Virus record (IMG/VR): IMGVR_UViG_3300034284_002638
Span: 1-64,000 of that record
Direction: 5' to 3' (one strand)
DNA from: a virus
Length of the DNA stretch: 64,000 bases
In this document: piece by piece, positions 1-64,000 of the stretch
Position numbering within the stretch: position 1 is the first letter of the stretch
How the letters are laid out: each line of letters starts with the position of its first letter
Position numbers and translations under genes: made by a program
The notes under the pieces: model-generated
Databases searched by the model: none
What the model saw: only the letters and a program-made list of their open reading frames with translations
Told to the model about the DNA's origin: nothing

Positions 1-96
1 AACAGTAACCGACTCCAAGCGTGTAGCCTCCATCTAGACTAACCAACGAATCCCAGTCAGAAGAAGAAAGCCACTCTTGAGAAGGTTGCCTCTGCG

Positions 97-1293
97 TCAT
101 TTTGATTCCTTGACTAGGGACATCTCCGTAATGCACAGTTCTTTTGTGGAATCACCTTGGTTGTGACAAACAATGTCTATTCTTTTTAAAACACAAGAAT
201 CAATGTCTTCTTTGAAAAAATCCTTAAGTCTAAAGCATAAATTTGAAACATAATTTCCCTTCAAATCAAACAAGACTCTTTTTGACTCTAGTGTGCGTCC
301 ATTTGTATCTATAATTAGTGAAAATTCCGTTGGTGTTGGGTCTCCTTTGTAAAAAGCTCCCAAATTAAATGAATCATCGGAGCCCATATTTATGTCGCAC
401 CTTATGGAAGAGATGGCATAAAAGCATTTTTCCAATATGCTCAAAGACAAATATTTGATCCCATTTGACTCCTTTGCGATTAACTTCTTGAATTTGGAAT
501 TTATACTGAACGAGTCGTTGTAATAGGCAAACGGATAGTTTCCCGCACCAAAGAAAACAAACTTGTCGCCAGAAGGGGCCGGATATTTCGGAAAAGGCAA
601 AATAATTTCGCACCTTTGAATAAGGTCATTTCTTCTTTCTATAAAATTCATCCTTGTGGAAATTTTCCCTTCCAAAGCGGCCGGAAGCTCTATATATCCG
701 TTCTTATCCGGGATCGGAAGAACAAGAGGCATTTTCCCCGACAGATGGGAAACTATGTAACTAAAGACTATGTCTTCCCCATTGAGGTTGGTATATACAT
801 CATAAAAAACAACATCGGAAAACTTGGCATACTCTGAGGCGTACAGCCTGTCGAAACAGGTGCTTCTGGTGAGCGCTATGGGAACTTCTGTGGGCTCGGA
901 AACATCCTCCACTCTTCCCGGGCCGGGCGCACGAGTATATCCACCTCCTTGTGGAATTCTGCCTTCGTATGTGTATATCCTTGTATGATCAATCTCAAAA
1001 TTTCTAATAAGATTTTGAATGTTGGGCTCCGACAGCAGAAGGTCGTCGTCGTGGACTATTACACACCTGTTCTTGGCGAGAATGGATCCTACAAATCTTG
1101 AATCAAGTCCGAAGTCCGCGTTGCAATTCAGAACCTTTACCTTGCTAAGCCCCAAGTCAGAAATAAAAAGATGCTTATTGTTGTTCCAAACTATTATCTC
1201 GCCAATCGAATTGTAGGTTTCGTACGATTCAATTATTTTGCTCACATTTTCTGGTCTGGTCCAAGACATCATCACAACAGAACATTTCGTCAT
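97..1293 (-). CDS. Glycosyltransferase, GT64/EXTL2-like N-terminal domain plus unknown C-terminal domain
   Basis: SWTRP, EIIVWNN, SRF, HDDD (DxD) and NGEDI motifs typical of GT64-like GT-A folds. Confidence 0.7.
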   Translation of the reverse strand: MTKCSVVMMSWTRPENVSKIIESYETYNSIGEIIVWNNNKHLFISDLGLSKVKVLNCNADFGLDSRFVGSILAKNRCVIVHDDDLLLSEPNIQNLIRNFEIDHTRIYTYEGRIPQGGGYTRAPGPGRVEDVSEPTEVPIALTRSTCFDRLYASEYAKFSDVVFYDVYTNLNGEDIVFSYIVSHLSGKMPLVLPIPDKNGYIELPAALEGKISTRMNFIERRNDLIQRCEIILPFPKYPAPSGDKFVFFGAGNYPFAYYNDSFSINSKFKKLIAKESNGIKYLSLSILEKCFYAISSIRCDINMGSDDSFNLGAFYKGDPTPTEFSLIIDTNGRTLESKRVLFDLKGNYVSNLCFRLKDFFKEDIDSCVLKRIDIVCHNQGDSTKELCITEMSLVKESK

Positions 1294-2065
1294 TGATCAA
1301 CTCCTTAAAAATGGGACAGTCCACGGCCCATGGCTTAAAAGGACCCCAGTAGTGAATTATCTTAACGGGATCTCCTTCGTGGTTAACCGCCCTCCAGCCC
1401 AAGGGCCCTTTAAATGCCCTAACGCGTTCCGCACAAGTATTGTAGTGGACGCCGAACTTTTCGTGCCTGTATTGGTACCCTATGCTGTCGAAATAGGACT
1501 TCAAAACCGACTGGTCAGTTCCGGGTATATAAGCCCCGTTTTCCTTGAATCGGCAATTAAATCCGCACTTGAACGCATGACCCAGCAGTTTGTCCCAGTT
1601 GATCAATAATTTTGATGGGTCGTTGACCATGAAGACCCCTGAGTTTATGAACGGGGGGAAGCCAACGGTATGGCCTTCTATATCGGGTTCGTGGTCTATG
1701 AATATCGCCGGCTTTTCATGAAAAAGGGGCTCAATTTCTTGTATGGAGTCTACCATAATCGCATCGGCATCCATAAAAATAAATGGAAAGTCCAAGTTGC
1801 ATATTACATAGAGCTTGTAGGTCAGATTGTAGCCTTCGCTGTGCGTGCCGCAAATGGGAAAGAAAATGCCCCTAGTGTCCTTGAGTCCGTCCCTAACGCA
1901 AAACCTAAATCTTGAATCTTCCCCCACGAATGATTCTAAGGCTTTACTCGGAGGCTTTTTTGAAAATATGAAGCACGAGTCTCTGCGTAAGAGGTGAGTC
2001 TTGGCTTGTTTGATCCAGTTGCAGCACATGGCCAAATATTTTTTGTCAGAAATATCGTAGTTCAT
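1229..2065 (-). CDS. GT8-like glycosyltransferase
   Basis: YKL, FMDAD (DxD), INSGV, DQ and IIHYWGPFKPW motifs; start taken at MNYDIS (2065). Confidence 0.75.
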   Translation of the reverse strand: MNYDISDKKYLAMCCNWIKQAKTHLLRRDSCFIFSKKPPSKALESFVGEDSRFRFCVRDGLKDTRGIFFPICGTHSEGYNLTYKLYVICNLDFPFIFMDADAIMVDSIQEIEPLFHEKPAIFIDHEPDIEGHTVGFPPFINSGVFMVNDPSKLLINWDKLLGHAFKCGFNCRFKENGAYIPGTDQSVLKSYFDSIGYQYRHEKFGVHYNTCAERVRAFKGPLGWRAVNHEGDPVKIIHYWGPFKPWAVDCPIFKELINDEMFCCDDVLDQTRKCEQNN

Positions 2066-2085
2066 CACGGTGACTAAATTCAAAA

Positions 2086-4950
2086 TCAACCTCCTTCCGA
2101 GGAAGTGAATCCCTTGTGGAAAAGAACGGATTCGGGATAGAGAGCAGAAAGGTCTTCGGGAGAAAGGCTCTTTAGTCTGATAAATTTTTCGGCGTCCGGG
2201 TTTTTGTCCGGGTTCACACACCACCAGACCGGGTAGAAGTACTTATGGCTTGCGGTCTCCGTGAGAGAAAGTTCGTCCAAAACGCCTTGTACGAAGTCGG
2301 GGCCAGTGGAGGCAACTACGCCATGCCTGCGGCGTTCTGCGTATGACTTTCTCAGTCTTCCAATTAGAAAAGCTACTATTGGATTGGCTATGGAGGCCCC
2401 AAAAACACCATTAGCGCAACGAGTCGTATCCTTGTCCAGATATCCCTTGCCTATGGTCAACCCCGCCTTTTCATAGGCTATCATTATTCCATTCTTGCTA
2501 GGTACCGAATTCAAAGGCTTGGTTCCCAACCAAACGCAGTCCGAGTCAACATAAAAACCTCCGAACCTGTTCAATATCTCAAGCCTGGCTATGTCGGACT
2601 TGCAGTCATACTCTTTCTCAGATTTGAAGATGTCATCGTTTATCATACCAAGAGACCTAAGTCTTTTTTCGTTCCATAGTATATACCTTGACCCAGGGTT
2701 CTTGCCTATATAGTCCTCCGAGAAGGTCGCCATCATTTCTTTTATCTTTTTAGGCACTTCTCCAAACCATATCTGGTGTATGATGGGAGGTATGGTCCAC
2801 CTAAAGTCCTTAAAATAACTCAATGAAAATGACATGAACTGCTGCAAGTCCATTGAAGAAATCTTGCGATCCATGCCCTCAAGAATGTAAACCTCCATGG
2901 CGCTGAGTGGATCATCAAATTTGGGATAAGGAGTCATCCAGCTTGGACTTTCGTGCTTGTTTCTTTCCGGAACAAAGAAAACTTCTGAAAAGTCACCGGT
3001 CGTTCCAGACTTAATGCCGGGAATATCAAACTGGACTCTCTTCCTGACTTTATAGAAGGCCTTGTCCCTGGCCCCGTAGACCAAACTCTTCAGATATGTG
3101 GCGTCATCGGACATCTTCAGGTGATCGGGTATGTTGTGGCATATAATTGCATGATCTATCCTCTTGATCTTTCCTAGCTTGAACGCAACTTGCGTGAACT
3201 CATCATCGCAGTAATATCCAATATAATCTTGATTATAAACATGTCCAAATCTTAGGTAGTAAGACTTGCCCATTACGGAAAGGGTGGCCGTTCGCTGGTT
3301 GCCGTCGCAAGTCTCAAACCAAAGTGCGCCATCCGTATCGGGGAAATAAAAACCCATGCAGTCCAATATAATCTGATCGTAGTCTTTTTCAACGGCGATC
3401 ATGTCGTCCGAAGCGGCCACCAAAACATCAAAATCAAAATTTTCAATATCGGCGTTATACGCCTCTATCTTGGACTTATGATCTCCAAAGAAAACCTTTA
3501 TGTTTTGATATTTGGATTTTAGCCCATTGACTACCTCTTCGGTCATGACATCGTCGTCTATGTTGCATGTTATGCAAAAAAACACGACATTGTTTCCGGA
3601 CATTTTTTCAACAAACGAATCCAAGCACTTGCACAACAACTCTGGGCGTCCTAGTGTTGATATCTTTATTAGGATCTGACACCTTGTCTTGAGGTTTTCC
3701 GAGGAGTTTTGAGGCCTTATGGATTCAAGTACGCTTGAAAATGATTCAAAATTAAGTTTGCCGGCCACATCCAAATTGCAGAGATCGTAGGTGGGTTCAT
3801 GCTCGGTATGGATGAGCTGGTTCATAATCCTGAGTTTCCTTTTGCACGAAGAGCCGTACAGAGCAGAAACCGCATCGTCCCAGTATGGAGCCCCAATAAG
3901 AAGATCGGGCATTCGGCACTTTTGCAGAAGGCTTTTTCTTATGGCTATGCCGTCTATTCCCTTTTCTACCGACCCCTTATATCTCCCGTGCGAATCAACC
4001 TCCTGCCTTTGGAATTCAATATAGTCTCCATCAAATTCTCTTATGTCATTGTAGACGGTGTCCGCTATCCTGCAGTCGGAATTGCAATAAAAAACCCAGC
4101 CGTCACCGTGCAAATACTGCGTTGATATGTTGAATATGTCGTTGAGAAAAGGAAAGTCCTTGGAGTGTCCGAGCGACTTCGCATCCCTTCCCAGTCGCTC
4201 AGAAAAAATACCCTCGCGAAGCAAACAGTCACCCGAGTGGAAGTTGACAAGAATAACGCCCTTTCCTTGAGCGGCGGAAACATACGAGTCAACGGATTCA
4301 AGCTGCTCGCGATACAAGCGACTATTCTCGTCCACGCAGGCATAATTGAATGCATGGACAATTCCGCTTTTGGCCCTATTTGCAAACAAACGGTCGCAGT
4401 ACAATTTCACTGCGACGAGATCCAGAGCCTTGCCTTCTGTTTTGAATCCAGCGGAATCAAAATCCAGCCACCAATCTTCAAAGTTCTCGCCGAAACGAAC
4501 TAATCCAAAAGGATTGCCGGGCGTCAAAAAATCGGAATTTACGATGACAGCCGAGCTGCCCGGGGAAACTTTCGTGGTCTTTGCGGAAGAATTGACCGTT
4601 ATATTTCTTTTTTCTATGAAACTCCTAGTCAAATGCTCGTCCAGATGGATGCGCTGCGAAAAAGGGATGATAACTTGATCCGAAAAAGAAACCAAATCGT
4701 TGATGAACTTGAAGTTGAAGAATGTGTCCGGATCAAGAAACATCACGAATTTACTGTCTATATTCAATTCGGAAATTCTAACAGCCTCAGCAAATTCGTT
4801 CGTGTACTGAACATCATTGAATGAGGCGATAAATGTTTTGTTTTGTTGCCCGAAAGCGTCATTAAGCCTTGCGCACAGGAAGTCCAGATTCCTCCTCCTC
4901 TTGTGCGAAGGAGAACCGGAGAGAGGAATTATGGTAGTCAAAAAATTCAT
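2086..4950 (-). CDS. Multi-domain glycosyltransferase (several GT-A modules; C-terminal GT32/DxD mannosyltransferase-like)
   Basis: FLDPD, YCNSD, ASDDM, and C-terminal IPPIIHQIWFG...KSDIARLEILNRFGGFYVDSD...TGP. Confidence 0.75.
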   Translation of the reverse strand: MNFLTTIIPLSGSPSHKRRRNLDFLCARLNDAFGQQNKTFIASFNDVQYTNEFAEAVRISELNIDSKFVMFLDPDTFFNFKFINDLVSFSDQVIIPFSQRIHLDEHLTRSFIEKRNITVNSSAKTTKVSPGSSAVIVNSDFLTPGNPFGLVRFGENFEDWWLDFDSAGFKTEGKALDLVAVKLYCDRLFANRAKSGIVHAFNYACVDENSRLYREQLESVDSYVSAAQGKGVILVNFHSGDCLLREGIFSERLGRDAKSLGHSKDFPFLNDIFNISTQYLHGDGWVFYCNSDCRIADTVYNDIREFDGDYIEFQRQEVDSHGRYKGSVEKGIDGIAIRKSLLQKCRMPDLLIGAPYWDDAVSALYGSSCKRKLRIMNQLIHTEHEPTYDLCNLDVAGKLNFESFSSVLESIRPQNSSENLKTRCQILIKISTLGRPELLCKCLDSFVEKMSGNNVVFFCITCNIDDDVMTEEVVNGLKSKYQNIKVFFGDHKSKIEAYNADIENFDFDVLVAASDDMIAVEKDYDQIILDCMGFYFPDTDGALWFETCDGNQRTATLSVMGKSYYLRFGHVYNQDYIGYYCDDEFTQVAFKLGKIKRIDHAIICHNIPDHLKMSDDATYLKSLVYGARDKAFYKVRKRVQFDIPGIKSGTTGDFSEVFFVPERNKHESPSWMTPYPKFDDPLSAMEVYILEGMDRKISSMDLQQFMSFSLSYFKDFRWTIPPIIHQIWFGEVPKKIKEMMATFSEDYIGKNPGSRYILWNEKRLRSLGMINDDIFKSEKEYDCKSDIARLEILNRFGGFYVDSDCVWLGTKPLNSVPSKNGIMIAYEKAGLTIGKGYLDKDTTRCANGVFGASIANPIVAFLIGRLRKSYAERRRHGVVASTGPDFVQGVLDELSLTETASHKYFYPVWWCVNPDKNPDAEKFIRLKSLSPEDLSALYPESVLFHKGFTSSEGG

Positions 4951-5525
4951 GGATTCACCGAAGGCGAATAAATTAAAACGGGTGGCGAAGTTTGAAGCCT
5001 CGCCTTTTGACGCACCAATTCCTTGAATCCCTCAAGCGTTATCCGAGGGCCGGCGAAAAACGAAACCTTCCTGGCGTCTTCGGGAACACCCATTAAAGAT
5101 CTATATTCGCTGCAATGGGAGTAGCATATGACCCCGTGGATCTCCTTGGGGCTTGAAACTAAAAACTCTTGAACCACATATCCGTCCTGGCGGTACTCCT
5201 GGTACGAGCCGTCAAGCACAATTGCAGACCCTTTTGCGATAACCCTCCTTTGAGGCGAACTTTCATTCATTTTCAAATAGCAAAGATCGGTACAATTTAG
5301 CCAAGAAGAAATATAAATCCCGTATCCGATATGACCCCTTGTCTCGGCGGAGGGTCGGGATGTCTTGCCTATTTCCGCATAAATCGTGTTGGCTCCCACC
5401 GTCAAATCGGAATTTAAAATGAGTTCAAAACTACCCATCTCCGAGATGTCTTCAGCAAACGATTGAAGGGAGGCCAAAAGCAAGGGAGCCAAAAGAAAGC
5501 AAGTAGATAGACGAGTCAATTTCAC
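4947..5525 (-). CDS. Hypothetical secreted protein
   Basis: GTG start overlaps the upstream stop; signal-peptide-like MKLTRLSTCFLLAPLLLASLQSFA. Confidence 0.5.
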   Translation of the reverse strand: MKLTRLSTCFLLAPLLLASLQSFAEDISEMGSFELILNSDLTVGANTIYAEIGKTSRPSAETRGHIGYGIYISSWLNCTDLCYLKMNESSPQRRVIAKGSAIVLDGSYQEYRQDGYVVQEFLVSSPKEIHGVICYSHCSEYRSLMGVPEDARKVSFFAGPRITLEGFKELVRQKARLQTSPPVLIYSPSVNP

Positions 5526-5743
5526 CTCCCCTTCTGAGAAGATTTCCATTCCTCCCACTTTGAATTGGCCGCGGCGACCCTGGATTCCAATTCCTTTTTC
5601 TTGGCCTTGTATTCATCGAATTTGGCCTTGAAATCTTCCTCCAAAACCTTCTTCTCCTCGTGAACGGCCGCGATCACCTTGGAAAAAGATACAAACTCAT
5701 CAGAAAGCAAAAGATCAGCATCTGTCATTTTATTAACCTCCAA
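5522..5743 (-). CDS. Small coiled-coil hypothetical protein
   Basis: GGAGG RBS, helical K/E-rich sequence, operon position. Confidence 0.6.
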   Translation of the reverse strand: MEVNKMTDADLLLSDEFVSFSKVIAAVHEEKKVLEEDFKAKFDEYKAKKKELESRVAAANSKWEEWKSSQKGR

Positions 5744-5749
5744 TATAAA

Positions 5750-6442
5750 TTAGTTCTTTTTCTTCTTCTTTCCTGATCGTATTTTTGCATAGTTTTCAAA
5801 TCCCTTTTCGCCAAATATCCCGTCGGCAAACCCGTAATAAACAGCCTCTTCTGGCATCAAGTACCAGTCGCCATTCTGGCGTATCTTCTGGTCTATGAAG
5901 GTCATGGCTCTTTTGATGCTGTACTTCCTTTCCTTGAAATAAGTGCCCATAACAGCACGCTCCGCAAAAATCTGGAGCATTCTCTTGCAATACTTCTCAT
6001 TCTGGTCTACGGCGCTCTTTACGGCCATGGTCGTGTCCTCAATGGTTAACGAACCATGGTGTATCATTATCTCGCAGTCAGGCATGAGAACCCGCTTGTC
6101 TGCTGCCTGAAAGACAACGCCACTCATGCTGCTCGCTTGGGCATAGCCAAGTATCGTCACAGACGCCTTGGACATCTGGATAGCGTTGAACATAGCCATT
6201 CCGTCGCTCCAGTTTCCACCTATGGTGTGCATGTGGACAAGAATGTTGGCCGAACCATGCATCTCCAGTATGTGCATGTTTTTCACGAACGAGGTGGCCA
6301 TCCTGTAGTCAACCCCGGGCTCCTCATCAGCATCCGCATATCCGTGCAAGTAAATCTCCCTGCTCAGGTGATTTATGTGATGCTCGTGAATCTCGCTTAT
6401 CAGCTGCTCGGCCGATATGTTTCGTTTGGCGATGGAATTCAT
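5750..6442 (-). CDS. clpP: ClpP-like protease subunit
   Basis: REIYL, HTIGG, AQASSMSG (catalytic Ser), IMIHHG (His), DWYLMPEEAVYYGFADGI. Confidence 0.85.
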   Translation of the reverse strand: MNSIAKRNISAEQLISEIHEHHINHLSREIYLHGYADADEEPGVDYRMATSFVKNMHILEMHGSANILVHMHTIGGNWSDGMAMFNAIQMSKASVTILGYAQASSMSGVVFQAADKRVLMPDCEIMIHHGSLTIEDTTMAVKSAVDQNEKYCKRMLQIFAERAVMGTYFKERKYSIKRAMTFIDQKIRQNGDWYLMPEEAVYYGFADGIFGEKGFENYAKIRSGKKKKKN

Positions 6443-6554
6443 GATCTCCCGTGTTTAATCTAGTCAAAAACCACACGGGTATTTAGGCATTTGGAAAAAC
6501 AAAAAGGAAGGCCTTTTTCAATCAAAAAAGGCCTAAAAATAGGCCAAAAAAGGC

Positions 6555-9389
6555 CTAAAAAAAGCCGTCCTCGTAATCTTCCCGGGGAATCATATCCACC
6601 TTGCAGTCGTCGGATCGGCACCTGTAAATAAATTCATTGCCCTCCTTGTCTCTAGTGGCCAGATAGACATCGTTCTTCCAAAGTCGCCTCAAGGACTCCA
6701 GAACGGGACCCACATAAGAGTCGTGCAGGCCACGGCCGTGCCAATTGTGCTGGAGAAACATGATGCCCTTGTTTCTGTGGTTGGGATCCATGAGCCTGAT
6801 TTCGGGCAATCCGCCATTCATGTATCTGGCCACCAGTTTGGCCTTGATCTTGGTGGGATCCTTGCTCTCAATCTTATATTCCCCGTTCGGATACTTCTTC
6901 CACTCAAAAAATTCATACTTTTCGCAAAACTCGGGCGTGAAGAATTCCATGATGAGGGTTAAATCGTTGTATAGTTTCCTAACCTCAAAGACCTTGTCGT
7001 GACCCAGTCCGAGTTTTAGATCCCAATCTTGTTTCTTTTTTATATCGGGGCACTCTTCCCACTCGGTACCGAACTTGCCCTTGTCCCATCGCTCCTCTAT
7101 GTCGCACAGAAGATTAAATCCAAGCTTATAGGGGTTCATTGAATATTTGCCTCCAAGCACCCCCATCTTGTGCTTTGCGTACTCTATGATGCCCGAACTT
7201 TCGTGCTCTTGGCCGAGTCCGGCAAGTCCTTGTTTTGAAATAATATGATAGTCAACCCAGCTGTTGTGATTTATAAATCCATGGGCCGCATAGCGATGGG
7301 TGTCGTCAACAGTCATGTCATAGACTGTTCCTTGGCCGAATTTTATGGAAACAATTTCATCAGACCAATTTTCCCTCGTGAACCACAACCTGTCGTTGAT
7401 GTATTTGCCAAGGGAATCTTGCTTTCTTTTTAGGCCGAAACTTATCTGCTCCATGAATTTCTTGGCTTGAACGCCGCAAATACGAATTTGCCAAATGTGT
7501 GTTTTCTTTTCATCAGAGGCCTTGGCTTTCTTTCTTGAGGAAATTATCCCATAGTTGAGGAGAATGGTCTGGATCTGTTCTCCCATCTTTTCGCTGGAGG
7601 TGGACAAAATCACTCCGGCCTTGCCAGCATAGCCGTCACAATCAAAATAGGATCTAAGAAAGGCAGACACTACATTCTTGGGAGACCTCAATATACAATT
7701 GGGGACTGTCTTTTCTCTGGCGCAGACGCCCGTCTTTAATCCTATACTCTTCAAAAATTCTTGTAAGCTCTTGGAAGAACAAGAGACTCTCCACCTGCCA
7801 TTCTTTGAGCTCCCGTCCCACTTCCTCTTGCCAACCAGACCAAAAAGAGATCCCAAAAGATTTTCATACTCTTCAATCTGCTCTAGATCACCTGAAGTCA
7901 AACCAAAAGATCTACCGGATTCAGAAATATGACCATCGCCTATCATATAGCCCAGAAAACTAGCCAAACCTTCAGTGACCTCGGTCGGAATTGAGATTTT
8001 TTTGCGTCTTATGGTTTGAGTTTCTCCCAACCTTGAAACTTGCTCGTCAAAAATCTTACTCAACTCCACGACTTTAAGCCCGGCTTGTGCGTCAGTCTGC
8101 ATTCCCATTCGGTAATAGTTGCATTTCCAGTACTTGGAGCCAAGAATTTCTCGTATCTTTCTTGTGTCCAGCCTCTCTTCTTCCTTGTAATCCAGACCGA
8201 CCGGATCTTTAGGCCATACATTGGAACCACTTATCCTTACCTTGTCACCCTCATTTAGGTCTCTCATATGGATCCATTGACCCTCAGATTCCATAATTCT
8301 GTGGTTATCCGATCCTGTGATCTTATATCCCCTCCTTGTCTCTATCGTTACAGTTTTTCTTTCATTAAAAATGAACCAGTTGCTGACCTTTTTGTTGGAG
8401 TCGCCGTCCGAAACCAAGCATGAGATCTTCCCTTCAACAAGCTCTTTCGCTGTTATGATTCCATTGTCAGTACAAATCAAAGTATCGGGCCCGACACAAG
8501 CGTGTCCCTCATTTATAGTCTTTGTCATTCTCTGTGGGGCAAAGTACATGCTTTCCTCGTAGAGCATAGACACGATGTCGCTCTCCCAAGGCTTGAGAGG
8601 GGCGTTGTCCCTAATGAAGCCCATTATGTCCTTGGTGGAACCCACGAAGAGATCCAGATATTCGGCAGCTTCAATTTTTTCTATCTCCAACTGCTGTTTC
8701 TTGATCCACTCCTCCGTGTTCACATACTCGTCCATGTAGTCGTGGCCGTCCTCGACCTTGAGTCGCTTAGGATGGCGGTACTTTCGCTTGTCCCTCGGAA
8801 TGTTGTCCTTGTATTTCTTGGGCTGCCAAGCCTTGGAAGGATCTATCAAAGTCTCTATCCTGAGCACATGGTCTATAAACTCGGTGACCCTTTCCTTTCC
8901 CCAACGGCTCATGTACTTTTTGATCCTGGTGCCGTGGTTGGCCAACTCGTTCATCATGTTCTGGCTGGTCTGCGAGAAGTAGATGTTGTTTTTGAAAAAA
9001 TCAGCGTGGCCGAGTGCATGAGCGACTACAGTCACATTGTCAAGAAGGCTGTTCGAGTCTAGGCAATAAAGGTATACGGGGGTGCAATTCGTGACCATTT
9101 CGTATATCCTGTGCATGCCATGAAGATATCCGCGCTGGAGCTCCTCATACTCCATGCCCCATTTCCAATGAGGATACCTCACGGGAAAGCCGCCATAGGC
9201 TGCTATTTCGCTTATCTCGTCGTAGGTGAGCATTTCAACAACGGTCGGAGGGAAGTCACAGCCGAACTCGCTCACCTTTCTGAATATCTCGGGAAGGAGT
9301 CTCTTAAGTTCCTCGGGCATCGGCACGCCTGGAATCTTACTATTCCCCATCAATACTGGGGATCCCATCATGAATTTTCTGTTGTTCAT
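6555..9389 (-). CDS. spoVR: SpoVR/YcgB family protein interrupted by an intein
   Basis: GFPVRYPHWKWG, IYEMV, AHALGHADFFKNN, YFAPQRMTKTINEG, NPYKLG. Confidence 0.9.
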   Translation of the reverse strand: MNNRKFMMGSPVLMGNSKIPGVPMPEELKRLLPEIFRKVSEFGCDFPPTVVEMLTYDEISEIAAYGGFPVRYPHWKWGMEYEELQRGYLHGMHRIYEMVTNCTPVYLYCLDSNSLLDNVTVVAHALGHADFFKNNIYFSQTSQNMMNELANHGTRIKKYMSRWGKERVTEFIDHVLRIETLIDPSKAWQPKKYKDNIPRDKRKYRHPKRLKVEDGHDYMDEYVNTEEWIKKQQLEIEKIEAAEYLDLFVGSTKDIMGFIRDNAPLKPWESDIVSMLYEESMYFAPQRMTKTINEGHACVGPDTLICTDNGIITAKELVEGKISCLVSDGDSNKKVSNWFIFNERKTVTIETRRGYKITGSDNHRIMESEGQWIHMRDLNEGDKVRISGSNVWPKDPVGLDYKEEERLDTRKIREILGSKYWKCNYYRMGMQTDAQAGLKVVELSKIFDEQVSRLGETQTIRRKKISIPTEVTEGLASFLGYMIGDGHISESGRSFGLTSGDLEQIEEYENLLGSLFGLVGKRKWDGSSKNGRWRVSCSSKSLQEFLKSIGLKTGVCAREKTVPNCILRSPKNVVSAFLRSYFDCDGYAGKAGVILSTSSEKMGEQIQTILLNYGIISSRKKAKASDEKKTHIWQIRICGVQAKKFMEQISFGLKRKQDSLGKYINDRLWFTRENWSDEIVSIKFGQGTVYDMTVDDTHRYAAHGFINHNSWVDYHIISKQGLAGLGQEHESSGIIEYAKHKMGVLGGKYSMNPYKLGFNLLCDIEERWDKGKFGTEWEECPDIKKKQDWDLKLGLGHDKVFEVRKLYNDLTLIMEFFTPEFCEKYEFFEWKKYPNGEYKIESKDPTKIKAKLVARYMNGGLPEIRLMDPNHRNKGIMFLQHNWHGRGLHDSYVGPVLESLRRLWKNDVYLATRDKEGNEFIYRCRSDDCKVDMIPREDYEDGFF
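7263..8498 (-). mobile_element. Intein (412 aa) with LAGLIDADG homing endonuclease
   Basis: Begins CVGPDT, block B GSDNHRI, LGYMIGDG and LRSYFDCDG motifs, ends VYDMTV...FINHN followed by Ser. Confidence 0.92.
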
Positions 9390-9393
9390 TATG

Positions 9394-10596
9394 TCATCCC
9401 AGGTTGTTGGCCCAGTAGTTCTCCGTTCTTCCTCTTCTTCTTCCCTTTCCGAGAAGGTCTATAATCGCGTCCTTAATGCCCCTGTCCCTTTCTTGGTCGG
9501 ACAAGTTGGAGTCCGTGCCCACCTGCGTTGTCTTAAGGTTCGTCGACTTGCATTTTTCATCTACCGCCTGCTTGAGGCTGTTCTCGTACCTCCATGGAAG
9601 TATCTGGGTGATGCCCACCATGTTTACGAACTTAGGACCGAATTCCTCCTCCAGCGTCTTTACAAACACATCGTTGTCATTGTCCCAATTCTCGCCGTCC
9701 GTGAAATAAAACAAATATATGTTCCACTTGATGGGATTGAACCTGTTCTCAAACATCTTGGATATGAGTTTCAATGCGGTGGAGCAGGTCGTGCCTCCGC
9801 CGTACCGGTACTTGTAGAACTTCTTCTCATCAACCTCTTTCGCGACCGTGTCGTGCCAAACATAGACACGCTCTACCTTGTCATAAAACTTACGAATCCA
9901 AGTGTCTATCCACCAACTCATGTCGCTTACAATGTCGCACTTGTACTGATCCATGGACGCGGATCCGTCCCTGGCGAAGAATATTACGGCATTGCTAGAA
10001 GGCAATTTTATCTCATTAAACTGGCGGTATCGCTTGTCGCTGTTTATGGGGGTTATGAGCCTAATCGGGTTGGCAAAGCCCGGAATCTGGTAGAGTTTAT
10101 TTATGGATCCGTCGGCACACTGCCGCTTCAGAGCTTGCTTAAGGGTTCTGGCGTTGTGCCTGAGCGATTCGGGCCCCACGAGGGCTATGTTGTTATATTT
10201 CTTGATTATCTGCTCATAGGTGTCACTCGGCTTGGGTTTCATATCAGGAAGTTCAAGTTCATCCTGCATGAACTTTAGAACCTCGTCCATGTCCACGGCA
10301 ATATCCATGCCGTCGCCCGCGTCTTGTCCGGCCTTATTGCCCTTTCCGTCGCCCTTCTGATCGTCCTTGCCTATTACATCGCCCTTTTCGCCCTTTCCAC
10401 GGCCGATACCGCCGTCGCTATCGCCGTAGACGATGTGCGGTATGTCAATCTTTGGAATTGTAACGACTATCTTTCCATTCTTTCCTCTATTTCGAAAGAT
10501 GGATCCATTCTTGATGTACTTTTTAAGTTCTTTCCTTCTTATGCCTCCGTAGACATCTTGGAAGTCCTTATGATCGGAATCTATGCGGCGTGGAAT
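9394..10596 (-). CDS. yeaH: YeaH/YhbH (DUF444) vWA-like protein; probable non-canonical ATT start
   Basis: MIDAS DGSAS, GGGT, TDGEN. The frame stays open 96 codons upstream of the listed ATG (10308), to ATT at 10596 behind SD AAGAGGTG. Confidence 0.85.
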   Translation of the reverse strand: MPRRIDSDHKDFQDVYGGIRRKELKKYIKNGSIFRNRGKNGKIVVTIPKIDIPHIVYGDSDGGIGRGKGEKGDVIGKDDQKGDGKGNKAGQDAGDGMDIAVDMDEVLKFMQDELELPDMKPKPSDTYEQIIKKYNNIALVGPESLRHNARTLKQALKRQCADGSINKLYQIPGFANPIRLITPINSDKRYRQFNEIKLPSSNAVIFFARDGSASMDQYKCDIVSDMSWWIDTWIRKFYDKVERVYVWHDTVAKEVDEKKFYKYRYGGGTTCSTALKLISKMFENRFNPIKWNIYLFYFTDGENWDNDNDVFVKTLEEEFGPKFVNMVGITQILPWRYENSLKQAVDEKCKSTNLKTTQVGTDSNLSDQERDRGIKDAIIDLLGKGRRRGRTENYWANNLG

Positions 10597-10610
10597 AACT
10601 CACCTCTTTT

Positions 10611-12689
10611 TCAGTCGTCTTCCGAAACGTCTCCGCGAGCGAATATGGAACTTATGTATTCCAAGACATCGGTCGCGCTCTGCTCGTTGTAGCCGTACTG
10701 GTCTATGAGCCTCTTCTTTACGGCGTCTATCTTCTCTTGGATATCCTTGTCCACGACGGTGGCTCCCTTGATATTTAGAGCCGACAACTTTATGTGATCC
10801 TTAGTGTCCTCAAAAAGCTTGGCCTCCAAGGCTTTCTTAAGCTGGGGGTTTGAGTCCCATTTGAACTTCTTGCCGCCATGGGCTAGGTGGCCAATAAAGC
10901 CAGCCAGCATCCTTCTGAAATCGTCGGCACCAACTTCAGGTATATCTATCTTCTCTTCTATGGATCGCATCAATCTTTCGTCCGGCTCCTGATCTTGCTC
11001 CGTGAAGGGATTTTTTATCTTCGTGCCGTTGATGTAGGCCATGACATTGTCTATGTAGTTTCCGCAAAGCCTTTCTATGGCATGCTCGTCGCCAACAAGG
11101 GCCTTCTGGACTTCGGCCTTAAGTATCTCGTCCAGTTCCTTCCTGGCTAGGTCTATGCAAGCCACGAATTTGGACTTGTCCTCCTCGTTGTCAAAAAGGG
11201 ACTGATGGTCTACCCCGGCCTTAAGTTCATTGAGAACCATAAAAAAGTTTATATAATCGTAGTGCGAACTCAAGCAGTTGCTAATCTTGTCCTGGGTGTA
11301 ACGACAACTTATTCCCGTCATGCCCTCGTCAGGATATTTGTCCCGCAACTCCTTCACGCTATCCTCCGTCCAGCCGGGAAGGGATCTGCCGTCGTACAAC
11401 TTGGCCTTTTCCACGAGGCTTATCTTCCCGTCCTTGTCTTCTTGAAGTCTAGTAAGAACGGACCACAGAGCGGCTATCTCTAAGGTGTGGGGCGCTATGT
11501 GCTGCTTGATCTTATCCTTGTTGTACTGGTGTTCCAGAATCTTGAGCTCCTCGCTCCACCTGAGCAAATAGGGAACATCTATCTTCACAGTCCTATCCCT
11601 TAAAGCCTCCATGGTCTGGTCGCTCTTTAGCCTCAAGAACTCAGGAGAGTTTGTATGGCCTATGAGAACTGTGTCGACAGCCACTTGCGGGAACTTCTTT
11701 GGCTTGATCTGCTTTTCCTGAGAAGCCCCGAGGAGGTCGTAGAGGAACTCCTTGGCAAGCTTTAAAACCTCTATGAATTCGACAATTCCCCTGCTGCCAA
11801 CACAGAATTCTCCGTCAAAATTGAACGCCCTAGGATCCGAATCTGTGCCAAAGTGCGGCAACTTGCCCCAGTTTATATCACCAGTAAGTTCGGTGCTATC
11901 TTGGTTCTTCTCATCCTTGGGTTGGAAGGTGGCTATGCCACAGCGGTCGGCCTCACTGTGAGTCTTGCGCACGACCCGGATGTGATTTTCCACGACCTTG
12001 CCCCAATCCCCATCATTCCTAAGAAGCAGTTCTTGCATGAACTTCTTAGACCTTGGATCCAACTCCCCGTCAACATTTAACCTGTATAGTGTCTTGCGAT
12101 CCTTCTCAGGGGTGTTTTCTACAAGTATCCTGTTGAGATCAGCAACGACATCCTTTCTCATGTCTGGAGGGAGAAGTTTGAGGGGATCTTCGTGCATGGG
12201 CGACTCGTCCTCGGACTGCGTGTATATGCCGTTTTCCTTATCGGTTGGCAGGTTGACCCACTTGAATGTGTACCACGAGCCCTCGTCGGTGAGCGAGTAC
12301 TTTTCCAAACCCTTTTTTATGCAACGAAGGATTGTGGACTTGGAACTGCCTACGGGGCCGTGCAACAGCAAGACCCTTCGCTCCGGGCCGTAACCGCCGG
12401 CGGCTCCCTTGAAAAACTGAACGAGTTGGTGAAGCGTTTCCGAAAGTCCGAATATTGGCGAATCGGAACTGTCAAAAAAATTGTAGTGTATGTAGGTCTT
12501 CCTGTATCTCTCCACTTTTGAGGTGCCCTTGCTCATGATCATATCATAAAGATACTGATATGCTGTCCTGGCAAGCTTTGGATTAGAATATACCAGATCA
12601 AGATATTCGGAGAACGACATCTCCTCGTTAAGTTTCTTGAACTTTTCTTTATCAAACTTTGAAGAAAGCTTCTTGAGAATTTCGCTCAT
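10611..12689 (-). CDS. prkA: PrkA/YeaG AAA+ serine protein kinase
   Basis: Walker A GPVGSSKS, FQPKDEKNQDSTELTG, SDPRAFNFDGEF, EALRDR; start MSEIL. Confidence 0.92.
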   Translation of the reverse strand: MSEILKKLSSKFDKEKFKKLNEEMSFSEYLDLVYSNPKLARTAYQYLYDMIMSKGTSKVERYRKTYIHYNFFDSSDSPIFGLSETLHQLVQFFKGAAGGYGPERRVLLLHGPVGSSKSTILRCIKKGLEKYSLTDEGSWYTFKWVNLPTDKENGIYTQSEDESPMHEDPLKLLPPDMRKDVVADLNRILVENTPEKDRKTLYRLNVDGELDPRSKKFMQELLLRNDGDWGKVVENHIRVVRKTHSEADRCGIATFQPKDEKNQDSTELTGDINWGKLPHFGTDSDPRAFNFDGEFCVGSRGIVEFIEVLKLAKEFLYDLLGASQEKQIKPKKFPQVAVDTVLIGHTNSPEFLRLKSDQTMEALRDRTVKIDVPYLLRWSEELKILEHQYNKDKIKQHIAPHTLEIAALWSVLTRLQEDKDGKISLVEKAKLYDGRSLPGWTEDSVKELRDKYPDEGMTGISCRYTQDKISNCLSSHYDYINFFMVLNELKAGVDHQSLFDNEEDKSKFVACIDLARKELDEILKAEVQKALVGDEHAIERLCGNYIDNVMAYINGTKIKNPFTEQDQEPDERLMRSIEEKIDIPEVGADDFRRMLAGFIGHLAHGGKKFKWDSNPQLKKALEAKLFEDTKDHIKLSALNIKGATVVDKDIQEKIDAVKKRLIDQYGYNEQSATDVLEYISSIFARGDVSEDD

Positions 12690-12731
12690 CGTAATGCCTT
12701 TCGTGTTTAAATATTCTAGTGTAATCAAACT

Positions 12732-12761
12732 AAAAAAGCACGGCACAAAGGCCGTGCTTTT
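12732..12761 (-). terminator. Intrinsic terminator (possibly bidirectional)
   Basis: AAAAGCACGGC-N6-GCCGTGCTTTT hairpin with T tracts on both strands. Confidence 0.7.
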
Positions 12762-12793
12762 CATTTGAACCTAAAATGGTTAGCACAAACAAC

Positions 12794-13144
12794 TTACTTA
12801 ACTTCTCCGAAATGATTTCCGCTGGATATGTCGTCTATCTTTCGATACGGCTCGGGGCCAACCCTGGATGCCCTTTCGGCGGCCTTCCTCTGGTCGCGCA
12901 CGCCGCCGGGCTTGTCCATGTTATGCTTGAACCTATAATCGTGACCCTTAGACTCGCTGTTCCACCTGTCAGTTCCGACCGGATTGGCAAAACTAACCGA
13001 GGGGCACCCAAATATTTCAAACTTCTTAGAAGAATTGCACTTGGGGCACTTCGCAGATTTGACCGAATCTTCCTTTTCCGCTATCTTTGACCAAACATCA
13101 TAGACTTCATTGCATTTTCCGCACTGCATCTCATATCTCGGCAT
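12794..13144 (-). CDS. FmdB-family zinc-ribbon protein
   Basis: MPRYEMQCGKC...CPKCNS. Confidence 0.75.
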   Translation of the reverse strand: MPRYEMQCGKCNEVYDVWSKIAEKEDSVKSAKCPKCNSSKKFEIFGCPSVSFANPVGTDRWNSESKGHDYRFKHNMDKPGGVRDQRKAAERASRVGPEPYRKIDDISSGNHFGEVK

Positions 13145-13403
13145 CGTTCTGTCCTTCTGTTAGTTTTTTTATCGTCGTGAAAGCCGTTTCAAAAGCTTTT
13201 AACTTGTAAGAAAGGCTTCTCAATCTCCAAAAAAGAGATTTTTCGCATATTTTTATGGCGCAATTAAGGATGTGCTGATCCGGGTTGTCAAACTGGGTCA
13301 TGGATATCAACTCGGCGGCGTCGGGCATCAAGAACTTGGTCTCGTCAAATTCCTCGTCCTCTCCGCTATCCTCATCATCTTCACCGAAATAAAATCTCTT
13401 CAT
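13131..13403 (-). CDS. Hypothetical protein
   Basis: GGAGG RBS, coupled to the upstream stop. Confidence 0.55.
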   Translation of the reverse strand: MKRFYFGEDDEDSGEDEEFDETKFLMPDAAELISMTQFDNPDQHILNCAIKICEKSLFWRLRSLSYKLKAFETAFTTIKKLTEGQNDAEI

Positions 13404-13870
13404 GAGCCTCCAGCGTGTAAATATACATTGTTGCACTGCTCCCACAAATTTAAAACCGCCATCTCGTTGACGGTCAATCTACTTGTGCCGAATCTTTTGA
13501 GAGCCCTATAAAAAGGAATGTCCGATCTATCTATCCATTCTTTTAAAACAAAATTGCCACAACCCTCACTATAGTCAACTAACATGCTTTGGATGCTAGA
13601 TTTAGAAGAGGCAATGTCAAAGTTTCCTTCAAAGTCTCTCACGGCAACCACCGTCGGCCCTATCTTTATCTCGGAGCCCGCTTGCTTGGAGATCTTGACT
13701 CCAAGCCTAGAAGCCCACTGAAAAAGGGGCTTGTCTAGGTTTAATTCTAGAACAACCTCCCAATCCGGCAGTCGCTTTCTGAGGGAGTACCAAGATGCAA
13801 ACGCCATCCACTCTTGGTGCGGAGAGCAATCGCATGATATAGCTATCTTTAAACTTTGATCGGGCATCAA
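13400..13870 (-). CDS. Hypothetical protein
   Basis: 156-aa ORF in the operon. Confidence 0.55.
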   Translation of the reverse strand: MMPDQSLKIAISCDCSPHQEWMAFASWYSLRKRLPDWEVVLELNLDKPLFQWASRLGVKISKQAGSEIKIGPTVVAVRDFEGNFDIASSKSSIQSMLVDYSEGCGNFVLKEWIDRSDIPFYRALKRFGTSRLTVNEMAVLNLWEQCNNVYLHAGGS

Positions 13871-13871
13871 C

Positions 13872-14048
13872 TTAAGAATAGTTTGAAAAGCGCCGAATTT
13901 TAGTCTTGATCTTGAAAGAATGCGGGCTCGTCATCCGGAAGACCCTCCCGTGCTGGGCCATTCCGCCGGTGCCGAGAGCTCCGGTTGCTGTTAACTTTGG
14001 GCCCGAACCTTTGCCACCCTCTGAGACCAGCCATTCCTTGAAGCTCAT
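13872..14048 (-). CDS. Small basic protein (MSFKEWLVSE...), not in the ORF track
   Basis: ATGA overlap with the upstream gene; 58 aa. Confidence 0.5.
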   Translation of the reverse strand: MSFKEWLVSEGGKGSGPKLTATGALGTGGMAQHGRVFRMTSPHSFKIKTKIRRFSNYS

Positions 14049-14317
14049 CTTTTGTTCAGAGCGGTCAGTATGTCGCTTTTTGAGCGCGAAGCGTCCGCAA
14101 TCTCCGTGGGATCCGTGCTGCTCTTCATTTTATTGTCATAAATTTGAGCAACTTGCTTGCTCGCCATCTTTGGGTTCTTTGACTTCATCAAAACAGATCT
14201 GATGTTGTCTACGGTAGTATCTTTCTTTTTTACGGAGGTCTTAATCCCCCCTCCAATCAAGGACTGGATGGGGTTGATCTGATTTTCTCTGATTACGATC
14301 CATTCGCTGAATTTCAT
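14045..14317 (-). CDS. Small hypothetical protein (MKFSEW...)
   Basis: ORF in the operon; phage-type N-terminus. Confidence 0.55.
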   Translation of the reverse strand: MKFSEWIVIRENQINPIQSLIGGGIKTSVKKKDTTVDNIRSVLMKSKNPKMASKQVAQIYDNKMKSSTDPTEIADASRSKSDILTALNKR

Positions 14318-14329
14318 GAAATTATGTAT

Positions 14330-15679
14330 TCACATGGATCTTATTTTGTCCATCATCAAGGTTGTGGAATGACCCGAAACCATTGGAAAAAAGCAGACCT
14401 CGCGTGCAAATTCAGATCCGACGGGATCCGAGTATTCCGAGCCCTTGACGAGGACTTCCGGACATACAAGTTTGACCAGATTATGCGGGGTGTCCTCATC
14501 AAATGAAACGACAAAATCCACGCATTCCAACGATGAAATCATCGCTTTTCTATGCTCCAGACTGTTGACCAAACCGTGAGCCTTTTTCTGCCTCTTGACG
14601 CTATCGTCCGAATTGAGAGCGACCACAAGCTTGTCCGCACGAGATTTGGCAAACTTCAAAAGTTCCATGTGGCCCGGATGAAGAATGTCAAAGCAGCCAT
14701 TAGCAAAAGATAATGAAAAGTCTCTTTTGGAAAAAATTCTGGGGTCTACAAACTTAGAAGAACATATCTGATACGGGTGCAATGGGCTATTGTGATCCCG
14801 TTCAATATACCTAGAACATGCATCAAACGATATTTCTACGGCCTTTCTTATGTCTATAGAATGAGCCATACACATTGAAAGAAACGCTATAAACGCATCG
14901 CCGGCTCCAATAACAGACCTGGGCGTCTTCTTTACAATGGGCCTATATTCAAACCATGAGCCCTGGACATTTCCCACCACCCCATCGCCGGCTTGAGTTA
15001 TGACAACGGCTTGGCAATCCGTCTCTCTCATAAAATATTCACACTGAAGCCTCCAGTCAAAATGGCCGCTCATCTCGGCAGCCTCCTTGGAATTGGGTTT
15101 TATTATGGTACAACCCTTCCACCTATCAATGGGGTGCTTTTTTGGATCAACTATTGTAATGGATCCCTCTCCAATGCTCCTTATAAAATCACTTCTTCCC
15201 TTCAGCAAGCCCTTGTCGTAATCGGAGAAAATCACGACATCAAACGGCTGGGATTCCGACAAATTTTGAAGCAACTTGTCTTGAAAAGATTTCATCAAGT
15301 CCGGCGAGAGATTATAGTTCTCGCCTTCTATGTCCAACCGACACAACGGAAAACCGCCACTGTAGAATCTCTTCTTCGTCGGGATGCCCTTAGAAAATAT
15401 GCAGCCATCCATGTTTATGTCGCCAGCAAAAACCTTCATTGCCTCATTCGTCAAGGCAAAAAGACTCACATCAAAATTAAAATTTGAAAATTGCCTGCAG
15501 ACATTAGCAGCTCCTCCAAGAACAATTTTTGGTATTTCATTTGGAGCCTTCATAACCGGTATGGGGAACTCCGGACTGACCCTGTCCGCAGAGACATCAT
15601 AGTATTCGTCCAGAATGGCGTCGCCGAAAACGGCAACTTTTGGCCTATAATCGTAAAGCCTATCAATCAAAATACTCAA
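14330..15679 (-). CDS. hldE: Bifunctional heptose-7-phosphate kinase / heptose-1-phosphate adenylyltransferase
   Basis: RVSPEFPIPV, GGAANV, SDYDKG, GAGD; NGCFDILHPGH, LNSDDSV, FDEDTP. Confidence 0.9.
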   Translation of the reverse strand: MSILIDRLYDYRPKVAVFGDAILDEYYDVSADRVSPEFPIPVMKAPNEIPKIVLGGAANVCRQFSNFNFDVSLFALTNEAMKVFAGDINMDGCIFSKGIPTKKRFYSGGFPLCRLDIEGENYNLSPDLMKSFQDKLLQNLSESQPFDVVIFSDYDKGLLKGRSDFIRSIGEGSITIVDPKKHPIDRWKGCTIIKPNSKEAAEMSGHFDWRLQCEYFMRETDCQAVVITQAGDGVVGNVQGSWFEYRPIVKKTPRSVIGAGDAFIAFLSMCMAHSIDIRKAVEISFDACSRYIERDHNSPLHPYQICSSKFVDPRIFSKRDFSLSFANGCFDILHPGHMELLKFAKSRADKLVVALNSDDSVKRQKKAHGLVNSLEHRKAMISSLECVDFVVSFDEDTPHNLVKLVCPEVLVKGSEYSDPVGSEFAREVCFFPMVSGHSTTLMMDKIRSM

Positions 15680-16326
15680 AGGCCAAACGCCTCCAGCGTG
15701 AATTTAAAAGGATCCCCAGGAATTTTCTTAACTAGATCGAGCATCATTGATGCTACATCCCTAGTCTCCTTCTGGGCGTCGGGCTTGAGCCTGAGTCTCC
15801 ACAGGTGCATAAAAGCCGCCAGAGATCCCGTCCAAATAAACTGCGTCTCTAAACAGAGGGGCAGTATTACCCTGCATTGCTCCTTCGCCACTCCGGAGGA
15901 CTCCATCTCCTCATAAATATCCTTGCAGACGCCAATTGCTTCCTTGATTTTATTGATAAGATACGAATTCCTTTCGGGATCTATGTCGCCAGAACTTCCT
16001 TGCTTGCTATCCTTGGACTGAAGCCTCAATTGGTCAGGGATCCAGTACTCGTCTGAAAAATCAACATATCTCCCGCTTATGCTGTTCGCCGTGAGTCCCA
16101 CCTGATGCTTAAACAACTGCCTCTCCACAAAGACGGGGCATTGTATCCTAAATTGAAGCTGAGGGTGCCTGAAAGGCGAAGTATGGCCATGCTCCACAAG
16201 AAACTTTATGAGCCTAGAGTCCTTTTCATCCAAGGAGGCTTTGGCCTTTCCATAACTCACCCTGGCCGCATTAACGACCATAAGGTCGTCGCCGAAATGA
16301 CTGAGAAGTTCTGCTTTAATTTTCAT
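15676..16326 (-). CDS. thyX: FAD-dependent thymidylate synthase
   Basis: VNAARVSY, HTSPFRH, RQLFKH...SGRY, KEQCR, AQKETR. Confidence 0.92.
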   Translation of the reverse strand: MKIKAELLSHFGDDLMVVNAARVSYGKAKASLDEKDSRLIKFLVEHGHTSPFRHPQLQFRIQCPVFVERQLFKHQVGLTANSISGRYVDFSDEYWIPDQLRLQSKDSKQGSSGDIDPERNSYLINKIKEAIGVCKDIYEEMESSGVAKEQCRVILPLCLETQFIWTGSLAAFMHLWRLRLKPDAQKETRDVASMMLDLVKKIPGDPFKFTLEAFGL

Positions 16327-17158
16327 TCTCCTTTGAAACTTCAGCCCAAGAAACAAAACTTGGACGGCTTGATTCTAATATCCGCTTGCCTCTTGAGGCG
16401 AGAGCACTTTTGCTTCTCATGGCATGGACTATGGCGGGATCAACGACTCTCCTCGTTCCCGTCATGTACTCTTGAAATTCCCAAGGCGAGCCGTCCGGGA
16501 GCCTGTCGCTCAAAACTCCGGTCCACTCGCTGGCCCATATGTCCTCGTGTCTGGCGTGGAATCTGTCCTCGTAGTTCTTGCTGAACATGTGGGACAGAAC
16601 GGCGACAAAGACTTCCTCCGGAAGGTCGAGACCCCTGTTCTTCTGAAATATCCTGAACCTCTCCGAGGTTTCCATGGCCATGCGAGCAAACGGCTTTTTG
16701 CACATCCAGAAGCCGCCATTCGTACTGTACTTTGTCCTTTGAACGACTCCGAAGTCGCGATACAAGTCCGCCATTAGGGCGTTGGGGAGTCCCCACCAAT
16801 CGGGACGACGGGTTTGGGGCGAGTTCAAAGGAGACTCCAAAAAAGAGTGCCAAGGATCAAGCCCGATTATGTCGCAAAAGTCCTTGGGAGGCTTACGGAC
16901 AAAGTAGTGATCGCTGTCTATGAAAACAAACAAGTCATAGTCAAGCTCACAGACTTTCAAAAGATATTTGAACTTCCAGTACTGCTTAAAGTCCAGGTCT
17001 ATTCCCTTGTCTAGTTCGCACGAAGCTGTACCAAAGATAGGTTCGTCCGAAAAGGTCAGAATATCGTGTTCCAAGCCCGATTCACGAATGGAACTCACAA
17101 GGCTCTGCAACATGAACCTGTATTCGCCCCACGCAACCGACCAAATTAAAGTCTTCAT
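16316..17158 (-). CDS. Putative glycosyltransferase (GT-A)
   Basis: KFKYL, FIDSD, NGGFW. Confidence 0.6.
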   Translation of the reverse strand: MKTLIWSVAWGEYRFMLQSLVSSIRESGLEHDILTFSDEPIFGTASCELDKGIDLDFKQYWKFKYLLKVCELDYDLFVFIDSDHYFVRKPPKDFCDIIGLDPWHSFLESPLNSPQTRRPDWWGLPNALMADLYRDFGVVQRTKYSTNGGFWMCKKPFARMAMETSERFRIFQKNRGLDLPEEVFVAVLSHMFSKNYEDRFHARHEDIWASEWTGVLSDRLPDGSPWEFQEYMTGTRRVVDPAIVHAMRSKSALASRGKRILESSRPSFVSWAEVSKENEN

Positions 17159-17164
17159 AATTTT

Positions 17165-18202
17165 TCAACTCTGTGCGTAATTTAATACAGCGTTCCACTT
17201 CCTTTTTGCAGAGGCGGAATCGCACCATATTTCACGGGAACAAGCACTAGCCAGTCGGCTCATTTTTCGTCTGAATTCATAGTTGGAAAGATCAATCATT
17301 GCCTCCCTAAGTTCATCAAGGTCGTTCCACAAGTATCCCGTTCGCTGATCCCACACCATATTGGGAAAGTTCCACTTGTTGGGCGCAACCACAGGACAGC
17401 CCGTCAGCTGCGCCTCCACAACAGCACGGCTTTGGTTTTCTATAAACTCGCGATTGCAATTATAAAGAAAAACATCAATAGACTTGAGAAAATCAACAGT
17501 TCCAACTTGGTTGGCTCCCAAAAGGCTCCACTTGTCGGAAAAGTCAAACCAATCGTACCTCTTGGCCAGAGGAGAACTCCACCCCATAACCTTGTAAGAA
17601 GCGGGAATTGAAATGGTGGCCGATTCATAAAAGACGGGAAAGTCCTCAGAAAACTTGAGGAAGTCATCGCGGCTTACCTTGCCACAGACAACCGTGGGGC
17701 GACGGGGTCTGTCAAAATAAGGCCAAGTGGAACTGTCAAAGTAGTTGTCCAGGATCGCAACCTTCTGGTCGGGCTTTACAGAAAGTATTGTGGGCGACAC
17801 ATGGTTGAAGTGAAAGGGCGATGTGAACAGGCAGCAGTCAACCTTGCCCTTGACTATGCCGTCCAGCTCTTCGCTGGTCGTCCACATCATGTCGTTTGAC
17901 CAAAGAAATTTAAGATCCAAAGATCTTATGAAATCCAGCCGCTCAGCCTCCTTAAAAAGCCTGAAGTTGCAATTGGCATATGCGAACCCCTTGGGATTTT
18001 TAGGAAGACCTGGGGGCATGCAGTACTTGATGCCCAAAGCGTCCAAGAAATCAGTGTTGTGCTTCTCGTTGAGCCTTCCAGCGTCGTTTGGTATGCAAGT
18101 AATATTGAAATCGTCCTTCAGCAAGACCAACAAGTCTTTCAGTCGCGTATCCGCACCACCTAGATCCGATATCCACTGAAAAACATAAAGATCGGTCTTC
18201 AT
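17165..18202 (-). CDS. GT4 (GT-B) glycosyltransferase
   Basis: GGAD near the N-terminus; E-x7-E motif ENQSRAVVEAQLTGCPVV; TGYL. Confidence 0.8.
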   Translation of the reverse strand: MKTDLYVFQWISDLGGADTRLKDLLVLLKDDFNITCIPNDAGRLNEKHNTDFLDALGIKYCMPPGLPKNPKGFAYANCNFRLFKEAERLDFIRSLDLKFLWSNDMMWTTSEELDGIVKGKVDCCLFTSPFHFNHVSPTILSVKPDQKVAILDNYFDSSTWPYFDRPRRPTVVCGKVSRDDFLKFSEDFPVFYESATISIPASYKVMGWSSPLAKRYDWFDFSDKWSLLGANQVGTVDFLKSIDVFLYNCNREFIENQSRAVVEAQLTGCPVVAPNKWNFPNMVWDQRTGYLWNDLDELREAMIDLSNYEFRRKMSRLASACSREIWCDSASAKRKWNAVLNYAQS

Positions 18203-18541
18203 TCAGTCCCCCTTGACAATTCTTATGGAGTCCTCGGGCGTGTCGGGGGTAGAGAATTCAAACAATTGCGAATCTTCAAGGGCTTCCATCTGGTGGCGTA
18301 GACCGAGAGGCACATGAAATATGTCTCCCGTATTCAGAACGGTTTCAGAAGCGGATTCCAAGTCGTCACAATACCCGTGCCGGACAATGACCTTGCCTAC
18401 GCAATAAAAAGTTTCCACCTTAATTTTGTGATAATGAAAAGAGCACTTTTTCCCCTTATTAAAACACAATATCTTGCCGCAGTACCCATCCGCGTTGTGT
18501 ATGATCTTCTCGTGACCCCAGCCCTTCTCTATCATTTGCAT
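18203..18541 (-). CDS. Cupin (mannose-6-phosphate/lyxose isomerase-like)
   Basis: KGWGHE, YCGKIL, SFHYHKIKVETF, HQM, EFST. Confidence 0.8.
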   Translation of the reverse strand: MQMIEKGWGHEKIIHNADGYCGKILCFNKGKKCSFHYHKIKVETFYCVGKVIVRHGYCDDLESASETVLNTGDIFHVPLGLRHQMEALEDSQLFEFSTPDTPEDSIRIVKGD

Positions 18542-18565
18542 ATCAATATTCCAAAAGATTTCAAC

Positions 18566-18594
18566 ATCATATAAGAAAGTTAATTTCAAGTCAA
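18566..18594 (-). promoter_or_regulatory. Sigma70-like promoter for the leftward operon
   Basis: TTGACT-N17-TATGAT. Confidence 0.65.
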
Positions 18595-18602
18595 CATTAT
18601 AC

Positions 18603-19331
18603 TTGACCGACGATCCGAAACAAAATACAATAGGCCAAGGTGCAAACTTGAAGGATCTTTTCTACAAGCCCGTCAAGATACAGGACAAGGAAGACAATAT
18701 CTTCTTTTGGTCTGATATGCACCTAGGACAAGAGTGCAGAAGTTGGGACGAACCCTTGTACGCCAAAAGAGGATTCTCATCCTTAGAGGAGCACGATTCA
18801 TCTTTGGTCAAGAGATGGAACGAAAAGATTTCTCAAAAAAGCACAATTTTCAACTTGGGGGATATGCTGTTTGGGCACGACGGCGAACGAAGGCTCCTCA
18901 ACTACTTCCAAATTCTAAATTTCAAGACCATGTACCTGCTTTTCGGAAACCACAATGCCGGCATTAAGCAGGTGTTTGATAGATTGGAAGAAAATGAACT
19001 CCAAATAAACTCCGAGAAGAAAGTGGTTTTCTGCCCCAGTTATCTAGAGGCCGTCGTGAATGGAACAATGTGTGTTCTGAGCCACTACGCAATAGCGTCG
19101 TTCAACAAGCAAGGAAAGGGCGCCTTCATGATACACGGGCACTCTCACGGCAACCTGTACGGCTCCGAAATGGGAAAAGTCTTATACAAGGCCAGAGTGG
19201 TTGATGTGGGGGTGGAAAGATACCCGAGCCCGCCTTCGTTCAAGGAAATTAAGGAAAAATTTAAAAACGACCCGGTTAGTTTTGACCACCATGGCTTCAG
19301 CGAGCATTCATGCGAGCGTAGCCGTGGGTAG
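18603..19331 (+). CDS. Calcineurin-like metallophosphoesterase
   Basis: SDMH, LGD, GNHN, HY, HGHSHG, DVGVE. Confidence 0.88.
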   Translation: MTDDPKQNTIGQGANLKDLFYKPVKIQDKEDNIFFWSDMHLGQECRSWDEPLYAKRGFSSLEEHDSSLVKRWNEKISQKSTIFNLGDMLFGHDGERRLLNYFQILNFKTMYLLFGNHNAGIKQVFDRLEENELQINSEKKVVFCPSYLEAVVNGTMCVLSHYAIASFNKQGKGAFMIHGHSHGNLYGSEMGKVLYKARVVDVGVERYPSPPSFKEIKEKFKNDPVSFDHHGFSEHSCERSRG

Positions 19332-19336
19332 TTCAC
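19286..19336 (+). mobile_element. Orphan, degenerate IS200/IS605-type right end
   Basis: Shares GGCTTCAGCGAGC and AGCCGTGGGTAGTTCAC with the tnpB end at 26551-26602. Confidence 0.7.
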
Positions 19337-19399
19337 AACATTTTCGGCAACCACTGGGAGTTTAGTTCTAAAAACAAACCAATTAACGAGGACGACCTT

Positions 19400-19732
19400 A
19401 TGGAAGTGGCAGACACGCTGAAGGCGTTGAAAATGGATCCGGTGGAGAAAAAGCTGCGTGGCATTATTATAGACCACATGTACACGTGCATTGAAGAGGG
19501 GATCGGACTCAAACACTGGATGGATCATCTTGCAAGTATGGACATCTGCGTGCACACCACCCTCCCAGATCTGATAAGATCTTCGATAGGAATGGGCAAA
19601 CAGAAGACATGTCCGTCAGATCCCGACAAAATCACGGTGGAGACAAATTTCGGACAAGTATACATGTCGCATGAGACGGCAGAAAAAATCATGACTCTAG
19701 GCTACATCCCCCTTCCGGAGAAAACAAAATGA
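19400..19732 (+). CDS. LGxP-family paralog 1
   Basis: WMDHLASMD...MSHETAEKIMTLGYIP. Confidence 0.75.
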   Translation: MEVADTLKALKMDPVEKKLRGIIIDHMYTCIEEGIGLKHWMDHLASMDICVHTTLPDLIRSSIGMGKQKTCPSDPDKITVETNFGQVYMSHETAEKIMTLGYIPLPEKTK

Positions 19733-19947
19733 CAAAAATTGAACTGCTTGAGTACCTCACAAGAATGGCCAAGGAATACAGATCCGGATGCGCAGCCTCC
19801 GTGATCAGGAACAGACACATGAACGAGACCAACGGCGAGTGCAACGCCGACCAGAACACAATAGACGCCATCTTGGTAGATTTTATAAACCGCATCGGCG
19901 TGGACCAACATGTGGACTACGGCTTGTACACGAGGGATTTAAATTGA
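19729..19947 (+). CDS. Hypothetical protein
   Basis: Coupled ORF. Confidence 0.6.
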   Translation: MTKIELLEYLTRMAKEYRSGCAASVIRNRHMNETNGECNADQNTIDAILVDFINRIGVDQHVDYGLYTRDLN

Positions 19948-20510
19948 AAATATACATTGGACCATATTTAAAATGGTGGGGTCCGTATCAGATTGCCGAT
20001 TTGCTCAAGTTTGTCGGCGTTCCAAAAGAACTCCGGGAAAAGATAGGCAAGCGTCTTGCCGATACTCCTCTCCTAGGAATATGCGAGTGGATTCACGCTC
20101 GCCGCAAGCGCACGGTCAAAATTCGCATAGACAACTACGATGTGTGGGGGATGGACAGCACCATCGCCTTGATAGCCTTGCCGTTGCTCAAGAAACTTAA
20201 GGAAAAGAAACAAGGATCTCCCCACGTAGACGACGAAGATGTTCCAGAGCATCTTCGTGTCGCCGCCGCAACGCCCTTGACAGAAGAGGAACAACACTGC
20301 GGATATCCCGACAATAATTTTCACCTCCGATGGGAGTGGGTGGTCGACGAAATAATCTGGGGGTTTGAGAACATGATCGCGGATGACGAAGGAAAGACCG
20401 AATTCTACAAAGAAGGCAGGCTGGATCTTGAAGCCCATAAGAAGTTCCACGACAGAATCCAGAACGCTATGTGTTTGTTCGGGAAGTACCTTCAAGGAAT
20501 GTGGGACTAA
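19944..20510 (+). CDS. Phage hypothetical protein (MKIYIGPY...LFGKYLQGMWD)
   Basis: TTG start overlapping the upstream stop. Confidence 0.65.
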   Translation: MKIYIGPYLKWWGPYQIADLLKFVGVPKELREKIGKRLADTPLLGICEWIHARRKRTVKIRIDNYDVWGMDSTIALIALPLLKKLKEKKQGSPHVDDEDVPEHLRVAAATPLTEEEQHCGYPDNNFHLRWEWVVDEIIWGFENMIADDEGKTEFYKEGRLDLEAHKKFHDRIQNAMCLFGKYLQGMWD

Positions 20511-20541
20511 GTTCCTTTGCATCGCTAAAAAAGAGACTATA

Positions 20542-20850
20542 ATGGGCGTAGAAAAACTAAGAACACTGCTGCGTCGCAAACTTGGGTGCATAAGAAAGGA
20601 TCTCTGGCTCGGGGGGGCTCACGGCGCAGATTGCGAATACCGCCACCAGATCGCCACGGAGAGGGCTTGGGCGGCTTACCTTGTCTCGATTGGATGTAAA
20701 CTTGTAGAGGAGCACGCGATCCGAAGAGACTTTGAGAGCGCGTTTAACGATGTCGCCCCGGGCACGATGTGCGTCAAGGTAGAAAGCGACTTCGTATTTA
20801 TCCCCGGAGAACTAGCCGCGAAGATTCTCGTATTGGGAGTTCTGCCGTGA
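20542..20850 (+). CDS. LGxP-family paralog 2
   Basis: WAAYLVSIGC...IPGELAAKILVLGVLP*. Confidence 0.75.
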   Translation: MGVEKLRTLLRRKLGCIRKDLWLGGAHGADCEYRHQIATERAWAAYLVSIGCKLVEEHAIRRDFESAFNDVAPGTMCVKVESDFVFIPGELAAKILVLGVLP

Positions 20851-20892
20851 CAAAAAAAATGTCGCACATCAAAAACTACTGGGCGATCTGAA

Positions 20893-21111
20893 ATGAAACT
20901 CTTTGCTTGCTACGCGATCTTCGCCCTGTTTGTCTCTTCTTGCTTCATGTCTCACCGCCATGAAGACTTCAAGTACTTGTCACTTTTCTCGGCGGGCGTC
21001 CTGCTGGGTTTCTTGGGCAACGAAATGTTCTCGACGGATTCCATAAAGACGAGAAGGGAGATGCCCAAGGGACCTCCTCCAGCGTTGCGCCCCAAGAGGC
21101 AAATAACATGA
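20893..21111 (+). CDS. Small membrane protein
   Basis: Two hydrophobic segments. Confidence 0.5.
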   Translation: MKLFACYAIFALFVSSCFMSHRHEDFKYLSLFSAGVLLGFLGNEMFSTDSIKTRREMPKGPPPALRPKRQIT

Positions 21112-21234
21112 ACTTCAATGATTTCTGTATAGTGGTCATCGCATACCTCTATATTGACTCTTGGATGACGGCCTTTCGTTTGAGAGGCATGCAGAAGAAA
21201 ATCGAGGAACTCCAGAAGGCACTGGGGATTAACG

Positions 21235-21459
21235 ATGAGTGACAAGAAAGATTGGAAACAGAAACAACTAGAAGCCATCCGATCCGGCTATACTCGCTCC
21301 AAAGAATTGGCAGAAGAAATATGGCTTGAGGGGAACCACGAGGGAACCCCCAATGATTTCTATTATTTCCAGTGTGGTTTTGTGGCCGGGTTGAATTATC
21401 AACGGCTGAAGGCTTTGGAAAAGCTGAGCGAACTTGATCAAGAATTGGGGTTTCAATAA
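21235..21459 (+). CDS. Hypothetical protein
   Basis: Coupled ORF. Confidence 0.6.
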   Translation: MSDKKDWKQKQLEAIRSGYTRSKELAEEIWLEGNHEGTPNDFYYFQCGFVAGLNYQRLKALEKLSELDQELGFQ

Positions 21460-21971
21460 TGAATAAGATACTTTACTTCTTGAGTACCGGGGTAATAATG
21501 CTCTCTATCTTTGACAGTTTCAAGACGAAAAAGGCTCCGGAAGACATCGTCTACCATTCCCTATCCGCCGAGGGCACCGTGGAATCCATCCACATCGGGG
21601 GCCGCACCGAGGTGGCGAAGGTCGTCGGAGCCAAGCTGACAAGGCACGGCAGATACTCAAAGACCACTAGATGGGGAAGAAGGACAGACCTCTGGACACT
21701 GGATGCGGAAATAATCCAGCCCGAGGGCGAGAAGAACTACTTCGCCCCGCACCTTGACGGCATGGTGGATGTAAAACAGAAATCTGGGCAGTTGACAGAA
21801 CACGGAGAGCGCCCTTGGGATGCACTGACCAATATGTGCGTTGGTTGGGATCAGTTAAGATTCGCCAATATCGTATTCAAGGACGACAAACCCGTGAGCG
21901 TCTACTTCTCCCATTTGAAATTTTCTGAGGGTGAGTGGATAATGGTTGCCTCTTATGTGGCAAACTTTTGA
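21459..21971 (+). CDS. Hypothetical protein
   Basis: 170-aa ORF. Confidence 0.6.
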   Translation: MNKILYFLSTGVIMLSIFDSFKTKKAPEDIVYHSLSAEGTVESIHIGGRTEVAKVVGAKLTRHGRYSKTTRWGRRTDLWTLDAEIIQPEGEKNYFAPHLDGMVDVKQKSGQLTEHGERPWDALTNMCVGWDQLRFANIVFKDDKPVSVYFSHLKFSEGEWIMVASYVANF

Positions 21972-21980
21972 AAGTACTAG

Positions 21981-22424
21981 ATGAGTTCTCACATCAAAAT
22001 CCAGAAACCCGACTCGTGGGCCAACAATCCCGTGCTTGTCGCCGGAGAGTTGGCGTTGGACACTAACGCGAACATGCTGAAGGTGGGCGACGGCGTGACG
22101 GCTTGGACCGAACTTCCCTATATTTCTTCAGACCGTTGGCGCTCGCCCGGAGCCGAGGAGGCAGACAGGCCGAGGGAAAAATTAAAAGACATGATCTTCT
22201 TGAAATATGTCAACATGCTGCGGGAAGAACTCGGCAGGATTGTGATGCCTTCGGATCTGACCGGTCCTGAGCCGAATGGTTGGCGAACTTGGATGGAGAG
22301 ACATGGCCTGAAATACTTGAAGCCGACGAAGGATCATGTGGATGTTCCCTTCATGGGGGGCGAGTCCATATACATGCCAAGAGACTTCGCGGACAAGGCT
22401 CTGGTGCTGGGGTTTCTGCCATGA
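21981..22424 (+). CDS. LGxP-family paralog 3 fused to an Mtd_N/hyaluronidase-N-like domain
   Basis: N-terminal WANNPVLVAGELALDT...KVGDGVTAWTELPY; C-terminal MPRDFADKALVLGFLP*. Confidence 0.75.
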   Translation: MSSHIKIQKPDSWANNPVLVAGELALDTNANMLKVGDGVTAWTELPYISSDRWRSPGAEEADRPREKLKDMIFLKYVNMLREELGRIVMPSDLTGPEPNGWRTWMERHGLKYLKPTKDHVDVPFMGGESIYMPRDFADKALVLGFLP

Positions 22425-22560
22425 TCGCCGTTGAAATTTTCGTACTAGCCATCGCGATATCAATCGTCTTCTGGCTGTTCGCCATGCCGGTCATGATTCT
22501 TTGTTTATGGTTCATTCAGAGATTCTTTCCTTCCCCCGACACCACTGATCCGGGGCCGAA

Positions 22561-22863
22561 ATGACAAAGGTAGAAAAAGCAGACAGGCTCTACCAGATAT
22601 TCAAGCGTAGATTTGATGAGATCAAAGACGACATCGTTCGTGGCTCGGCGAAAAACCGAATCTTCTTGATCAACGAAAAGATAGAAGAATACATGGAAAA
22701 ACTGCATCCTCACGCAAGGATGATGCACCAAGAAACCCTTGTTTACTTGATCAACGAGCAAGTCGTGGACGCGATTGCCGTGATAAGCCCGGTCCACGAA
22801 AAAAAGGTCATCGTATTAGAAGTGGAATACGCAAATAAGATTTTGGTGTTGGGGCTGCCATGA
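22561..22863 (+). CDS. LGxP-family paralog 4
   Basis: RLYQIFKRRF...LEVEYANKILVLGLP*. Confidence 0.75.
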   Translation: MTKVEKADRLYQIFKRRFDEIKDDIVRGSAKNRIFLINEKIEEYMEKLHPHARMMHQETLVYLINEQVVDAIAVISPVHEKKVIVLEVEYANKILVLGLP

Positions 22864-23420
22864 CCAAAAGGGAAAAAGCAGACAAGTTGCATCTGATGTT
22901 CAGAAACAGATTCGACGAGATCAAGTGCTATGGGGGTTTCGGCTATTCGGCCGGCGTCAAAGGAATTGACGAGTATATGGAAAGATTGAAGCCTGATGTT
23001 ATAATGGTGCGTTGTGTCCATCTTGTATCCGTGATCAACAACGATTTCGTGGATTCAATCGCCGTGAGGAATCCTTATGACGGCGACAAGGCCATCGTTA
23101 TGGATGCGGGGTATGCCGACAAGATACTCGTGCTGGGACTACCACGAATAAAAAAAATAGAGTTGGGGCTGATCGGACTGGGTTTCGCCACCTTGCTTTT
23201 TCTGACGCCTTTTCTGAACGAAATCCACAAGAAAAATATTGAATCCCTCCGGGAACCGCCGGTCTTCAGAATCGAGGAACACCCGAGACTTCAGGCCCAC
23301 TGCAAGACATGCGAGCGTTGCAGGGAAATGGTATATAATCCCGAAAAGCCTACCCCGCCGATTTGCGACATCGGCATGGGCCTCATGGTAGAGGACGTCA
23401 AGGAAAGGTGGGGAAAATGA
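22860..23420 (+). CDS. LGxP-family paralog 5, reading through into a TM/Cys-containing domain
   Basis: Tandem paralog of 4; YADKILVLGLP followed by CGA where TGA is usual. Confidence 0.7.
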   Translation: MTKREKADKLHLMFRNRFDEIKCYGGFGYSAGVKGIDEYMERLKPDVIMVRCVHLVSVINNDFVDSIAVRNPYDGDKAIVMDAGYADKILVLGLPRIKKIELGLIGLGFATLLFLTPFLNEIHKKNIESLREPPVFRIEEHPRLQAHCKTCERCREMVYNPEKPTPPICDIGMGLMVEDVKERWGK

Positions 23421-23833
23421 CCGAAGAATGCGCCGATCCCGAAGCCCCGAAAGAGAATTGCGTCTCCTGCGGGAAGATCGTCCACACGTGCGAGAGGAAG
23501 ACCCCCGTCAACGACAGTTATCTCTGCCCGGCACACGGAGAAGGATGGCAGTTGGACGATGGAGTCTGGGTCTGCGGCGCGGAATGCGAAGAAAAATACT
23601 TCAGGAGGGAGTCTTTCAAGCGGGACATCAAATTTTTCCATCCGTTCAACTTTCTGGTTTTCAGAAAGCCCAAGATGGACGACCCCGAATGGCACCCCAG
23701 CGATGATCTATGCCAGTACGGATTCAGTCTGGATTTGACCACCGAATTGTACTACTACACATACGATTGGGGTCGTGGCATCAATTTCAGAATTCTGGGC
23801 TTCGGATTTGAATGGACGAAGGTGAAAATGTGA
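23417..23833 (+). CDS. Cys-rich hypothetical protein, copy A
   Basis: CxxC, YLCPxHG; paralog at 40321. Confidence 0.7.
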   Translation: MTEECADPEAPKENCVSCGKIVHTCERKTPVNDSYLCPAHGEGWQLDDGVWVCGAECEEKYFRRESFKRDIKFFHPFNFLVFRKPKMDDPEWHPSDDLCQYGFSLDLTTELYYYTYDWGRGINFRILGFGFEWTKVKM

Positions 23834-24084
23834 AAAACTGGGAATTCACCCTAGAACTGACGGGCGCGGAAGACTTGACCACCGAACTGGCCGACGCTTT
23901 GTTCCTTGCGGGGTGCGCCGACGCAACCCTCAGCAAGTCCGGAGGCAAGTTGTGGCTGGACTTTGACAGGGACTCTGAATCCTTGGAAGAGGCCGTTCGG
24001 ACTGCCATTGATAATGTGCGCCGTGCCGGCGAGAGGCTGGGTTTTTCTTTGGACGCCAAGGAGGCGAGAGATGGAGATCGGTGA
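23830..24084 (+). CDS. HicB-N-like small protein, copy A
   Basis: WEFTL...LADALFLAGCADAT...LDFDRDSESLEEAV; paralog at 41013. Confidence 0.55.
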   Translation: MKNWEFTLELTGAEDLTTELADALFLAGCADATLSKSGGKLWLDFDRDSESLEEAVRTAIDNVRRAGERLGFSLDAKEARDGDR

Positions 24085-24478
24085 TAAGATAGAGGGAGTT
24101 TCCGGCCGCTTCGGGGATTTCGTGGGCTCGTTCAACAAGAGCGACATGGAGCCCGACCCGAACTTGGAGTACATCTACGATCACGGCACTGTCTTCTGCG
24201 AGGAGGCTCCGTACAATCTTCCCACAGAATACGCTTGCCGTGGGCGCAAGATCGCAGTCAATGTCAGGAAGCAGAAAGGATATTCTTGTAAATACAGCTT
24301 CAACTTCATAGACGACGAGACCAAAAAGGAATACCATACCCACTACGGATGGAGCCTCATCCCCAACACCTCCGAGAACTTGCTGAGGCTTGAGGAGATC
24401 AGAGGGCTCAATGATCAGATTAATCAGCTCGGAATTCGCATAGGGGCGGTCAGGAAGGAAATGGGTCACCTGGGGTGA
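24071..24478 (+). CDS. Hypothetical protein, copy A
   Basis: Close paralog at 32538. Confidence 0.7.
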   Translation: MEIGDKIEGVSGRFGDFVGSFNKSDMEPDPNLEYIYDHGTVFCEEAPYNLPTEYACRGRKIAVNVRKQKGYSCKYSFNFIDDETKKEYHTHYGWSLIPNTSENLLRLEEIRGLNDQINQLGIRIGAVRKEMGHLG

Positions 24479-24482
24479 GAAG

Positions 24483-24737
24483 ATGACACGCAGTTTGATA
24501 GCAATTTCAATACTTTTCCTCTCCGCTTGCGGAGTGAACCAAGAAAAAACTTATAGAGTCTACGATGTGACAGACGCTAGTGGCAAAACATATCGCAATC
24601 TAAATCATTCAGGCGGCGATGTTTTCATAGACTACGACGGAAATCAATACATTTTCAACGGAAACTACACGGTAATAACCAGAAAAGTTTCGGGCGAACA
24701 GTTTTTGAGGGAAGTTCAACACCGAGAAAAGCCTTGA
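24483..24737 (+). CDS. Putative lipoprotein
   Basis: Signal peptide with lipobox LSAC. Confidence 0.6.
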   Translation: MTRSLIAISILFLSACGVNQEKTYRVYDVTDASGKTYRNLNHSGGDVFIDYDGNQYIFNGNYTVITRKVSGEQFLREVQHREKP

Positions 24738-25006
24738 GAGAAATTGAACAAAAACTCAATCAGATGATGATCAAACTTATGGCCTTTCTTTTTGAGAGCG
24801 CCCAGAACGGAAGTTTCGGCTGGGATGACTGGCTGGCGACGAACGGAATAACGACGACGCCCGAAAACAAGGACGAATATTGGGCGGTGACAATCAATAC
24901 TGCATTTTCTAACAAAGGAGAATGCTATGCGCGGCATGAGGCGACCACATTCCATGTCCCCAAGGAACTTGCCACGAAAGCCCTCGTGCTGGGGTTCTTG
25001 CCATGA
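24734..25006 (+). CDS. LGxP-family paralog 6
   Basis: WDDWLATNGI...VPKELATKALVLGFLP*. Confidence 0.75.
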   Translation: MREIEQKLNQMMIKLMAFLFESAQNGSFGWDDWLATNGITTTPENKDEYWAVTINTAFSNKGECYARHEATTFHVPKELATKALVLGFLP

Positions 25007-25254
25007 ATCTTGATCGTCTTGAAGCCGCCGAGAAGATTGAGAGCCTCCTGGCCCTCAAATACGACCGTGACTTCTACATGACGGGGAAGTCATGGAGTGA
25101 CTACCTTGAGTCCATAGGGTGCTTCTCCGACCCCCATTATTCGTTCTTCAAGGTGGTAGATCCGGAGAGTTTCCACAAGCGCGGCGGCCTTACTTTCGTG
25201 AGAATACCCGAAGAATTCGCCTTCAAGGTCTTGGTGCTGGGCGAGTTTCCTTGA
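25003..25254 (+). CDS. LGxP-family paralog 7
   Basis: WSDYLESIGC...IPEEFAFKVLVLGEFP*. Confidence 0.75.
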   Translation: MNLDRLEAAEKIESLLALKYDRDFYMTGKSWSDYLESIGCFSDPHYSFFKVVDPESFHKRGGLTFVRIPEEFAFKVLVLGEFP

Positions 25255-26602
25255 ACTTTACATCTATAAAAAAGGGACTACGAGAAAAGCACGCATAGAC
25301 CCGTATGGATAAACGGGTCTCCAAAAGAAAAGAAACGAAGAAGCGTCGGTCAAAAATGGACTGCCGAGTCTTCGAGTTGAAACTGGACCGCTCCAAGATG
25401 TCAAAGAAGACCCGTACGCACCTTTCGCAACTGTTCACGGAGGCGAAGTGGTTCTACAACTACTGCCTGTCCATGGATGACATCAACGAGTCCGACACCA
25501 CAGCCAAGACCGTCCCCGTCAAGGTAGAGGACAGGTACGAGGATCGGCCACTGATTGTTTTCGGCGGAGAGATGAAGCAGGCGATGAAGGCAAGAATATT
25601 CGGGTCTTTGTCCTCGCTCAAGGCCCTGAAGGAAAAGGGACACAAGGTCGGAAGACTAAAGTTCAAGAGCAGGATCAACTCCATACCTCTGAAACAGTAT
25701 GGTGCGACCCACCAGTTGGATAAGAAAAAGTCAATGGTCAAGATCAGGAGCGTGAGGAAGTGGCTCAAGGCATCCGGACTCAACCAAATTCCCGACGATG
25801 TTGAGATCGCCAACGCCAACCTCGTGCGGAAGGCCGACGACTTCTACCTCAAGGTCACCACCTTCGGCGAGAAGAAGGAGAGGGTCGTGCCGGAGGCGAG
25901 CATCGGCATAGACTTCGGGTGCGAGACCCAGTTGACGTTCAGCGACGGTACGAAGGTCGAGTTCCAGGTCCCCGTGAGCAAGCGGCTCCGCCGATTGGAC
26001 AGGAAGATCATGAGGGACAGACGTCCCGACTCCAAGAAGAAGAACCAAGACAGGATCAAGAGACAGCGGGAGTACGAACGTATTTCCAACAGGAAGAAGG
26101 ACATAAGGAACAAGATCGTTCATGCGATAACCAGCAGTTTCAGGTATGTGTGCTTTCAGGACGAGAGCGTCCACGCTTGGCAAGCAAGTGGTCACGGGAG
26201 GAAGATACAGAATTCTGGCATCGGCGGGATAATCTCCGACTTGAAGAACAAGTCGGTAACGCCGTGTGAGGTTCCCAAGTTCTTCCCCTCGACCAAGCTC
26301 TGTCCGAGTTGCGGCAGTTTGAATAGGCTTTCTTTGGGGGAAAGGACATACCGGTGCGGTTGTGGTTTTGAGCGTGACCGTGACTGGAAGTCGGCCTCTT
26401 GTATAGAGACCGAAGGTTTGATACAAAAAAGAGTACCTGTGGAACGCAGGGATTTTAAGGTGCAGGAGAGTTCCGCCTCTGCCTTCGTCGGGCTGTTGAG
26501 TAAGATCAACGGAATCCGCGTGAAGGCAAGCGGGTTCAATGAATGCAGGAAGCCCACGGCTTCAGCGAGCCTGAGGGCTCGCTGAAGCCGTGGGTAGTTC
26601 AC
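25255..26602 (+). mobile_element. Non-autonomous IS200/IS605-type (IS1341-like) tnpB-only element
   Basis: tnpB ORF with no tnpA; 8-bp hairpin at 25297-25320; 19-bp perfect hairpin at 26553-26594 followed by TAGTTCAC. Left boundary is approximate. Confidence 0.75.
25305..26585 (+). CDS. tnpB: TnpB RNA-guided endonuclease
   Basis: RuvC-I GIDFG, RuvC-II FQDE, PSTKLCPSCG...YRCGCG zinc ribbon, RuvC-III DRDWKSA. Confidence 0.88.
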   Translation: MDKRVSKRKETKKRRSKMDCRVFELKLDRSKMSKKTRTHLSQLFTEAKWFYNYCLSMDDINESDTTAKTVPVKVEDRYEDRPLIVFGGEMKQAMKARIFGSLSSLKALKEKGHKVGRLKFKSRINSIPLKQYGATHQLDKKKSMVKIRSVRKWLKASGLNQIPDDVEIANANLVRKADDFYLKVTTFGEKKERVVPEASIGIDFGCETQLTFSDGTKVEFQVPVSKRLRRLDRKIMRDRRPDSKKKNQDRIKRQREYERISNRKKDIRNKIVHAITSSFRYVCFQDESVHAWQASGHGRKIQNSGIGGIISDLKNKSVTPCEVPKFFPSTKLCPSCGSLNRLSLGERTYRCGCGFERDRDWKSASCIETEGLIQKRVPVERRDFKVQESSASAFVGLLSKINGIRVKASGFNECRKPTASASLRAR

Positions 26603-26603
26603 A

Positions 26604-26849
26604 ATGAGCGCAGACAACTTTGTCATCGTCCGCAAGTTTGAGGACGGGTGGCGTTGGGCCATGGGCTTCGCCACCCATTGTGTTGAAAACAACCTCTCTT
26701 TTGGAGAGGGGGTCAAGGACCGGAGTTTCGTCAACGGCCCATTCGGCACGATTGAAGATGCGTCAAGCCACGCCGAAAAAGAACTCGGAATCATCGAGTA
26801 CGGAATAATCGTGGACAACCATAAAGAGATCCATAATGACCACGCTTGA
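26604..26849 (+). CDS. Hypothetical protein (MSADNF), copy A
   Basis: Paralog at 31835. Confidence 0.7.
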   Translation: MSADNFVIVRKFEDGWRWAMGFATHCVENNLSFGEGVKDRSFVNGPFGTIEDASSHAEKELGIIEYGIIVDNHKEIHNDHA

Positions 26850-27105
26850 ATATTGGGTTGTTCGTGTGGCCTATTTGGTCGAGGGCGCCGCCGGAGTCGC
26901 CGGACTGGCCGCTATGGTGCTTGTTCCTTGGATTCTTCTGATCGGGTTTGTTTCGTGCTGGCTTTGGCGCCGATCAAAGTATTCAAAACTCCGTTCCGCC
27001 GTCAGGCGCCTCTTGGACGATGTCAACTCCCGCTACCCGGACAAGAACCCAAGGGAGTGGAGTTGTCCCTATATGCAGGCCTTGGACGACATGACCCATA
27101 CATGA
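26836..27105 (+). CDS. Membrane protein with a YPDKNPREWSCPY C-terminal module
   Basis: TM N-terminus; C-terminus shared with 32046-32330. Confidence 0.65.
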   Translation: MTTLEYWVVRVAYLVEGAAGVAGLAAMVLVPWILLIGFVSCWLWRRSKYSKLRSAVRRLLDDVNSRYPDKNPREWSCPYMQALDDMTHT

Positions 27106-27479
27106 AAAACCAAGCCATCAAACTCTTGCTGTGCCGGATGCACGAACTTTCTTGTTGGTATCGGACCAACTTCAGGAACCATAGCCAATTAGACGGCTAC
27201 AGGTCCGAGTATGACTTGCACCAAGCCTACCTTGAGGAGATCGGATGCTCTTGCGTCCGTAGAGAGAAAATCATCGTCCGAGAGTTCTTGCAGAATCCCG
27301 ACAAACAAACCTTGGAATCCCTCGGGCTTCCGGAAGGACGATTCGTCGCTTTGGCCCACCCTTGGGAGGCGACTACGATCATACTTATACCCGAAGACCT
27401 CGCCATGAAGGCCGTCGTTCTCGGGGAGTTCCCGGCAATGGATGCGTTCGGGCAACCAAGGAGCCATCAACTTGCATGA
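27102..27479 (+). CDS. LGxP-family paralog 8
   Basis: AYLEEIGC...IPEDLAMKAVVLGEFP. Confidence 0.75.
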   Translation: MKNQAIKLLLCRMHELSCWYRTNFRNHSQLDGYRSEYDLHQAYLEEIGCSCVRREKIIVREFLQNPDKQTLESLGLPEGRFVALAHPWEATTIILIPEDLAMKAVVLGEFPAMDAFGQPRSHQLA

Positions 27480-27715
27480 GAGTCTATATCGTCATCGGAA
27501 CGACGGAAGGCGTCTACCAAGACGAAATCGGCGGGCCTTTTCTCCCTCATCCCGACAAGGAAATCGTTGAAGTATTCTCAAAGCAGGAGGATGCGGAGAA
27601 TTTCGTCAAGAACAGGAAGTTGAAGAAGCCGGAAAGAGGGAGTTACGGCGACACCTCCTTCTACAAGGGCGGATACTACGAACTTGAGGTAGAGGAACAT
27701 GAAGTCAGAGGATGA
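27476..27715 (+). CDS. Phage hypothetical protein (MRVYIV...LEVEEHEV)
   Basis: Coupled ORF. Confidence 0.6.
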   Translation: MRVYIVIGTTEGVYQDEIGGPFLPHPDKEIVEVFSKQEDAENFVKNRKLKKPERGSYGDTSFYKGGYYELEVEEHEVRG

Positions 27716-28016
27716 CGACGGACGCTATTTGCTCTTGGGAGGAAGATCCTCGCCCGGCCCTCTGTCGGCTCAAGGCCCCATCTACGACAGGTTCCAGAAT
27801 TTTTTGTACGACATGGTGGCCCTCGGTACGCCGCAGCCGAAGGGGAGGGCGGATGCCTTGAAGACGAGACTAGAGGGTGTCGGGGTCAGATTTTCAAATA
27901 ACCCATGGCCTCCGACCCGAAAGCCAAACGAATGGGTGTTCGCATCGCCCTTCGGAGCGCACCTCGCAATTGACAAGGAAACCGCCGAGAAAATATTGGT
28001 GCTGGGACTGCCATGA
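27699..28016 (+). CDS. LGxP-family paralog 9
   Basis: RLEGVGV...IDKETAEKILVLGLP*. Confidence 0.75.
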   Translation: MKSEDDDGRYLLLGGRSSPGPLSAQGPIYDRFQNFLYDMVALGTPQPKGRADALKTRLEGVGVRFSNNPWPPTRKPNEWVFASPFGAHLAIDKETAEKILVLGLP

Positions 28017-28327
28017 GAGACCTTATTGACATCGTAAAGATCGCAAATCAGCATCCCCACCAAGGCTATCCGAGGAAAATGAAGGTCTATGACATTCTTC
28101 AAAGAAAGTATACCGAATCCTTTGAAAACAAAGAGATGGATGTGTTCAGCCATGTGGCCTACGCAATGGCAAAGACGAAGTGGCACGAATATCTCAAGTC
28201 GCTCGGCATGACTTTTGACATAGAGGAAGGCATACTTGATCCTTCCTGTCATCTGGAATGGCAGCAGAGATGGATCAAGATTTCCGAAGAAACGATGAAC
28301 AAGATATTGACATTGGGGTTGCCATGA
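28013..28327 (+). CDS. LGxP-family paralog 10
   Basis: KVYDILQRKY, WHEYLKSLGM, ISEETMNKILTLGLP*. Confidence 0.75.
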   Translation: MRDLIDIVKIANQHPHQGYPRKMKVYDILQRKYTESFENKEMDVFSHVAYAMAKTKWHEYLKSLGMTFDIEEGILDPSCHLEWQQRWIKISEETMNKILTLGLP

Positions 28328-28617
28328 GATGGGAAAGACGATCCATATCAAAACTTGAACTGATTCTTCGCGAGAGGTTTTCAAAACTGCACGCAGAACG
28401 CTTGCCCGTGACCGTCGGCCGGCACTTGAACATCGTCAAGGAGTGGACCAAGCTCCTTGAGGAATCGGGATGTCTTTTTTCTTCAAAGGGCTGTCTCGTG
28501 GAGCCCGTGAATCATCCGAAGGGATTCGTCGTCGTGTCCGACCCCATCAAGTGTAGGACGATTGCCGTTCCGGAAGAACTCGCCTTGAAGGCGATCGTTT
28601 TTGGGGAGATCCCGTGA
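28324..28617 (+). CDS. LGxP-family paralog 11
   Basis: VPEELALKAIVFGEIP*; sister of 37913. Confidence 0.75.
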   Translation: MRWERRSISKLELILRERFSKLHAERLPVTVGRHLNIVKEWTKLLEESGCLFSSKGCLVEPVNHPKGFVVVSDPIKCRTIAVPEELALKAIVFGEIP

Positions 28618-28979
28618 AAGAAAAACTCTACCAAATCCTCAACGACAAGTGGCTTGACATAGGTGTTCTCTGGCGAGCCACCTTCCGGCGTCAGATCGGC
28701 CTTGAAGGACTGCCCCGCAAAACAAACAGAGGACAATTTGATCAACATTTGTGGGACGAATACTTGCGGGAAATGAACATAACCCATCCGGCGGTAGAGG
28801 TTCATTTCCTCGGAAGAGAGACCGAACATTACTTCATCGAGAACCCGGCGGCGAAGGAGAAGTTGGTGGGAGTCCCCAAAGAACTCGCCATGAAGGCCTT
28901 GGTGCTGGGGCACTTCCCCGACAGCCCCTCGATTGAGAAAATGCGGGACTGTTTCCATGAACCATCAAAAGCTCCTTGA
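28614..28979 (+). CDS. LGxP-family paralog 12 (PDSPS subfamily)
   Basis: KLYQILN, WDEYLREM, VPKELAMKALVLGHFPDSPS. Confidence 0.75.
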   Translation: MKEKLYQILNDKWLDIGVLWRATFRRQIGLEGLPRKTNRGQFDQHLWDEYLREMNITHPAVEVHFLGRETEHYFIENPAAKEKLVGVPKELAMKALVLGHFPDSPSIEKMRDCFHEPSKAP

Positions 28980-29271
28980 AATATTCATCGCCAAATTGGA
29001 CAAGGTCTGTCCGCCGAAGAGCGGACAGAATGTCCGCAATGACGCTTGGTGGTCAATCATAGAGAAGTATGGATGCAAGATGATACCATCTGGGCAAATA
29101 GCGGACCTGGTCAACAACGGACCGAACGACTATGTGTGCATGAAGTCTTTCAATGTATCGGTGGTGAATGCCCACTGGGTGCTTGTTCCCAAGGAACTTG
29201 CTTTGAAGGCCCTGACGCTCGAATACCTTCCCGACAGCCCCTCGGCAGAAAGACCTCGTGAATCCACATGA
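28957..29271 (+). CDS. LGxP-family paralog 13 (PDSPS subfamily)
   Basis: VPKELALKALTLEYLPDSPS. Confidence 0.72.
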   Translation: MNHQKLLEIFIAKLDKVCPPKSGQNVRNDAWWSIIEKYGCKMIPSGQIADLVNNGPNDYVCMKSFNVSVVNAHWVLVPKELALKALTLEYLPDSPSAERPREST

Positions 29272-29732
29272 CAAAAGACAAACTCTACCACATCCTCAAC
29301 GAGAAGTTGTTTGACATCGCCGATCTGTACAAAGGTCACGAGTTGGAGCATTCCCGGCCTGGGCCGAAGCCGAACTGGATGCCCGTTATCTCAAGTGCGA
29401 TAAAAGGAATCTTCACAGAACAGTTTGATCTTGAAATCTGGAAATTGTATCTTGAGGAGATTGGAGTTATCAAATTTGTTCGCTCCGGATGGTTCAGGGA
29501 GAACGATATGGAGGACGAAATCGAGAACCTCTCCTTCGCGGACCTCCAGGGCCAGAAGGTTGATATTGAATGGATCAAAGAAAATCTTACGATAATTCCG
29601 GATCCGCTCGCACAGTTTCATAGGGTCGGAATCCCCAACGAACTCGCCACGAAGGCGTTGGCCCTCGGGTACTTCCCCGACAGCCCCTCAATTGAAAGAA
29701 TGCGGGAGGCCTCCCTTGGACACAGCGGATGA
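29268..29732 (+). CDS. LGxP-family paralog 14 (PDSPS subfamily)
   Basis: KLYHILN, WKLYLEEIGV, IPNELATKALALGYFPDSPS. Confidence 0.75.
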   Translation: MTKDKLYHILNEKLFDIADLYKGHELEHSRPGPKPNWMPVISSAIKGIFTEQFDLEIWKLYLEEIGVIKFVRSGWFRENDMEDEIENLSFADLQGQKVDIEWIKENLTIIPDPLAQFHRVGIPNELATKALALGYFPDSPSIERMREASLGHSG

Positions 29733-30009
29733 ACTGTACGAACTGTACAAAATGCTTGAGAGGAGACACCGCGACCTCATGGTCTTCTTCAGCAATATTT
29801 GTTGCGATCCGAACCGCTGGCCGATACATTTGAGGCCGATCTGGGACAAGTACTTGCTGAGTCTGGATTGCAAAAAAGGCCTCCAACCAGGCGACTTCCT
29901 GTACATCCCCAGTCCCTCGAACGAATGGAAGGAGACGGTAGCCTTCCCCAAGGATGTGGCGTTCAAAGCCTTGGTTCTCGGCGAACTGCCGGAAATGGAC
30001 CTGGAATGA
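29716..30009 (+). CDS. LGxP-family paralog 15
   Basis: GGAGG plus TTG start; WDKYLLSLDC, FPKDVAFKALVLGELP. Confidence 0.72.
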   Translation: MDTADELYELYKMLERRHRDLMVFFSNICCDPNRWPIHLRPIWDKYLLSLDCKKGLQPGDFLYIPSPSNEWKETVAFPKDVAFKALVLGELPEMDLE

Positions 30010-30317
30010 CAGACAAGATCAACGACGAGACATACAGGCTTCTCAAGAAGAGGTTTGACGAACTGGCGGGTGTCATGGGCTTAAAGGGTCGCCTTGGCGA
30101 TCTTTGGCTCAACTACCTTGAGGGCTTGGGATGCGCCGTAGTTGAAAACATTCGCCCAACCAACCCACCTTCGGAATCGGAGAACTTCGTGGTCTGTCGC
30201 AACCCATCAAGCCCCCCGTTCGGCAAAGGGTTTGTCGAGGAGGTGCGGATTCCCAAGGAGACCGCGCTCAAGGCTATTTTGATAAGCGATTTTCCACCCG
30301 GAACCCAGCAAAAATGA
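30006..30317 (+). CDS. LGxP-family paralog 16
   Basis: YRLLKKRF, WLNYLEGLGC, IPKETALKAILISDFP. Confidence 0.72.
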   Translation: MTDKINDETYRLLKKRFDELAGVMGLKGRLGDLWLNYLEGLGCAVVENIRPTNPPSESENFVVCRNPSSPPFGKGFVEEVRIPKETALKAILISDFPPGTQQK

Positions 30318-30643
30318 CAGACAAGATGAGCAAAAAGATATACGCGCTCTTGAAGAAGAGGTTTGACGACCTCATAGACTTGTACATAAAAAAGAGCGGC
30401 TCGCTCTCCATCTGGACTCCAAACATAGACCAGATGTGGCGGGACTATCTTGACGAGATCGGGTGTTTACGATACCACAGTTCAGATATTCTTGACCATG
30501 TCATTTCAAACATTGACGATTATGTGGTCTGTCTGAATCCCCAGAGTAGTTTCACGGGCTACATAGCGGTTCCCAAAGAGACCGCGTTCAAGGCCGTCGT
30601 CCTCGGCGAGTTTCCGGAGATTTCGTTTGAGGTTGCGAAATGA
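30314..30643 (+). CDS. LGxP-family paralog 17
   Basis: IYALLKKRF, WRDYLDEIGC, VPKETAFKAVVLGEFP. Confidence 0.75.
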   Translation: MTDKMSKKIYALLKKRFDDLIDLYIKKSGSLSIWTPNIDQMWRDYLDEIGCLRYHSSDILDHVISNIDDYVVCLNPQSSFTGYIAVPKETAFKAVVLGEFPEISFEVAK

Positions 30644-30927
30644 ATTCTGAAATGGGCTCCACCAAGCTGCACCAACTTCTAGAGGAGAAGTGGGAAAAGG
30701 TGTTTGGACAGTACCGCTCCCTCCAAAAATGGGCGGAATATATCAACGAGATGGGCTTCAAGACAACAAGAATCGTATATGCTCCCGACGGACATGCCGC
30801 ATATGCGATGAAATTTCCCGACCACGAGGATGTCTTCTTCGTCCTTGATCCATTGAGCAAATTGCATCTCATTTCAATTCCCAAGGAAGTCGCCTTCAAG
30901 GTTCTGGCCTTGGGAGGGTTCCCGTGA
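30640..30927 (+). CDS. LGxP-family paralog 18
   Basis: WAEYINEMGF, IPKEVAFKVLALGGFP*. Confidence 0.75.
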   Translation: MNSEMGSTKLHQLLEEKWEKVFGQYRSLQKWAEYINEMGFKTTRIVYAPDGHAAYAMKFPDHEDVFFVLDPLSKLHLISIPKEVAFKVLALGGFP

Positions 30928-31838
30928 ATGAAAAACTCTATGACATCCTGAACAAGAAACTTTTTGACATCGCGGACTTGCACTACGAAAAAGCCAATTC
31001 TCCGCACCGCCAAGAACCCCGCCACGAGCGCCTTGGCAAAAAGATTGTTTCTAGTTCCCCGGTTTCTACCTCGTTTGGCCCGAAGATCATGTTCCCCAAG
31101 CATGTTTGGCGCTCATATCTCGACGAGATGGGAATCGTCAAAGCCGAGGGGGTTGAACAGCGAGTCCTTCCTGTCGGAAAATTTTTGATCGTGGCGGATC
31201 CTCTTGTTGCATACGAAAAGTTGGGCGTCCCCGAAGAACTCGCCATGAAGGCCTTAGCCCTTGGATACTTCCCCGACAGCCCCTCAATCGAGAATATGCG
31301 GGAGACAGCCTTAGAAGAACCAGTTTACACGATCAAAAGTCGGGGCTATAATGCTCTAGGAAAAACTCAAATGATCTACCTCGTGCTTGCAGTCGCGCTA
31401 CTTCTCGCCATCCCGATAGGGCTGGAATGCTTGTTCGCCTATCTCATGGACGACGCCGAGAAAAACCGCCACCTTCGGGAAACAAGTGATAAAATCATGA
31501 AAGAAAATCGCCATGACGCTCTCCTTGAGGCCGCGACGCGACTTTATGAGTGCGATTTTTGGAAGCCAACTAGAATGTCGGAGGATGAGGCATCTAAGGC
31601 GTGGGAGGCGTTGCGTGACGCAATTGGGCTTTCGCCGGGAACAGCCACTCAGTGCGACGGGCGCATCGGCTCCTCGACTAATGGAGCCTCATCTCTCACC
31701 GACGCGGAGCGGGCTGCGATCCTTTTCTTCGTAGACAAGCATCGCAAAATCCAGAAGGATGGCGAAAATTACTGCTGTATTGAGGCGAGTCTGCACGCCG
31801 ATGCGCTTCAGGGCTTGCTTGAAAGGGAGTCCCGTTGA
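30924..31838 (+). CDS. LGxP-family paralog 19 (PDSPS subfamily) fused in frame to a membrane protein that may also start at 31371
   Basis: VPEELAMKALALGYFPDSPS, then MIYLVLAVALLL; internal promoter-like sequence. Confidence 0.65.
   Translation: MNEKLYDILNKKLFDIADLHYEKANSPHRQEPRHERLGKKIVSSSPVSTSFGPKIMFPKHVWRSYLDEMGIVKAEGVEQRVLPVGKFLIVADPLVAYEKLGVPEELAMKALALGYFPDSPSIENMRETALEEPVYTIKSRGYNALGKTQMIYLVLAVALLLAIPIGLECLFAYLMDDAEKNRHLRETSDKIMKENRHDALLEAATRLYECDFWKPTRMSEDEASKAWEALRDAIGLSPGTATQCDGRIGSSTNGASSLTDAERAAILFFVDKHRKIQKDGENYCCIEASLHADALQGLLERESR
31324..31352 (+). promoter_or_regulatory. Sigma70-like promoter inside an ORF
   Basis: TTTACA-N17-TATAAT. Confidence 0.65.
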
Positions 31839-32053
31839 GCGCCGACAACTTCGTGGTCGTCCGCAAATTTGATGACGGGTGGTATTGGGCCATGGGATTC
31901 GCCACCAACTATGTGGAAAACGACAAGCCCTTTGAGGCAATTGAACCAGATCAGTTCGTAAATGGCCCGTTCGGCACGGCCGAAGAAGCCGAGGAACACG
32001 CCAGCAAGGATTTGGGAATCATAGAGTACGGAATAGTGGTGAGTCATGATTGA
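31835..32053 (+). CDS. Hypothetical protein (MSADNF), copy B
   Basis: Paralog of 26604. Confidence 0.7.
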   Translation: MSADNFVVVRKFDDGWYWAMGFATNYVENDKPFEAIEPDQFVNGPFGTAEEAEEHASKDLGIIEYGIVVSHD

Positions 32054-32330
32054 AAAACAAGTCCCCCTGCACGAGCTTCTGGCGTCCGTCCCGGAAGACC
32101 ACCGATTGGTCATCCACGGGGAGGGAAGATACCCGTCCAGCACCAGCATCCCTGTGGGAAGGCTGTGCCAAGAGGCATCCAAGGAGTTAGAGAAACAATT
32201 TGAACTCCGTTTCGCCGTCAAGAGACTCCTGGATGACGTCAACTCCCGCTACCCGGACAAGAACCCAAGGGAGTGGAGTTGCCCCTACATGCAGGCTTTG
32301 GACGACATGACACGCGAGAAAACGATATGA
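32046..32330 (+). CDS. Hypothetical protein with a YPDKNPREWSCPY C-terminal module
   Basis: C-terminus shared with 26836-27105; N-terminus unrelated. Confidence 0.65.
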   Translation: MIEKQVPLHELLASVPEDHRLVIHGEGRYPSSTSIPVGRLCQEASKELEKQFELRFAVKRLLDDVNSRYPDKNPREWSCPYMQALDDMTREKTI

Positions 32331-32346
32331 AAAGGACTTAAATTGT

Positions 32347-32559
32347 ATGGAATCAAAAATTGAAAAACTTGTGGATTACCTTCGGGCGGATGGGCATGAC
32401 GACGATGCGGAAGCCTTGATTGTCGTGGATCATCTTATGAGGGAATATGCCTTCTCACATGAGCCTATGGAAGAAAATGCAAAGATCTTTTCCCAACTAC
32501 TGCAAGATTTAGTAGCGGATTGGATGGGAGGTGAAAGATGCAGATCGGTGACAAGATAA
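32347..32559 (+). CDS. Hypothetical protein
   Basis: Acidic 70-aa ORF. Confidence 0.55.
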   Translation: MESKIEKLVDYLRADGHDDDAEALIVVDHLMREYAFSHEPMEENAKIFSQLLQDLVADWMGGERCRSVTR

Positions 32560-32945
32560 AGGGCGTTTCCAACCGATTCGAGGACTTCGTGGGATCGTTC
32601 AACAAGAGCGAAATGGAGCCCGACCCGAATTCGGAGTACATCTACGACCACCACATCGTCTTCTGCGAGGAGGCTCCGTACAATATTCCTACGGAATACG
32701 CTTGTGGTGGACGCAAGATCGCAGTCAATGTCAGGAAGCAAGATGAGCGATGGTCTTCCCGGTACACCTTCAATTTCATAGACGACGAGGCCAAGAGGGA
32801 GTATCACACCTACTACGGGTGGAGCCTCATCCCCCACACCTCCGAGAACCTGATGAGGCTTGAGGAGATCAAGTGGCTCAACGAGCAGATCAATCAGTTC
32901 GGAATTCGCATAGGGGCGGTCAGGAAAGAAATGGGGCATCTTTAA
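32538..32945 (+). CDS. Hypothetical protein, copy B of 24071
   Basis: High amino-acid and nucleotide similarity to 24071-24478. Confidence 0.7.
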   Translation: MQIGDKIKGVSNRFEDFVGSFNKSEMEPDPNSEYIYDHHIVFCEEAPYNIPTEYACGGRKIAVNVRKQDERWSSRYTFNFIDDEAKREYHTYYGWSLIPHTSENLMRLEEIKWLNEQINQFGIRIGAVRKEMGHL

Positions 32946-33042
32946 TGACTTCCTCTTGTTGCCCGAGGAACTCGCCCTCAAGATGATGGTTTTGGAATGT
33001 CCGATTTTGGCCGACAGGATCACAAACGATGAAGTCAAGTAG
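32941..33042 (+). pseudogene. Orphan 3' remnant of an LGxP-family gene
   Basis: FNDFLLLPEELALKMMVLECP...* with no family N-terminal part. Confidence 0.6.
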
Positions 33043-33358
33043 AAAGATCACATTTCACGCCGAATGCGAAAACTGCGGCGGAACCGGACTATATCGGGGT
33101 TTCATGGAGGCCCCAGATAAAGCAGTGGTCTGCATAACTTGCAGAGGCACCGGGTGTAATGTCTTAAATCTCAAGCCCTTTGAGGGCAGAAAGAAAAAGA
33201 GGGGCGTCAAAAAGTTTAGGTTCGGTTCGGGAACAATTCTAAATTCGCCAAGCAGCCCTAGTGGCCGTGACTACGAGTGGTTCCCGTACAAGGAGTTTCT
33301 CAAAAAAGTGCCCGAAATGGCAATTAAGGCGGTCAAAAAGGTCGCCAAGAAAAAGTAG
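33029..33358 (+). CDS. DnaJ-type zinc-finger protein
   Basis: CENCGGTG...CITCRGTG. Confidence 0.65.
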   Translation: MKSSRKITFHAECENCGGTGLYRGFMEAPDKAVVCITCRGTGCNVLNLKPFEGRKKKRGVKKFRFGSGTILNSPSSPSGRDYEWFPYKEFLKKVPEMAIKAVKKVAKKK

Positions 33359-33365
33359 AACTCCC

Positions 33366-33674
33366 ATGACATACCAGCAAAAATGCGAGAAGTTCAGGAA
33401 GTTGATATACGAAGCCAACGGCCTCAAATTCCCGCCCACGCCCAGGTTGGCGCCCATATCCGAGCCGATACGGTGCCGATGGAAGAATCCAGAGGAACTT
33501 GCCGAGTACTTGGAATCATGGGGAGGCAGGTTGGTGCGAACTTGCAGAAGGAGAAGGGGCTATCTTGTAGTTAATCTTGAGGAGGGCATGGAGCCTGTCG
33601 GTCGCAGCCCGTCCATAGCGGAAGTGCCCATGGATTTCGCCACGAAAGTGCTCGTGATGGGAGGATTTCCTTGA
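33366..33674 (+). CDS. LGxP-family paralog 20
   Basis: EYLESWGG, VPMDFATKVLVMGGFP*. Confidence 0.72.
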   Translation: MTYQQKCEKFRKLIYEANGLKFPPTPRLAPISEPIRCRWKNPEELAEYLESWGGRLVRTCRRRRGYLVVNLEEGMEPVGRSPSIAEVPMDFATKVLVMGGFP

Positions 33675-33677
33675 AAT

Positions 33678-33817
33678 AACCACCGCCGTCAACTTGAGGA
33701 GTCGTCAACCTCGGGAGCCGGATGACTCACACCGGCTAGTCCGTCAAATGACCACCGAATTCCCGGGTTAGTGGTCAGCCAGGTAACTAGGTGCGGACAA
33801 CGGTGGCGGCGGTGGTT
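33678..33817 (+). ncRNA. Candidate structured ncRNA (multibranch, possible kissing loop); strand assumed
   Basis: 14-bp closing stem, four internal helices and complementary loops within a 200-nt non-coding gap. Confidence 0.55.
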
Positions 33818-33876
33818 TTGAAACGATTGCATCAATTTGACAGATGGCATAAGAAACTGACCAAGGAATGCTGTAA

Positions 33877-34161
33877 ATGAGCCTGGCAAAAAAAGTTTGG
33901 CACCTTTTGCTTCGCAAGGGAATGGAGTTGAGGAGCAATCCCAACTTCTCCGAGGTTGAATGGGACGATTATGTTCTTTCAATCGGTTGCGAGACGGCGC
34001 AATGTGAAGCAAGTAATTTCGGCGGCTACGAAGAAGAAAAGAGCGTCGTTGTAAGGGACGAAAACCACACAGCGTTCGGCAACAAAAGAGGCCAAATCCC
34101 GAGGTGCTTGAGGATAGACAAGGAGACTGCCATGAAGATTGCGATTCTGGGGTTGCCATGA
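33877..34161 (+). CDS. LGxP-family paralog 21
   Basis: KVWHLLLRK, WDDYVLSIGC, IDKETAMKIAILGLP*. Confidence 0.75.
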   Translation: MSLAKKVWHLLLRKGMELRSNPNFSEVEWDDYVLSIGCETAQCEASNFGGYEEEKSVVVRDENHTAFGNKRGQIPRCLRIDKETAMKIAILGLP

Positions 34162-34418
34162 AACTTGAAAGCCAGATAGTCGCGATGCTTTGGCACAAGA
34201 GCCATGAGATAATCATGATCAAGAAGCCTCCTAGGCCCCAAATGGATTGGTACGAGAAAAACTGGCTTTCGTATTTGATGGACATAGGCATCTTTCCATA
34301 TGATGAGCACTCTCCTAACCTCGACGATCTCGTGATCGTCAATGATCCATGCGGCACTGGTCGTTTGGCGCTGTCAAAGGAAACGGCCATGAAGATCATG
34401 GTTTTGGGGCTGCCATGA
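34158..34418 (+). CDS. LGxP-family paralog 22
   Basis: WLSYLMDIGI, LSKETAMKIMVLGLP*. Confidence 0.75.
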   Translation: MKLESQIVAMLWHKSHEIIMIKKPPRPQMDWYEKNWLSYLMDIGIFPYDEHSPNLDDLVIVNDPCGTGRLALSKETAMKIMVLGLP

Positions 34419-34603
34419 ACAAGGAAGAAATGATACAATCTGTTACGCTGAAGCTCAGCGACGGCACCGTGGGAACCTTCGTGGGTCCCGCCTTGGTGTT
34501 TGAAGAGTCCGCAAGGATAGTGGATGTGACATTCGGGCCGCCCAGGCCCATGCCGACCGGTTGCGAGTGGGGAAAAATAGACACGGAGGAGCACGATGAG
34601 TAA
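34415..34603 (+). CDS. Hypothetical protein
   Basis: Coupled ORF. Confidence 0.55.
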   Translation: MNKEEMIQSVTLKLSDGTVGTFVGPALVFEESARIVDVTFGPPRPMPTGCEWGKIDTEEHDE

Positions 34604-35423
34604 ACAAGAACAACAAGAGCGTTTCAATGCCGCCGTAATGAACTGGATCGCCGAGGCAACAAGCATGTACTCCGGCGCCTGCGGCGACGGAGGCAGACGC
34701 ATTGTGGCCGACGCTTGCGGGCAGTGCTGGACTGCATTTGAAGCAATGAAGAATCCAGAGCCCGAATCCCCAGTTCCACTGAAGAGCGGTGCGGCACCGG
34801 CAGATACACAGGAACCGGTGGCGTGGTACGGTTACGCCGTACGAGCAGACGGCGGGTTTTGCAAGAGCCTTGACTTTAGCCAGAAGGACGTGGAACGCGA
34901 GCTTGCCCAAAACGCCCGCACCGTAATTGAAATCGTTCCGCTCTACCGCCAGCCGCAGCCTACGCTCACCGACGAGCGTGCTGTGGCAAAAACAGAAGGC
35001 AATGTTTGGCTGCACGCATCAAACAAAGAGTTGAGCGACGAAGTTGACAGGCTCACCGCCGAGGTTAACCGTCTGGAGGCATGGCGCGACACGGCGATGA
35101 AGTTCGGCGAGAGCATCGTCACTACCGGCCCTACGGGATACTACGATTTCACTCCGGCGGAGTGGATGGATTGGGCGACTCAACATATCCATCCCCGTAG
35201 CCCTTCGCCTGCGACTCTTACCGACCACGAGTTCAAGATGATTGACAATCTTGCGTTTCTTCTTGAACAGTATGGATGGAAGAGCTATGCCGTCGTGCTC
35301 AAATCGCTGCTCGTAAAACTTGGAGGCCGCGTTGAAAAAGAAGAAGAGACAAGGGTTAGGGTTGAAGATTGTTTTCCCAAAGTTCCCAATCAGCCCGGAT
35401 TCATGAGGTGGTTCAAAAAATGA
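34596..35423 (+). CDS. Modular phage protein (QEPVAW...PLY and LTD modules)
   Basis: QEPVAW/VPLYRQ module shared with 39437. Confidence 0.6.
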   Translation: MSKQEQQERFNAAVMNWIAEATSMYSGACGDGGRRIVADACGQCWTAFEAMKNPEPESPVPLKSGAAPADTQEPVAWYGYAVRADGGFCKSLDFSQKDVERELAQNARTVIEIVPLYRQPQPTLTDERAVAKTEGNVWLHASNKELSDEVDRLTAEVNRLEAWRDTAMKFGESIVTTGPTGYYDFTPAEWMDWATQHIHPRSPSPATLTDHEFKMIDNLAFLLEQYGWKSYAVVLKSLLVKLGGRVEKEEETRVRVEDCFPKVPNQPGFMRWFKK

Positions 35424-35793
35424 AGTATATCGGGACAGAAATCGGGACATTGTGTCCCGATCTTGCAACTATTGGCGACTCGTGAAAAACCTAGATGGAA
35501 AAAAATATCTCAAGAATCGTTGGCACACGCAGTTATTCGTAATCTACTTGAACGCCTCGGTGTAGCCGGCGACGAGTTTCTGTCCATCGACGATGAAATC
35601 CTGCGAAATATGATTGATCAAGGAGAAAAGAAATGACAAAATACAATAGTGTTCAAGAAATGCTGGACGATGCTGGAGAGCCAGATTTTGCCGAAGATTT
35701 TCGTAAACATATGGCAAAACCATTTGTAAGACTCAAGAAATTTTTTTCAATTAATTGGGCTGTATTGGTTGCATTTATTTGTAGAAAGAAAAA

Positions 35794-36078
35794 ATGAACG
35801 ACAACAATGAAGTAGTCACTGTAACACTATCCCTTACCAAACATCAGTGGAAAGACATCATCCAGCATATTATGAATGATGCTAGTATGTTGGAAATGGG
35901 ATTATGCGCCCAAGCTGATCGTGATGCAGACCTAGTGGAAGAAAACCAAAGATTGAAAAATCAAGCGGAGCGACATATGGAAATTATGACGCTCAAATCA
36001 ATGAAACTGGCACAGGGTGGCTACCAACCCGTAGTGAGTCAAACCGAAGTGCCGAAGGCTCCGCCTAAGAAGCGGTGA
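35794..36078 (+). CDS. Hypothetical protein
   Basis: Coupled ORF. Confidence 0.55.
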   Translation: MNDNNEVVTVTLSLTKHQWKDIIQHIMNDASMLEMGLCAQADRDADLVEENQRLKNQAERHMEIMTLKSMKLAQGGYQPVVSQTEVPKAPPKKR

Positions 36079-36362
36079 AGCAACCCGGTACTTTTGTGTT
36101 TTTTGCGCCGGAAAATTTTAACCTTGACGCACTATTATCGCTAGGAGAAAAAATGATTAAAATGATTTACGCATCCGCCGTGGCTACTTTTTGTTCCATA
36201 CTGACATCTGCTTTGGTTTTGGGTTTTTTATATTGGATTGTGAATATATTCAAGCTGAATTACGGAAGAGACGCATATTGGGTTTTTAGTGTTGCATTCT
36301 TTGCGTTTCTGATAAGTTGGATAGTTGTATTTGGTCTTTTTGTCGGACAGAACAGTCGGTAG
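36075..36362 (+). CDS. Membrane protein (2 TM) with an FAPENFN N-terminal fragment
   Basis: Hydrophobic segments; first 16 aa resemble the N-terminus of 36389. Confidence 0.5.
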   Translation: MKQPGTFVFFAPENFNLDALLSLGEKMIKMIYASAVATFCSILTSALVLGFLYWIVNIFKLNYGRDAYWVFSVAFFAFLISWIVVFGLFVGQNSR

Positions 36363-36388
36363 AATTACCGGTTTTGATTGGAAAAATC

Positions 36389-36652
36389 ATGAGCAAATTT
36401 GAACCCGGCACGGTTGTGGTTTTTGCTCCAGAAAATTTTAACCCCGAGTTTTGGAACAAGTTGCCAGAACAAGATAAAGTTAAGTATTATGGATCATTGG
36501 GATACGGATCAAAAAAACCAAAGTTCTTTGCATTCTTGACTGAAATTAAAAATGCTCCTGGTCATTGTGTTTTGGCTGATTTGGATGACGGAAGAATTGA
36601 AGTTATGAGACACATTAGTGATTTTAGAGAAGTTAACGAGGATGAATTCTAA
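36389..36652 (+). CDS. Hypothetical protein
   Basis: MSKFEPGTVVVFAPENFN... Confidence 0.6.
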   Translation: MSKFEPGTVVVFAPENFNPEFWNKLPEQDKVKYYGSLGYGSKKPKFFAFLTEIKNAPGHCVLADLDDGRIEVMRHISDFREVNEDEF

Positions 36653-36743
36653 AAAGAGATAGAAAAAGTAAATTCCAAAATGGTTTCTTGACTGGTTTAT
36701 CCAAACCCTAAATATTGCCTGTTTTAAAATCCGTCGTCGTGAC

Positions 36744-36772
36744 TTTACACCGACCTAAAACGAGACTAGAAT
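36744..36772 (+). promoter_or_regulatory. Sigma70-like promoter
   Basis: TTTACA-N17-TAGAAT, same style as 31324. Confidence 0.65.
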
Positions 36773-36967
36773 GAGGAAGAAGATCGCAAAGGAGCGAGTC
36801 CATGGAAAAATTCAACTGGTGCGCCTTCTGGAAGGGCTTTGACATCTTCGGCGCGATGTTCTCACCGCCGCCGGATCTGCCAAAAACAGACGAAGAGGCG
36901 TTCGCACGCGACATGCAGGCACTCGCAGACGATTTTGAGACCGTGATCAAGGATCAGAGGAGATGAA

Positions 36968-37351
36968 ATGAAGAAGAAGATCGCCGAGAAATGGGTCAAG
37001 GCCCTTCGTTCCGGAAAGTACAAGCAGGGCAGGCACGCCCTCAAGTACAAGACCAAGGCCGGAGTCACGAGGCACTGCTGCCTCGGGGTATTGTGCGAAC
37101 TCTACCAGAAGGAGCACAAGAGGAAGTTGAAGACCGAGGCAGAGAGAGGCACTGAAGAACTCAGGGACTGCAAGGTGATGAAATTCGGCGACTGCAACGG
37201 GACGTTGCCCGAAAAGGTGATGATTTGGAGTGGCATAGGAATCGACGATGGCGGACTGCCCGACGGACGCACCCTCGCCCAGATGAACGACCACGGCGAT
37301 GACTTCGAAGACATCGCGTATGTAATTGAGAGCGAGTACGATGGTCTATGA
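36968..37351 (+). CDS. Phage hypothetical protein (WVKALRSGKYKQG...CCLGVLCEL)
   Basis: Motif recurrent in phage hypothetical proteins. Confidence 0.65.
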   Translation: MKKKIAEKWVKALRSGKYKQGRHALKYKTKAGVTRHCCLGVLCELYQKEHKRKLKTEAERGTEELRDCKVMKFGDCNGTLPEKVMIWSGIGIDDGGLPDGRTLAQMNDHGDDFEDIAYVIESEYDGL

Positions 37352-37635
37352 CCCACCCCCTTGATGTCACCGAGGGATGGACGAAACTCTACGCCACCAT
37401 CCACTCCGAATTCGCGCTCGCCCAGATGAAAGGGAACTTGGTCTATCCCGGAGAGATGATAGACGAATGGAACGCCCGATTGGAGTCGCTCGGCATGATC
37501 CTCACAGATTATCAAACTTGGACGGGAATAAAAGGGTCAAACCCCAACGGCATCACCATGTCCAATCCCGCCGGGGGATGGATTCAAATTCCGTTGGATG
37601 TGGCGACGAAGGTACTGACGCTGGGGTTGCCGTGA
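37348..37635 (+). CDS. LGxP-family paralog 23
   Basis: KLYATIHSEF, WNARLESLGM, IPLDVATKVLTLGLP*. Confidence 0.75.
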   Translation: MTHPLDVTEGWTKLYATIHSEFALAQMKGNLVYPGEMIDEWNARLESLGMILTDYQTWTGIKGSNPNGITMSNPAGGWIQIPLDVATKVLTLGLP

Positions 37636-37916
37636 TGAGACCCGACAGGAAACTCGCGGAGACGATCCAGAAGGCGTATTACAATTCCGACCCTTGGCCT
37701 CCGAAGAGCGAGGACTGGCTGAGGCGCATACTCCGAACGGGAGCCTGGTTGGCAAGGGCGGATAACGCTGAAATTCAACTTGAGAAAGATCCCAACCTTT
37801 GTTCGTGTGCGGATCCCGGAGACTTCATGTGCCGGACATTCGGCGTCGTGGAGGCGACCATGATCCTCGTCCCGAAGGAAATCGCAATCAAAATCATGAC
37901 ATTGGGGCTGCCGTGA
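37632..37916 (+). CDS. LGxP-family paralog 24
   Basis: WLRRILRTGA, VPKEIAIKIMTLGLP*. Confidence 0.75.
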   Translation: MMRPDRKLAETIQKAYYNSDPWPPKSEDWLRRILRTGAWLARADNAEIQLEKDPNLCSCADPGDFMCRTFGVVEATMILVPKEIAIKIMTLGLP

Positions 37917-38203
37917 ACAGAGAATCAATCTCCAAACTGGAGCACATGTTTCGTGATAGTTTCTTTAGGCTTTACGACATGTATTTCAGACATGAGCCCG
38001 TCATCAAACACGATTGTGTCATGCTGAAGTGGACCGAATTCTTGAAGGGTCATGGATGCTATTTTCTTTTAAAGGGCCGTCTTGTTGAGCCAGTGAATCA
38101 TCCGAAAGGCTTCGTGCTCGTGTCCGACCCCATCAGGTGCAGAACAATAGCGGCCCCGACAGAATTCGCCCTAAAGGCTCTGTATTTTGGCGAAATCCCA
38201 TGA
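37913..38203 (+). CDS. LGxP-family paralog 25
   Basis: WTEFLKGHGC, APTEFALKALYFGEIP*; sister of 28324. Confidence 0.75.
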   Translation: MNRESISKLEHMFRDSFFRLYDMYFRHEPVIKHDCVMLKWTEFLKGHGCYFLLKGRLVEPVNHPKGFVLVSDPIRCRTIAAPTEFALKALYFGEIP

Positions 38204-38520
38204 GCATGGATACTTTTTTAGACCAACTCAACCTCAAGGTGTACCGGCTCTTCAGAGAGAAGGGCAAGGAACTGAAGGGTGCGGGCTTGTTCTCCGAAGA
38301 GGGTTGGCTGGAGTACATACATTCGCTGGGGTGCGAAACCTCCGACAAGCAATCCTGCACCCGGTGTGGCAAGACCAGCATCATCCCTTATGACTCAAAG
38401 ATGATTGTCTTCAGGGACGAACATTTTATTCGGGAAAAGGACGGATCAAAATACTACGACCGAATGATATTGGTAGACACAGAAACGGCATTCAAGATCG
38501 TCGCACTGGGACTGCCATGA
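38200..38520 (+). CDS. LGxP-family paralog 26
   Basis: KVYRLFREK, WLEYIHSLGC, VDTETAFKIVALGLP*. Confidence 0.75.
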   Translation: MSMDTFLDQLNLKVYRLFREKGKELKGAGLFSEEGWLEYIHSLGCETSDKQSCTRCGKTSIIPYDSKMIVFRDEHFIREKDGSKYYDRMILVDTETAFKIVALGLP

Positions 38521-38813
38521 TAACCCGAGAAAACAAGGACAAGATCGCCCAACTCATTCAAGAGTCCACCTCGCATCCGAAATTGAAGTTCTCGGACACG
38601 CTCCCGAAGAAGTCCGGGATGAGCTTCTTCCAAGAGGAACTCCTCAAACTCGGGATAAAGGAAGTAGAGAAGGACAAGGGCAAATTCGACAGCAAGAAGC
38701 ACATAATCATTGATCTGGGGTGGCCCGTCAGAAGCGGCAAAGTGCTGAAAGTTCCAACCCCGTTGGCCATAAAGATTCTGGCGTTGGGCTTTTTTCCTTG
38801 GAAGATACAATAG
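38517..38813 (+). CDS. LGxP-family paralog 27
   Basis: EELLKLGI, VPTPLAIKILALGFFP. Confidence 0.72.
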   Translation: MITRENKDKIAQLIQESTSHPKLKFSDTLPKKSGMSFFQEELLKLGIKEVEKDKGKFDSKKHIIIDLGWPVRSGKVLKVPTPLAIKILALGFFPWKIQ

Positions 38814-38827
38814 TTTTGGAGACACTC

Positions 38828-39070
38828 ATGGACGACGCCGAGAAACAAGATTTTGAACTCAATCCCGTCTCCCTCAAGACGGCCGGAACTATGAAGGTGC
38901 GCTATGTAAACGGGGACAAACTCAAGCCAGTGCAACTTGAAGATGGCGGACTAACATCCGGACAGCGGGATGCGATAAGAATCGCCTTGGTACATTTGAT
39001 CTTGGCCTCGGTGAAAGACCCCTCGCTAGAAAAACACATTGAAACACTCAGGGACATGATTGAAGCATGA
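38828..39070 (+). CDS. Hypothetical protein with an LT..R.AI module
   Basis: Start MDDAEK; shares 21 nt with 31443. Confidence 0.55.
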   Translation: MDDAEKQDFELNPVSLKTAGTMKVRYVNGDKLKPVQLEDGGLTSGQRDAIRIALVHLILASVKDPSLEKHIETLRDMIEA

Positions 39071-39285
39071 GCAAATTGGGAAGAACCGCGTGGTGCCTGC
39101 GTTCGCCGAAGGGGAGGCTTGTCATCAAGACGCTCCATTCAAGCCGATCCGCATGTCTGGAGTTGAGCATCCCGTGCTTCAGATTCAAGCATAACTGGCT
39201 CCAGCCTTTTAACAGGACATGGAAGGAAGCCAGAAGTCTCGGGTGGAGCGTTGTCCTTGTGGATATCAAGGAAAAATCAAAATGA
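39067..39285 (+). CDS. Hypothetical protein
   Basis: Coupled ORF. Confidence 0.55.
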   Translation: MSKLGRTAWCLRSPKGRLVIKTLHSSRSACLELSIPCFRFKHNWLQPFNRTWKEARSLGWSVVLVDIKEKSK

Positions 39286-39436
39286 ACATTTTTCAAAAAC
39301 TCAATACTCCGATAACTGTTCCTAAATGGAAGTATGCTCTTTTGTGGCTTTTGGTGTTTATGACCGCCGTCACTCACATGTTTAAGAAGTGACCGTCGGC
39401 CAAAGGAAAAACACATGACTGAGTCAAAGGTGAATA

Positions 39437-39799
39437 ATGAGTGAACAAGAACCTGTGGCGTGGGCTCTTTATCCGCCTCTTGATGAAACGCCAAAAAAGC
39501 CAGTGATGGTATTTCAATGCCTAAAAGATGCGAATGATGAAGCGATTGAGTCCGGGTGTGATATCGTCCCTCTGTACCGCCAATCGCGGTGGATTCCTAT
39601 AACGGAACAACTCCCCCCAGAGGGCGAGCGCGTTTTGTTTTACTTGGACGATCCGTTGACAGAGGTGAATCTTGGATGGTGGGAGGGCAAGCACACGCAC
39701 GGCAAAGCGATTGCCATGGAGTACGGAGATGCCGACGGCGATTGGCTCCCGTGTAGCCACTGGATGTCGCTTCCGACCACAACGAGTGAACAAAAATGA
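39437..39799 (+). CDS. DUF551-like phage protein
   Basis: WIPITEQLP...SHWMSLP. Confidence 0.7.
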   Translation: MSEQEPVAWALYPPLDETPKKPVMVFQCLKDANDEAIESGCDIVPLYRQSRWIPITEQLPPEGERVLFYLDDPLTEVNLGWWEGKHTHGKAIAMEYGDADGDWLPCSHWMSLPTTTSEQK

Positions 39800-39913
39800 G
39801 AAGAACAAACCAGATAGTCGGCATGGTCAACTTCCCGGTGGACTCGGATCAGTACGAGAGCACCAAGGTATGATTAGGTTGCATACGCTGCCAACCCCAG
39901 TGACGAGATGTAG

Positions 39914-40324
39914 ATGAAACCGAGAAAGCAAAAAAAAATGAACGACGAACAGAAAACTTGGTTGAAAGTTCTCCTTTATTTAGTTGCAATCATATCATTG
40001 GTTTCTTTCTTGTGTTATTTGGACAATGAGTGGAGAGAGAAGATGGGCTCCGCCATCTTTTGCCCCAAGGGCGTCAAGCCGAACAATGTGGTGGAACGCT
40101 TCCACGAACACCAAGAAGTCAAGGTCTTGGAAAAGGGTACCGACGAGGTCGTAAGGACCTACGGAAGGGTGCGGCTCACTTTCCTCTCCAAGGATTCGTT
40201 CATGATACAGGACGACAACACAGGGAACCCCATCCTGCTTCTCGTGCAACTCAAACCCAACGAATATGTCACGGCGTTCACGAAAACTGAAAATTTTGAA
40301 GCCAAGGCTTGGGGTTTAAAATGA
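39914..40324 (+). CDS. Single-TM hypothetical protein
   Basis: N-terminal hydrophobic helix. Confidence 0.55.
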   Translation: MKPRKQKKMNDEQKTWLKVLLYLVAIISLVSFLCYLDNEWREKMGSAIFCPKGVKPNNVVERFHEHQEVKVLEKGTDEVVRTYGRVRLTFLSKDSFMIQDDNTGNPILLLVQLKPNEYVTAFTKTENFEAKAWGLK

Positions 40325-40734
40325 ATGAGTCTTGTGCCGATCCCGACGCCCCGCTCGAGAGCTGCTTCGTGTGTGGAAAATCCATCCACACCTGCGAAAG
40401 GAAAGAGGCCGTAAACAACAGCTATCTCTGTCCCGTTCATGGCGACGGGTGGCAGAGGGGCGATGGGGCTTGGATCTGTAGCGAGGAGTGCGACCAGAAG
40501 TATGAAGCCGACAAGCCCCGCCACTCCAGCTTAAAGTTCTTCCACCCCTTCAACTTCGTCTTCGTCAAGAGGCCGAAGACGGACGATCCCAACTGGCACC
40601 CCAGTGACGACCTTCACCAATATGGATTCAGCCTTGACCTGACTACCGAACTTTATTTCTACACCTACGACTGGGGCCGGGGTTTTAACTTCAGGGTATT
40701 GGGATTCGGATTCGAGGTGTGCTTCAACCCATGA
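40321..40734 (+). CDS. Cys-rich hypothetical protein, copy B
   Basis: Paralog of 23417. Confidence 0.7.
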   Translation: MNESCADPDAPLESCFVCGKSIHTCERKEAVNNSYLCPVHGDGWQRGDGAWICSEECDQKYEADKPRHSSLKFFHPFNFVFVKRPKTDDPNWHPSDDLHQYGFSLDLTTELYFYTYDWGRGFNFRVLGFGFEVCFNP

Positions 40735-40940
40735 ATATCGAAAACGAGTTCCACACGGCGATCCTTCTGACGATCGACCTGCACCGCCTGGTCACCGCCG
40801 GGCAAGGCGAGTCGGAGGAAGCCGACATCGTCCGCGAAACGCTGGGCAGTCTGCTGCTGACATTAGAGAAGGACGACAGCGACCTTTGCGCTAAGGTATC
40901 GGCGAGGCTAGACTGGTACGAGAGATGGTATAGACAATGA
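40731..40940 (+). CDS. Hypothetical protein
   Basis: Coupled ORF. Confidence 0.55.
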   Translation: MNIENEFHTAILLTIDLHRLVTAGQGESEEADIVRETLGSLLLTLEKDDSDLCAKVSARLDWYERWYRQ

Positions 40941-41012
40941 AAATAAAAAAGCTCACGGCGGACCTCAGCCGAAGTGCAACCCGTACACAGCATTCGATGA
41001 AAAGGTGGATGT

Positions 41013-41267
41013 ATGACTAAAACTTGGGATTTCACCCTCGTGCTGAAGGGGGTGTCGGACTTGACCGACGATCTGGCCGACGCCCTTTTTGAGGCGGGAT
41101 GCGACGACGCGACCCATAGCATGGTGGGCGGCAAGCCTCTTCTTGATTTCTCCAGGGAGGCGGAATCGCTCGAGGAAGCCGTCTTGACCGCCTTGGAAGA
41201 CATCCGGCGGGCCGGCGAGATGCTGGGTGTCCCTTTGGATGTGGAACGCATTGGAGATGAACTGTGA
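41013..41267 (+). CDS. HicB-N-like small protein, copy B
   Basis: LADALFEAGCDDAT...LDFSREAESLEEAV. Confidence 0.55.
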   Translation: MTKTWDFTLVLKGVSDLTDDLADALFEAGCDDATHSMVGGKPLLDFSREAESLEEAVLTALEDIRRAGEMLGVPLDVERIGDEL

Positions 41268-41506
41268 AACTCTCCGACGACAACATCAAAAAGCTTGAAG
41301 TTCTTCTTCGCAACGCACTTGCGATTAGATCAATGGGTCCTGAGGCTCTGCCTGCGAGTAGCGGCATTTTTTTGGCAGACATGATGTACGATTTCAGCGA
41401 ATTCCCGAAGGGTTTCGTGCCGGTGAATCTCGGGATGGAGTATTACGCCTTGATTCCCAATGAACTAGCCATGAGGGCGTTGACCCTCGGCCACCTTGAA
41501 TTTTAA
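41264..41506 (+). CDS. LGxP-family paralog 28
   Basis: KLEVLLRN, IPNELAMRALTLGHL. Confidence 0.7.
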   Translation: MKLSDDNIKKLEVLLRNALAIRSMGPEALPASSGIFLADMMYDFSEFPKGFVPVNLGMEYYALIPNELAMRALTLGHLEF

Positions 41507-41509
41507 ACC

Positions 41510-41896
41510 ATGAATTCCGATAAATTCTGGGCACGGGAGGCCCTCAACAAACTCACCGAAGTCCTCACTGGAGCCATCGGCCCGCCCTTCCCGGTTCAAC
41601 AGAACCAGCCCTTGCCCCATCCTCCATTTTTGGAGAAGTGGAGGGAATTCTGTATAAAACACAAAATCAAGCCGGGAGCCCCCGACTTCTATGTCAAGGG
41701 CGCTCACTACACCGACAAGTCCGTTGCGGACTTCTATGATTTTGAAGAAGTGCCAATGTACTACGATCATAAAAACACGGTCGTTGTCCTCAACCCCTTC
41801 TTCGGCCAAAAGTCAGAGGAAGACTTTCTCAGATACAAATGGCTTGAAATAGACGCGGAACTGGCGGTGAGGTTCCTTGTGCTAGGTCTCCCATGA
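41510..41896 (+). CDS. LGxP-family paralog 29
   Basis: WREFCIKH, IDAELAVRFLVLGLP*. Confidence 0.75.
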   Translation: MNSDKFWAREALNKLTEVLTGAIGPPFPVQQNQPLPHPPFLEKWREFCIKHKIKPGAPDFYVKGAHYTDKSVADFYDFEEVPMYYDHKNTVVVLNPFFGQKSEEDFLRYKWLEIDAELAVRFLVLGLP

Positions 41897-42288
41897 GCGA
41901 AAATAAAAGCATATCCAAGAGGGCTTTTGAACTCTTGTACGACGAGTTCAGCAAGATCACTCACATGTCTCACTGGTCTTATGGCGATCATCGTCGCCCC
42001 ACGGGCACGAACCGAATGCTATACAGATGGGACAGATACCTCAAGAAACTCGGTGGGGTTCGAAGGGAGACGCTGAAGGATTTCCTGATCGACTTCAAGC
42101 CGAAACTGAGGGATGACCAGTTCGTAGCCGTAGATCCGGCCACGAAGTTCTACAACAGGGGCGGATCTGACGGCAGGGTCAGGATGCTCGTCATCGACAA
42201 GGACTTCGCGCTCAAGATGCTTACGATTGGCCCCCCAGACATCAGGGAAATGAAGTACAGGGTTCCACGGGACTGGGAGGCGGAATGA
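41893..42288 (+). CDS. LGxP-family paralog 30
   Basis: WDRYLKKLGG, IDKDFALKMLTIGPP. Confidence 0.72.
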   Translation: MSENKSISKRAFELLYDEFSKITHMSHWSYGDHRRPTGTNRMLYRWDRYLKKLGGVRRETLKDFLIDFKPKLRDDQFVAVDPATKFYNRGGSDGRVRMLVIDKDFALKMLTIGPPDIREMKYRVPRDWEAE

Positions 42289-42680
42289 GTTCCACGAACT
42301 GGTCCAAGAAGAAATTAAAAAAGGCTCCCCTTCCTTGGATTCGTGCTCCATGGGAACTCAAAGATCCGACCCATCGGAAGATCATGCTCGTAATTAATCA
42401 ATCCTTTGAAAGAATGTTCGGTCACAAGTTCACGCTCAGTTGCTCCGAGAGGAGATTGTGGGGAGAGTTCTTGAACGAGAGAGCCATACATTGGAAGATA
42501 AAACTCCCCCGACAGCCCGCGGATTGCGACTCCTGGAATGGTTGGAATTTTGTGGTGTGCCCAAAGGACTCGGTTCTTTTGGCCCAACCAAAGAACCTAG
42601 AGGGCTATGTGGAGGTCGGCAAATTCTTTATTCCTGAGGATCTAGCCACAAGAATGCTGGTTCTGGGGGAGCTGCTATAA
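42285..42680 (+). CDS. LGxP-family paralog 31
   Basis: WGEFLNERAI, IPEDLATRMLVLGELL*. Confidence 0.72.
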   Translation: MSSTNWSKKKLKKAPLPWIRAPWELKDPTHRKIMLVINQSFERMFGHKFTLSCSERRLWGEFLNERAIHWKIKLPRQPADCDSWNGWNFVVCPKDSVLLAQPKNLEGYVEVGKFFIPEDLATRMLVLGELL

Positions 42681-42681
42681 A

Positions 42682-42996
42682 ATGTATTCAAGCAACGGAA
42701 CAAGTCTCATCACCGAGATCGAGGCCAAACTAGGAGATCTGATGAGGGATGGTTTTCCCCACGACGGAACATATTCAGAATATCACAAGGCCAAAGATAA
42801 ATTTCTCGCATGTATAGAGGCCAACGGAATAAGGCTTATGTCCTTCTGGGATTATACGGAAACGAAGAAGAAAAAAACGACCGGGATCAACCTTGCCCCA
42901 AGCCCGTTCTCAACTCCAGGCAGGGAAGACCATTATGTCGTATTCGACGACGAACTAGCGACGAGGGTGTTGGCGTTGGGCTTTCTTCCTAGATAA
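42682..42996 (+). CDS. LGxP-family paralog 32
   Basis: FLACIEANGI, FDDELATRVLALGFLPR*. Confidence 0.72.
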   Translation: MYSSNGTSLITEIEAKLGDLMRDGFPHDGTYSEYHKAKDKFLACIEANGIRLMSFWDYTETKKKKTTGINLAPSPFSTPGREDHYVVFDDELATRVLALGFLPR

Positions 42997-43662
42997 TCAT
43001 TCGTCTATTGCTTGGCGTCTGACCTCTTGCCCCAACTTGTTGATCCTCTGCTCGGTGTATACCTCAAACTTCCAGCCCCGCACCTTGCACGCCTCCTCTG
43101 CCGCACGCCACTTGTTCTTGTTCATCTCAAGGTCGGTCTGGTTGGACGGCTTGATCTCCCAAAGCTGCTTGGTGCCGTCCATGAAGTTCACGATGAGGTC
43201 GGGCGTGTACCTGTGGGCCTGCCCTTGGTGTATGTAATCTATCTGGAACGGTTCGGAGTAGAACGACTCAACATCGTCATGCTGATCCAGTATCTTGTAG
43301 ACCTTCTCCTCCAGGCCGCTCCTGTAGCCCAAGACCCTCCCCGTCTTCGTAGATTCGTACTTGCCCTGCTTGAACTTGGGCTTCCTCGTCTTCTTTCCCT
43401 TCTGCGAGAAGTCGTGCCACAGTATGGCCCGGGCCTGCCCGGCATAGTTTCTGAAGTCAAAGTTGGGATGCTTGACCTTCATATGAAGTTTGACATCCCT
43501 AACAGGTGCCCCGCAGTGCTCCAGGGGGCATCTCACAAACTCCCTGCCCTCCTCGTGGCTTTCCAAGATGTGCGACTTGAACTCCGCATAATCCTCGAAC
43601 TGGACCCCGCAACAAAAGCACACGTATTTCTTGCCGGAACCGTCTGCGAAGGGGAGAGTCAT
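42997..43662 (-). CDS. TnsA-N-like / head-completion PD-(D/E)xK nuclease with N-terminal C2H2 zinc fingers
   Basis: YRSGLE, SEP, YTPD, EIKP, NKNKWRAA; CxxC...H...H twice. Confidence 0.75.
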   Translation of the reverse strand: MTLPFADGSGKKYVCFCCGVQFEDYAEFKSHILESHEEGREFVRCPLEHCGAPVRDVKLHMKVKHPNFDFRNYAGQARAILWHDFSQKGKKTRKPKFKQGKYESTKTGRVLGYRSGLEEKVYKILDQHDDVESFYSEPFQIDYIHQGQAHRYTPDLIVNFMDGTKQLWEIKPSNQTDLEMNKNKWRAAEEACKVRGWKFEVYTEQRINKLGQEVRRQAIDE

Positions 43663-43841
43663 CTTTCTCCTTGGTAGTTCGACCTGATATCTTCAAGGAT
43701 TTGATCCATGACCTCATCGGCCGAACGGCACTTCTTTTGCGTCACGGATCCTTCCTTGTACCAGACATAGCCGTCAAAGTTGTCCTCCACGACATATCCT
43801 ATGCTGCTGGCCCAGCTCTCTATGTTTTTGTACGGCAATTT

Positions 43842-44234
43842 TCACTCCTCCCCATAAGTCTTGTCGCCATCCTCGTCATCGGACACGACAATCATTTTCT
43901 TGCCCTTCTTCTCTAAGTGCTTTTCTGCCTTTTCCTGGGTGACCACTTCTATTTCGTCAATGTCGCCGCTGTGGAATACGGACATGGACTTGTCTCCGTC
44001 TGTAGATTTTTCCAAGTCATAGGCGGAGAAGCTGGCCTCCTTTGCCCAATCCTCGTCCTCCTTGGACTCGGGACTTTTCATGCGGGCGAAGGTTATGCGT
44101 CCCGTCTCCGTAGCCCCGTACAAGACACCGTCCTTCTTGAAAAAAAGACAAAGGTCATTCTCTGTGAACAGTCTGGAGGCGGTGTCCCATTTATCCATCA
44201 GTTCTCGAAAATTAGAAAATGCCGGACTGTCCAT
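43842..44234 (-). CDS. Acidic hypothetical protein
   Basis: 130-aa ORF with RBS. Confidence 0.6.
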   Translation of the reverse strand: MDSPAFSNFRELMDKWDTASRLFTENDLCLFFKKDGVLYGATETGRITFARMKSPESKEDEDWAKEASFSAYDLEKSTDGDKSMSVFHSGDIDEIEVVTQEKAEKHLEKKGKKMIVVSDDEDGDKTYGEE

Positions 44235-44310
44235 AATTCTTCCTCAATTCAAGATGAACCAACATCACTCATAGAAGGTTCTTCACCGCCGAGGATATAT
44301 ACACCTAAAC

Positions 44311-44718
44311 ATGAGCAAAAAAACATTTAGATCGTTCCTGGAGGAGGATCAGTCCTACCTTTCCTCGCTTGAGGATACGCTCGGAATAGACCCGAGAGAC
44401 ATGGAAATAGAGCCCCAGATAGGCAAATTCTTCTCCTTCAGCCAAGAAGCCTCCAAAAGGCTTGGCCTAACCAGCAATGTTGGCCCCTACGAGATTAAAA
44501 AATTTAAAAGAAACAGCGAAGGAAAAATAACCCATGCGGTCGTAGTGAAAATAAACGACCCCTTCATTAAGAGTTCAGAGTACAAGGACGAAGACGGAAA
44601 TGTCGTCCGAGTGGACAAGGATAAAGAAAACCAGACTTTCCTCGTGGACATAAAGGATCTTGAGGGGTTGCTCAAGCAAGATCTGGAGCCCTCTCCGGGT
44701 CAAGGCGGAATAGCCTAA
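44311..44718 (+). CDS. Hypothetical protein (MSKKTFRSFLEE...)
   Basis: 135-aa ORF. Confidence 0.6.
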   Translation: MSKKTFRSFLEEDQSYLSSLEDTLGIDPRDMEIEPQIGKFFSFSQEASKRLGLTSNVGPYEIKKFKRNSEGKITHAVVVKINDPFIKSSEYKDEDGNVVRVDKDKENQTFLVDIKDLEGLLKQDLEPSPGQGGIA

Positions 44719-45302
44719 TTGGAGAATTCCAAGAAAGGCAAAATAAGATCGTCAATCTTGGAATAAAGTTGATCCAGGCTGCCGTCGTTCACCAGGAAAA
44801 AGTCCACCAGCCCGAAGTCCCCAGTTGAGCAATTGACCCGACCCTCAATGCCCTCCTTCAAGAAATATTCAACAAACTCTCTTATCTGAGATTCTGAATC
44901 GTTCGGGTCATTGTTGATAAAGCCGGGTCTATAAATAAGTATATTTTTCCCACCCCTCTCTCTTACCGCAAGAAGTTCGTTCTTGTATCTGACATCGCTT
45001 ATTATCAAAGATTTATGATCTATACGAAGAAGCATCTCGATCCATATTTCGTCTTTTATGCTCCTAAATCCGTCCCCTATAAACTGAAGGGCTTGTCGGA
45101 CAGGTATCTTAAATCCCGGAGGAGGTTCCGAGACGGTCTTCCACTTCTCTATAAAATCAAGATCTACGCCAAATGTCTCGCAAAAAATGCGTTTGACATT
45201 TGAGGCAAACGAGCCCCTACCCCAACCCAGCCTTTTGGCCAGATAGTCCGCCGTGACGTCCTTGCCCTGACGGAGCTGTCCCGCACAAGCCAACAATCTC
45301 AT
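44715..45302 (-). CDS. Deoxynucleoside monophosphate kinase
   Basis: GQLRQGKD P-loop, FA, RQALQFIG, ISDVRYKNE, NDGSL. Confidence 0.85.
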   Translation of the reverse strand: MRLLACAGQLRQGKDVTADYLAKRLGWGRGSFASNVKRIFCETFGVDLDFIEKWKTVSEPPPGFKIPVRQALQFIGDGFRSIKDEIWIEMLLRIDHKSLIISDVRYKNELLAVRERGGKNILIYRPGFINNDPNDSESQIREFVEYFLKEGIEGRVNCSTGDFGLVDFFLVNDGSLDQLYSKIDDLILPFLEFSN

Positions 45303-45374
45303 TTTTAAACCTTTTCCTCACTGAGATTATACTCTTTTATTCAACAAGTTCAATACATACATTTGGAAAAAAAT

Positions 45375-45623
45375 ATGAAAGAGCCCAGATGCGGCAACTG
45401 TCTTCTTTTTGACAAAACAAAAGAAACCTGCGGGGTGGCAATCCTTATCGAGGGAAATAGATACCACATGCCAGTAGATCCCAAGGACAAGTGCCACATG
45501 GACGAATTGGGCATACCGGTCAACCAAGTAAGATGGTGGGTGGAGGATCCTAGCACTGGGGAAAAGACCGATAAAGATGGAGTTGTAAAAATTGAATATC
45601 CAGAAGACTTTTTTGGGAGCTAA
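45375..45623 (+). CDS. Small Cys-containing hypothetical protein
   Basis: CGNC...C...C. Confidence 0.55.
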   Translation: MKEPRCGNCLLFDKTKETCGVAILIEGNRYHMPVDPKDKCHMDELGIPVNQVRWWVEDPSTGEKTDKDGVVKIEYPEDFFGS

Positions 45624-45902
45624 ATGGGAGACTGCTGCGGACAACAGTTCAAACGAGGCCGGCCTGGGTTGGCGGCCGATCCTAGTCAACAGTGCTTTGT
45701 GGACTGCTGCGACAAGTCTTGTCCGCCCGAAAACTGCTGCGATAGCATAACCATACACTTCGAGTGCGGACCCAAGGAGCCTCCAGAATGCACTTGCGAC
45801 TGCATTTTTAATGGATACAGCTTCGGCGGCGTGACATTCAAGAAACGAATGCTTCCCACACCAACCCCAATTACAACCCCTGGAGGGGGGTCGTCGCCAT
45901 GA
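45624..45902 (+). CDS. Cys-rich small protein
   Basis: CC motifs, PTPTP tail. Confidence 0.55.
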
Positions 45903-47161
45903 TTGAAAATGAATGGCTAAAAAATAAAGCCGAATTCTCGGCCCTTAATTGCAACATGACCGTATCTGTCACAATCCCGGCTGGGTATGCGGCAGATGTT
46001 TCAATAGAAGACGACATCAGTCCAGAAATATATGTAAATGTATCTGGGGTGGTCGGAACAGCAAGTTATACAGTTTCTAATATTGACCCCGATGCACTTC
46101 AACTTTGGGTCAATATTAGAAACTTTAGGTGCCTAGGCGGATCTTCGTTTGGCCTATCTTATGACCAGAGATTTTACAGAGATGTAGATTGCGGTGGAAC
46201 AGTTTCTGTAACATATAACTCCGGTCCTGACATAGGCGGAGTACCAAGCATACCTTCTTGCTCAACGCCTACGCCTACACCTAGTAGAAGCCCTACACCT
46301 ACCGCTACAGTCCCGCCCCCTACCCCTAGCAGAAGCCCAACGCCAAGCGTCACGGCAACCAGAACACCCACGCCAACGCCGAGCCGAAGCCCAAGCCCAA
46401 CGCTCAGCGGCACAGTCACGCTCACGCCAACGCCGAGCCGAAGCCCAAGCCCAACGCTCAGCGGCACAGTCACGCTCACGCCAACGCCGAGCCGAAGCCC
46501 AAGCCCAACGCTCAGCGGCACAGTCACGCCCACGCCAACGCCGAGCCGAAGCCCAAGCCCAACGCTCAGCGGCACAGTCACGCTCACGCCAACGCCGAGC
46601 CGAAGCCCAAGCCCAACGCTCAGCGGCACAGTCACGCTCACGCCAACGCCGAGCCGAAGCCCAAGCCCAACGCTCAGCGGCACAGTTACCCCTTCACCCA
46701 CCCCTTCGCCGTCCCCGTCGCCGACCCCTTCACCCACCCCTTCGCCGTCCCCGTCGCCGTCCCCGTCGCCGTCCCCTTCACCGTCCCCGACATGCGCCCC
46801 ATGCGAATCGGTCCAAGTGACATTAACAACAAGCGGGTGTTGTCTTTACATGGCATCAAACACAATAGAAGCCGTGGGAAGCGGAGTTGTTTCAGCAACA
46901 ATAAACCAGCCAGAAAACTGTCAAGTAACTTTGGCTCTTAACGGAATTGAAACGGATTCAATCGCGGTAGAGGACGGAGATGAAATAACTGTGGAGATAC
47001 ACACAGAATCAAAATGCAAATGCTGCGAAACAAAAAGAGACTGCTCGCCCAATAGTTCGGGATTTATTGCCCAAGCAAGGAGCGGCAAAATATCCATAAA
47101 CAAAAATGAACTAGCCAGAAGAATAAGGTTTATAGCAGAAAGATCAATATCAAGAAATTGA
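45899..47161 (+). CDS. Pro/Ser/Thr-repeat (mucin-like linker) protein with Cys-rich flanks
   Basis: Six 18-aa repeats plus (SP)n. Confidence 0.7.
46370..46693 (+). repeat. 54-bp tandem repeat x6 ([17 protein letters not shown][L/P])
   Basis: Near-perfect direct repeats with pattern L,L,P,L,L,P. Confidence 0.9.
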
Positions 47162-49171
47162 TTTAACGCTATTCAATATTTCATGAATCTTCTCGTCCTT
47201 CATGTTCAAAAGGCGCTTGACAAGATGAGGATTCTTCAAAAGGTCAATTGGGCGCCTGAATCCAGCGGAATACAACTTTTCTGCCCTTACCTTGCCAATG
47301 TTCGGAATCTTGCACAAGTCTATGAGTTCGGGGCGGACTCCGTAAACAACCCTTAAATACACGGAATTGAAAAAGTCCTTCCTGTTCCATTTTGCCGCCA
47401 TAGAATCCAACATATTCAAAACAGAAACAAGACGCTCAGCGTCCATTTGAAGACCACGGGCAAAAGCAGTAAAAGAGCCGAGCTGCATACCATTTAAAAG
47501 ACAATAATACGAATAGGCTCCCTTTATGGATGACTCAGGGTACTCTGATCCATGGGCGTCATAAACTTTAGAGGCAAAATCCTCCATCTCATCCTTCTCG
47601 GCTCTAGTGACAAATCCAGACCGTATTGAGTCTACATTGCCCAAAGCAAGAGACAAGGCAAAATCACTCTGATCCAGGCCTCTTGAAAATAAAATTCTGA
47701 AATTCCTTCTAAGGTCGGCGACATCAAAAGGACTGTAGTACATTATGCTCGAGACCTTGCCGACAGAGGTAGCCTCGTAGTTTCCATCCACTTCCTTGAT
47801 TGCGCCGACACGGGTCAAAAGATCTATTGTTTTGTCAACGATGGTGTCGTCTAGATCCTCATACTGGAAGTATGCCAAGGATCTACCGTACCAATCATGA
47901 ACATCGCTGATAGTTTTAATCTGTCCGTAATGAATCTCACTAACCAAGTGAAAGGCCAAAGTTTTATAGCGAGGATCATCCTCTTGGCCTACATAACTAA
48001 GAAGCTGAGACTCTATGTTCTTGGGCGAAGAAAGACGATCTATGTGATAATCTGATTCTCCGTAGGGAAGAAGTATGTGAACATCTCCCTTCGGATCATA
48101 ACCCGGCCTACCTGCACGACCAGCCATCTGGAATATGTCGTATGTTTCAACTTCTGTCCTTCCTCGATGAACACCAGCTATTATCACTCTGCGGGCGGGG
48201 AAATTACATCCCCATGCCAATGTGCTCGTGGCGACTATGACCCTCAAGTCACCAGATTTAAACTTCTGCTCTACCTTGTGGCGCTTATCTTTGTCAAGGT
48301 CTGCGTTGTGCAGTTCGCACACGACACCACGCTCTTCAAGGGCCGACCTAATCCTCTCTCCCGTGGCCTTGGAATGGACGAAGACTAGAAACTTATCCTC
48401 CTTGTGCTCCTTAATTAGATCTACGGCCGCACTGACCTTGTACTCCTCGGTGAGATCGTAGGTTTCGCCCGCGTCGTATTCCTCGTAGTGAATATCCAAA
48501 GGGCATGGCCTGTATTCCGAATGAACTAGATAGGTGTCTTTTTTAACAAGGCTGCACCCGACCCAATTTGCTATCTGATCCACATTTGGCATTGTAGCCG
48601 AGAGAAAAACTATTCTAGGATCTCGGGCTATTTGAGAAAATTTCATGAGCCCAACTTCCAAATGGTCGCCCCTGGAGGGAACCGTCAGAAGATGCGACTC
48701 GTCAACGACAAGAGTCCCGCAATCCCTAAGGAATTCATTTTTTTCGGATTGAAGGTTCCGACATCTGGAGTTGAGCATCTCCGAAGTCATCACGATTATG
48801 TCGGCCTCGTTCAATTCCTTCATGCGGGCTTCCGTGAGACGGTAGTCGCCCGTGCATATTGAAATTTTAAGATCAGAAAACAGCGACTTTTCCGAGAGCC
48901 AGTCATCTATTTTCTCCTTGGCCAAGGCTCGGAGAGGAGCGAGATATATTGCCTTCCCGCCGCGAGCCCTGACCTCATGGCTCATAAACATCTCGGCGCA
49001 AACCGTCTTCCCAACACTAGTTGGAGCGGCAATTACGCAGTTGCAGTTCTTGTCATATATTTCAAAAACTCTACTTTGAACTTGATTAAATGAATCAAAG
49101 GCGTACTTGCCGTAAGGAAACCTGGATGTTTCGACAAGACAAGTCTGATCAGACACTTTGATTAGAGACAT
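47150..49171 (-). CDS. Ski2/Hel308-like SF2 helicase
   Basis: [38 protein letters not shown]-terminal HhH. Confidence 0.88.
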
Positions 49172-49216
49172 AAAACACCATTGAATTTGCCGAATACAAA
49201 ACCAGTCAAACTAAAA

Positions 49217-49254
49217 CGGGGAGGGGGGATAAGTCTATTCAGCCCCCCTCCCCG
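49217..49254 (-). terminator. Intrinsic terminator
   Basis: 12-bp GC stem followed by TTTTAGTTT on the minus strand. Confidence 0.65.
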
Positions 49255-49279
49255 AACCCGCACCCCCACACCCAAACTT

Positions 49280-49564
49280 CTATCCCGCCTTAGTTTTCTT
49301 TGCCCTGGAGTCTGCCTCAATCAATGCGAATTCCCCGATGCTGTCAACTTTGTTAAACCAATCGTCAGGTCCACTGGCCAGGGAAAGCCATCGGTCAATT
49401 TCCTTATCTCTCTGGAGGATTGAGCAGGCAAAAGAACGATCCCCCGCGACCTTCTGCGGCAGGGATTGACTTATGTTTGCCAGATCATCGTCCGACATTC
49501 TAGAACAATATTCCTTAATCAATGTTATTTCCGATTTACCCAAGTTCTTTTTCACTTGAACCAT
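49280..49564 (-). CDS. Hypothetical protein
   Basis: 94-aa ORF. Confidence 0.55.
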   Translation of the reverse strand: MVQVKKNLGKSEITLIKEYCSRMSDDDLANISQSLPQKVAGDRSFACSILQRDKEIDRWLSLASGPDDWFNKVDSIGEFALIEADSRAKKTKAG

Positions 49565-49680
49565 ATATGGAATCGCCCCATGCTAAAAGACTTAAAAAGT
49601 TAGGTTCTGAGTACACCCCAGAATATTACCATCACCGAGGCCTTAACTCCAACAAGAATTGTGCCCCAAGTTGGATTCAC

Positions 49681-49709
49681 ATCCTAATAGAAAAGAATAG
49701 AAAAGTCAA
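49681..49709 (-). promoter_or_regulatory. Sigma70-like promoter
   Basis: TTGACT-N17-TAGGAT. Confidence 0.55.
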
Positions 49710-49717
49710 CGCCAATT

Positions 49718-50020
49718 TCACACAACGTCAAAAACTTTCACATTAGTTCCGTCTTCGGACATGGCGGAATATTCGCAGACTATCTCTTTTTCTCCAGAAT
49801 ACCTCATGCCGAGATTGTATCTGTCTATAGATACGGAACGATTTTTTTGCGAGGCGACGACCCAACAATAGTCTTGAATTTTCTCTAGATCTCCATACCT
49901 GTTTTCTTGTGTAATTCCCACCTCCAAGACCATGCCGTTCGGAAGAGCCAATTCCACAGAGCCTTCCTTAAACAAATGCTCCATGAAAAGTTGCTGGAGC
50001 TTGTTTCTTGCAGTCTTCAT
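49718..50020 (-). CDS. Hypothetical protein
   Basis: GGAGGT RBS. Confidence 0.65.
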   Translation of the reverse strand: MKTARNKLQQLFMEHLFKEGSVELALPNGMVLEVGITQENRYGDLEKIQDYCWVVASQKNRSVSIDRYNLGMRYSGEKEIVCEYSAMSEDGTNVKVFDVV

Positions 50021-50149
50021 GGGATACCTCCCTATAATGAGACCAATCTAGATCAAATGTATGTATCCACCCATTTTTGAAATGGGTGGGCTTTGGCATA
50101 ATTTTAAGTAAAAAATGACCTATGCATTTGACTTTTAGGATTTACAAAG

Positions 50150-50599
50150 TCAATAAAGATTCAGCTGCTCGGGGTTCATATACATGTATTCAAAACCTTC
50201 AAAAACCATAGGGGTAGTCTTTTCCTTTATAGGAGACAGTATCGGGCGGCCACGAGGATCCAAACAAACACTCCAGCAGTAAACCTTCCTGTCCTCTTGA
50301 TAAAATTCTATAAGAGAGAGAAAATGTCCGCCCAGAACCTTTTTGGCTAGTTTCGCAACAATATGGAACGGTAAAAAAGGAGCATATTTGTTGTATACCT
50401 GAAAAGTCTCCAGGTAATGATCATTATATAAAGCGCGATTAAAATGAAATACTATGGTGTATCCATCAACCTCCGCCTCGCACTTTTTGAGCGGAGCTAT
50501 ATGATACTCCATCTCAACAGGACCCATCGGAAAATTGTATGGAACTAAGTCCGAAGCAAGATTTTTCATAATCTCTATCTTTTCATCGAACTTGGCCAT
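50150..50599 (-). CDS. Hypothetical protein
   Basis: 149-aa ORF with RBS. Confidence 0.6.
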   Translation of the reverse strand: MAKFDEKIEIMKNLASDLVPYNFPMGPVEMEYHIAPLKKCEAEVDGYTIVFHFNRALYNDHYLETFQVYNKYAPFLPFHIVAKLAKKVLGGHFLSLIEFYQEDRKVYCWSVCLDPRGRPILSPIKEKTTPMVFEGFEYMYMNPEQLNLY

Positions 50600-50667
50600 C
50601 TATTTTTCCTCAAAATTATTTATCCCTTTTAGGATTAGAAAAATCCAAAATGCATCAAAAAACGCAT

Positions 50668-50696
50668 TGACCAATTATACATTGGCTGCTATATTA
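50668..50696 (+). promoter_or_regulatory. Sigma70-like promoter
   Basis: TTGACC-N17-TATATT. Confidence 0.55.
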
Positions 50697-50715
50697 GATG
50701 CAATAGGAGAAAAAC

Positions 50716-50949
50716 ATGTCCACAAAATGCTTGCTTCTGGAGACCAAGGACAAAAAAAGAATTTTTACCTTGATAGGAAACAAAAAGCACCTCAAGGAAT
50801 ATTGCAAGGCCTTTGGAGCAAAAATGTTTGTAGTCAAGGCAGAAATAGAAAAATCAAAGATAATGGATCTTCAACAACTGGTTCCGGCCTTGTGCGACAA
50901 AAACTACAAAAGTTTCAAGGTGGAATTTGAGGTAGTTAAGTCCGAATAG
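50716..50949 (+). CDS. Hypothetical protein
   Basis: AGGAG RBS. Confidence 0.6.
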   Translation: MSTKCLLLETKDKKRIFTLIGNKKHLKEYCKAFGAKMFVVKAEIEKSKIMDLQQLVPALCDKNYKSFKVEFEVVKSE

Positions 50950-50959
50950 TCTGGGTGCT

Positions 50960-52147
50960 TCAATCCGACTCGCCCAAAAGATTGCCAACATCCTGGTGCG
51001 TGTCGATCTGCTCTACGTCTTCACTGTTCGTAAGAGCGATAGCTTCCGACCACTCCTTCAAATATTCCTTGACCTCATCCGCATTCTCAGCATCTATGAG
51101 AGCCGGATACTTTATCAGAATCTCAGGGTCAAACGGGGCGGACTTGGCCTGCTGGAAGGTGGCCTCCTCGTCGCCGCCATTCCAAGGCGAAAGTATTCTG
51201 TATTTTCCAGCCCCCTTGCCGGGTTCAACCCTTTTGGACATCAAAATGGCATCCATGAGGCCGCCAAGAGGGTTGATTCCAGAGTCATAAAAAAGAGGCA
51301 CATTTTCAATCTTGATCCCGGGCGTGAAATGTCTGTTTTTCTTGTTCACTATGGTCATGTTGGTTCCAAGCGACAACTTCGTACTCTTGTCCTGGAAGGC
51401 TTTGGGAGATCCGGTGCGGAACCTCAGGGAGGCATAAAACTTGAGAGCCTCGCCGCCGCCAGAAGTGGTCTCATCATTTCCATAAATTACGCCAATCTTC
51501 TTGCGAACCTGGTTGATGACATAAAGGGTCGCATCCTTGTCGTTCAAGAACGGATTGAGACTCCTCAGAATCTTGTTGGCAAATTTCGCCCGCTCGCCGG
51601 GACGCTCATTGCCCACCGCGTCGCGCTCGGCCTTGGTAGCATTCTCGGGAAGGTCAACCTCGCTCCACTCCCTATCGGTGGGATTGACGCCTATGGAGTC
51701 CCAAACGATCCCGATTGGCTTCTTGGGAAACTTTGCCCGAATGGCATTCACCACTGTGATTATCTTCTTTTCAACCTGCTGGAGGGTTACGGGATCAAAG
51801 ACCAAAAGCTTATCAGGATCAACATGGCCACACCGCTCGGCAAAATCAGAGCCGCTCGAGCGTTCGCAGTCCAAAAGGACTGCAATTCCGCCCTGCTTCT
51901 GAATGGCTCCGAGAAAGCAGTAGCCCAAGAGGGACTTGCCAGATGCCTCAGGACCAAATGCCTCAATTATTCTTCCTCCGGGAAACCCTCCCTTAATGAA
52001 TTTGCCGCTGCAGGCGTAATTGATGGCCAAGTTGCCGGTGTTTACATAATAAGGCACCTGCCCCGCGTTACGCAGCAGTTCGCCACCGGTGGACTCCAGT
52101 ATTTCGTCCAAAACGGAATCATCGTTCTTTGTTTTTGACTTGGCCAT
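50960..52147 (-). CDS. recA: RecA/UvsX recombinase
   Basis: GRIIEAFGPEASGKS, VWDS, INQVR, SGGGEALKFYASLR. Confidence 0.92.
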   Translation of the reverse strand: MAKSKTKNDDSVLDEILESTGGELLRNAGQVPYYVNTGNLAINYACSGKFIKGGFPGGRIIEAFGPEASGKSLLGYCFLGAIQKQGGIAVLLDCERSSGSDFAERCGHVDPDKLLVFDPVTLQQVEKKIITVVNAIRAKFPKKPIGIVWDSIGVNPTDREWSEVDLPENATKAERDAVGNERPGERAKFANKILRSLNPFLNDKDATLYVINQVRKKIGVIYGNDETTSGGGEALKFYASLRFRTGSPKAFQDKSTKLSLGTNMTIVNKKNRHFTPGIKIENVPLFYDSGINPLGGLMDAILMSKRVEPGKGAGKYRILSPWNGGDEEATFQQAKSAPFDPEILIKYPALIDAENADEVKEYLKEWSEAIALTNSEDVEQIDTHQDVGNLLGESD

Positions 52148-52193
52148 TTATTTTTCCTGTGTTTGTTAAATGTTGTGCGTTTTTGAATCATAT

Positions 52194-52229
52194 GCCTCTC
52201 CCCGGAGCCCGATTGCTCCGGGGAGAGGC
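52194..52229. other. Perfect 15-bp hairpin between the SSB and recA genes
   Basis: GCCTCTCCCCGGAGC-N6-GCTCCGGGGAGAGGC. Confidence 0.8.
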
Positions 52230-52247
52230 GATCTTATCGAATCCAGA

Positions 52248-53183
52248 CTAACCCAACCTTCTCAGTTCTTCAAGAAAATCCTTGTCCGCCATCTCCTCGT
52301 CTCCAGACTCTTCCGACTCAACCTCGACCTTCGCCTTGGCCTTGGGAACCTCGGCTACAGCGGTTGCCGGCTTTGCCGCAAACTCGGAAGGATCAAAACC
52401 GCTGGGGGATTCCTGCTTGAGGCCGAGGTGAACAGCAAGTTCGTGCTTGAGCTCATCGGCAGTCTTCAAAACCCTCAACGAATTGAGGTCGTGAAGATTT
52501 TCCATCCACCTCTTGCACTCATCAGGATCGCCGGCGGGGGACTGCTCGAGGAAATGACTGCCCTCGTAGTTCGGGTAACTATTGTCGCCCGACTTGCGGA
52601 TCGTCTTAATCAACTTGAAGTCGTAGCCGTTCTTGAAATCGGTCACATCTCCAAGCCTAGGCTGGTTCATCTCCGTGTCGCCCAAGATGCCCCTGAGAAT
52701 AATCTCATGGAGAGTCTTGCCGACAGAAAGAATCTTTGGCCCAACATTCTTCTTTACATTCCCGTTCTCATCCCTTTCCTCGCGAACAATGCAGTTGTAG
52801 TAATACCTCTCCACGGGCTTGAGCTGCCTGTAGAGACCTTGGAGACGGTCCCGCTCTGCGGGTGCGGCCTGCTCGGATTTCTTCCAGCAATCCTTGATAT
52901 AGTCAACGATGGGATTGTGGCCGACCCAGCGTCCTGTTTCACGGCTGTATTCGCGAATGTCGTGCAAACTCTTTCCGTTTACGCGATGAAGAGCCGTGAC
53001 GAGATAGAAAGGATTGCTTTCGCGGCCGAAAGTGCCTTTGGGAGCGGGAGGAAGAAGGCGCAGCACCACGCTGCCCTTGCCCTCGGGCATCCTCACAAAA
53101 TTTTCCAGAAACGAGCCAGAGGATGTTTCTGAAGTCTTCAAGCCCTTGTAATCGTTCTGAAGGGCACCTAGATCAAGTGACAT
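52248..53183 (-). CDS. gp32-like single-stranded DNA-binding protein
   Basis: LRLLP, RYYYN, GKTL, GYDFKL, YPNY, acidic tail; next to recA. Confidence 0.75.
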   Translation of the reverse strand: MSLDLGALQNDYKGLKTSETSSGSFLENFVRMPEGKGSVVLRLLPPAPKGTFGRESNPFYLVTALHRVNGKSLHDIREYSRETGRWVGHNPIVDYIKDCWKKSEQAAPAERDRLQGLYRQLKPVERYYYNCIVREERDENGNVKKNVGPKILSVGKTLHEIILRGILGDTEMNQPRLGDVTDFKNGYDFKLIKTIRKSGDNSYPNYEGSHFLEQSPAGDPDECKRWMENLHDLNSLRVLKTADELKHELAVHLGLKQESPSGFDPSEFAAKPATAVAEVPKAKAKVEVESEESGDEEMADKDFLEELRRLG

Positions 53184-53229
53184 GTTGTTCTCCGTTGTAA
53201 AAGTTAAAGTTCACGAATCAAGTTCGCAA

Positions 53230-53258
53230 GTTATAAGTAATATCGGCGCATCTGTCAA
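53230..53258 (-). promoter_or_regulatory. Sigma70-like promoter for SSB-recA
   Basis: TTGACA-N17-TATAAC. Confidence 0.7.
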
Positions 53259-53995
53259 TAGACTTTAGCATATTTTCTTAGATACCAGTGCAGAGACGCA
53301 TAGTCACAGTCCAAATCGTTCAAAGAGGCTGCATTTTTCCACTCCAAGCGACGAAGTTCAACCAGATCCGGACGGTAGAGAAGCATGAAATTAAAATAAA
53401 TTTCATATTCGGACGCTCCTGAAAAACCAACCCCTCCAGGAGAAACATGCCTGAGAAAAGCCCTCCAGAACTCTTGGTCGTTGTAGGACTCCACCAGACC
53501 GAAAAGGCCGGAAAGGCATTCGAGATCGAATACCATGTGGTGGCATATTCCAGAAAGATCCGGATTCATCCTTTTAAGACTAGGATGTAGCCTGGCCATG
53601 TGCTCAAAGTATGGAAGATGATATTCGGATCCGAAATTAAAATAAATCTTGTCGGGGTCGGATCTAAAAAAACTTGTCGGACGAAGAAAAAAGGTGTCGG
53701 AATCCAAGACAAGATATCTTTTTGAAATTCCGGAAATAACGAACCCAGAGTAAAGCTTTAAAAGCTGCTGAAAGTACCAGCCGTTTCTGTCCCTTTTGCC
53801 GTGAATGCACTTGACATCTTCTATAGAAAAAGGAAATGAAGACTCATTAACATGCTTGCACCCACAAATAGAAAGCGGAAATCTTGAAACCAGATAAATG
53901 TCCCCGCAGTCACGAACATTAGACCTTGTGTAAGACACTTGGGAGTGAATGACATCAAGATCATTTGGCCCGACTGGGATGACAACATCAATCAT
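53255..53995 (-). CDS. Putative glycosyltransferase (DUF6492-like GT-A)
   Basis: DVVIP, GWYFQQLLKL, LDSD, SEYEIY. Confidence 0.65.
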   Translation of the reverse strand: MIDVVIPVGPNDLDVIHSQVSYTRSNVRDCGDIYLVSRFPLSICGCKHVNESSFPFSIEDVKCIHGKRDRNGWYFQQLLKLYSGFVISGISKRYLVLDSDTFFLRPTSFFRSDPDKIYFNFGSEYHLPYFEHMARLHPSLKRMNPDLSGICHHMVFDLECLSGLFGLVESYNDQEFWRAFLRHVSPGGVGFSGASEYEIYFNFMLLYRPDLVELRRLEWKNAASLNDLDCDYASLHWYLRKYAKVY

Positions 53996-54416
53996 TCTTG
54001 GAAAGGTCTATCTGTCCGGACTGGGCTTCAGACTCCGTCATGGAGCATCTGGCCTTATCCTCCAAGGCGTTTATCTTGTCCTTGAGTGTGACATGGCCTT
54101 CCGCCTCCAAAGTTTCATTCAGAGTCTTTTTCATCTCCTTTTCCTTGAGGTACTCGTCCTCAAGAGCCTTGAGAATTTCAAGATTCTTTTCTATCTTTTG
54201 GCGAGACTTCTTGGCTTCAACTTCTTCCATGGCCTTTCTCTTTTCGGGATCCTTTATGAAAGGAACAATCTTCTCGCGAAACTTTTTATCAAGCATTGCT
54301 TGGCGACGCTCGCCCTTTTTTAGGATCTGCATCTTGTGCCTCTGGGCAGCAACCCTGGCTCGTCCCTTCTGCTCCCTAGCCTTTTTCTTCTTCTCTAATT
54401 GCTTTCTTGTGGCCAT
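53988..54416 (-). CDS. Basic coiled-coil protein
   Basis: AGGAGGAG RBS. Confidence 0.65.
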   Translation of the reverse strand: MATRKQLEKKKKAREQKGRARVAAQRHKMQILKKGERRQAMLDKKFREKIVPFIKDPEKRKAMEEVEAKKSRQKIEKNLEILKALEDEYLKEKEMKKTLNETLEAEGHVTLKDKINALEDKARCSMTESEAQSGQIDLSKND

Positions 54417-54418
54417 GT

Positions 54419-55135
54419 TTATCTCCTCCTAATATCGGGCATGTCTACTTGTTCGTAATTTCCCCAAAGATTAATCTCTTCCTTCTGCGTCTCGGCCCCG
54501 ACATACTTTGGGCCCTCGTCGGCTTCAATCAGTCCAGACCCAACAGCAACAAAGTACTCGGCACTAACTTTAACATCCTTGCCCGAGTCGTCGGTAGTGT
54601 TGTAAACCAATGTGGATCCCAATGACTCCTCGGAATAAACAGGATATTTCTTGCCCAAAGTGAACTTCAAGCCCTTTTGCCTGACCTTTTGCTGCCCTAT
54701 GGGGTCAGGGTCGTACACTTCCTGTCGTATTGCTCTACGGGCAAGGTTCTGGGATTTCTGGTTCCTCACGACAGGGCATGACCTGTCGGCCAACTCCTTG
54801 GAGGGGGAAGGCACGGGCTTGAAATCATCTTCGGATTCAAACTCTTCAGTAACAATGACCCTGCCCGAATCAAAACTGAATTTCTTGTTTTTTATGACTA
54901 TGCCGTCGCTGGTTTCTCTGTAGCCAAGCTTCTTCTTGGCATACTCATAGATCTCCACATCAACTATAAGGATATTTCTTCTGGCGAGTTGCGACATTAT
55001 CTTTCCGGCAATAGCGTCCAGCTCTATTTCTTCCGTTATCTTTCCTACCTTGCAGTTTCTGGTCTTGATCTCGTCTTCATAAACGCCGGGCCGATCTGTC
55101 GCGTCTTTATAGTGAAATACAATTTCATATCCCAT
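54419..55135 (-). CDS. Hypothetical protein
   Basis: Start MGYEIV. Confidence 0.6.
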   Translation of the reverse strand: MGYEIVFHYKDATDRPGVYEDEIKTRNCKVGKITEEIELDAIAGKIMSQLARRNILIVDVEIYEYAKKKLGYRETSDGIVIKNKKFSFDSGRVIVTEEFESEDDFKPVPSPSKELADRSCPVVRNQKSQNLARRAIRQEVYDPDPIGQQKVRQKGLKFTLGKKYPVYSEESLGSTLVYNTTDDSGKDVKVSAEYFVAVGSGLIEADEGPKYVGAETQKEEINLWGNYEQVDMPDIRRR

Positions 55136-55178
55136 CTGGGTCTTCCTTGTTTTGCAACCTATACTAGTAAGACTGGCG

Positions 55179-55793
55179 TCATTTCTGGGCGAGCCCTGTG
55201 CCGTATCTTGTATTAAAAATGACAAACGGCCTATTCTTCGCCTTGCAGAAGTCGGAAAAAACATCCTTGTTATCTGCTAAGTGATCGACGCAAATGAATC
55301 CATCCAAATTCAAATACTCCCAGCAAGCCTCCAAATCTTCCTTGATCTTATCGCCATTGACCTTCTCCGTGACCATGATCAAATCAAAACTAGAAGACAT
55401 TTTGCCGATGAACTCTGCATCCACCACGCTCCCGTAGTGGTAATCTACAAGAAAGTTCTTTCCCTTTATGTCCCTTATATTGGAAATAGCTATTCTAGGA
55501 GAGTAGAAATCCTTGCTTGACCTCTGAAAACAAAGCATCCGTTCCACTGAGGGGCAGCCTTGCAAAAAACAACAAGAAGGAAGACCCAAGTTGAATCCCA
55601 AGTGAAGAAGAGATTTAGTTTGGATCAGCTTGCCAAGATGATAATAAAAAGGCAGATAGTTTGGATCTTGATATTGGCTGCTTTTTCTGGAGGATTCGTC
55701 TATGAGACGCAACTTGTCAAGGAGAACGCGGGGGCCAACCGCCTGGCCCTTGAGCTTGGCCGACAAGACCGGATGAATCTGTTCTATGGTCAT
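55179..55793 (-). CDS. Divergent class I SAM-methyltransferase-like protein
   Basis: LLHLGFNLG, FDLIMV, LNLDGFICVDH. Confidence 0.55.
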   Translation of the reverse strand: MTIEQIHPVLSAKLKGQAVGPRVLLDKLRLIDESSRKSSQYQDPNYLPFYYHLGKLIQTKSLLHLGFNLGLPSCCFLQGCPSVERMLCFQRSSKDFYSPRIAISNIRDIKGKNFLVDYHYGSVVDAEFIGKMSSSFDLIMVTEKVNGDKIKEDLEACWEYLNLDGFICVDHLADNKDVFSDFCKAKNRPFVIFNTRYGTGLAQK

Positions 55794-56440
55794 GCAGCAC
55801 CACTCAAAAGGCAGTGCTCCAACCCAATCAACTGCAAAAACACTCTCATGTCCTTCTCCGAAGACTCATCTCTAGATGAGTAATAATTCCATATCAAAAG
55901 ATCAACCTTCGCTACAGACATTCCGGATCTGTCTACAAGACCCAAAAATTCGCCTTCAAGAAACAAATAGGATTTTTTTCCAGGCGTGGTCTTAGGAGCA
56001 TCGTAGCCGATCATCCTCATGAATTTTAAAAGATGCACATCAAGCCCAGCAAACCTCGCTCCTCTCCTGCTGTGGAGCAGAAAACACCTTGCCGTTTTGG
56101 GGCCAATGCCTCTCACGGACTCAAGATCATAAACGGAACAAGTTTTAAGGTCTAATCCCTTTTGGGCAAGATCCATCATGGATTTGCCTTTGTTGTTGTA
56201 GCATCCGATACCATGAACCCTAAGTTCTTCTGAAAGATCAGCCCCAAACATCCGTATAATTTCAAAAGGCTCGTCCGCTACAAACTTGCCCTTGCCGCGC
56301 AACATAAGACGGTTCAAATTGGCTGCTGCGGTGGAGGCCTTCTTCCCGGCGGCACATATCCAAAACAACAACATAAGTTGCAACTCGTAATCGTTGCAGT
56401 CAAATTTAGTTATATTGCTCGGGTCTATGAGGTAGTTCAT
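55790..56440 (-). CDS. HhH-GPD DNA glycosylase-like protein
   Basis: LESVRGIGPKTA, LDVH. Confidence 0.7.
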   Translation of the reverse strand: MNYLIDPSNITKFDCNDYELQLMLLFWICAAGKKASTAAANLNRLMLRGKGKFVADEPFEIIRMFGADLSEELRVHGIGCYNNKGKSMMDLAQKGLDLKTCSVYDLESVRGIGPKTARCFLLHSRRGARFAGLDVHLLKFMRMIGYDAPKTTPGKKSYLFLEGEFLGLVDRSGMSVAKVDLLIWNYYSSRDESSEKDMRVFLQLIGLEHCLLSGAA

Positions 56441-56442
56441 AG

Positions 56443-56658
56443 TTATTGAACATAAGGCGGAGAAGGAATAATCTCTCCCTTGGGAGAAACAATCGCCCAA
56501 ACAGGATGCTTTGAACTCCATCCGCCCCCCAGCACATAGATCTTGCATCCTTTCATCTCGGGAGGAAGTTCGTACTCTCCGGTAACTTCAAGGTAGGGGG
56601 CGGGATCATGTGACACGCAGCCAGAAACGAAAAAAGCCAATAATAGGACGAATTTCAC
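56443..56658 (-). CDS. Putative lipoprotein
   Basis: MKFVLLLAFFVSGC. Confidence 0.55.
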   Translation of the reverse strand: MKFVLLLAFFVSGCVSHDPAPYLEVTGEYELPPEMKGCKIYVLGGGWSSKHPVWAIVSPKGEIIPSPPYVQ

Positions 56659-57155
56659 TCGGAACCTCCGCGAACTATGTCGTTAACTCGATCATCCTTG
56701 TTTTTGAAAACTATGTCCGTATGAAGTTTGTCCATCTCCTTTCGAACCATATGTCCTCTGCTCATGGCGTTCTCGTGCGCCTTGTCCCACGCCTTGAGAT
56801 GCTGCTTTAGAAGAGTGACCTTGTGCTTGGCGCCTATGATCTCCCTCTTGGCCTCACACACATTTGAATCCTTCTTGGCGTTCGCCTCCGCCAACTTATC
56901 GGTACATCCCTCCTCCTTGCTTTTCTCGTACGAGGCTGCAAAAAGCACATCGTGCTCGTACTCTTTAAAAGCCAATATGGCCTCCGCCTCGGCAAGCTTC
57001 TGGCTGAAGTAGTCATACCATAGAGCCAGATTCTCCATGAAGTTATTAAGACTAATCTCGTTAAAGGCAAGTCTGGAGTTGTCCAGCGTTATGTCTTGCC
57101 CTCCGACCTTTATAGATGTCTGAACTTGCGGGGGCGAATTATCAAAATTTGTCAT
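56655..57155 (-). CDS. UvsY-like recombination mediator
   Basis: Helical, ~160 aa, in the replication cluster. Confidence 0.5.
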   Translation of the reverse strand: MTNFDNSPPQVQTSIKVGGQDITLDNSRLAFNEISLNNFMENLALWYDYFSQKLAEAEAILAFKEYEHDVLFAASYEKSKEEGCTDKLAEANAKKDSNVCEAKREIIGAKHKVTLLKQHLKAWDKAHENAMSRGHMVRKEMDKLHTDIVFKNKDDRVNDIVRGGSE

Positions 57156-58759
57156 GCTTCCTCCAAACTTGGTTGTATATCAGGCGAGTCAGGATCGTCA
57201 TATCCGACATCATCCTTAAACTTGCCTACCTTTTTCTTGAGTGTATCAACTTGGGCGTCGACATCCGAAGCCTTGTTGGTCTTCTTGAAAGAGTATTCGC
57301 GCCATATTTTATTGTATTCTGCTTCGCTTATCTGGTTCATCTGCAGGGTGTTTTTTGTGCCCTTGCCGCTCTCAAATTTAACCCAGCATGTAAATCTACT
57401 TTTTCCGTGTCGATGCTTGATGACAAATATCCTGCCTATGCCTGCTTCCTTTTCTGCCTGCATTTGGTTGATAGACCAACAGCCGTCAAGGGGCCGAATC
57501 TGTCCGTAAGAGTCCGCAAGGTTCGTGTCGTCTATGACTCCGTCCCCACCATGAAGGCCACCGTCCTTCTTTTGTGCTTCTCTGGCGTCCTTGTTCGGCT
57601 GCATGGCGGTGAATATGCAGATGTTATCCTCGGTCGCCAGACCTCTCAGATCCCTAACTATTCTGTATCTGGATTCATATGTCGGTATTCCAGGATAATC
57701 CTTCATCTCGCCGATGTAGTCAATCACGAGAAGATCCGGCTTAAAACCAACCATCTGAAGCTGCTGCATGTAAGCCCTGAGCGTGGCCACGGTCATGCTT
57801 CCGGCTGGAAACTGCTTTATGACAAGAGTGCGTTTGTCTTCGTGATCCTTGATGTGCTCTTCAAAAGCAGCCTTGACCTTGGTCTTGAGTTCCTGAAGTT
57901 TGTTGATATCAACCTCGGCGAGCTGGGCATCAAACCTTTCGGCTATCGCATCCTCGCCCATCTCGAGCGATATATACAAAACCCTTTTGCCAAGTTGCTT
58001 TACATTTTTGAGAGCGGCACCGACCAACGCAAGACTCTTTCCGCTTCCACTGAGGCCTATCCAAGAGTATATCTCGCCCCTGTGAGGTCCGCCTCCAAGA
58101 AGCGCGTCGTCTATCGCCTCAAACCCGCTCGTGAACCTCTCGCGGGTCTCCTCTTCCTTCTCCATCCTCGCATACCTCTCCTCAAAGGTATCGAAGTAGA
58201 TCAAGCCCTCCTCAAAATTTCTGTCCACAAGAAGCGCGTTCTTAAGGAGATCTTGAATCTTAGCCCATGTCGTCTCGCTTTCTGGGTCGCGACGAATCAA
58301 TCCAAGAGACTGGTCGAAAGCAGACTTAAGTCCCATCAACTTGGCAAAGTTAACTATCTTGTCTAAGAGACATTCTCTGGTCTCGAGGCCGGGTACATAT
58401 TTTTTGTAAATAAGTTCAGCTTCGGCAGTATAGTGAAACTTCGTCTGATCGTCCCTATTTGCGATCTTGTCCTTGACCTCCTGCATAACGAGGGTCTTGA
58501 TTGGAATCAACTTATATTTGTCTATGTAGTCAAAAAGAATTCTACAGATAAGCTGGTGTCGCTCATCTATAAAATAGGACGGCTTGATAAGGTCGCGACA
58601 CTGGGTGCAGAACCACCTGTCGTTCAACAGAAGGCCAACTATCGTCCTCTGGAAGTCCTCGTCCCATTGATATTTTTCATTGGATTCTTGGGCGTCCGGA
58701 TCCGTCAGCGCCTCAATCTCCATCTGCTCCTCGGGGGACAAGTATTCGTTTTCTTCCAT
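57152..58759 (-). CDS. dnaB: DnaB/gp41-like replicative helicase
   Basis: GLSGSGKS, YISLEM, IDYIG, TAMQ, LADS, KHRHG. Confidence 0.88.
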   Translation of the reverse strand: MEENEYLSPEEQMEIEALTDPDAQESNEKYQWDEDFQRTIVGLLLNDRWFCTQCRDLIKPSYFIDERHQLICRILFDYIDKYKLIPIKTLVMQEVKDKIANRDDQTKFHYTAEAELIYKKYVPGLETRECLLDKIVNFAKLMGLKSAFDQSLGLIRRDPESETTWAKIQDLLKNALLVDRNFEEGLIYFDTFEERYARMEKEEETRERFTSGFEAIDDALLGGGPHRGEIYSWIGLSGSGKSLALVGAALKNVKQLGKRVLYISLEMGEDAIAERFDAQLAEVDINKLQELKTKVKAAFEEHIKDHEDKRTLVIKQFPAGSMTVATLRAYMQQLQMVGFKPDLLVIDYIGEMKDYPGIPTYESRYRIVRDLRGLATEDNICIFTAMQPNKDAREAQKKDGGLHGGDGVIDDTNLADSYGQIRPLDGCWSINQMQAEKEAGIGRIFVIKHRHGKSRFTCWVKFESGKGTKNTLQMNQISEAEYNKIWREYSFKKTNKASDVDAQVDTLKKKVGKFKDDVGYDDPDSPDIQPSLEEA

Positions 58760-58787
58760 TGTTGGCCTAATAGAGCGAGCGAAGGGT

Positions 58788-59822
58788 TCAGTTTTCGAAA
58801 ATTCTGTTGTGCGTGTTGTTCACTCTAATGAATTTGCAGCATTTGCTCAAGTCCTTGAGGCTCTCGGTGCCAACATATGTGCAAGTGCTTCTTAATCCAC
58901 CGAGAATTTCCTGGATGGTATGTTCTACAGGCCCCTTGTACGGAACTTTTGCGGAACGACCCTCGGAGGCTCTATAGTTCGCAACTCCTCCGTTGAACTT
59001 CTCCATAGCCTCCTTGCTGCTCATTCCGTAAAAATTCATGAAGGACTTCTTGCCGGACTGATCGTACTCCCAGTCGGCCTCGCACTCGTCGTGGCCCGCG
59101 AGCATACCACCGAGCATCACAAAGTCGGCTCCGGCGCCGAAGGCCTTGGCTATATCGCCAGGGCATGTGCAGCCTCCGTCGGCGACGATGTGTCCACGCA
59201 ATCCATGAGCGGCGTCTGCGCATTCAAGGCACGCACTAAGTTGGGGAAACCCCACGCCAGTTACGATTCTCGTGGTACAAGCCGAGCCTGGGCCTATTCC
59301 TATCTTGACAATATCCACTCCTCCCGAAAGCAACAGTTCTTGAACCATCTCCGGAGTGCAGACATTGCCGGCCATCAGAACAGAATCTTTGAACTTGTCC
59401 CTCAACTGCTTGCATTTTTCCACGAAAAACTTCGTATAACCGTTCGCCACATCAAGACAGATGTGCATGGGCGCGGAGCCGAATGCCTTTTGAAAGGCGG
59501 ACAACTTTTCAAAATCCTCGTCCTTGATCCCTAGGGTGTAAAAAGCTTGATCTTTTCGGAAAAATTCAACAAGTTGCTGAATTGAGTAGTGCTTATGCAA
59601 ACAAGTGGCCAAGCCAAATTTAGAAAAGACCTCACTCATGGCAAAGGTGCCGACCGTGCTCATGTTGGCCGCCACTATAGGAACGCCTTCCCAGTGAGAG
59701 CCGGAATTCAAAAAAGTGAATTTTCGGGTCAGTTCAACATTTCGGCGGCTTGGAGATTCAGACCTCTTCGGACAGATGAGAACATCCGAATAGTCCAGCT
59801 TCACTTCGTTTTCAATCCTCAT
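58788..59822 (-). CDS. guaC: GMP reductase
   Basis: [36 protein letters not shown]. Confidence 0.92.
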
Positions 59823-59841
59823 GTCAACACCTCATTGCCCA

Positions 59842-59870
59842 AATTTAACACACATCATTTTTTTTGTCAA
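59842..59870 (-). promoter_or_regulatory. Sigma70-like promoter
   Basis: TTGACA-N17-TAAATT. Confidence 0.6.
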
Positions 59871-59888
59871 TTGAACTTGTTTAACAAT

Positions 59889-60167
59889 ATGGGAAGAAAA
59901 AAGAAAATTATAGACAAGGTCATAAAGAAAAAGGTAGACAAAAGATGCAAGTTCTGCGGAGAAGAGGAATACTGCTTGCTTGATGTTCACAGGATAGTGC
60001 CCGGGTCATCGGGCGGAAAATACACCGAGACAAATACAGTCACCTCATGCAGCAACTGTCATCGAAAAATACATGATGGAAAAATCAAAATTGACAGAAA
60101 GTACCCTTCAACAAAAGGATGGGTTCTGCATTATTTTGACGAAAAAGGAATAGAACACTGGGACTAG
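59889..60167 (+). CDS. HNH endonuclease
   Basis: CKFC, VHRI, N, CSNCHRKIH. Confidence 0.8.
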   Translation: MGRKKKIIDKVIKKKVDKRCKFCGEEEYCLLDVHRIVPGSSGGKYTETNTVTSCSNCHRKIHDGKIKIDRKYPSTKGWVLHYFDEKGIEHWD

Positions 60168-60721
60168 TTCCCGCCAAGGTAATCAAATTCCGACAGAGAA
60201 ACCATGCCGGTTCTTATGCTCTTTTCTCTCGTGATTCTCTTTCCAAGAGATTTTTGGGCATTCCATGTGATTGCCTTGCAGTAAGTTGCAAACTTAGAGT
60301 CCATTTTCAAATGGGCTTTTTTGTTGGGCCTTTCCTTGGCCGGAACCAATACCTTAGAAAGTTTATCCAGCATCTTCTCTTGGTGCGGACCAAACTTCTG
60401 CTTGTTGGCGCCATGCCTTGTCTTGTTTTTCCATAAATTGGCAAGCCTTTTCAAAACTGACTTGATTACGGGATCCTTGGCGTACTTCTTGCAAGCCTCA
60501 AAGCAAGCCTCAATATAACACTGCCTTTTGTAATACGAGGCCGCTCGCAAAAGAGCCATTCGCATATCTTGCGCTATATCTTCCTGGCTGTCGGTGTGGT
60601 TGTTGCGAGTGTTTTTCTTTATCAACTGCCACGCTTGGTATTCACAAAGTTCTCCAAACTTGCTGTCTAAAAGCAAATATTCCTCTTCTGTAACCGGAAA
60701 AGAATCTTGAATTATCTTCAT
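60164..60721 (-). CDS. Sigma70 region-2-like protein
   Basis: EDIAQDMRMALLRAA..Y and KFATY....WN, SL. Confidence 0.45.
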   Translation of the reverse strand: MKIIQDSFPVTEEEYLLLDSKFGELCEYQAWQLIKKNTRNNHTDSQEDIAQDMRMALLRAASYYKRQCYIEACFEACKKYAKDPVIKSVLKRLANLWKNKTRHGANKQKFGPHQEKMLDKLSKVLVPAKERPNKKAHLKMDSKFATYCKAITWNAQKSLGKRITREKSIRTGMVSLSEFDYLGGN

Positions 60722-62040
60722 GCTGGAACTCCTTCTTTTATATTTTGCATATCATTCAAGCTGTGTCCGAACTTACAAGTTGTTTTTAGTCTGAGTCCTG
60801 GGAACATAGGATCTTCCTCCTCCAAGGCGGCAGATCCTATCTCTTGGATAAATCCGACTTCGTTCTTGTTGCAAAGGACACAATAACCGTCATGTACATG
60901 AAAGCAGATGCCTGCCTTGCCCGAAAGGGCTTCGTGCAAACGCACCAGTTTTCTCAAACAAATCATGCTCGCTGGCGACTGGATACAAAAATTTTTAATC
61001 TTGTACAGTTCGTGGTCTTCAAATTTTCTTCTCCGACCAAAAACATCAGTCGCCGTGTTGTTGCCATCGGTGGTCTGGGAGTTAACCCAGTCAAAGGCAA
61101 CGGGAAAGGTACTATTTAGCTTATATATGAGTTTGGAAGCAATTTCTTCCTTTATGCCCAACTTCTTGGAGAGAGACCTAGCTCCTTGTCCGAAAACAAC
61201 GGGAAGAAATATATTCTTACACAATGTCCGGTGAGAATCGGTTGGATGATCTTGCTGCGTAATCCTACTCCATATCTCCCTATACAAGTCCTTGCCGGAG
61301 TCTAATATCCCTGCAAGGGCAGCATCTCTGCTGAGCCACTGGAGAACATTTACCTCCATGTTCTTATAGTCAAAGTATACGAAAACTTCATCATAGTCTT
61401 TTGGCCTCAGATTGGCTTTCTCATTGGCTCCTATCGAATGAGGGTTATAGGAGGAGAGGCCGTTTTTTACCGCCTTGAGACGCCCGTTTATCTGGCCTTC
61501 TATAACATATGTCGGATATACGCACCTTCTTTTCGCATTGTCTATTAAACAATGCGTTTCAATGTCAGGCATGACCTTGGAAAACAAGGGACGATAGACC
61601 GACCGATAAAAATCGCAAAATCGAGTCCAGCCAGATTCGTTCATGGCCGCACGAAGAATAGCGGCGGCGGAGTTAAATGTTTTAGGCTTGTCTAGCGGAA
61701 AACCGAAATAAGAACAAATGATTGATATGTCGTAGATTCGGCCGACCATCTCTAGGTCTATTTCCGTCTTTCCCTTGAGATAGGTGAACAAATCCTTGAT
61801 GCCCCAGCACATAACCACGCTATTCTCGTCAATAAAATGATAAAGAGAAGAGGCGAGGTAGGAAGAACTTTCAACATCGGCCAAAGAAAGGGACGCCTTC
61901 TTCCCGCCATAATGCAAAACAAGTTCGACACACTCCTCGGAACTCGTCCAGTCCGGACACTCCTTGGAAAGGTAAAGGTAGAGATCCTTCCCCTTCAGCT
62001 GCGGCAGAACTTCTGCGAATTCGGTCATGGTTAAAATCAT
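60718..62040 (-). CDS. Short family-A DNA polymerase-like protein
   Basis: GRL; motif A FDYKNMEV; motif B RTLCKNIFLPVVFG; IQS; motif C VHDG. Confidence 0.75.
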   Translation of the reverse strand: MILTMTEFAEVLPQLKGKDLYLYLSKECPDWTSSEECVELVLHYGGKKASLSLADVESSSYLASSLYHFIDENSVVMCWGIKDLFTYLKGKTEIDLEMVGRIYDISIICSYFGFPLDKPKTFNSAAAILRAAMNESGWTRFCDFYRSVYRPLFSKVMPDIETHCLIDNAKRRCVYPTYVIEGQINGRLKAVKNGLSSYNPHSIGANEKANLRPKDYDEVFVYFDYKNMEVNVLQWLSRDAALAGILDSGKDLYREIWSRITQQDHPTDSHRTLCKNIFLPVVFGQGARSLSKKLGIKEEIASKLIYKLNSTFPVAFDWVNSQTTDGNNTATDVFGRRRKFEDHELYKIKNFCIQSPASMICLRKLVRLHEALSGKAGICFHVHDGYCVLCNKNEVGFIQEIGSAALEEEDPMFPGLRLKTTCKFGHSLNDMQNIKEGVPA

Positions 62041-62072
62041 ACCCGAAAAGGTTTTTTAAATCCAGAGAGATC

Positions 62073-62333
62073 TCACCGCTTGTACAGAGAATACAAGAGA
62101 TTTTTATCTAAATCCTTCAAGGACTTGACTTGGTAGAAGCGAAGTATTGCCATTTCATAAGTGATTCCCTTCCTCTCGGCCAATCTTCTTATGTTCCTCC
62201 TCAATCCCTTGTTCGTCTTCTTACTCTTGCAGGAACTCTTCCAAACAATCTCGGGAACAAGTCTCTTAATATCTTCTTGCATCTTCAATCCTTTGTTCCT
62301 CTGAGAATTATGTTTGTGTAAACCGGGGGCCAT
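62073..62333 (-). CDS. Small basic protein
   Basis: K/R-rich ORF; start uncertain. Confidence 0.45.
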   Translation of the reverse strand: MAPGLHKHNSQRNKGLKMQEDIKRLVPEIVWKSSCKSKKTNKGLRRNIRRLAERKGITYEMAILRFYQVKSLKDLDKNLLYSLYKR

Positions 62334-62337
62334 CCCT

Positions 62338-62662
62338 TAGGGTACACCCTTAATAGAACCTATTCTTTATGATCGAATATGGTCTATTTCAGGATGTGCC
62401 CTAAAGTTCATTCTTCCTTTTGATCCTTTGCAAGTCCCCCGGCTTGAATTATACGACTTTTATTTTTGTACCCATTACGGACCGTGACCCAGGCCCCATG
62501 ACGCATCAAACTAGCGTCGGGTTACACGGGAAAACGCATAGATTTCTCTATGCCAAAAGTCTTTCATCAAGCGGTTCTGCCCCTTAGTTATTTCATACGC
62601 ATCTCAGCGTAAGGCGTAGGACTACAAGGTCGTATAGGACCTTGCGTTCGTGACCCAACACG
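62338..62662. other. Structured intergenic region (ncRNA or origin candidate)
   Basis: Cluster of five or more hairpins. Confidence 0.45.
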
Positions 62663-62691
62663 ATGATCAATCGGTTTTTTGAAGTTCAAGG

Positions 62692-62720
62692 TTGAAGTTT
62701 TCGGTTTCTTAGGTTATAGT
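62692..62720 (+). promoter_or_regulatory. Sigma70-like promoter
   Basis: TTGAAG-N17-TATAGT. Confidence 0.5.
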
Positions 62721-62784
62721 AGTTCATGTTCAAGTTTTCGTTGCCGCGAATCATATCTAATTCCGTTCAAATTGCAAGGTCAAA

Positions 62785-63465
62785 ATGAGAGAGCTAGAGC
62801 CCATCCTCAAGTACAAGATGGACGAGGTCGAGTCCAAGGCCTACAAAATAGCGATAATGTGGCAAGAAGAATGCGAGAGAGAGCTGCCCAAAGAACAGAC
62901 CGTCAAGCTCAAGAAAAACTCAGACCCCAGAAAATCTACGCTTTTTAAATACTGCTACAAACTTGCCAAGGAAATGAAGGGGATATTGCCCGATAACGAT
63001 TTCAGGTTTTATATAAGGGCTCAAATACAGATCCTCAAAAGCATTAGAGAAGGCGAAATTCACGCATTGGTGGAGCCTCATTGTCTTGTAGGCGAAAAGG
63101 CATGGAAAAGATGGAAGGTTTGGAAAAGCAAGTACCAGAGAAAATTGAGAGAATCCTTGACCTCCGATGAAATGGAAATATCAGCAAAGGACTCAAAGGT
63201 CATCGGAGACCTGGAGAATTCATTCAATCTCCTTTCTAGAAGGGGATGTCTTGTTTTTGAAGAATTAGAAAAGAATCAAGAAAACATAGGCAGATGGGTC
63301 AGCAATGGAGAATTATCTTGCTATTACATGGTTATTTCTCCTTGGATGAGAAAAATATTTGGAGATTTAGATGAATTCAATTTTGACAAGACATACTACA
63401 GATCCGCAATAAATCCTCATATTGATCAATTTTTTAGGACCAAGTTCAGCCATGAGTATCTTTGA
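62785..63465 (+). CDS. Hypothetical protein
   Basis: 226-aa ORF. Confidence 0.6.
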   Translation: MRELEPILKYKMDEVESKAYKIAIMWQEECERELPKEQTVKLKKNSDPRKSTLFKYCYKLAKEMKGILPDNDFRFYIRAQIQILKSIREGEIHALVEPHCLVGEKAWKRWKVWKSKYQRKLRESLTSDEMEISAKDSKVIGDLENSFNLLSRRGCLVFEELEKNQENIGRWVSNGELSCYYMVISPWMRKIFGDLDEFNFDKTYYRSAINPHIDQFFRTKFSHEYL

Positions 63466-63862
63466 TAAAGATGATGAAAATAAAGATGATATAACTAGGT
63501 TTCAAATACTTAATAAGAGAGGCTCTTACTTTGTCATGTACAAAGGGTGGGCCTACAATCTCTCTCCCTCATCATATACTCAGATGAGTCTTTCCCCCGC
63601 GATCCTTGGTGTGGATTCTTTTTTGAAAGAAGGATCAAAAATAAAAGGAATTGACGGTAACTTAACGCTGGCGAGTTGCCCAGACTGGTTTTTGGGCTGT
63701 GATGTTAGGATAGAATTTCAAGAAAGGCTTCTTGACGGATGGGTTTATTCGCTCCATGCCGAGTCACTTAATGTAAAAAACTTTCACAGAGTTTGGATAT
63801 GTCCATACTTGAAGTTCTTTTTTGAAAATCCTCCACCTAAGCTTTTCCTATCCTTGGAATGA
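63452..63862 (+). CDS. DUF6717-like protein
   Basis: GWVY...WICPYLKFFFENPP. Confidence 0.5.
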   Translation: MSIFDKDDENKDDITRFQILNKRGSYFVMYKGWAYNLSPSSYTQMSLSPAILGVDSFLKEGSKIKGIDGNLTLASCPDWFLGCDVRIEFQERLLDGWVYSLHAESLNVKNFHRVWICPYLKFFFENPPPKLFLSLE

Positions 63863-64000
63863 TTTGGGATGCACAAGATAAGCCTCGTCGGCCACGGTGA
63901 GATATATCGACTCCTCATCTATCTTCAAACATAGCGAAGAAAGGAATTCAACAAAGTGCTTGAATTTTTCATCGCCATGAAATGCAACTTCGTATCGCTC

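Follow-up and report, generated by a model that had tools for sequence, protein, structure and literature searches.

A lineage-specific array of 32 diverged paralogs of one undescribed protein family in a freshwater jumbo or mega-phage

Our study revealed that the genome of an uncultured freshwater (lake-water) jumbo or mega-phage carries an array of ~24 kb made up of 32 diverged paralogs. They belong to a single undescribed family of ~100-aa proteins that has undergone a lineage-specific expansion, and they lie within an accessory gene block. The array has grown by tandem and segmental duplication, its copies are mostly old and individually maintained, and the set has been reshuffled, gained and lost among related phages. 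The phage thereby devotes ~24 kb to copies of one small protein, and these copies are kept by selection.

Extent and setting of the array

A strict regular expression for the conserved tail (A.[KR].h.hG.{1,2}P), run on the six-frame translation of the 64-kb window (positions 1 to 64,000 of the record), returned 24 matches, every one on the + strand between 19679 and 42990, and zero in the rest of the window. The family HMM derived from these 24 matches found 33 open frames and a 42-aa remnant at 32914-33039, which spans an intergenic gap, with no significant match beyond 19322-42993 in the entire 101,673-bp record. Once start codons were chosen, this profile search of the full record yielded 32 intact genes of 80-304 aa (median 103.5 aa) and the one remnant, all on the + strand at 19400-42996. 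This is the same count of co-oriented ORFs as in the first-pass annotation, whose run of 11 consecutive genes is also correct on the gene map, where 11 members follow in uninterrupted succession from 27699 to 31838. The members, with one non-member gene, are given below.

19400..19732, +, Member 1, 110 aa, tail ...TLGYIPLPEKTK; HMM E 7e-15
20542..20850, +, Member 2, 102 aa, start codon chosen; HMM E 3e-15
21981..22424, +, Member 3, 147 aa, N-terminal Mtd_N-type tail-fibre motif (aa 13-40) fused; HMM E 4e-14
22561..22863, +, Member 4, 100 aa; HMM E 2e-17
22860..23420, +, Member 5, 186 aa, family domain, RIKK, one predicted transmembrane helix, Cys-rich tail; HMM E 3e-16
24734..25006, +, Member 6, 90 aa, TTG start; HMM E 3e-14
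25003..25254, +, Member 7, 83 aa; HMM E 2e-16
25305..26585, +, TnpB-like gene (OrfB_IS605 + Cas12f1-like TNB), non-member within the array; Pfam
27102..27479, +, Member 8, 125 aa; HMM E 1e-15
27699..28016, +, Member 9, 105 aa, opens the run of 11; HMM E 4e-13
28013..28327, +, Member 10, 104 aa; two HMM searches, E 2e-7 and 6e-17
28324..28617, +, Member 11, 97 aa; two HMM searches
28614..28979, +, Member 12, 121 aa, GTG start, DSPSIEKMR past the motif; HMM E 1e-18
28957..29271, +, Member 13, 104 aa; two HMM searches, E 2e-9 and 6e-23
29268..29732, +, Member 14, 154 aa, long loop insertions; HMM E 3e-18
29716..30009, +, Member 15, 97 aa, TTG start; HMM E 3e-14
30006..30317, +, Member 16, 103 aa, degenerate tail ...AILISDFP; two HMM searches, E 2e-8 and 2e-21
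30314..30643, +, Member 17, 109 aa, AlphaFold model; HMM E 3e-19
30640..30927, +, Member 18, 95 aa; HMM E 4e-20
30924..31838, +, Member 19, 304 aa, family domain, one predicted transmembrane helix, ~130-aa C-terminal part; HMM E 4e-17
32914..33039, +, remnant, only the ...LLLPEELALKMMVLE tail left, without a full reading frame; HMM E 0.004, tail positions only
33366..33674, +, Member 20, 102 aa; HMM E 8e-14
33877..34161, +, Member 21, 94 aa; two HMM searches, E 3e-8 and 3e-20
34158..34418, +, Member 22, 86 aa; HMM E 2e-16
37348..37635, +, Member 23, 95 aa; HMM E 7e-16
37635..37916, +, Member 24, 93 aa; HMM E 2e-14
37913..38203, +, Member 25, 96 aa, GTG start; two HMM searches, E 4e-5 and 3e-21
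38200..38520, +, Member 26, 106 aa; HMM E 2e-16
38517..38813, +, Member 27, 98 aa; HMM E 3e-16
41264..41506, +, Member 28, 80 aa, GTG start, weakest, mainly C-terminal half matched; two HMM searches, E 2e-5 and 3e-8
41510..41896, +, Member 29, 128 aa; HMM E 2e-11
41893..42288, +, Member 30, 131 aa, tail ...LTIGPPDIRE...; HMM E 5e-13
42285..42680, +, Member 31, 131 aa, tail ...LVLGELL; two HMM searches, E 2e-5 and 3e-17
42682..42996, +, Member 32, 104 aa, AlphaFold model; HMM E 3e-15

The N-terminus of Member 3 matches PF18454 (Mtd_N; E 2.7e-7) as well as tail-fibre PHROGs, and also matches the N-termini of two ORFs of 1692 aa and 768 aa in a sister phage (IMG/VR record G002). The C-terminal parts of Members 5 and 19 had no match in a Pfam scan, and that of Member 19 also lacks a match to the family.

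The members account for 32 of the ~65 tightly packed genes of a co-directional + strand block (18603..42996), in which neighbouring genes mostly overlap by 4 nt (ATGA/GTGA). The block is flanked by minus-strand genes of nucleotide metabolism and replication, among them T4-type gp32 and UvsX/RecA-like replication genes, and its edges coincide with switches in GC skew near 18 kb and near 43 kb. A sigma-70-like divergent promoter pair lies at 18566-18631; promoter-like sites barely exceed the shuffled expectation. The block also holds duplicated non-family genes, a lipoprotein-like gene, several small membrane proteins and DUF551, the remainder being unrecognised, and this gene content fits an accessory region.

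Conserved anchors and predicted fold

A single predicted alpha/beta fold is common to all members, with two helices followed by a strand, a helix, two strands and a final helix. It is held by four conserved anchors, and four loops vary in length and sequence from copy to copy. The anchors are an N-terminal K-L..hh..K helix, W..YL...G, V.I.DP and I.VP.E.A.KILVLG.LP. In an alignment of 144 family sequences conservation is at least 90% at W42, P76, A91, K93, G98 and P101 and strong at K8, L9, L13, K/R16, Y45, L46, G50, D/N75, I84, P87, E89, L95 and L97, while indels cluster at four loop positions between the anchors. The N-terminal helix, central W/Y-L/G and [DN]P that the first-pass annotation had named besides the tail motif are real in this alignment, and the position of the indels bears out the free variation that it had ascribed to the loops. 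Its single small fold likewise gains support, as profile matches span the full length of the members and the AlphaFold models of Members 17 (pLDDT 88, pTM 0.81) and 32 (pLDDT 83, pTM 0.73), which are ~16% identical, both follow the order H-H-E-H-E-E-H.

Codon choice at conserved residues varies (Ala GCC/GCG/GCA/GCT, Gly GGG/GGC/GGA/GGT and all six Leu codons). Because third-position identity is 47% where residues are identical, the conservation is at the level of the protein rather than a DNA repeat, as the synonymous motif codons had led the earlier reading to propose. The last helix has a hydrophobic pattern and is capped by P/D-x-E where it begins and by G-x-h-P where it stops. These features suit an integral structural helix equally well as the docking of a common partner or the oligomerisation that the first-pass annotation had proposed for it, although, judged from the alignment, the near-invariant E89 and K93 would lie on its exposed face.

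Distribution, age and turnover of the copies

The array family matches nothing in the curated libraries Pfam, PHROGs, NCBIfam and PADLOC, which agrees with the failure of the first reading to recognise it. Metagenomic relatives are numerous, with about 700 clusters (~708) at 50% identity. Among the best 150 of these ~708 clusters the motif is present in 148, of which 110 end no more than 3 residues past it and 38 carry extra residues; the motif is not strictly C-terminal and so does not represent a free-end degron. Arrays were also found in three other IMG/VR phage records (27 copies in G002, 19 in G003 and 8-9 in G001) and in JGI metagenome contigs, where up to 8 copies occur per 11 kb; one member-carrying contig reaches 261.7 kb. 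No conserved neighbour gene accompanies the family in distant arrays, and a phage-encoded common partner is therefore not indicated.

Within the genome the paralogs are 23-56% identical, mostly 23-40%, the closest pair being Members 11 and 25 (56%), so that both the recent and the very old divergence noted earlier were recovered. For 25 of the 32 members, G002 holds a closer relative than any paralog in the home genome. Eighteen members are reciprocal-best matches with a G002 counterpart, and Member 18 is 84% identical to its ortholog there. Identity at non-anchor residues is 59% between orthologs versus 20% between paralogs, and at loop residues 49% versus 18%. The dN/dS comparison across related phages that the first-pass annotation had suggested indicates purifying selection, with values of 0.11-0.44 in all 11 computable ortholog pairs between the present phage and G002.

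Array content turns over between close relatives, and the region is an accessory one of fast turnover. The PrkA, SpoVR and ClpP of G003 are 81-94% identical to those of the window, whereas its 19 array members are only 27-48% identical. A contig of a related strain (X8 run) joins position 22569 to 22869 and so lacks Member 4; in an X8 contig, 25255 is likewise linked to 26603 through 26 unrelated letters, and the TnpB-like gene is absent. Copies have probably been exchanged between related phages, and dS of 0.6-1.6 in the 27.9-32.3 kb stretch, compared to saturation in most core genes, suggests exchange of cassettes.

Possible functions and known systems

Our best guess, which we hold tentatively and by analogy with paralog expansions in other viruses, is that the members are cytoplasmic proteins that, as a set, bind factors of the host or of competitors. 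The family domain would act in the cytoplasm of the infected cell, since the members have no signal peptides and two of them (Members 5 and 19) appear to be anchored N-in by the following transmembrane helix, which is preceded by basic residues in both fusions. The weakest step is that the copies would form a repertoire, in which the conserved scaffold may supply a common function, possibly via the E-x3-K face that the last helix would expose and the G-x-L-P end, while copy-specific loops would recognise different factors of the host or of competing phages in the service of host takeover, counter-defence or exclusion. The mixed charge of the members and the absence of a recognisable domain point to no particular biochemical activity. 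The near-invariant polar residues K8, K/R16, D/N75, E89 and K93 could, judged from the alignment, mark a catalytic-like site or one for a single shared ligand instead of a surface for docking; in that event all copies might be nearly alike in function.

In a specific form of this binding-repertoire reading, the copies would neutralise toxins in the manner of immunity proteins or antitoxins, each binding and blocking a different one (a host abortive-infection or toxin-antitoxin effector, or a competing-phage weapon), much like T4 Dmd or the arrays of orphan immunity genes found at polymorphic toxin loci. Small cytoplasmic proteins that are strongly diverged, occur in tandem runs, are under purifying selection and turn over fast among close relatives would suit such a role, as would the block's lipoprotein-like gene and its small membrane proteins, which are of a kind typical of exclusion genes. 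The E. coli antitoxin HicB also gave a weak match to the profile, at E 0.08, in its strand-helix segment ...HFIEVPLSVASKVLLLN.... However, this match is borderline, covers 40 residues only and is outscored by a spurious coiled-coil protein; none of the 144 family sequences matches a HicB, antitoxin or Imm family in Pfam, none of the genes next to the runs was recognised as toxin-like, and 11 members succeed one another without partner genes, and we consider this form unlikely. A role in diversifying gene regulation, as small transcription factors or as nucleic-acid binders, would account for the conserved basic K8, K/R16 and K93 and for a strand-then-helix tail like the entry into the HicB DNA-binding domain, and has a precedent in the suggestion, for the ~35 zinc-ribbon copies of Bacillus phage G, of transcription factors or structural DNA-binding proteins (PMC7824862). 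This seems quite improbable for proteins that stop right past one helix, have a pI of 4.8-9.8 (median 6.2, many members acidic), show no HTH, RHH or zinc-ribbon signature in Pfam scans and are in two cases membrane-anchored.

The Mtd_N-type motif of Member 3, which also heads the two giant fibre-like ORFs of G002, and a terminal peptide common to many small proteins, which recalls targeting signals, raise the question of virion-associated accessories, packaged or injected, or small subunits docking on fibre or baseplate, with the tail as an assembly or docking signal. Yet the fibre motif occurs in only one of the 32 members, the block sits among nucleotide-metabolism and replication genes rather than structural genes, and the tail is predicted to form a helix that is integral to the fold and modelled with confidence, not a free peptide; extra residues follow it in 13 members as well as in the 38 database relatives. 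Such a role is quite unlikely. Largely neutral genome filling, in which tandem duplication inflates a head-full-packaged genome with individually near-functionless copies, would follow the reading of arrays in phages G and 121Q as expansion by duplication (Hua et al. 2017, PMC5646251), and in the block there are indeed duplications among the non-family genes, besides one family copy that has decayed and an insertion of IS type. Against a dN/dS far below 1, old paralogs that are still intact, 18 members retained as orthologs in G002 and anchors conserved over about 700 clusters, we regard it as very unlikely. The first-pass annotation had proposed ClpP or PrkA as the common partner, and an adaptor model, in which the C-terminal helix delivers different targets to the phage ClpP protease or PrkA AAA+ kinase, draws on the ClpP and PrkA-YeaH-SpoVR genes 7-14 kb upstream in the present phage and G003. 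This partner is not upheld: G002, with its 27 members, lacks PrkA-YeaH-SpoVR throughout its 73-kb fragment, the syntenic site included; G001, with 8-9 members, has neither ClpP nor PrkA in its 122-kb fragment; and the phage LR756511.1 (complete, 595 kb) encodes a PrkA that is 67% identical, yet yielded no family member and no ClpP match in a search whose positive controls worked. The adaptor model is extremely unlikely.

Compared to known systems, the family resembles E. coli HicB (PDB 6hpb/6u0i) over ~25 residues (Pro-rich loop, beta-strand, Pro and an amphipathic helix A-x-K-h-L-h-L). HicB has a beta-beta-beta-alpha-beta N-domain followed by a DNA-binding domain, whereas the array family is predicted to be H-H-E-H-E-E-H and stops after the helix, and no HicA partner was found among the neighbour genes scanned around array members. 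The poxvirus ankyrin/PRANC (F-box-like) host-range adaptors are numerous paralogs of a large DNA virus in which the C-terminal element is conserved and the parts that bind targets vary. The likeness is one of idea only, as the array members showed no ANK or PRANC in Pfam scans and their conserved tail is predicted to lie inside a globular fold.

Closer in scale is Bacillus phage G, a jumbo phage in which one small domain, the zinc ribbon, has undergone a lineage-specific expansion to ~35 proteins (Iyer et al. 2021, PMC7824862), a number similar to that of the present array, although the array family has no conserved cysteine pairs and a predicted alpha/beta domain of ~100 aa. Phages G and 121Q also carry tandem arrays of >30 similar genes (PMC5646251), and in both cases dozens of co-oriented small paralogs occupy one block of a very large phage and stem from tandem duplication. 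The first-pass annotation had put forward a candidate new repertoire system; the family is indeed undescribed, but 'new system' is overstated because jumbo-phage tandem arrays of >30 paralogs had already been reported. The present array nevertheless represents a different family, as none of its 144 sequences matches any PHROG, and in contrast to the 'very similar' copies of G and 121Q its copies are mostly 23-40% identical, many with orthologs in a sister phage.

The paralog array, its anchors and its relatives

Six-frame translation of the window with a strict form of the tail pattern (A.[KR].h.hG.{1,2}P) gave 24 matches, every one of them + strand and within 19679-42990. A profile built from these matches recovered 33 open frames and a 42-residue remnant at 32914-33039, a family copy decayed down to its tail, and a second, independent profile search of the 101,673-bp record also returned 33 matches. 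Following start-codon choice, 32 genes of 80-304 aa (median 103.5 aa) were retained, and these lie with the remnant within 23.6 kb, all on the + strand and in runs of up to 11 consecutive members, the longest extending from 27699 to 31838. Outside the array, neither the remainder of the window nor the full 101,673-bp record had a significant profile match. The first-pass annotation had reported 32 members at 19400-42996, an 11-gene run and several motifs beyond the tail; pattern, profile and gene map reproduced all of these, and the array is real. With tens of co-oriented homologous genes in one block, it has the form of the tandem paralog expansions of jumbo phages. The block (18603 to 42996) comprises ~65 co-directional genes, with 4-nt ATGA or GTGA overlaps at most of its gene junctions, those of non-family genes included.

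Genes of the block referred to individually
21981-22424 (+), family member 3, with a Mtd_N-type motif
22561-22863 (+), family member 4
25305-26585 (+), TnpB-like gene
30314-30643 (+), family member 17, 109 aa, modelled
42682-42996 (+), family member 32, 104 aa, modelled

The family was aligned as 144 sequences (26 window members and 118 database relatives). Mean column identity was 13 %, yet four anchors stand out. Homology spans the whole length and conservation is strongest at the C-terminus, with the first 7 residues variable; indels of up to 23 residues cluster after positions 27, 58, 65 and 78.

Conserved anchors in the 144-sequence alignment
Anchor 1: K8-L9..[IL]12-[LF]13..[KR]16, first helix
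Anchor 2: W42..Y45-L46...G50-(C), end of the second helix
Anchor 3: V71.I73.[DN]75-P76, strand end
Anchor 4: I84.V86-P87.E89.A91.K93-I-L-V-L97-G98.L100-P101

Codons vary freely at conserved residues, and third-position identity is 47 % where the residues are identical, which indicates, as the first-pass annotation had held from the synonymous variation in the motif, that conservation acts on the protein; it is not that of a DNA repeat. The terminal proline is retained even in the 13 members that extend beyond the tail motif and is thus not merely a by-product of the 4-nt gene overlap. The tail is readily interpreted as a strand followed by an amphipathic helix, with P/D-x-E as its N-cap and G-x-h-P as its C-cap, and a helical-wheel projection would place E89 and K93, both near-invariant, opposite the hydrophobic stripe. 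Window members have 0 to 6 cysteines each.

Searched exhaustively with the profile, 1.84 billion representative proteins yielded 708 clusters at E <= 0.001, of which 44 were at E <= 1e-10, and almost all family clusters were 80-130 aa in length. The tail motif was present in 148 of the best 150 clusters, and 110 end within 3 residues of it. One match, a 745-aa fish LMBR1-like protein (P0142), was a false positive, and a dedicated search for longer fused forms of the family, which is weak evidence, found none. A degenerate DNA pattern for PKE.A.K.LVLG led to two more IMG/VR records, one with 27 members and the other with 8-9, and to 41 JGI metagenome stretches, 18 of them genuine. Most of the genuine stretches carry several copies, as many as 8 within 11 kb, on contigs of up to 147 kb. 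The same approach gave 12 matches in GTDB cellular genomes, none encoding a family member, although the pattern is narrow and does not prove the family absent there. Neither the array nor member 17 had a megablast or tblastn match among 50,697 GenBank phage records, a related-locus search with a distant member (P0037) found nothing, and among the stretches compared no non-family gene of the window phage recurs beside distant arrays. Lake-water metagenomes of 2018-2024 contain the window stretch itself, and the public runs listed for it include none of RNA. Pfam, PHROGs, NCBIfam and PADLOC contained no match for any family member or relative, so the profile comparison proposed in the first-pass annotation led to no characterized family in these libraries. 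The family is well defined, widespread and new to curated libraries, and a mechanism for it is proposed only.

Age of the copies and turnover of the array

The copies were compared with those of a 73-kb IMG/VR record (G002, 27 members), the core proteins of which are 63-93 % identical to those of the window. dN/dS could be computed for 11 ortholog pairs of the family and was 0.11-0.44 in every one, which indicates purifying selection; the first-pass annotation had made its reading depend on such selection at the anchors. Paralogs within the genome are 23-56 % identical, whereas 25 of the 32 members have a closer relative in G002 than in their own genome, with 18 reciprocal-best pairs. Orthologs are 59 % identical at non-anchor residues and 49 % at loop residues, compared to 20 % and 18 % for paralogs. 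This indicates that the copies are old and individually maintained.

The order and content of the array differ between relatives. In a further IMG/VR record (G003, 59 kb), PrkA, SpoVR and ClpP are 81-94 % identical to those of the window, but its 19 family members are only 27-48 % identical. The G002 array is partly syntenic with that of the window and rearranged. Between these two, dS is 0.6-1.6 in the window stretch 27.9-32.3 kb (27900-32330, against 58900-67200 in G002) with 0.62 for a non-family gene next to it (32046-32330), whereas most core genes, including most replication and metabolism genes, are saturated. This difference suggests recent recombinational exchange of array cassettes between the window phage and G002, with segments having been exchanged more recently than the backbones split.

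A strain about 90 % identical to the window phage comes from another freshwater metagenome (run X8); in its contigs 22569 is followed by 22869, so that member 4 is missing. Other X8 contigs join 25255 to 26603, with 26 other letters in place of 25256-26602, and the TnpB-like gene is consequently missing as well. This gene lies inside the array and has OrfB_IS605 and Cas12f1-like TNB domains with no TnpA; its absence from X8 suggests that a mobile element entered this megaphage recently. Three further runs (X5-X7) gave near-identical low-coverage fragments that add nothing on variation.

Four pairs of non-family genes are also duplicated within the block, at 68-85 % amino-acid identity, indicating that segmental duplication acts on the whole block and not on the family alone.

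Duplicated non-family gene pairs in the block
23408-23833 and 40309-40734
23906-24478 and 32538-32945
26604-26849 and 31835-32053
26836-27105 and 32046-32330

The phage and the other contents of the block

The exact member 17 protein was found on a contig of 261,744 bp, which is within the jumbo-phage range of at least 200 kb, and CheckV placed the 101.7-kb record at 18 % completeness; together these identify a jumbo or mega-phage. The flanks of the array encode ClpP, SpoVR, a YeaH-like DUF444 protein, PrkA, a PfkB/cytidylyltransferase fusion, ThyX, glycosyltransferases, a TnsA/endonuclease-I-like nuclease, a DEAD helicase, UvsX/RecA-like and gp32-like proteins, GMP reductase, a DnaB-like helicase and a family A polymerase. 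The SpoVR homolog (6555-9389, -) is split by an intein that contains a LAGLIDADG homing-endonuclease domain, and the PrkA/YeaH-like (DUF444)/SpoVR cluster adjoins ClpP. This cluster is present in G003 at 86-94 % identity and absent from the syntenic site of G002. The PrkA-containing frame of G003 (26552-29992, locus L078) is ~3.4 kb, compared to 2.15 kb in the window, with the aligned part 94 % identical, and may contain an intein or other insertion. G002 encodes two giant ORFs of 1692 and 768 aa with Mtd_N-type N-termini (38667-46049, locus L015), located between homologs of two genes that adjoin each other in the window (15676-16356 and 16316-17158); family member 3 has this N-terminal motif too.

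Within the block, a 202-nt gene-free gap (33675-33876, +) has a multibranch RNA fold with a 14-bp closing stem followed by UUUU (MFE -70.7 kcal/mol, z = -2.74 against shuffles). The gap had no Rfam match and no copy in G002, G003 or the rest of the record, and Rfam and tRNA scans of the block found nothing. Promoter and terminator consensus scans of the block were only marginally above shuffled controls. A recurrent upstream motif, TTTACA/TTTGCA, about 10 nt, AAAA(A/C)GAGAC and then TA.AAT, may be a phage-specific promoter variant; it was seen at 20516-20543, 25258-25285 and 36744-36772, and in the 26 letters that replace TnpB in X8. Three small non-family genes (24483-24737, 20893-21111 and 22421-22564, all +) encode one lipoprotein-like signal (…LFLSAC…) and otherwise single transmembrane helices, and small phage genes of these kinds often mediate superinfection exclusion. 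The lipoprotein-like gene, the small membrane proteins, a DUF551 gene and an IS-type insertion mark the block as an accessory region.

Predicted fold, possible roles and known systems

AlphaFold2 models of member 17 (pLDDT 88, pTM 0.81) and member 32 (pLDDT 83, pTM 0.73), two proteins about 16 % identical, agree in the order helix, helix, strand, helix, strand, strand, helix. This agreement, together with indels at four loops, supports one small fold common to the family with variable loops. Structure searches gave no convincing relative by Foldseek against PDB (best E 0.44) or BFVD (best E 0.26), or by VIA-align wide (best Z 4.3 for the first model and 3.0 for the second), and ESM Atlas returned no usable feature match and structure matches at TM <=0.43. 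The predicted fold is therefore one with no convincing structural relative in these searches, which does not prove a new fold. A PDB profile match to CFAP73 (E 0.002) was discounted because it reflects coiled-coil sequence. Homodimer prediction with two copies of member 17 and the 144-row alignment scored 0.01, which weighs neither way.

No family member has a signal peptide, and two members run on into a transmembrane helix preceded by basic residues, so the family domain probably acts in the cytoplasm. The fusion of one member (3) to a tail-fibre N-terminal motif keeps a role in the virion in consideration, at a low probability. The mixed charge of the window members (median pI 6.2) argues against a general nucleic-acid binder. 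Taken together with the accessory nature of the block and the old, distinct and selected copies exchanged between phages, the most economical reading, which we hold tentatively, is a repertoire of binding proteins, each of which would be aimed at different host or competitor factors.

One flavour of this repertoire, in which the members would be immunity or antitoxin-like proteins, appears unlikely. A PDB profile match to the HicB antitoxin reached E 0.08 over 40 residues only, with a Pfam HicB match in 0 of 144 members, and the topology of HicB differs from the predicted element order of the family. HicB also carries a C-terminal RHH or HTH DNA-binding domain after its N-domain, whereas the family has none; in 110 of the 148 relatives the protein stops within 3 residues of the glycine that caps the helix, and the remainder have short or unrelated tails. 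No HicA toxin was recognized by Pfam or PHROGs among 20 neighbouring non-family ORFs, a subset of the small ORFs. The tail resembles the 'I-x-V-P-K-E-h-x-x-K-L-G' of AbrB/MazE/SpoVT swapped-hairpin domains, and no SpoVT_AbrB/MazE Pfam match was found at E up to 1 in ten members or 0.01 in 144.

The first-pass annotation had proposed that variable loops recognize different targets while the tail docks a common partner, possibly ClpP or PrkA. The shared fold and variable loops stand, and a common partner for the tail is possible, but ClpP and PrkA are disfavoured in that role: G002 has its 27 members with no PrkA module at the syntenic site, and a 595-kb phage genome (LR756511.1) has PrkA (67 % identity) but yielded neither a family member nor a ClpP match, in searches where positive controls worked. 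Another reading is a new-fold adaptor set, in which a near-invariant exposed E-x3-K face and the G-x-L-P end, perhaps with W42 and D75-P76, would dock every copy on one conserved host machine while the four copy-specific loops would capture different targets and ~30 modules would be swapped as cassettes between phages; we consider it improbable.

In giant phages, genes of unknown function number in the hundreds; large paralog arrays are some of the most striking unexplained features of these phages and a plausible route to their genome size. With its clear anchors, confident models, some 700 clusters, arrays in several freshwater phage lineages, orthologs comparable across sister phages and documented copy-number differences between strains, the family is suited to structural and interaction studies. 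If the copies are target-specific binders, they would provide a catalogue of host or defence factors manipulated by these uncultured phages, as well as a small, stable scaffold whose loops vary naturally; if all of them instead have the same activity, the array would exemplify gene dosage or genome filling.

Among known systems, the PAS/PDC-like sensor domains of RisS, CpxA, ParS, KinD and McpU recurred in the top rows for both models, at only Z 4.3-2.2 and rmsd 4-5 Å over 68-78 residues; these have a five-stranded antiparallel sheet flanked by helices, whereas the family models have three strands each. Poxvirus adaptors, to which the set had been likened, combine ankyrin repeats with a C-terminal PRANC/F-box-like domain, and no family member has an ANK or PRANC Pfam match. 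T4-type internal proteins share a short conserved N-terminal leader for capsid targeting on otherwise unrelated proteins, in contrast to the whole-length homology and variable N-terminus seen here. The zinc-ribbon expansion of phage G is built on a Cys4 motif, whereas the family has no conserved cysteine pairs and its sole frequent cysteine, C51, occurs in 42 % of the 144 aligned sequences. Phages G and 121Q have tandem arrays of >30 similar genes, read as genome growth by duplication (PMC5646251), and the roughly 35 zinc-ribbon copies of phage G have been discussed as possible transcription factors (PMC7824862). A tandem paralog array is thus a kind of feature already known, and the candidate 'new system' first proposed overstates the case; the family itself is new to curated libraries.
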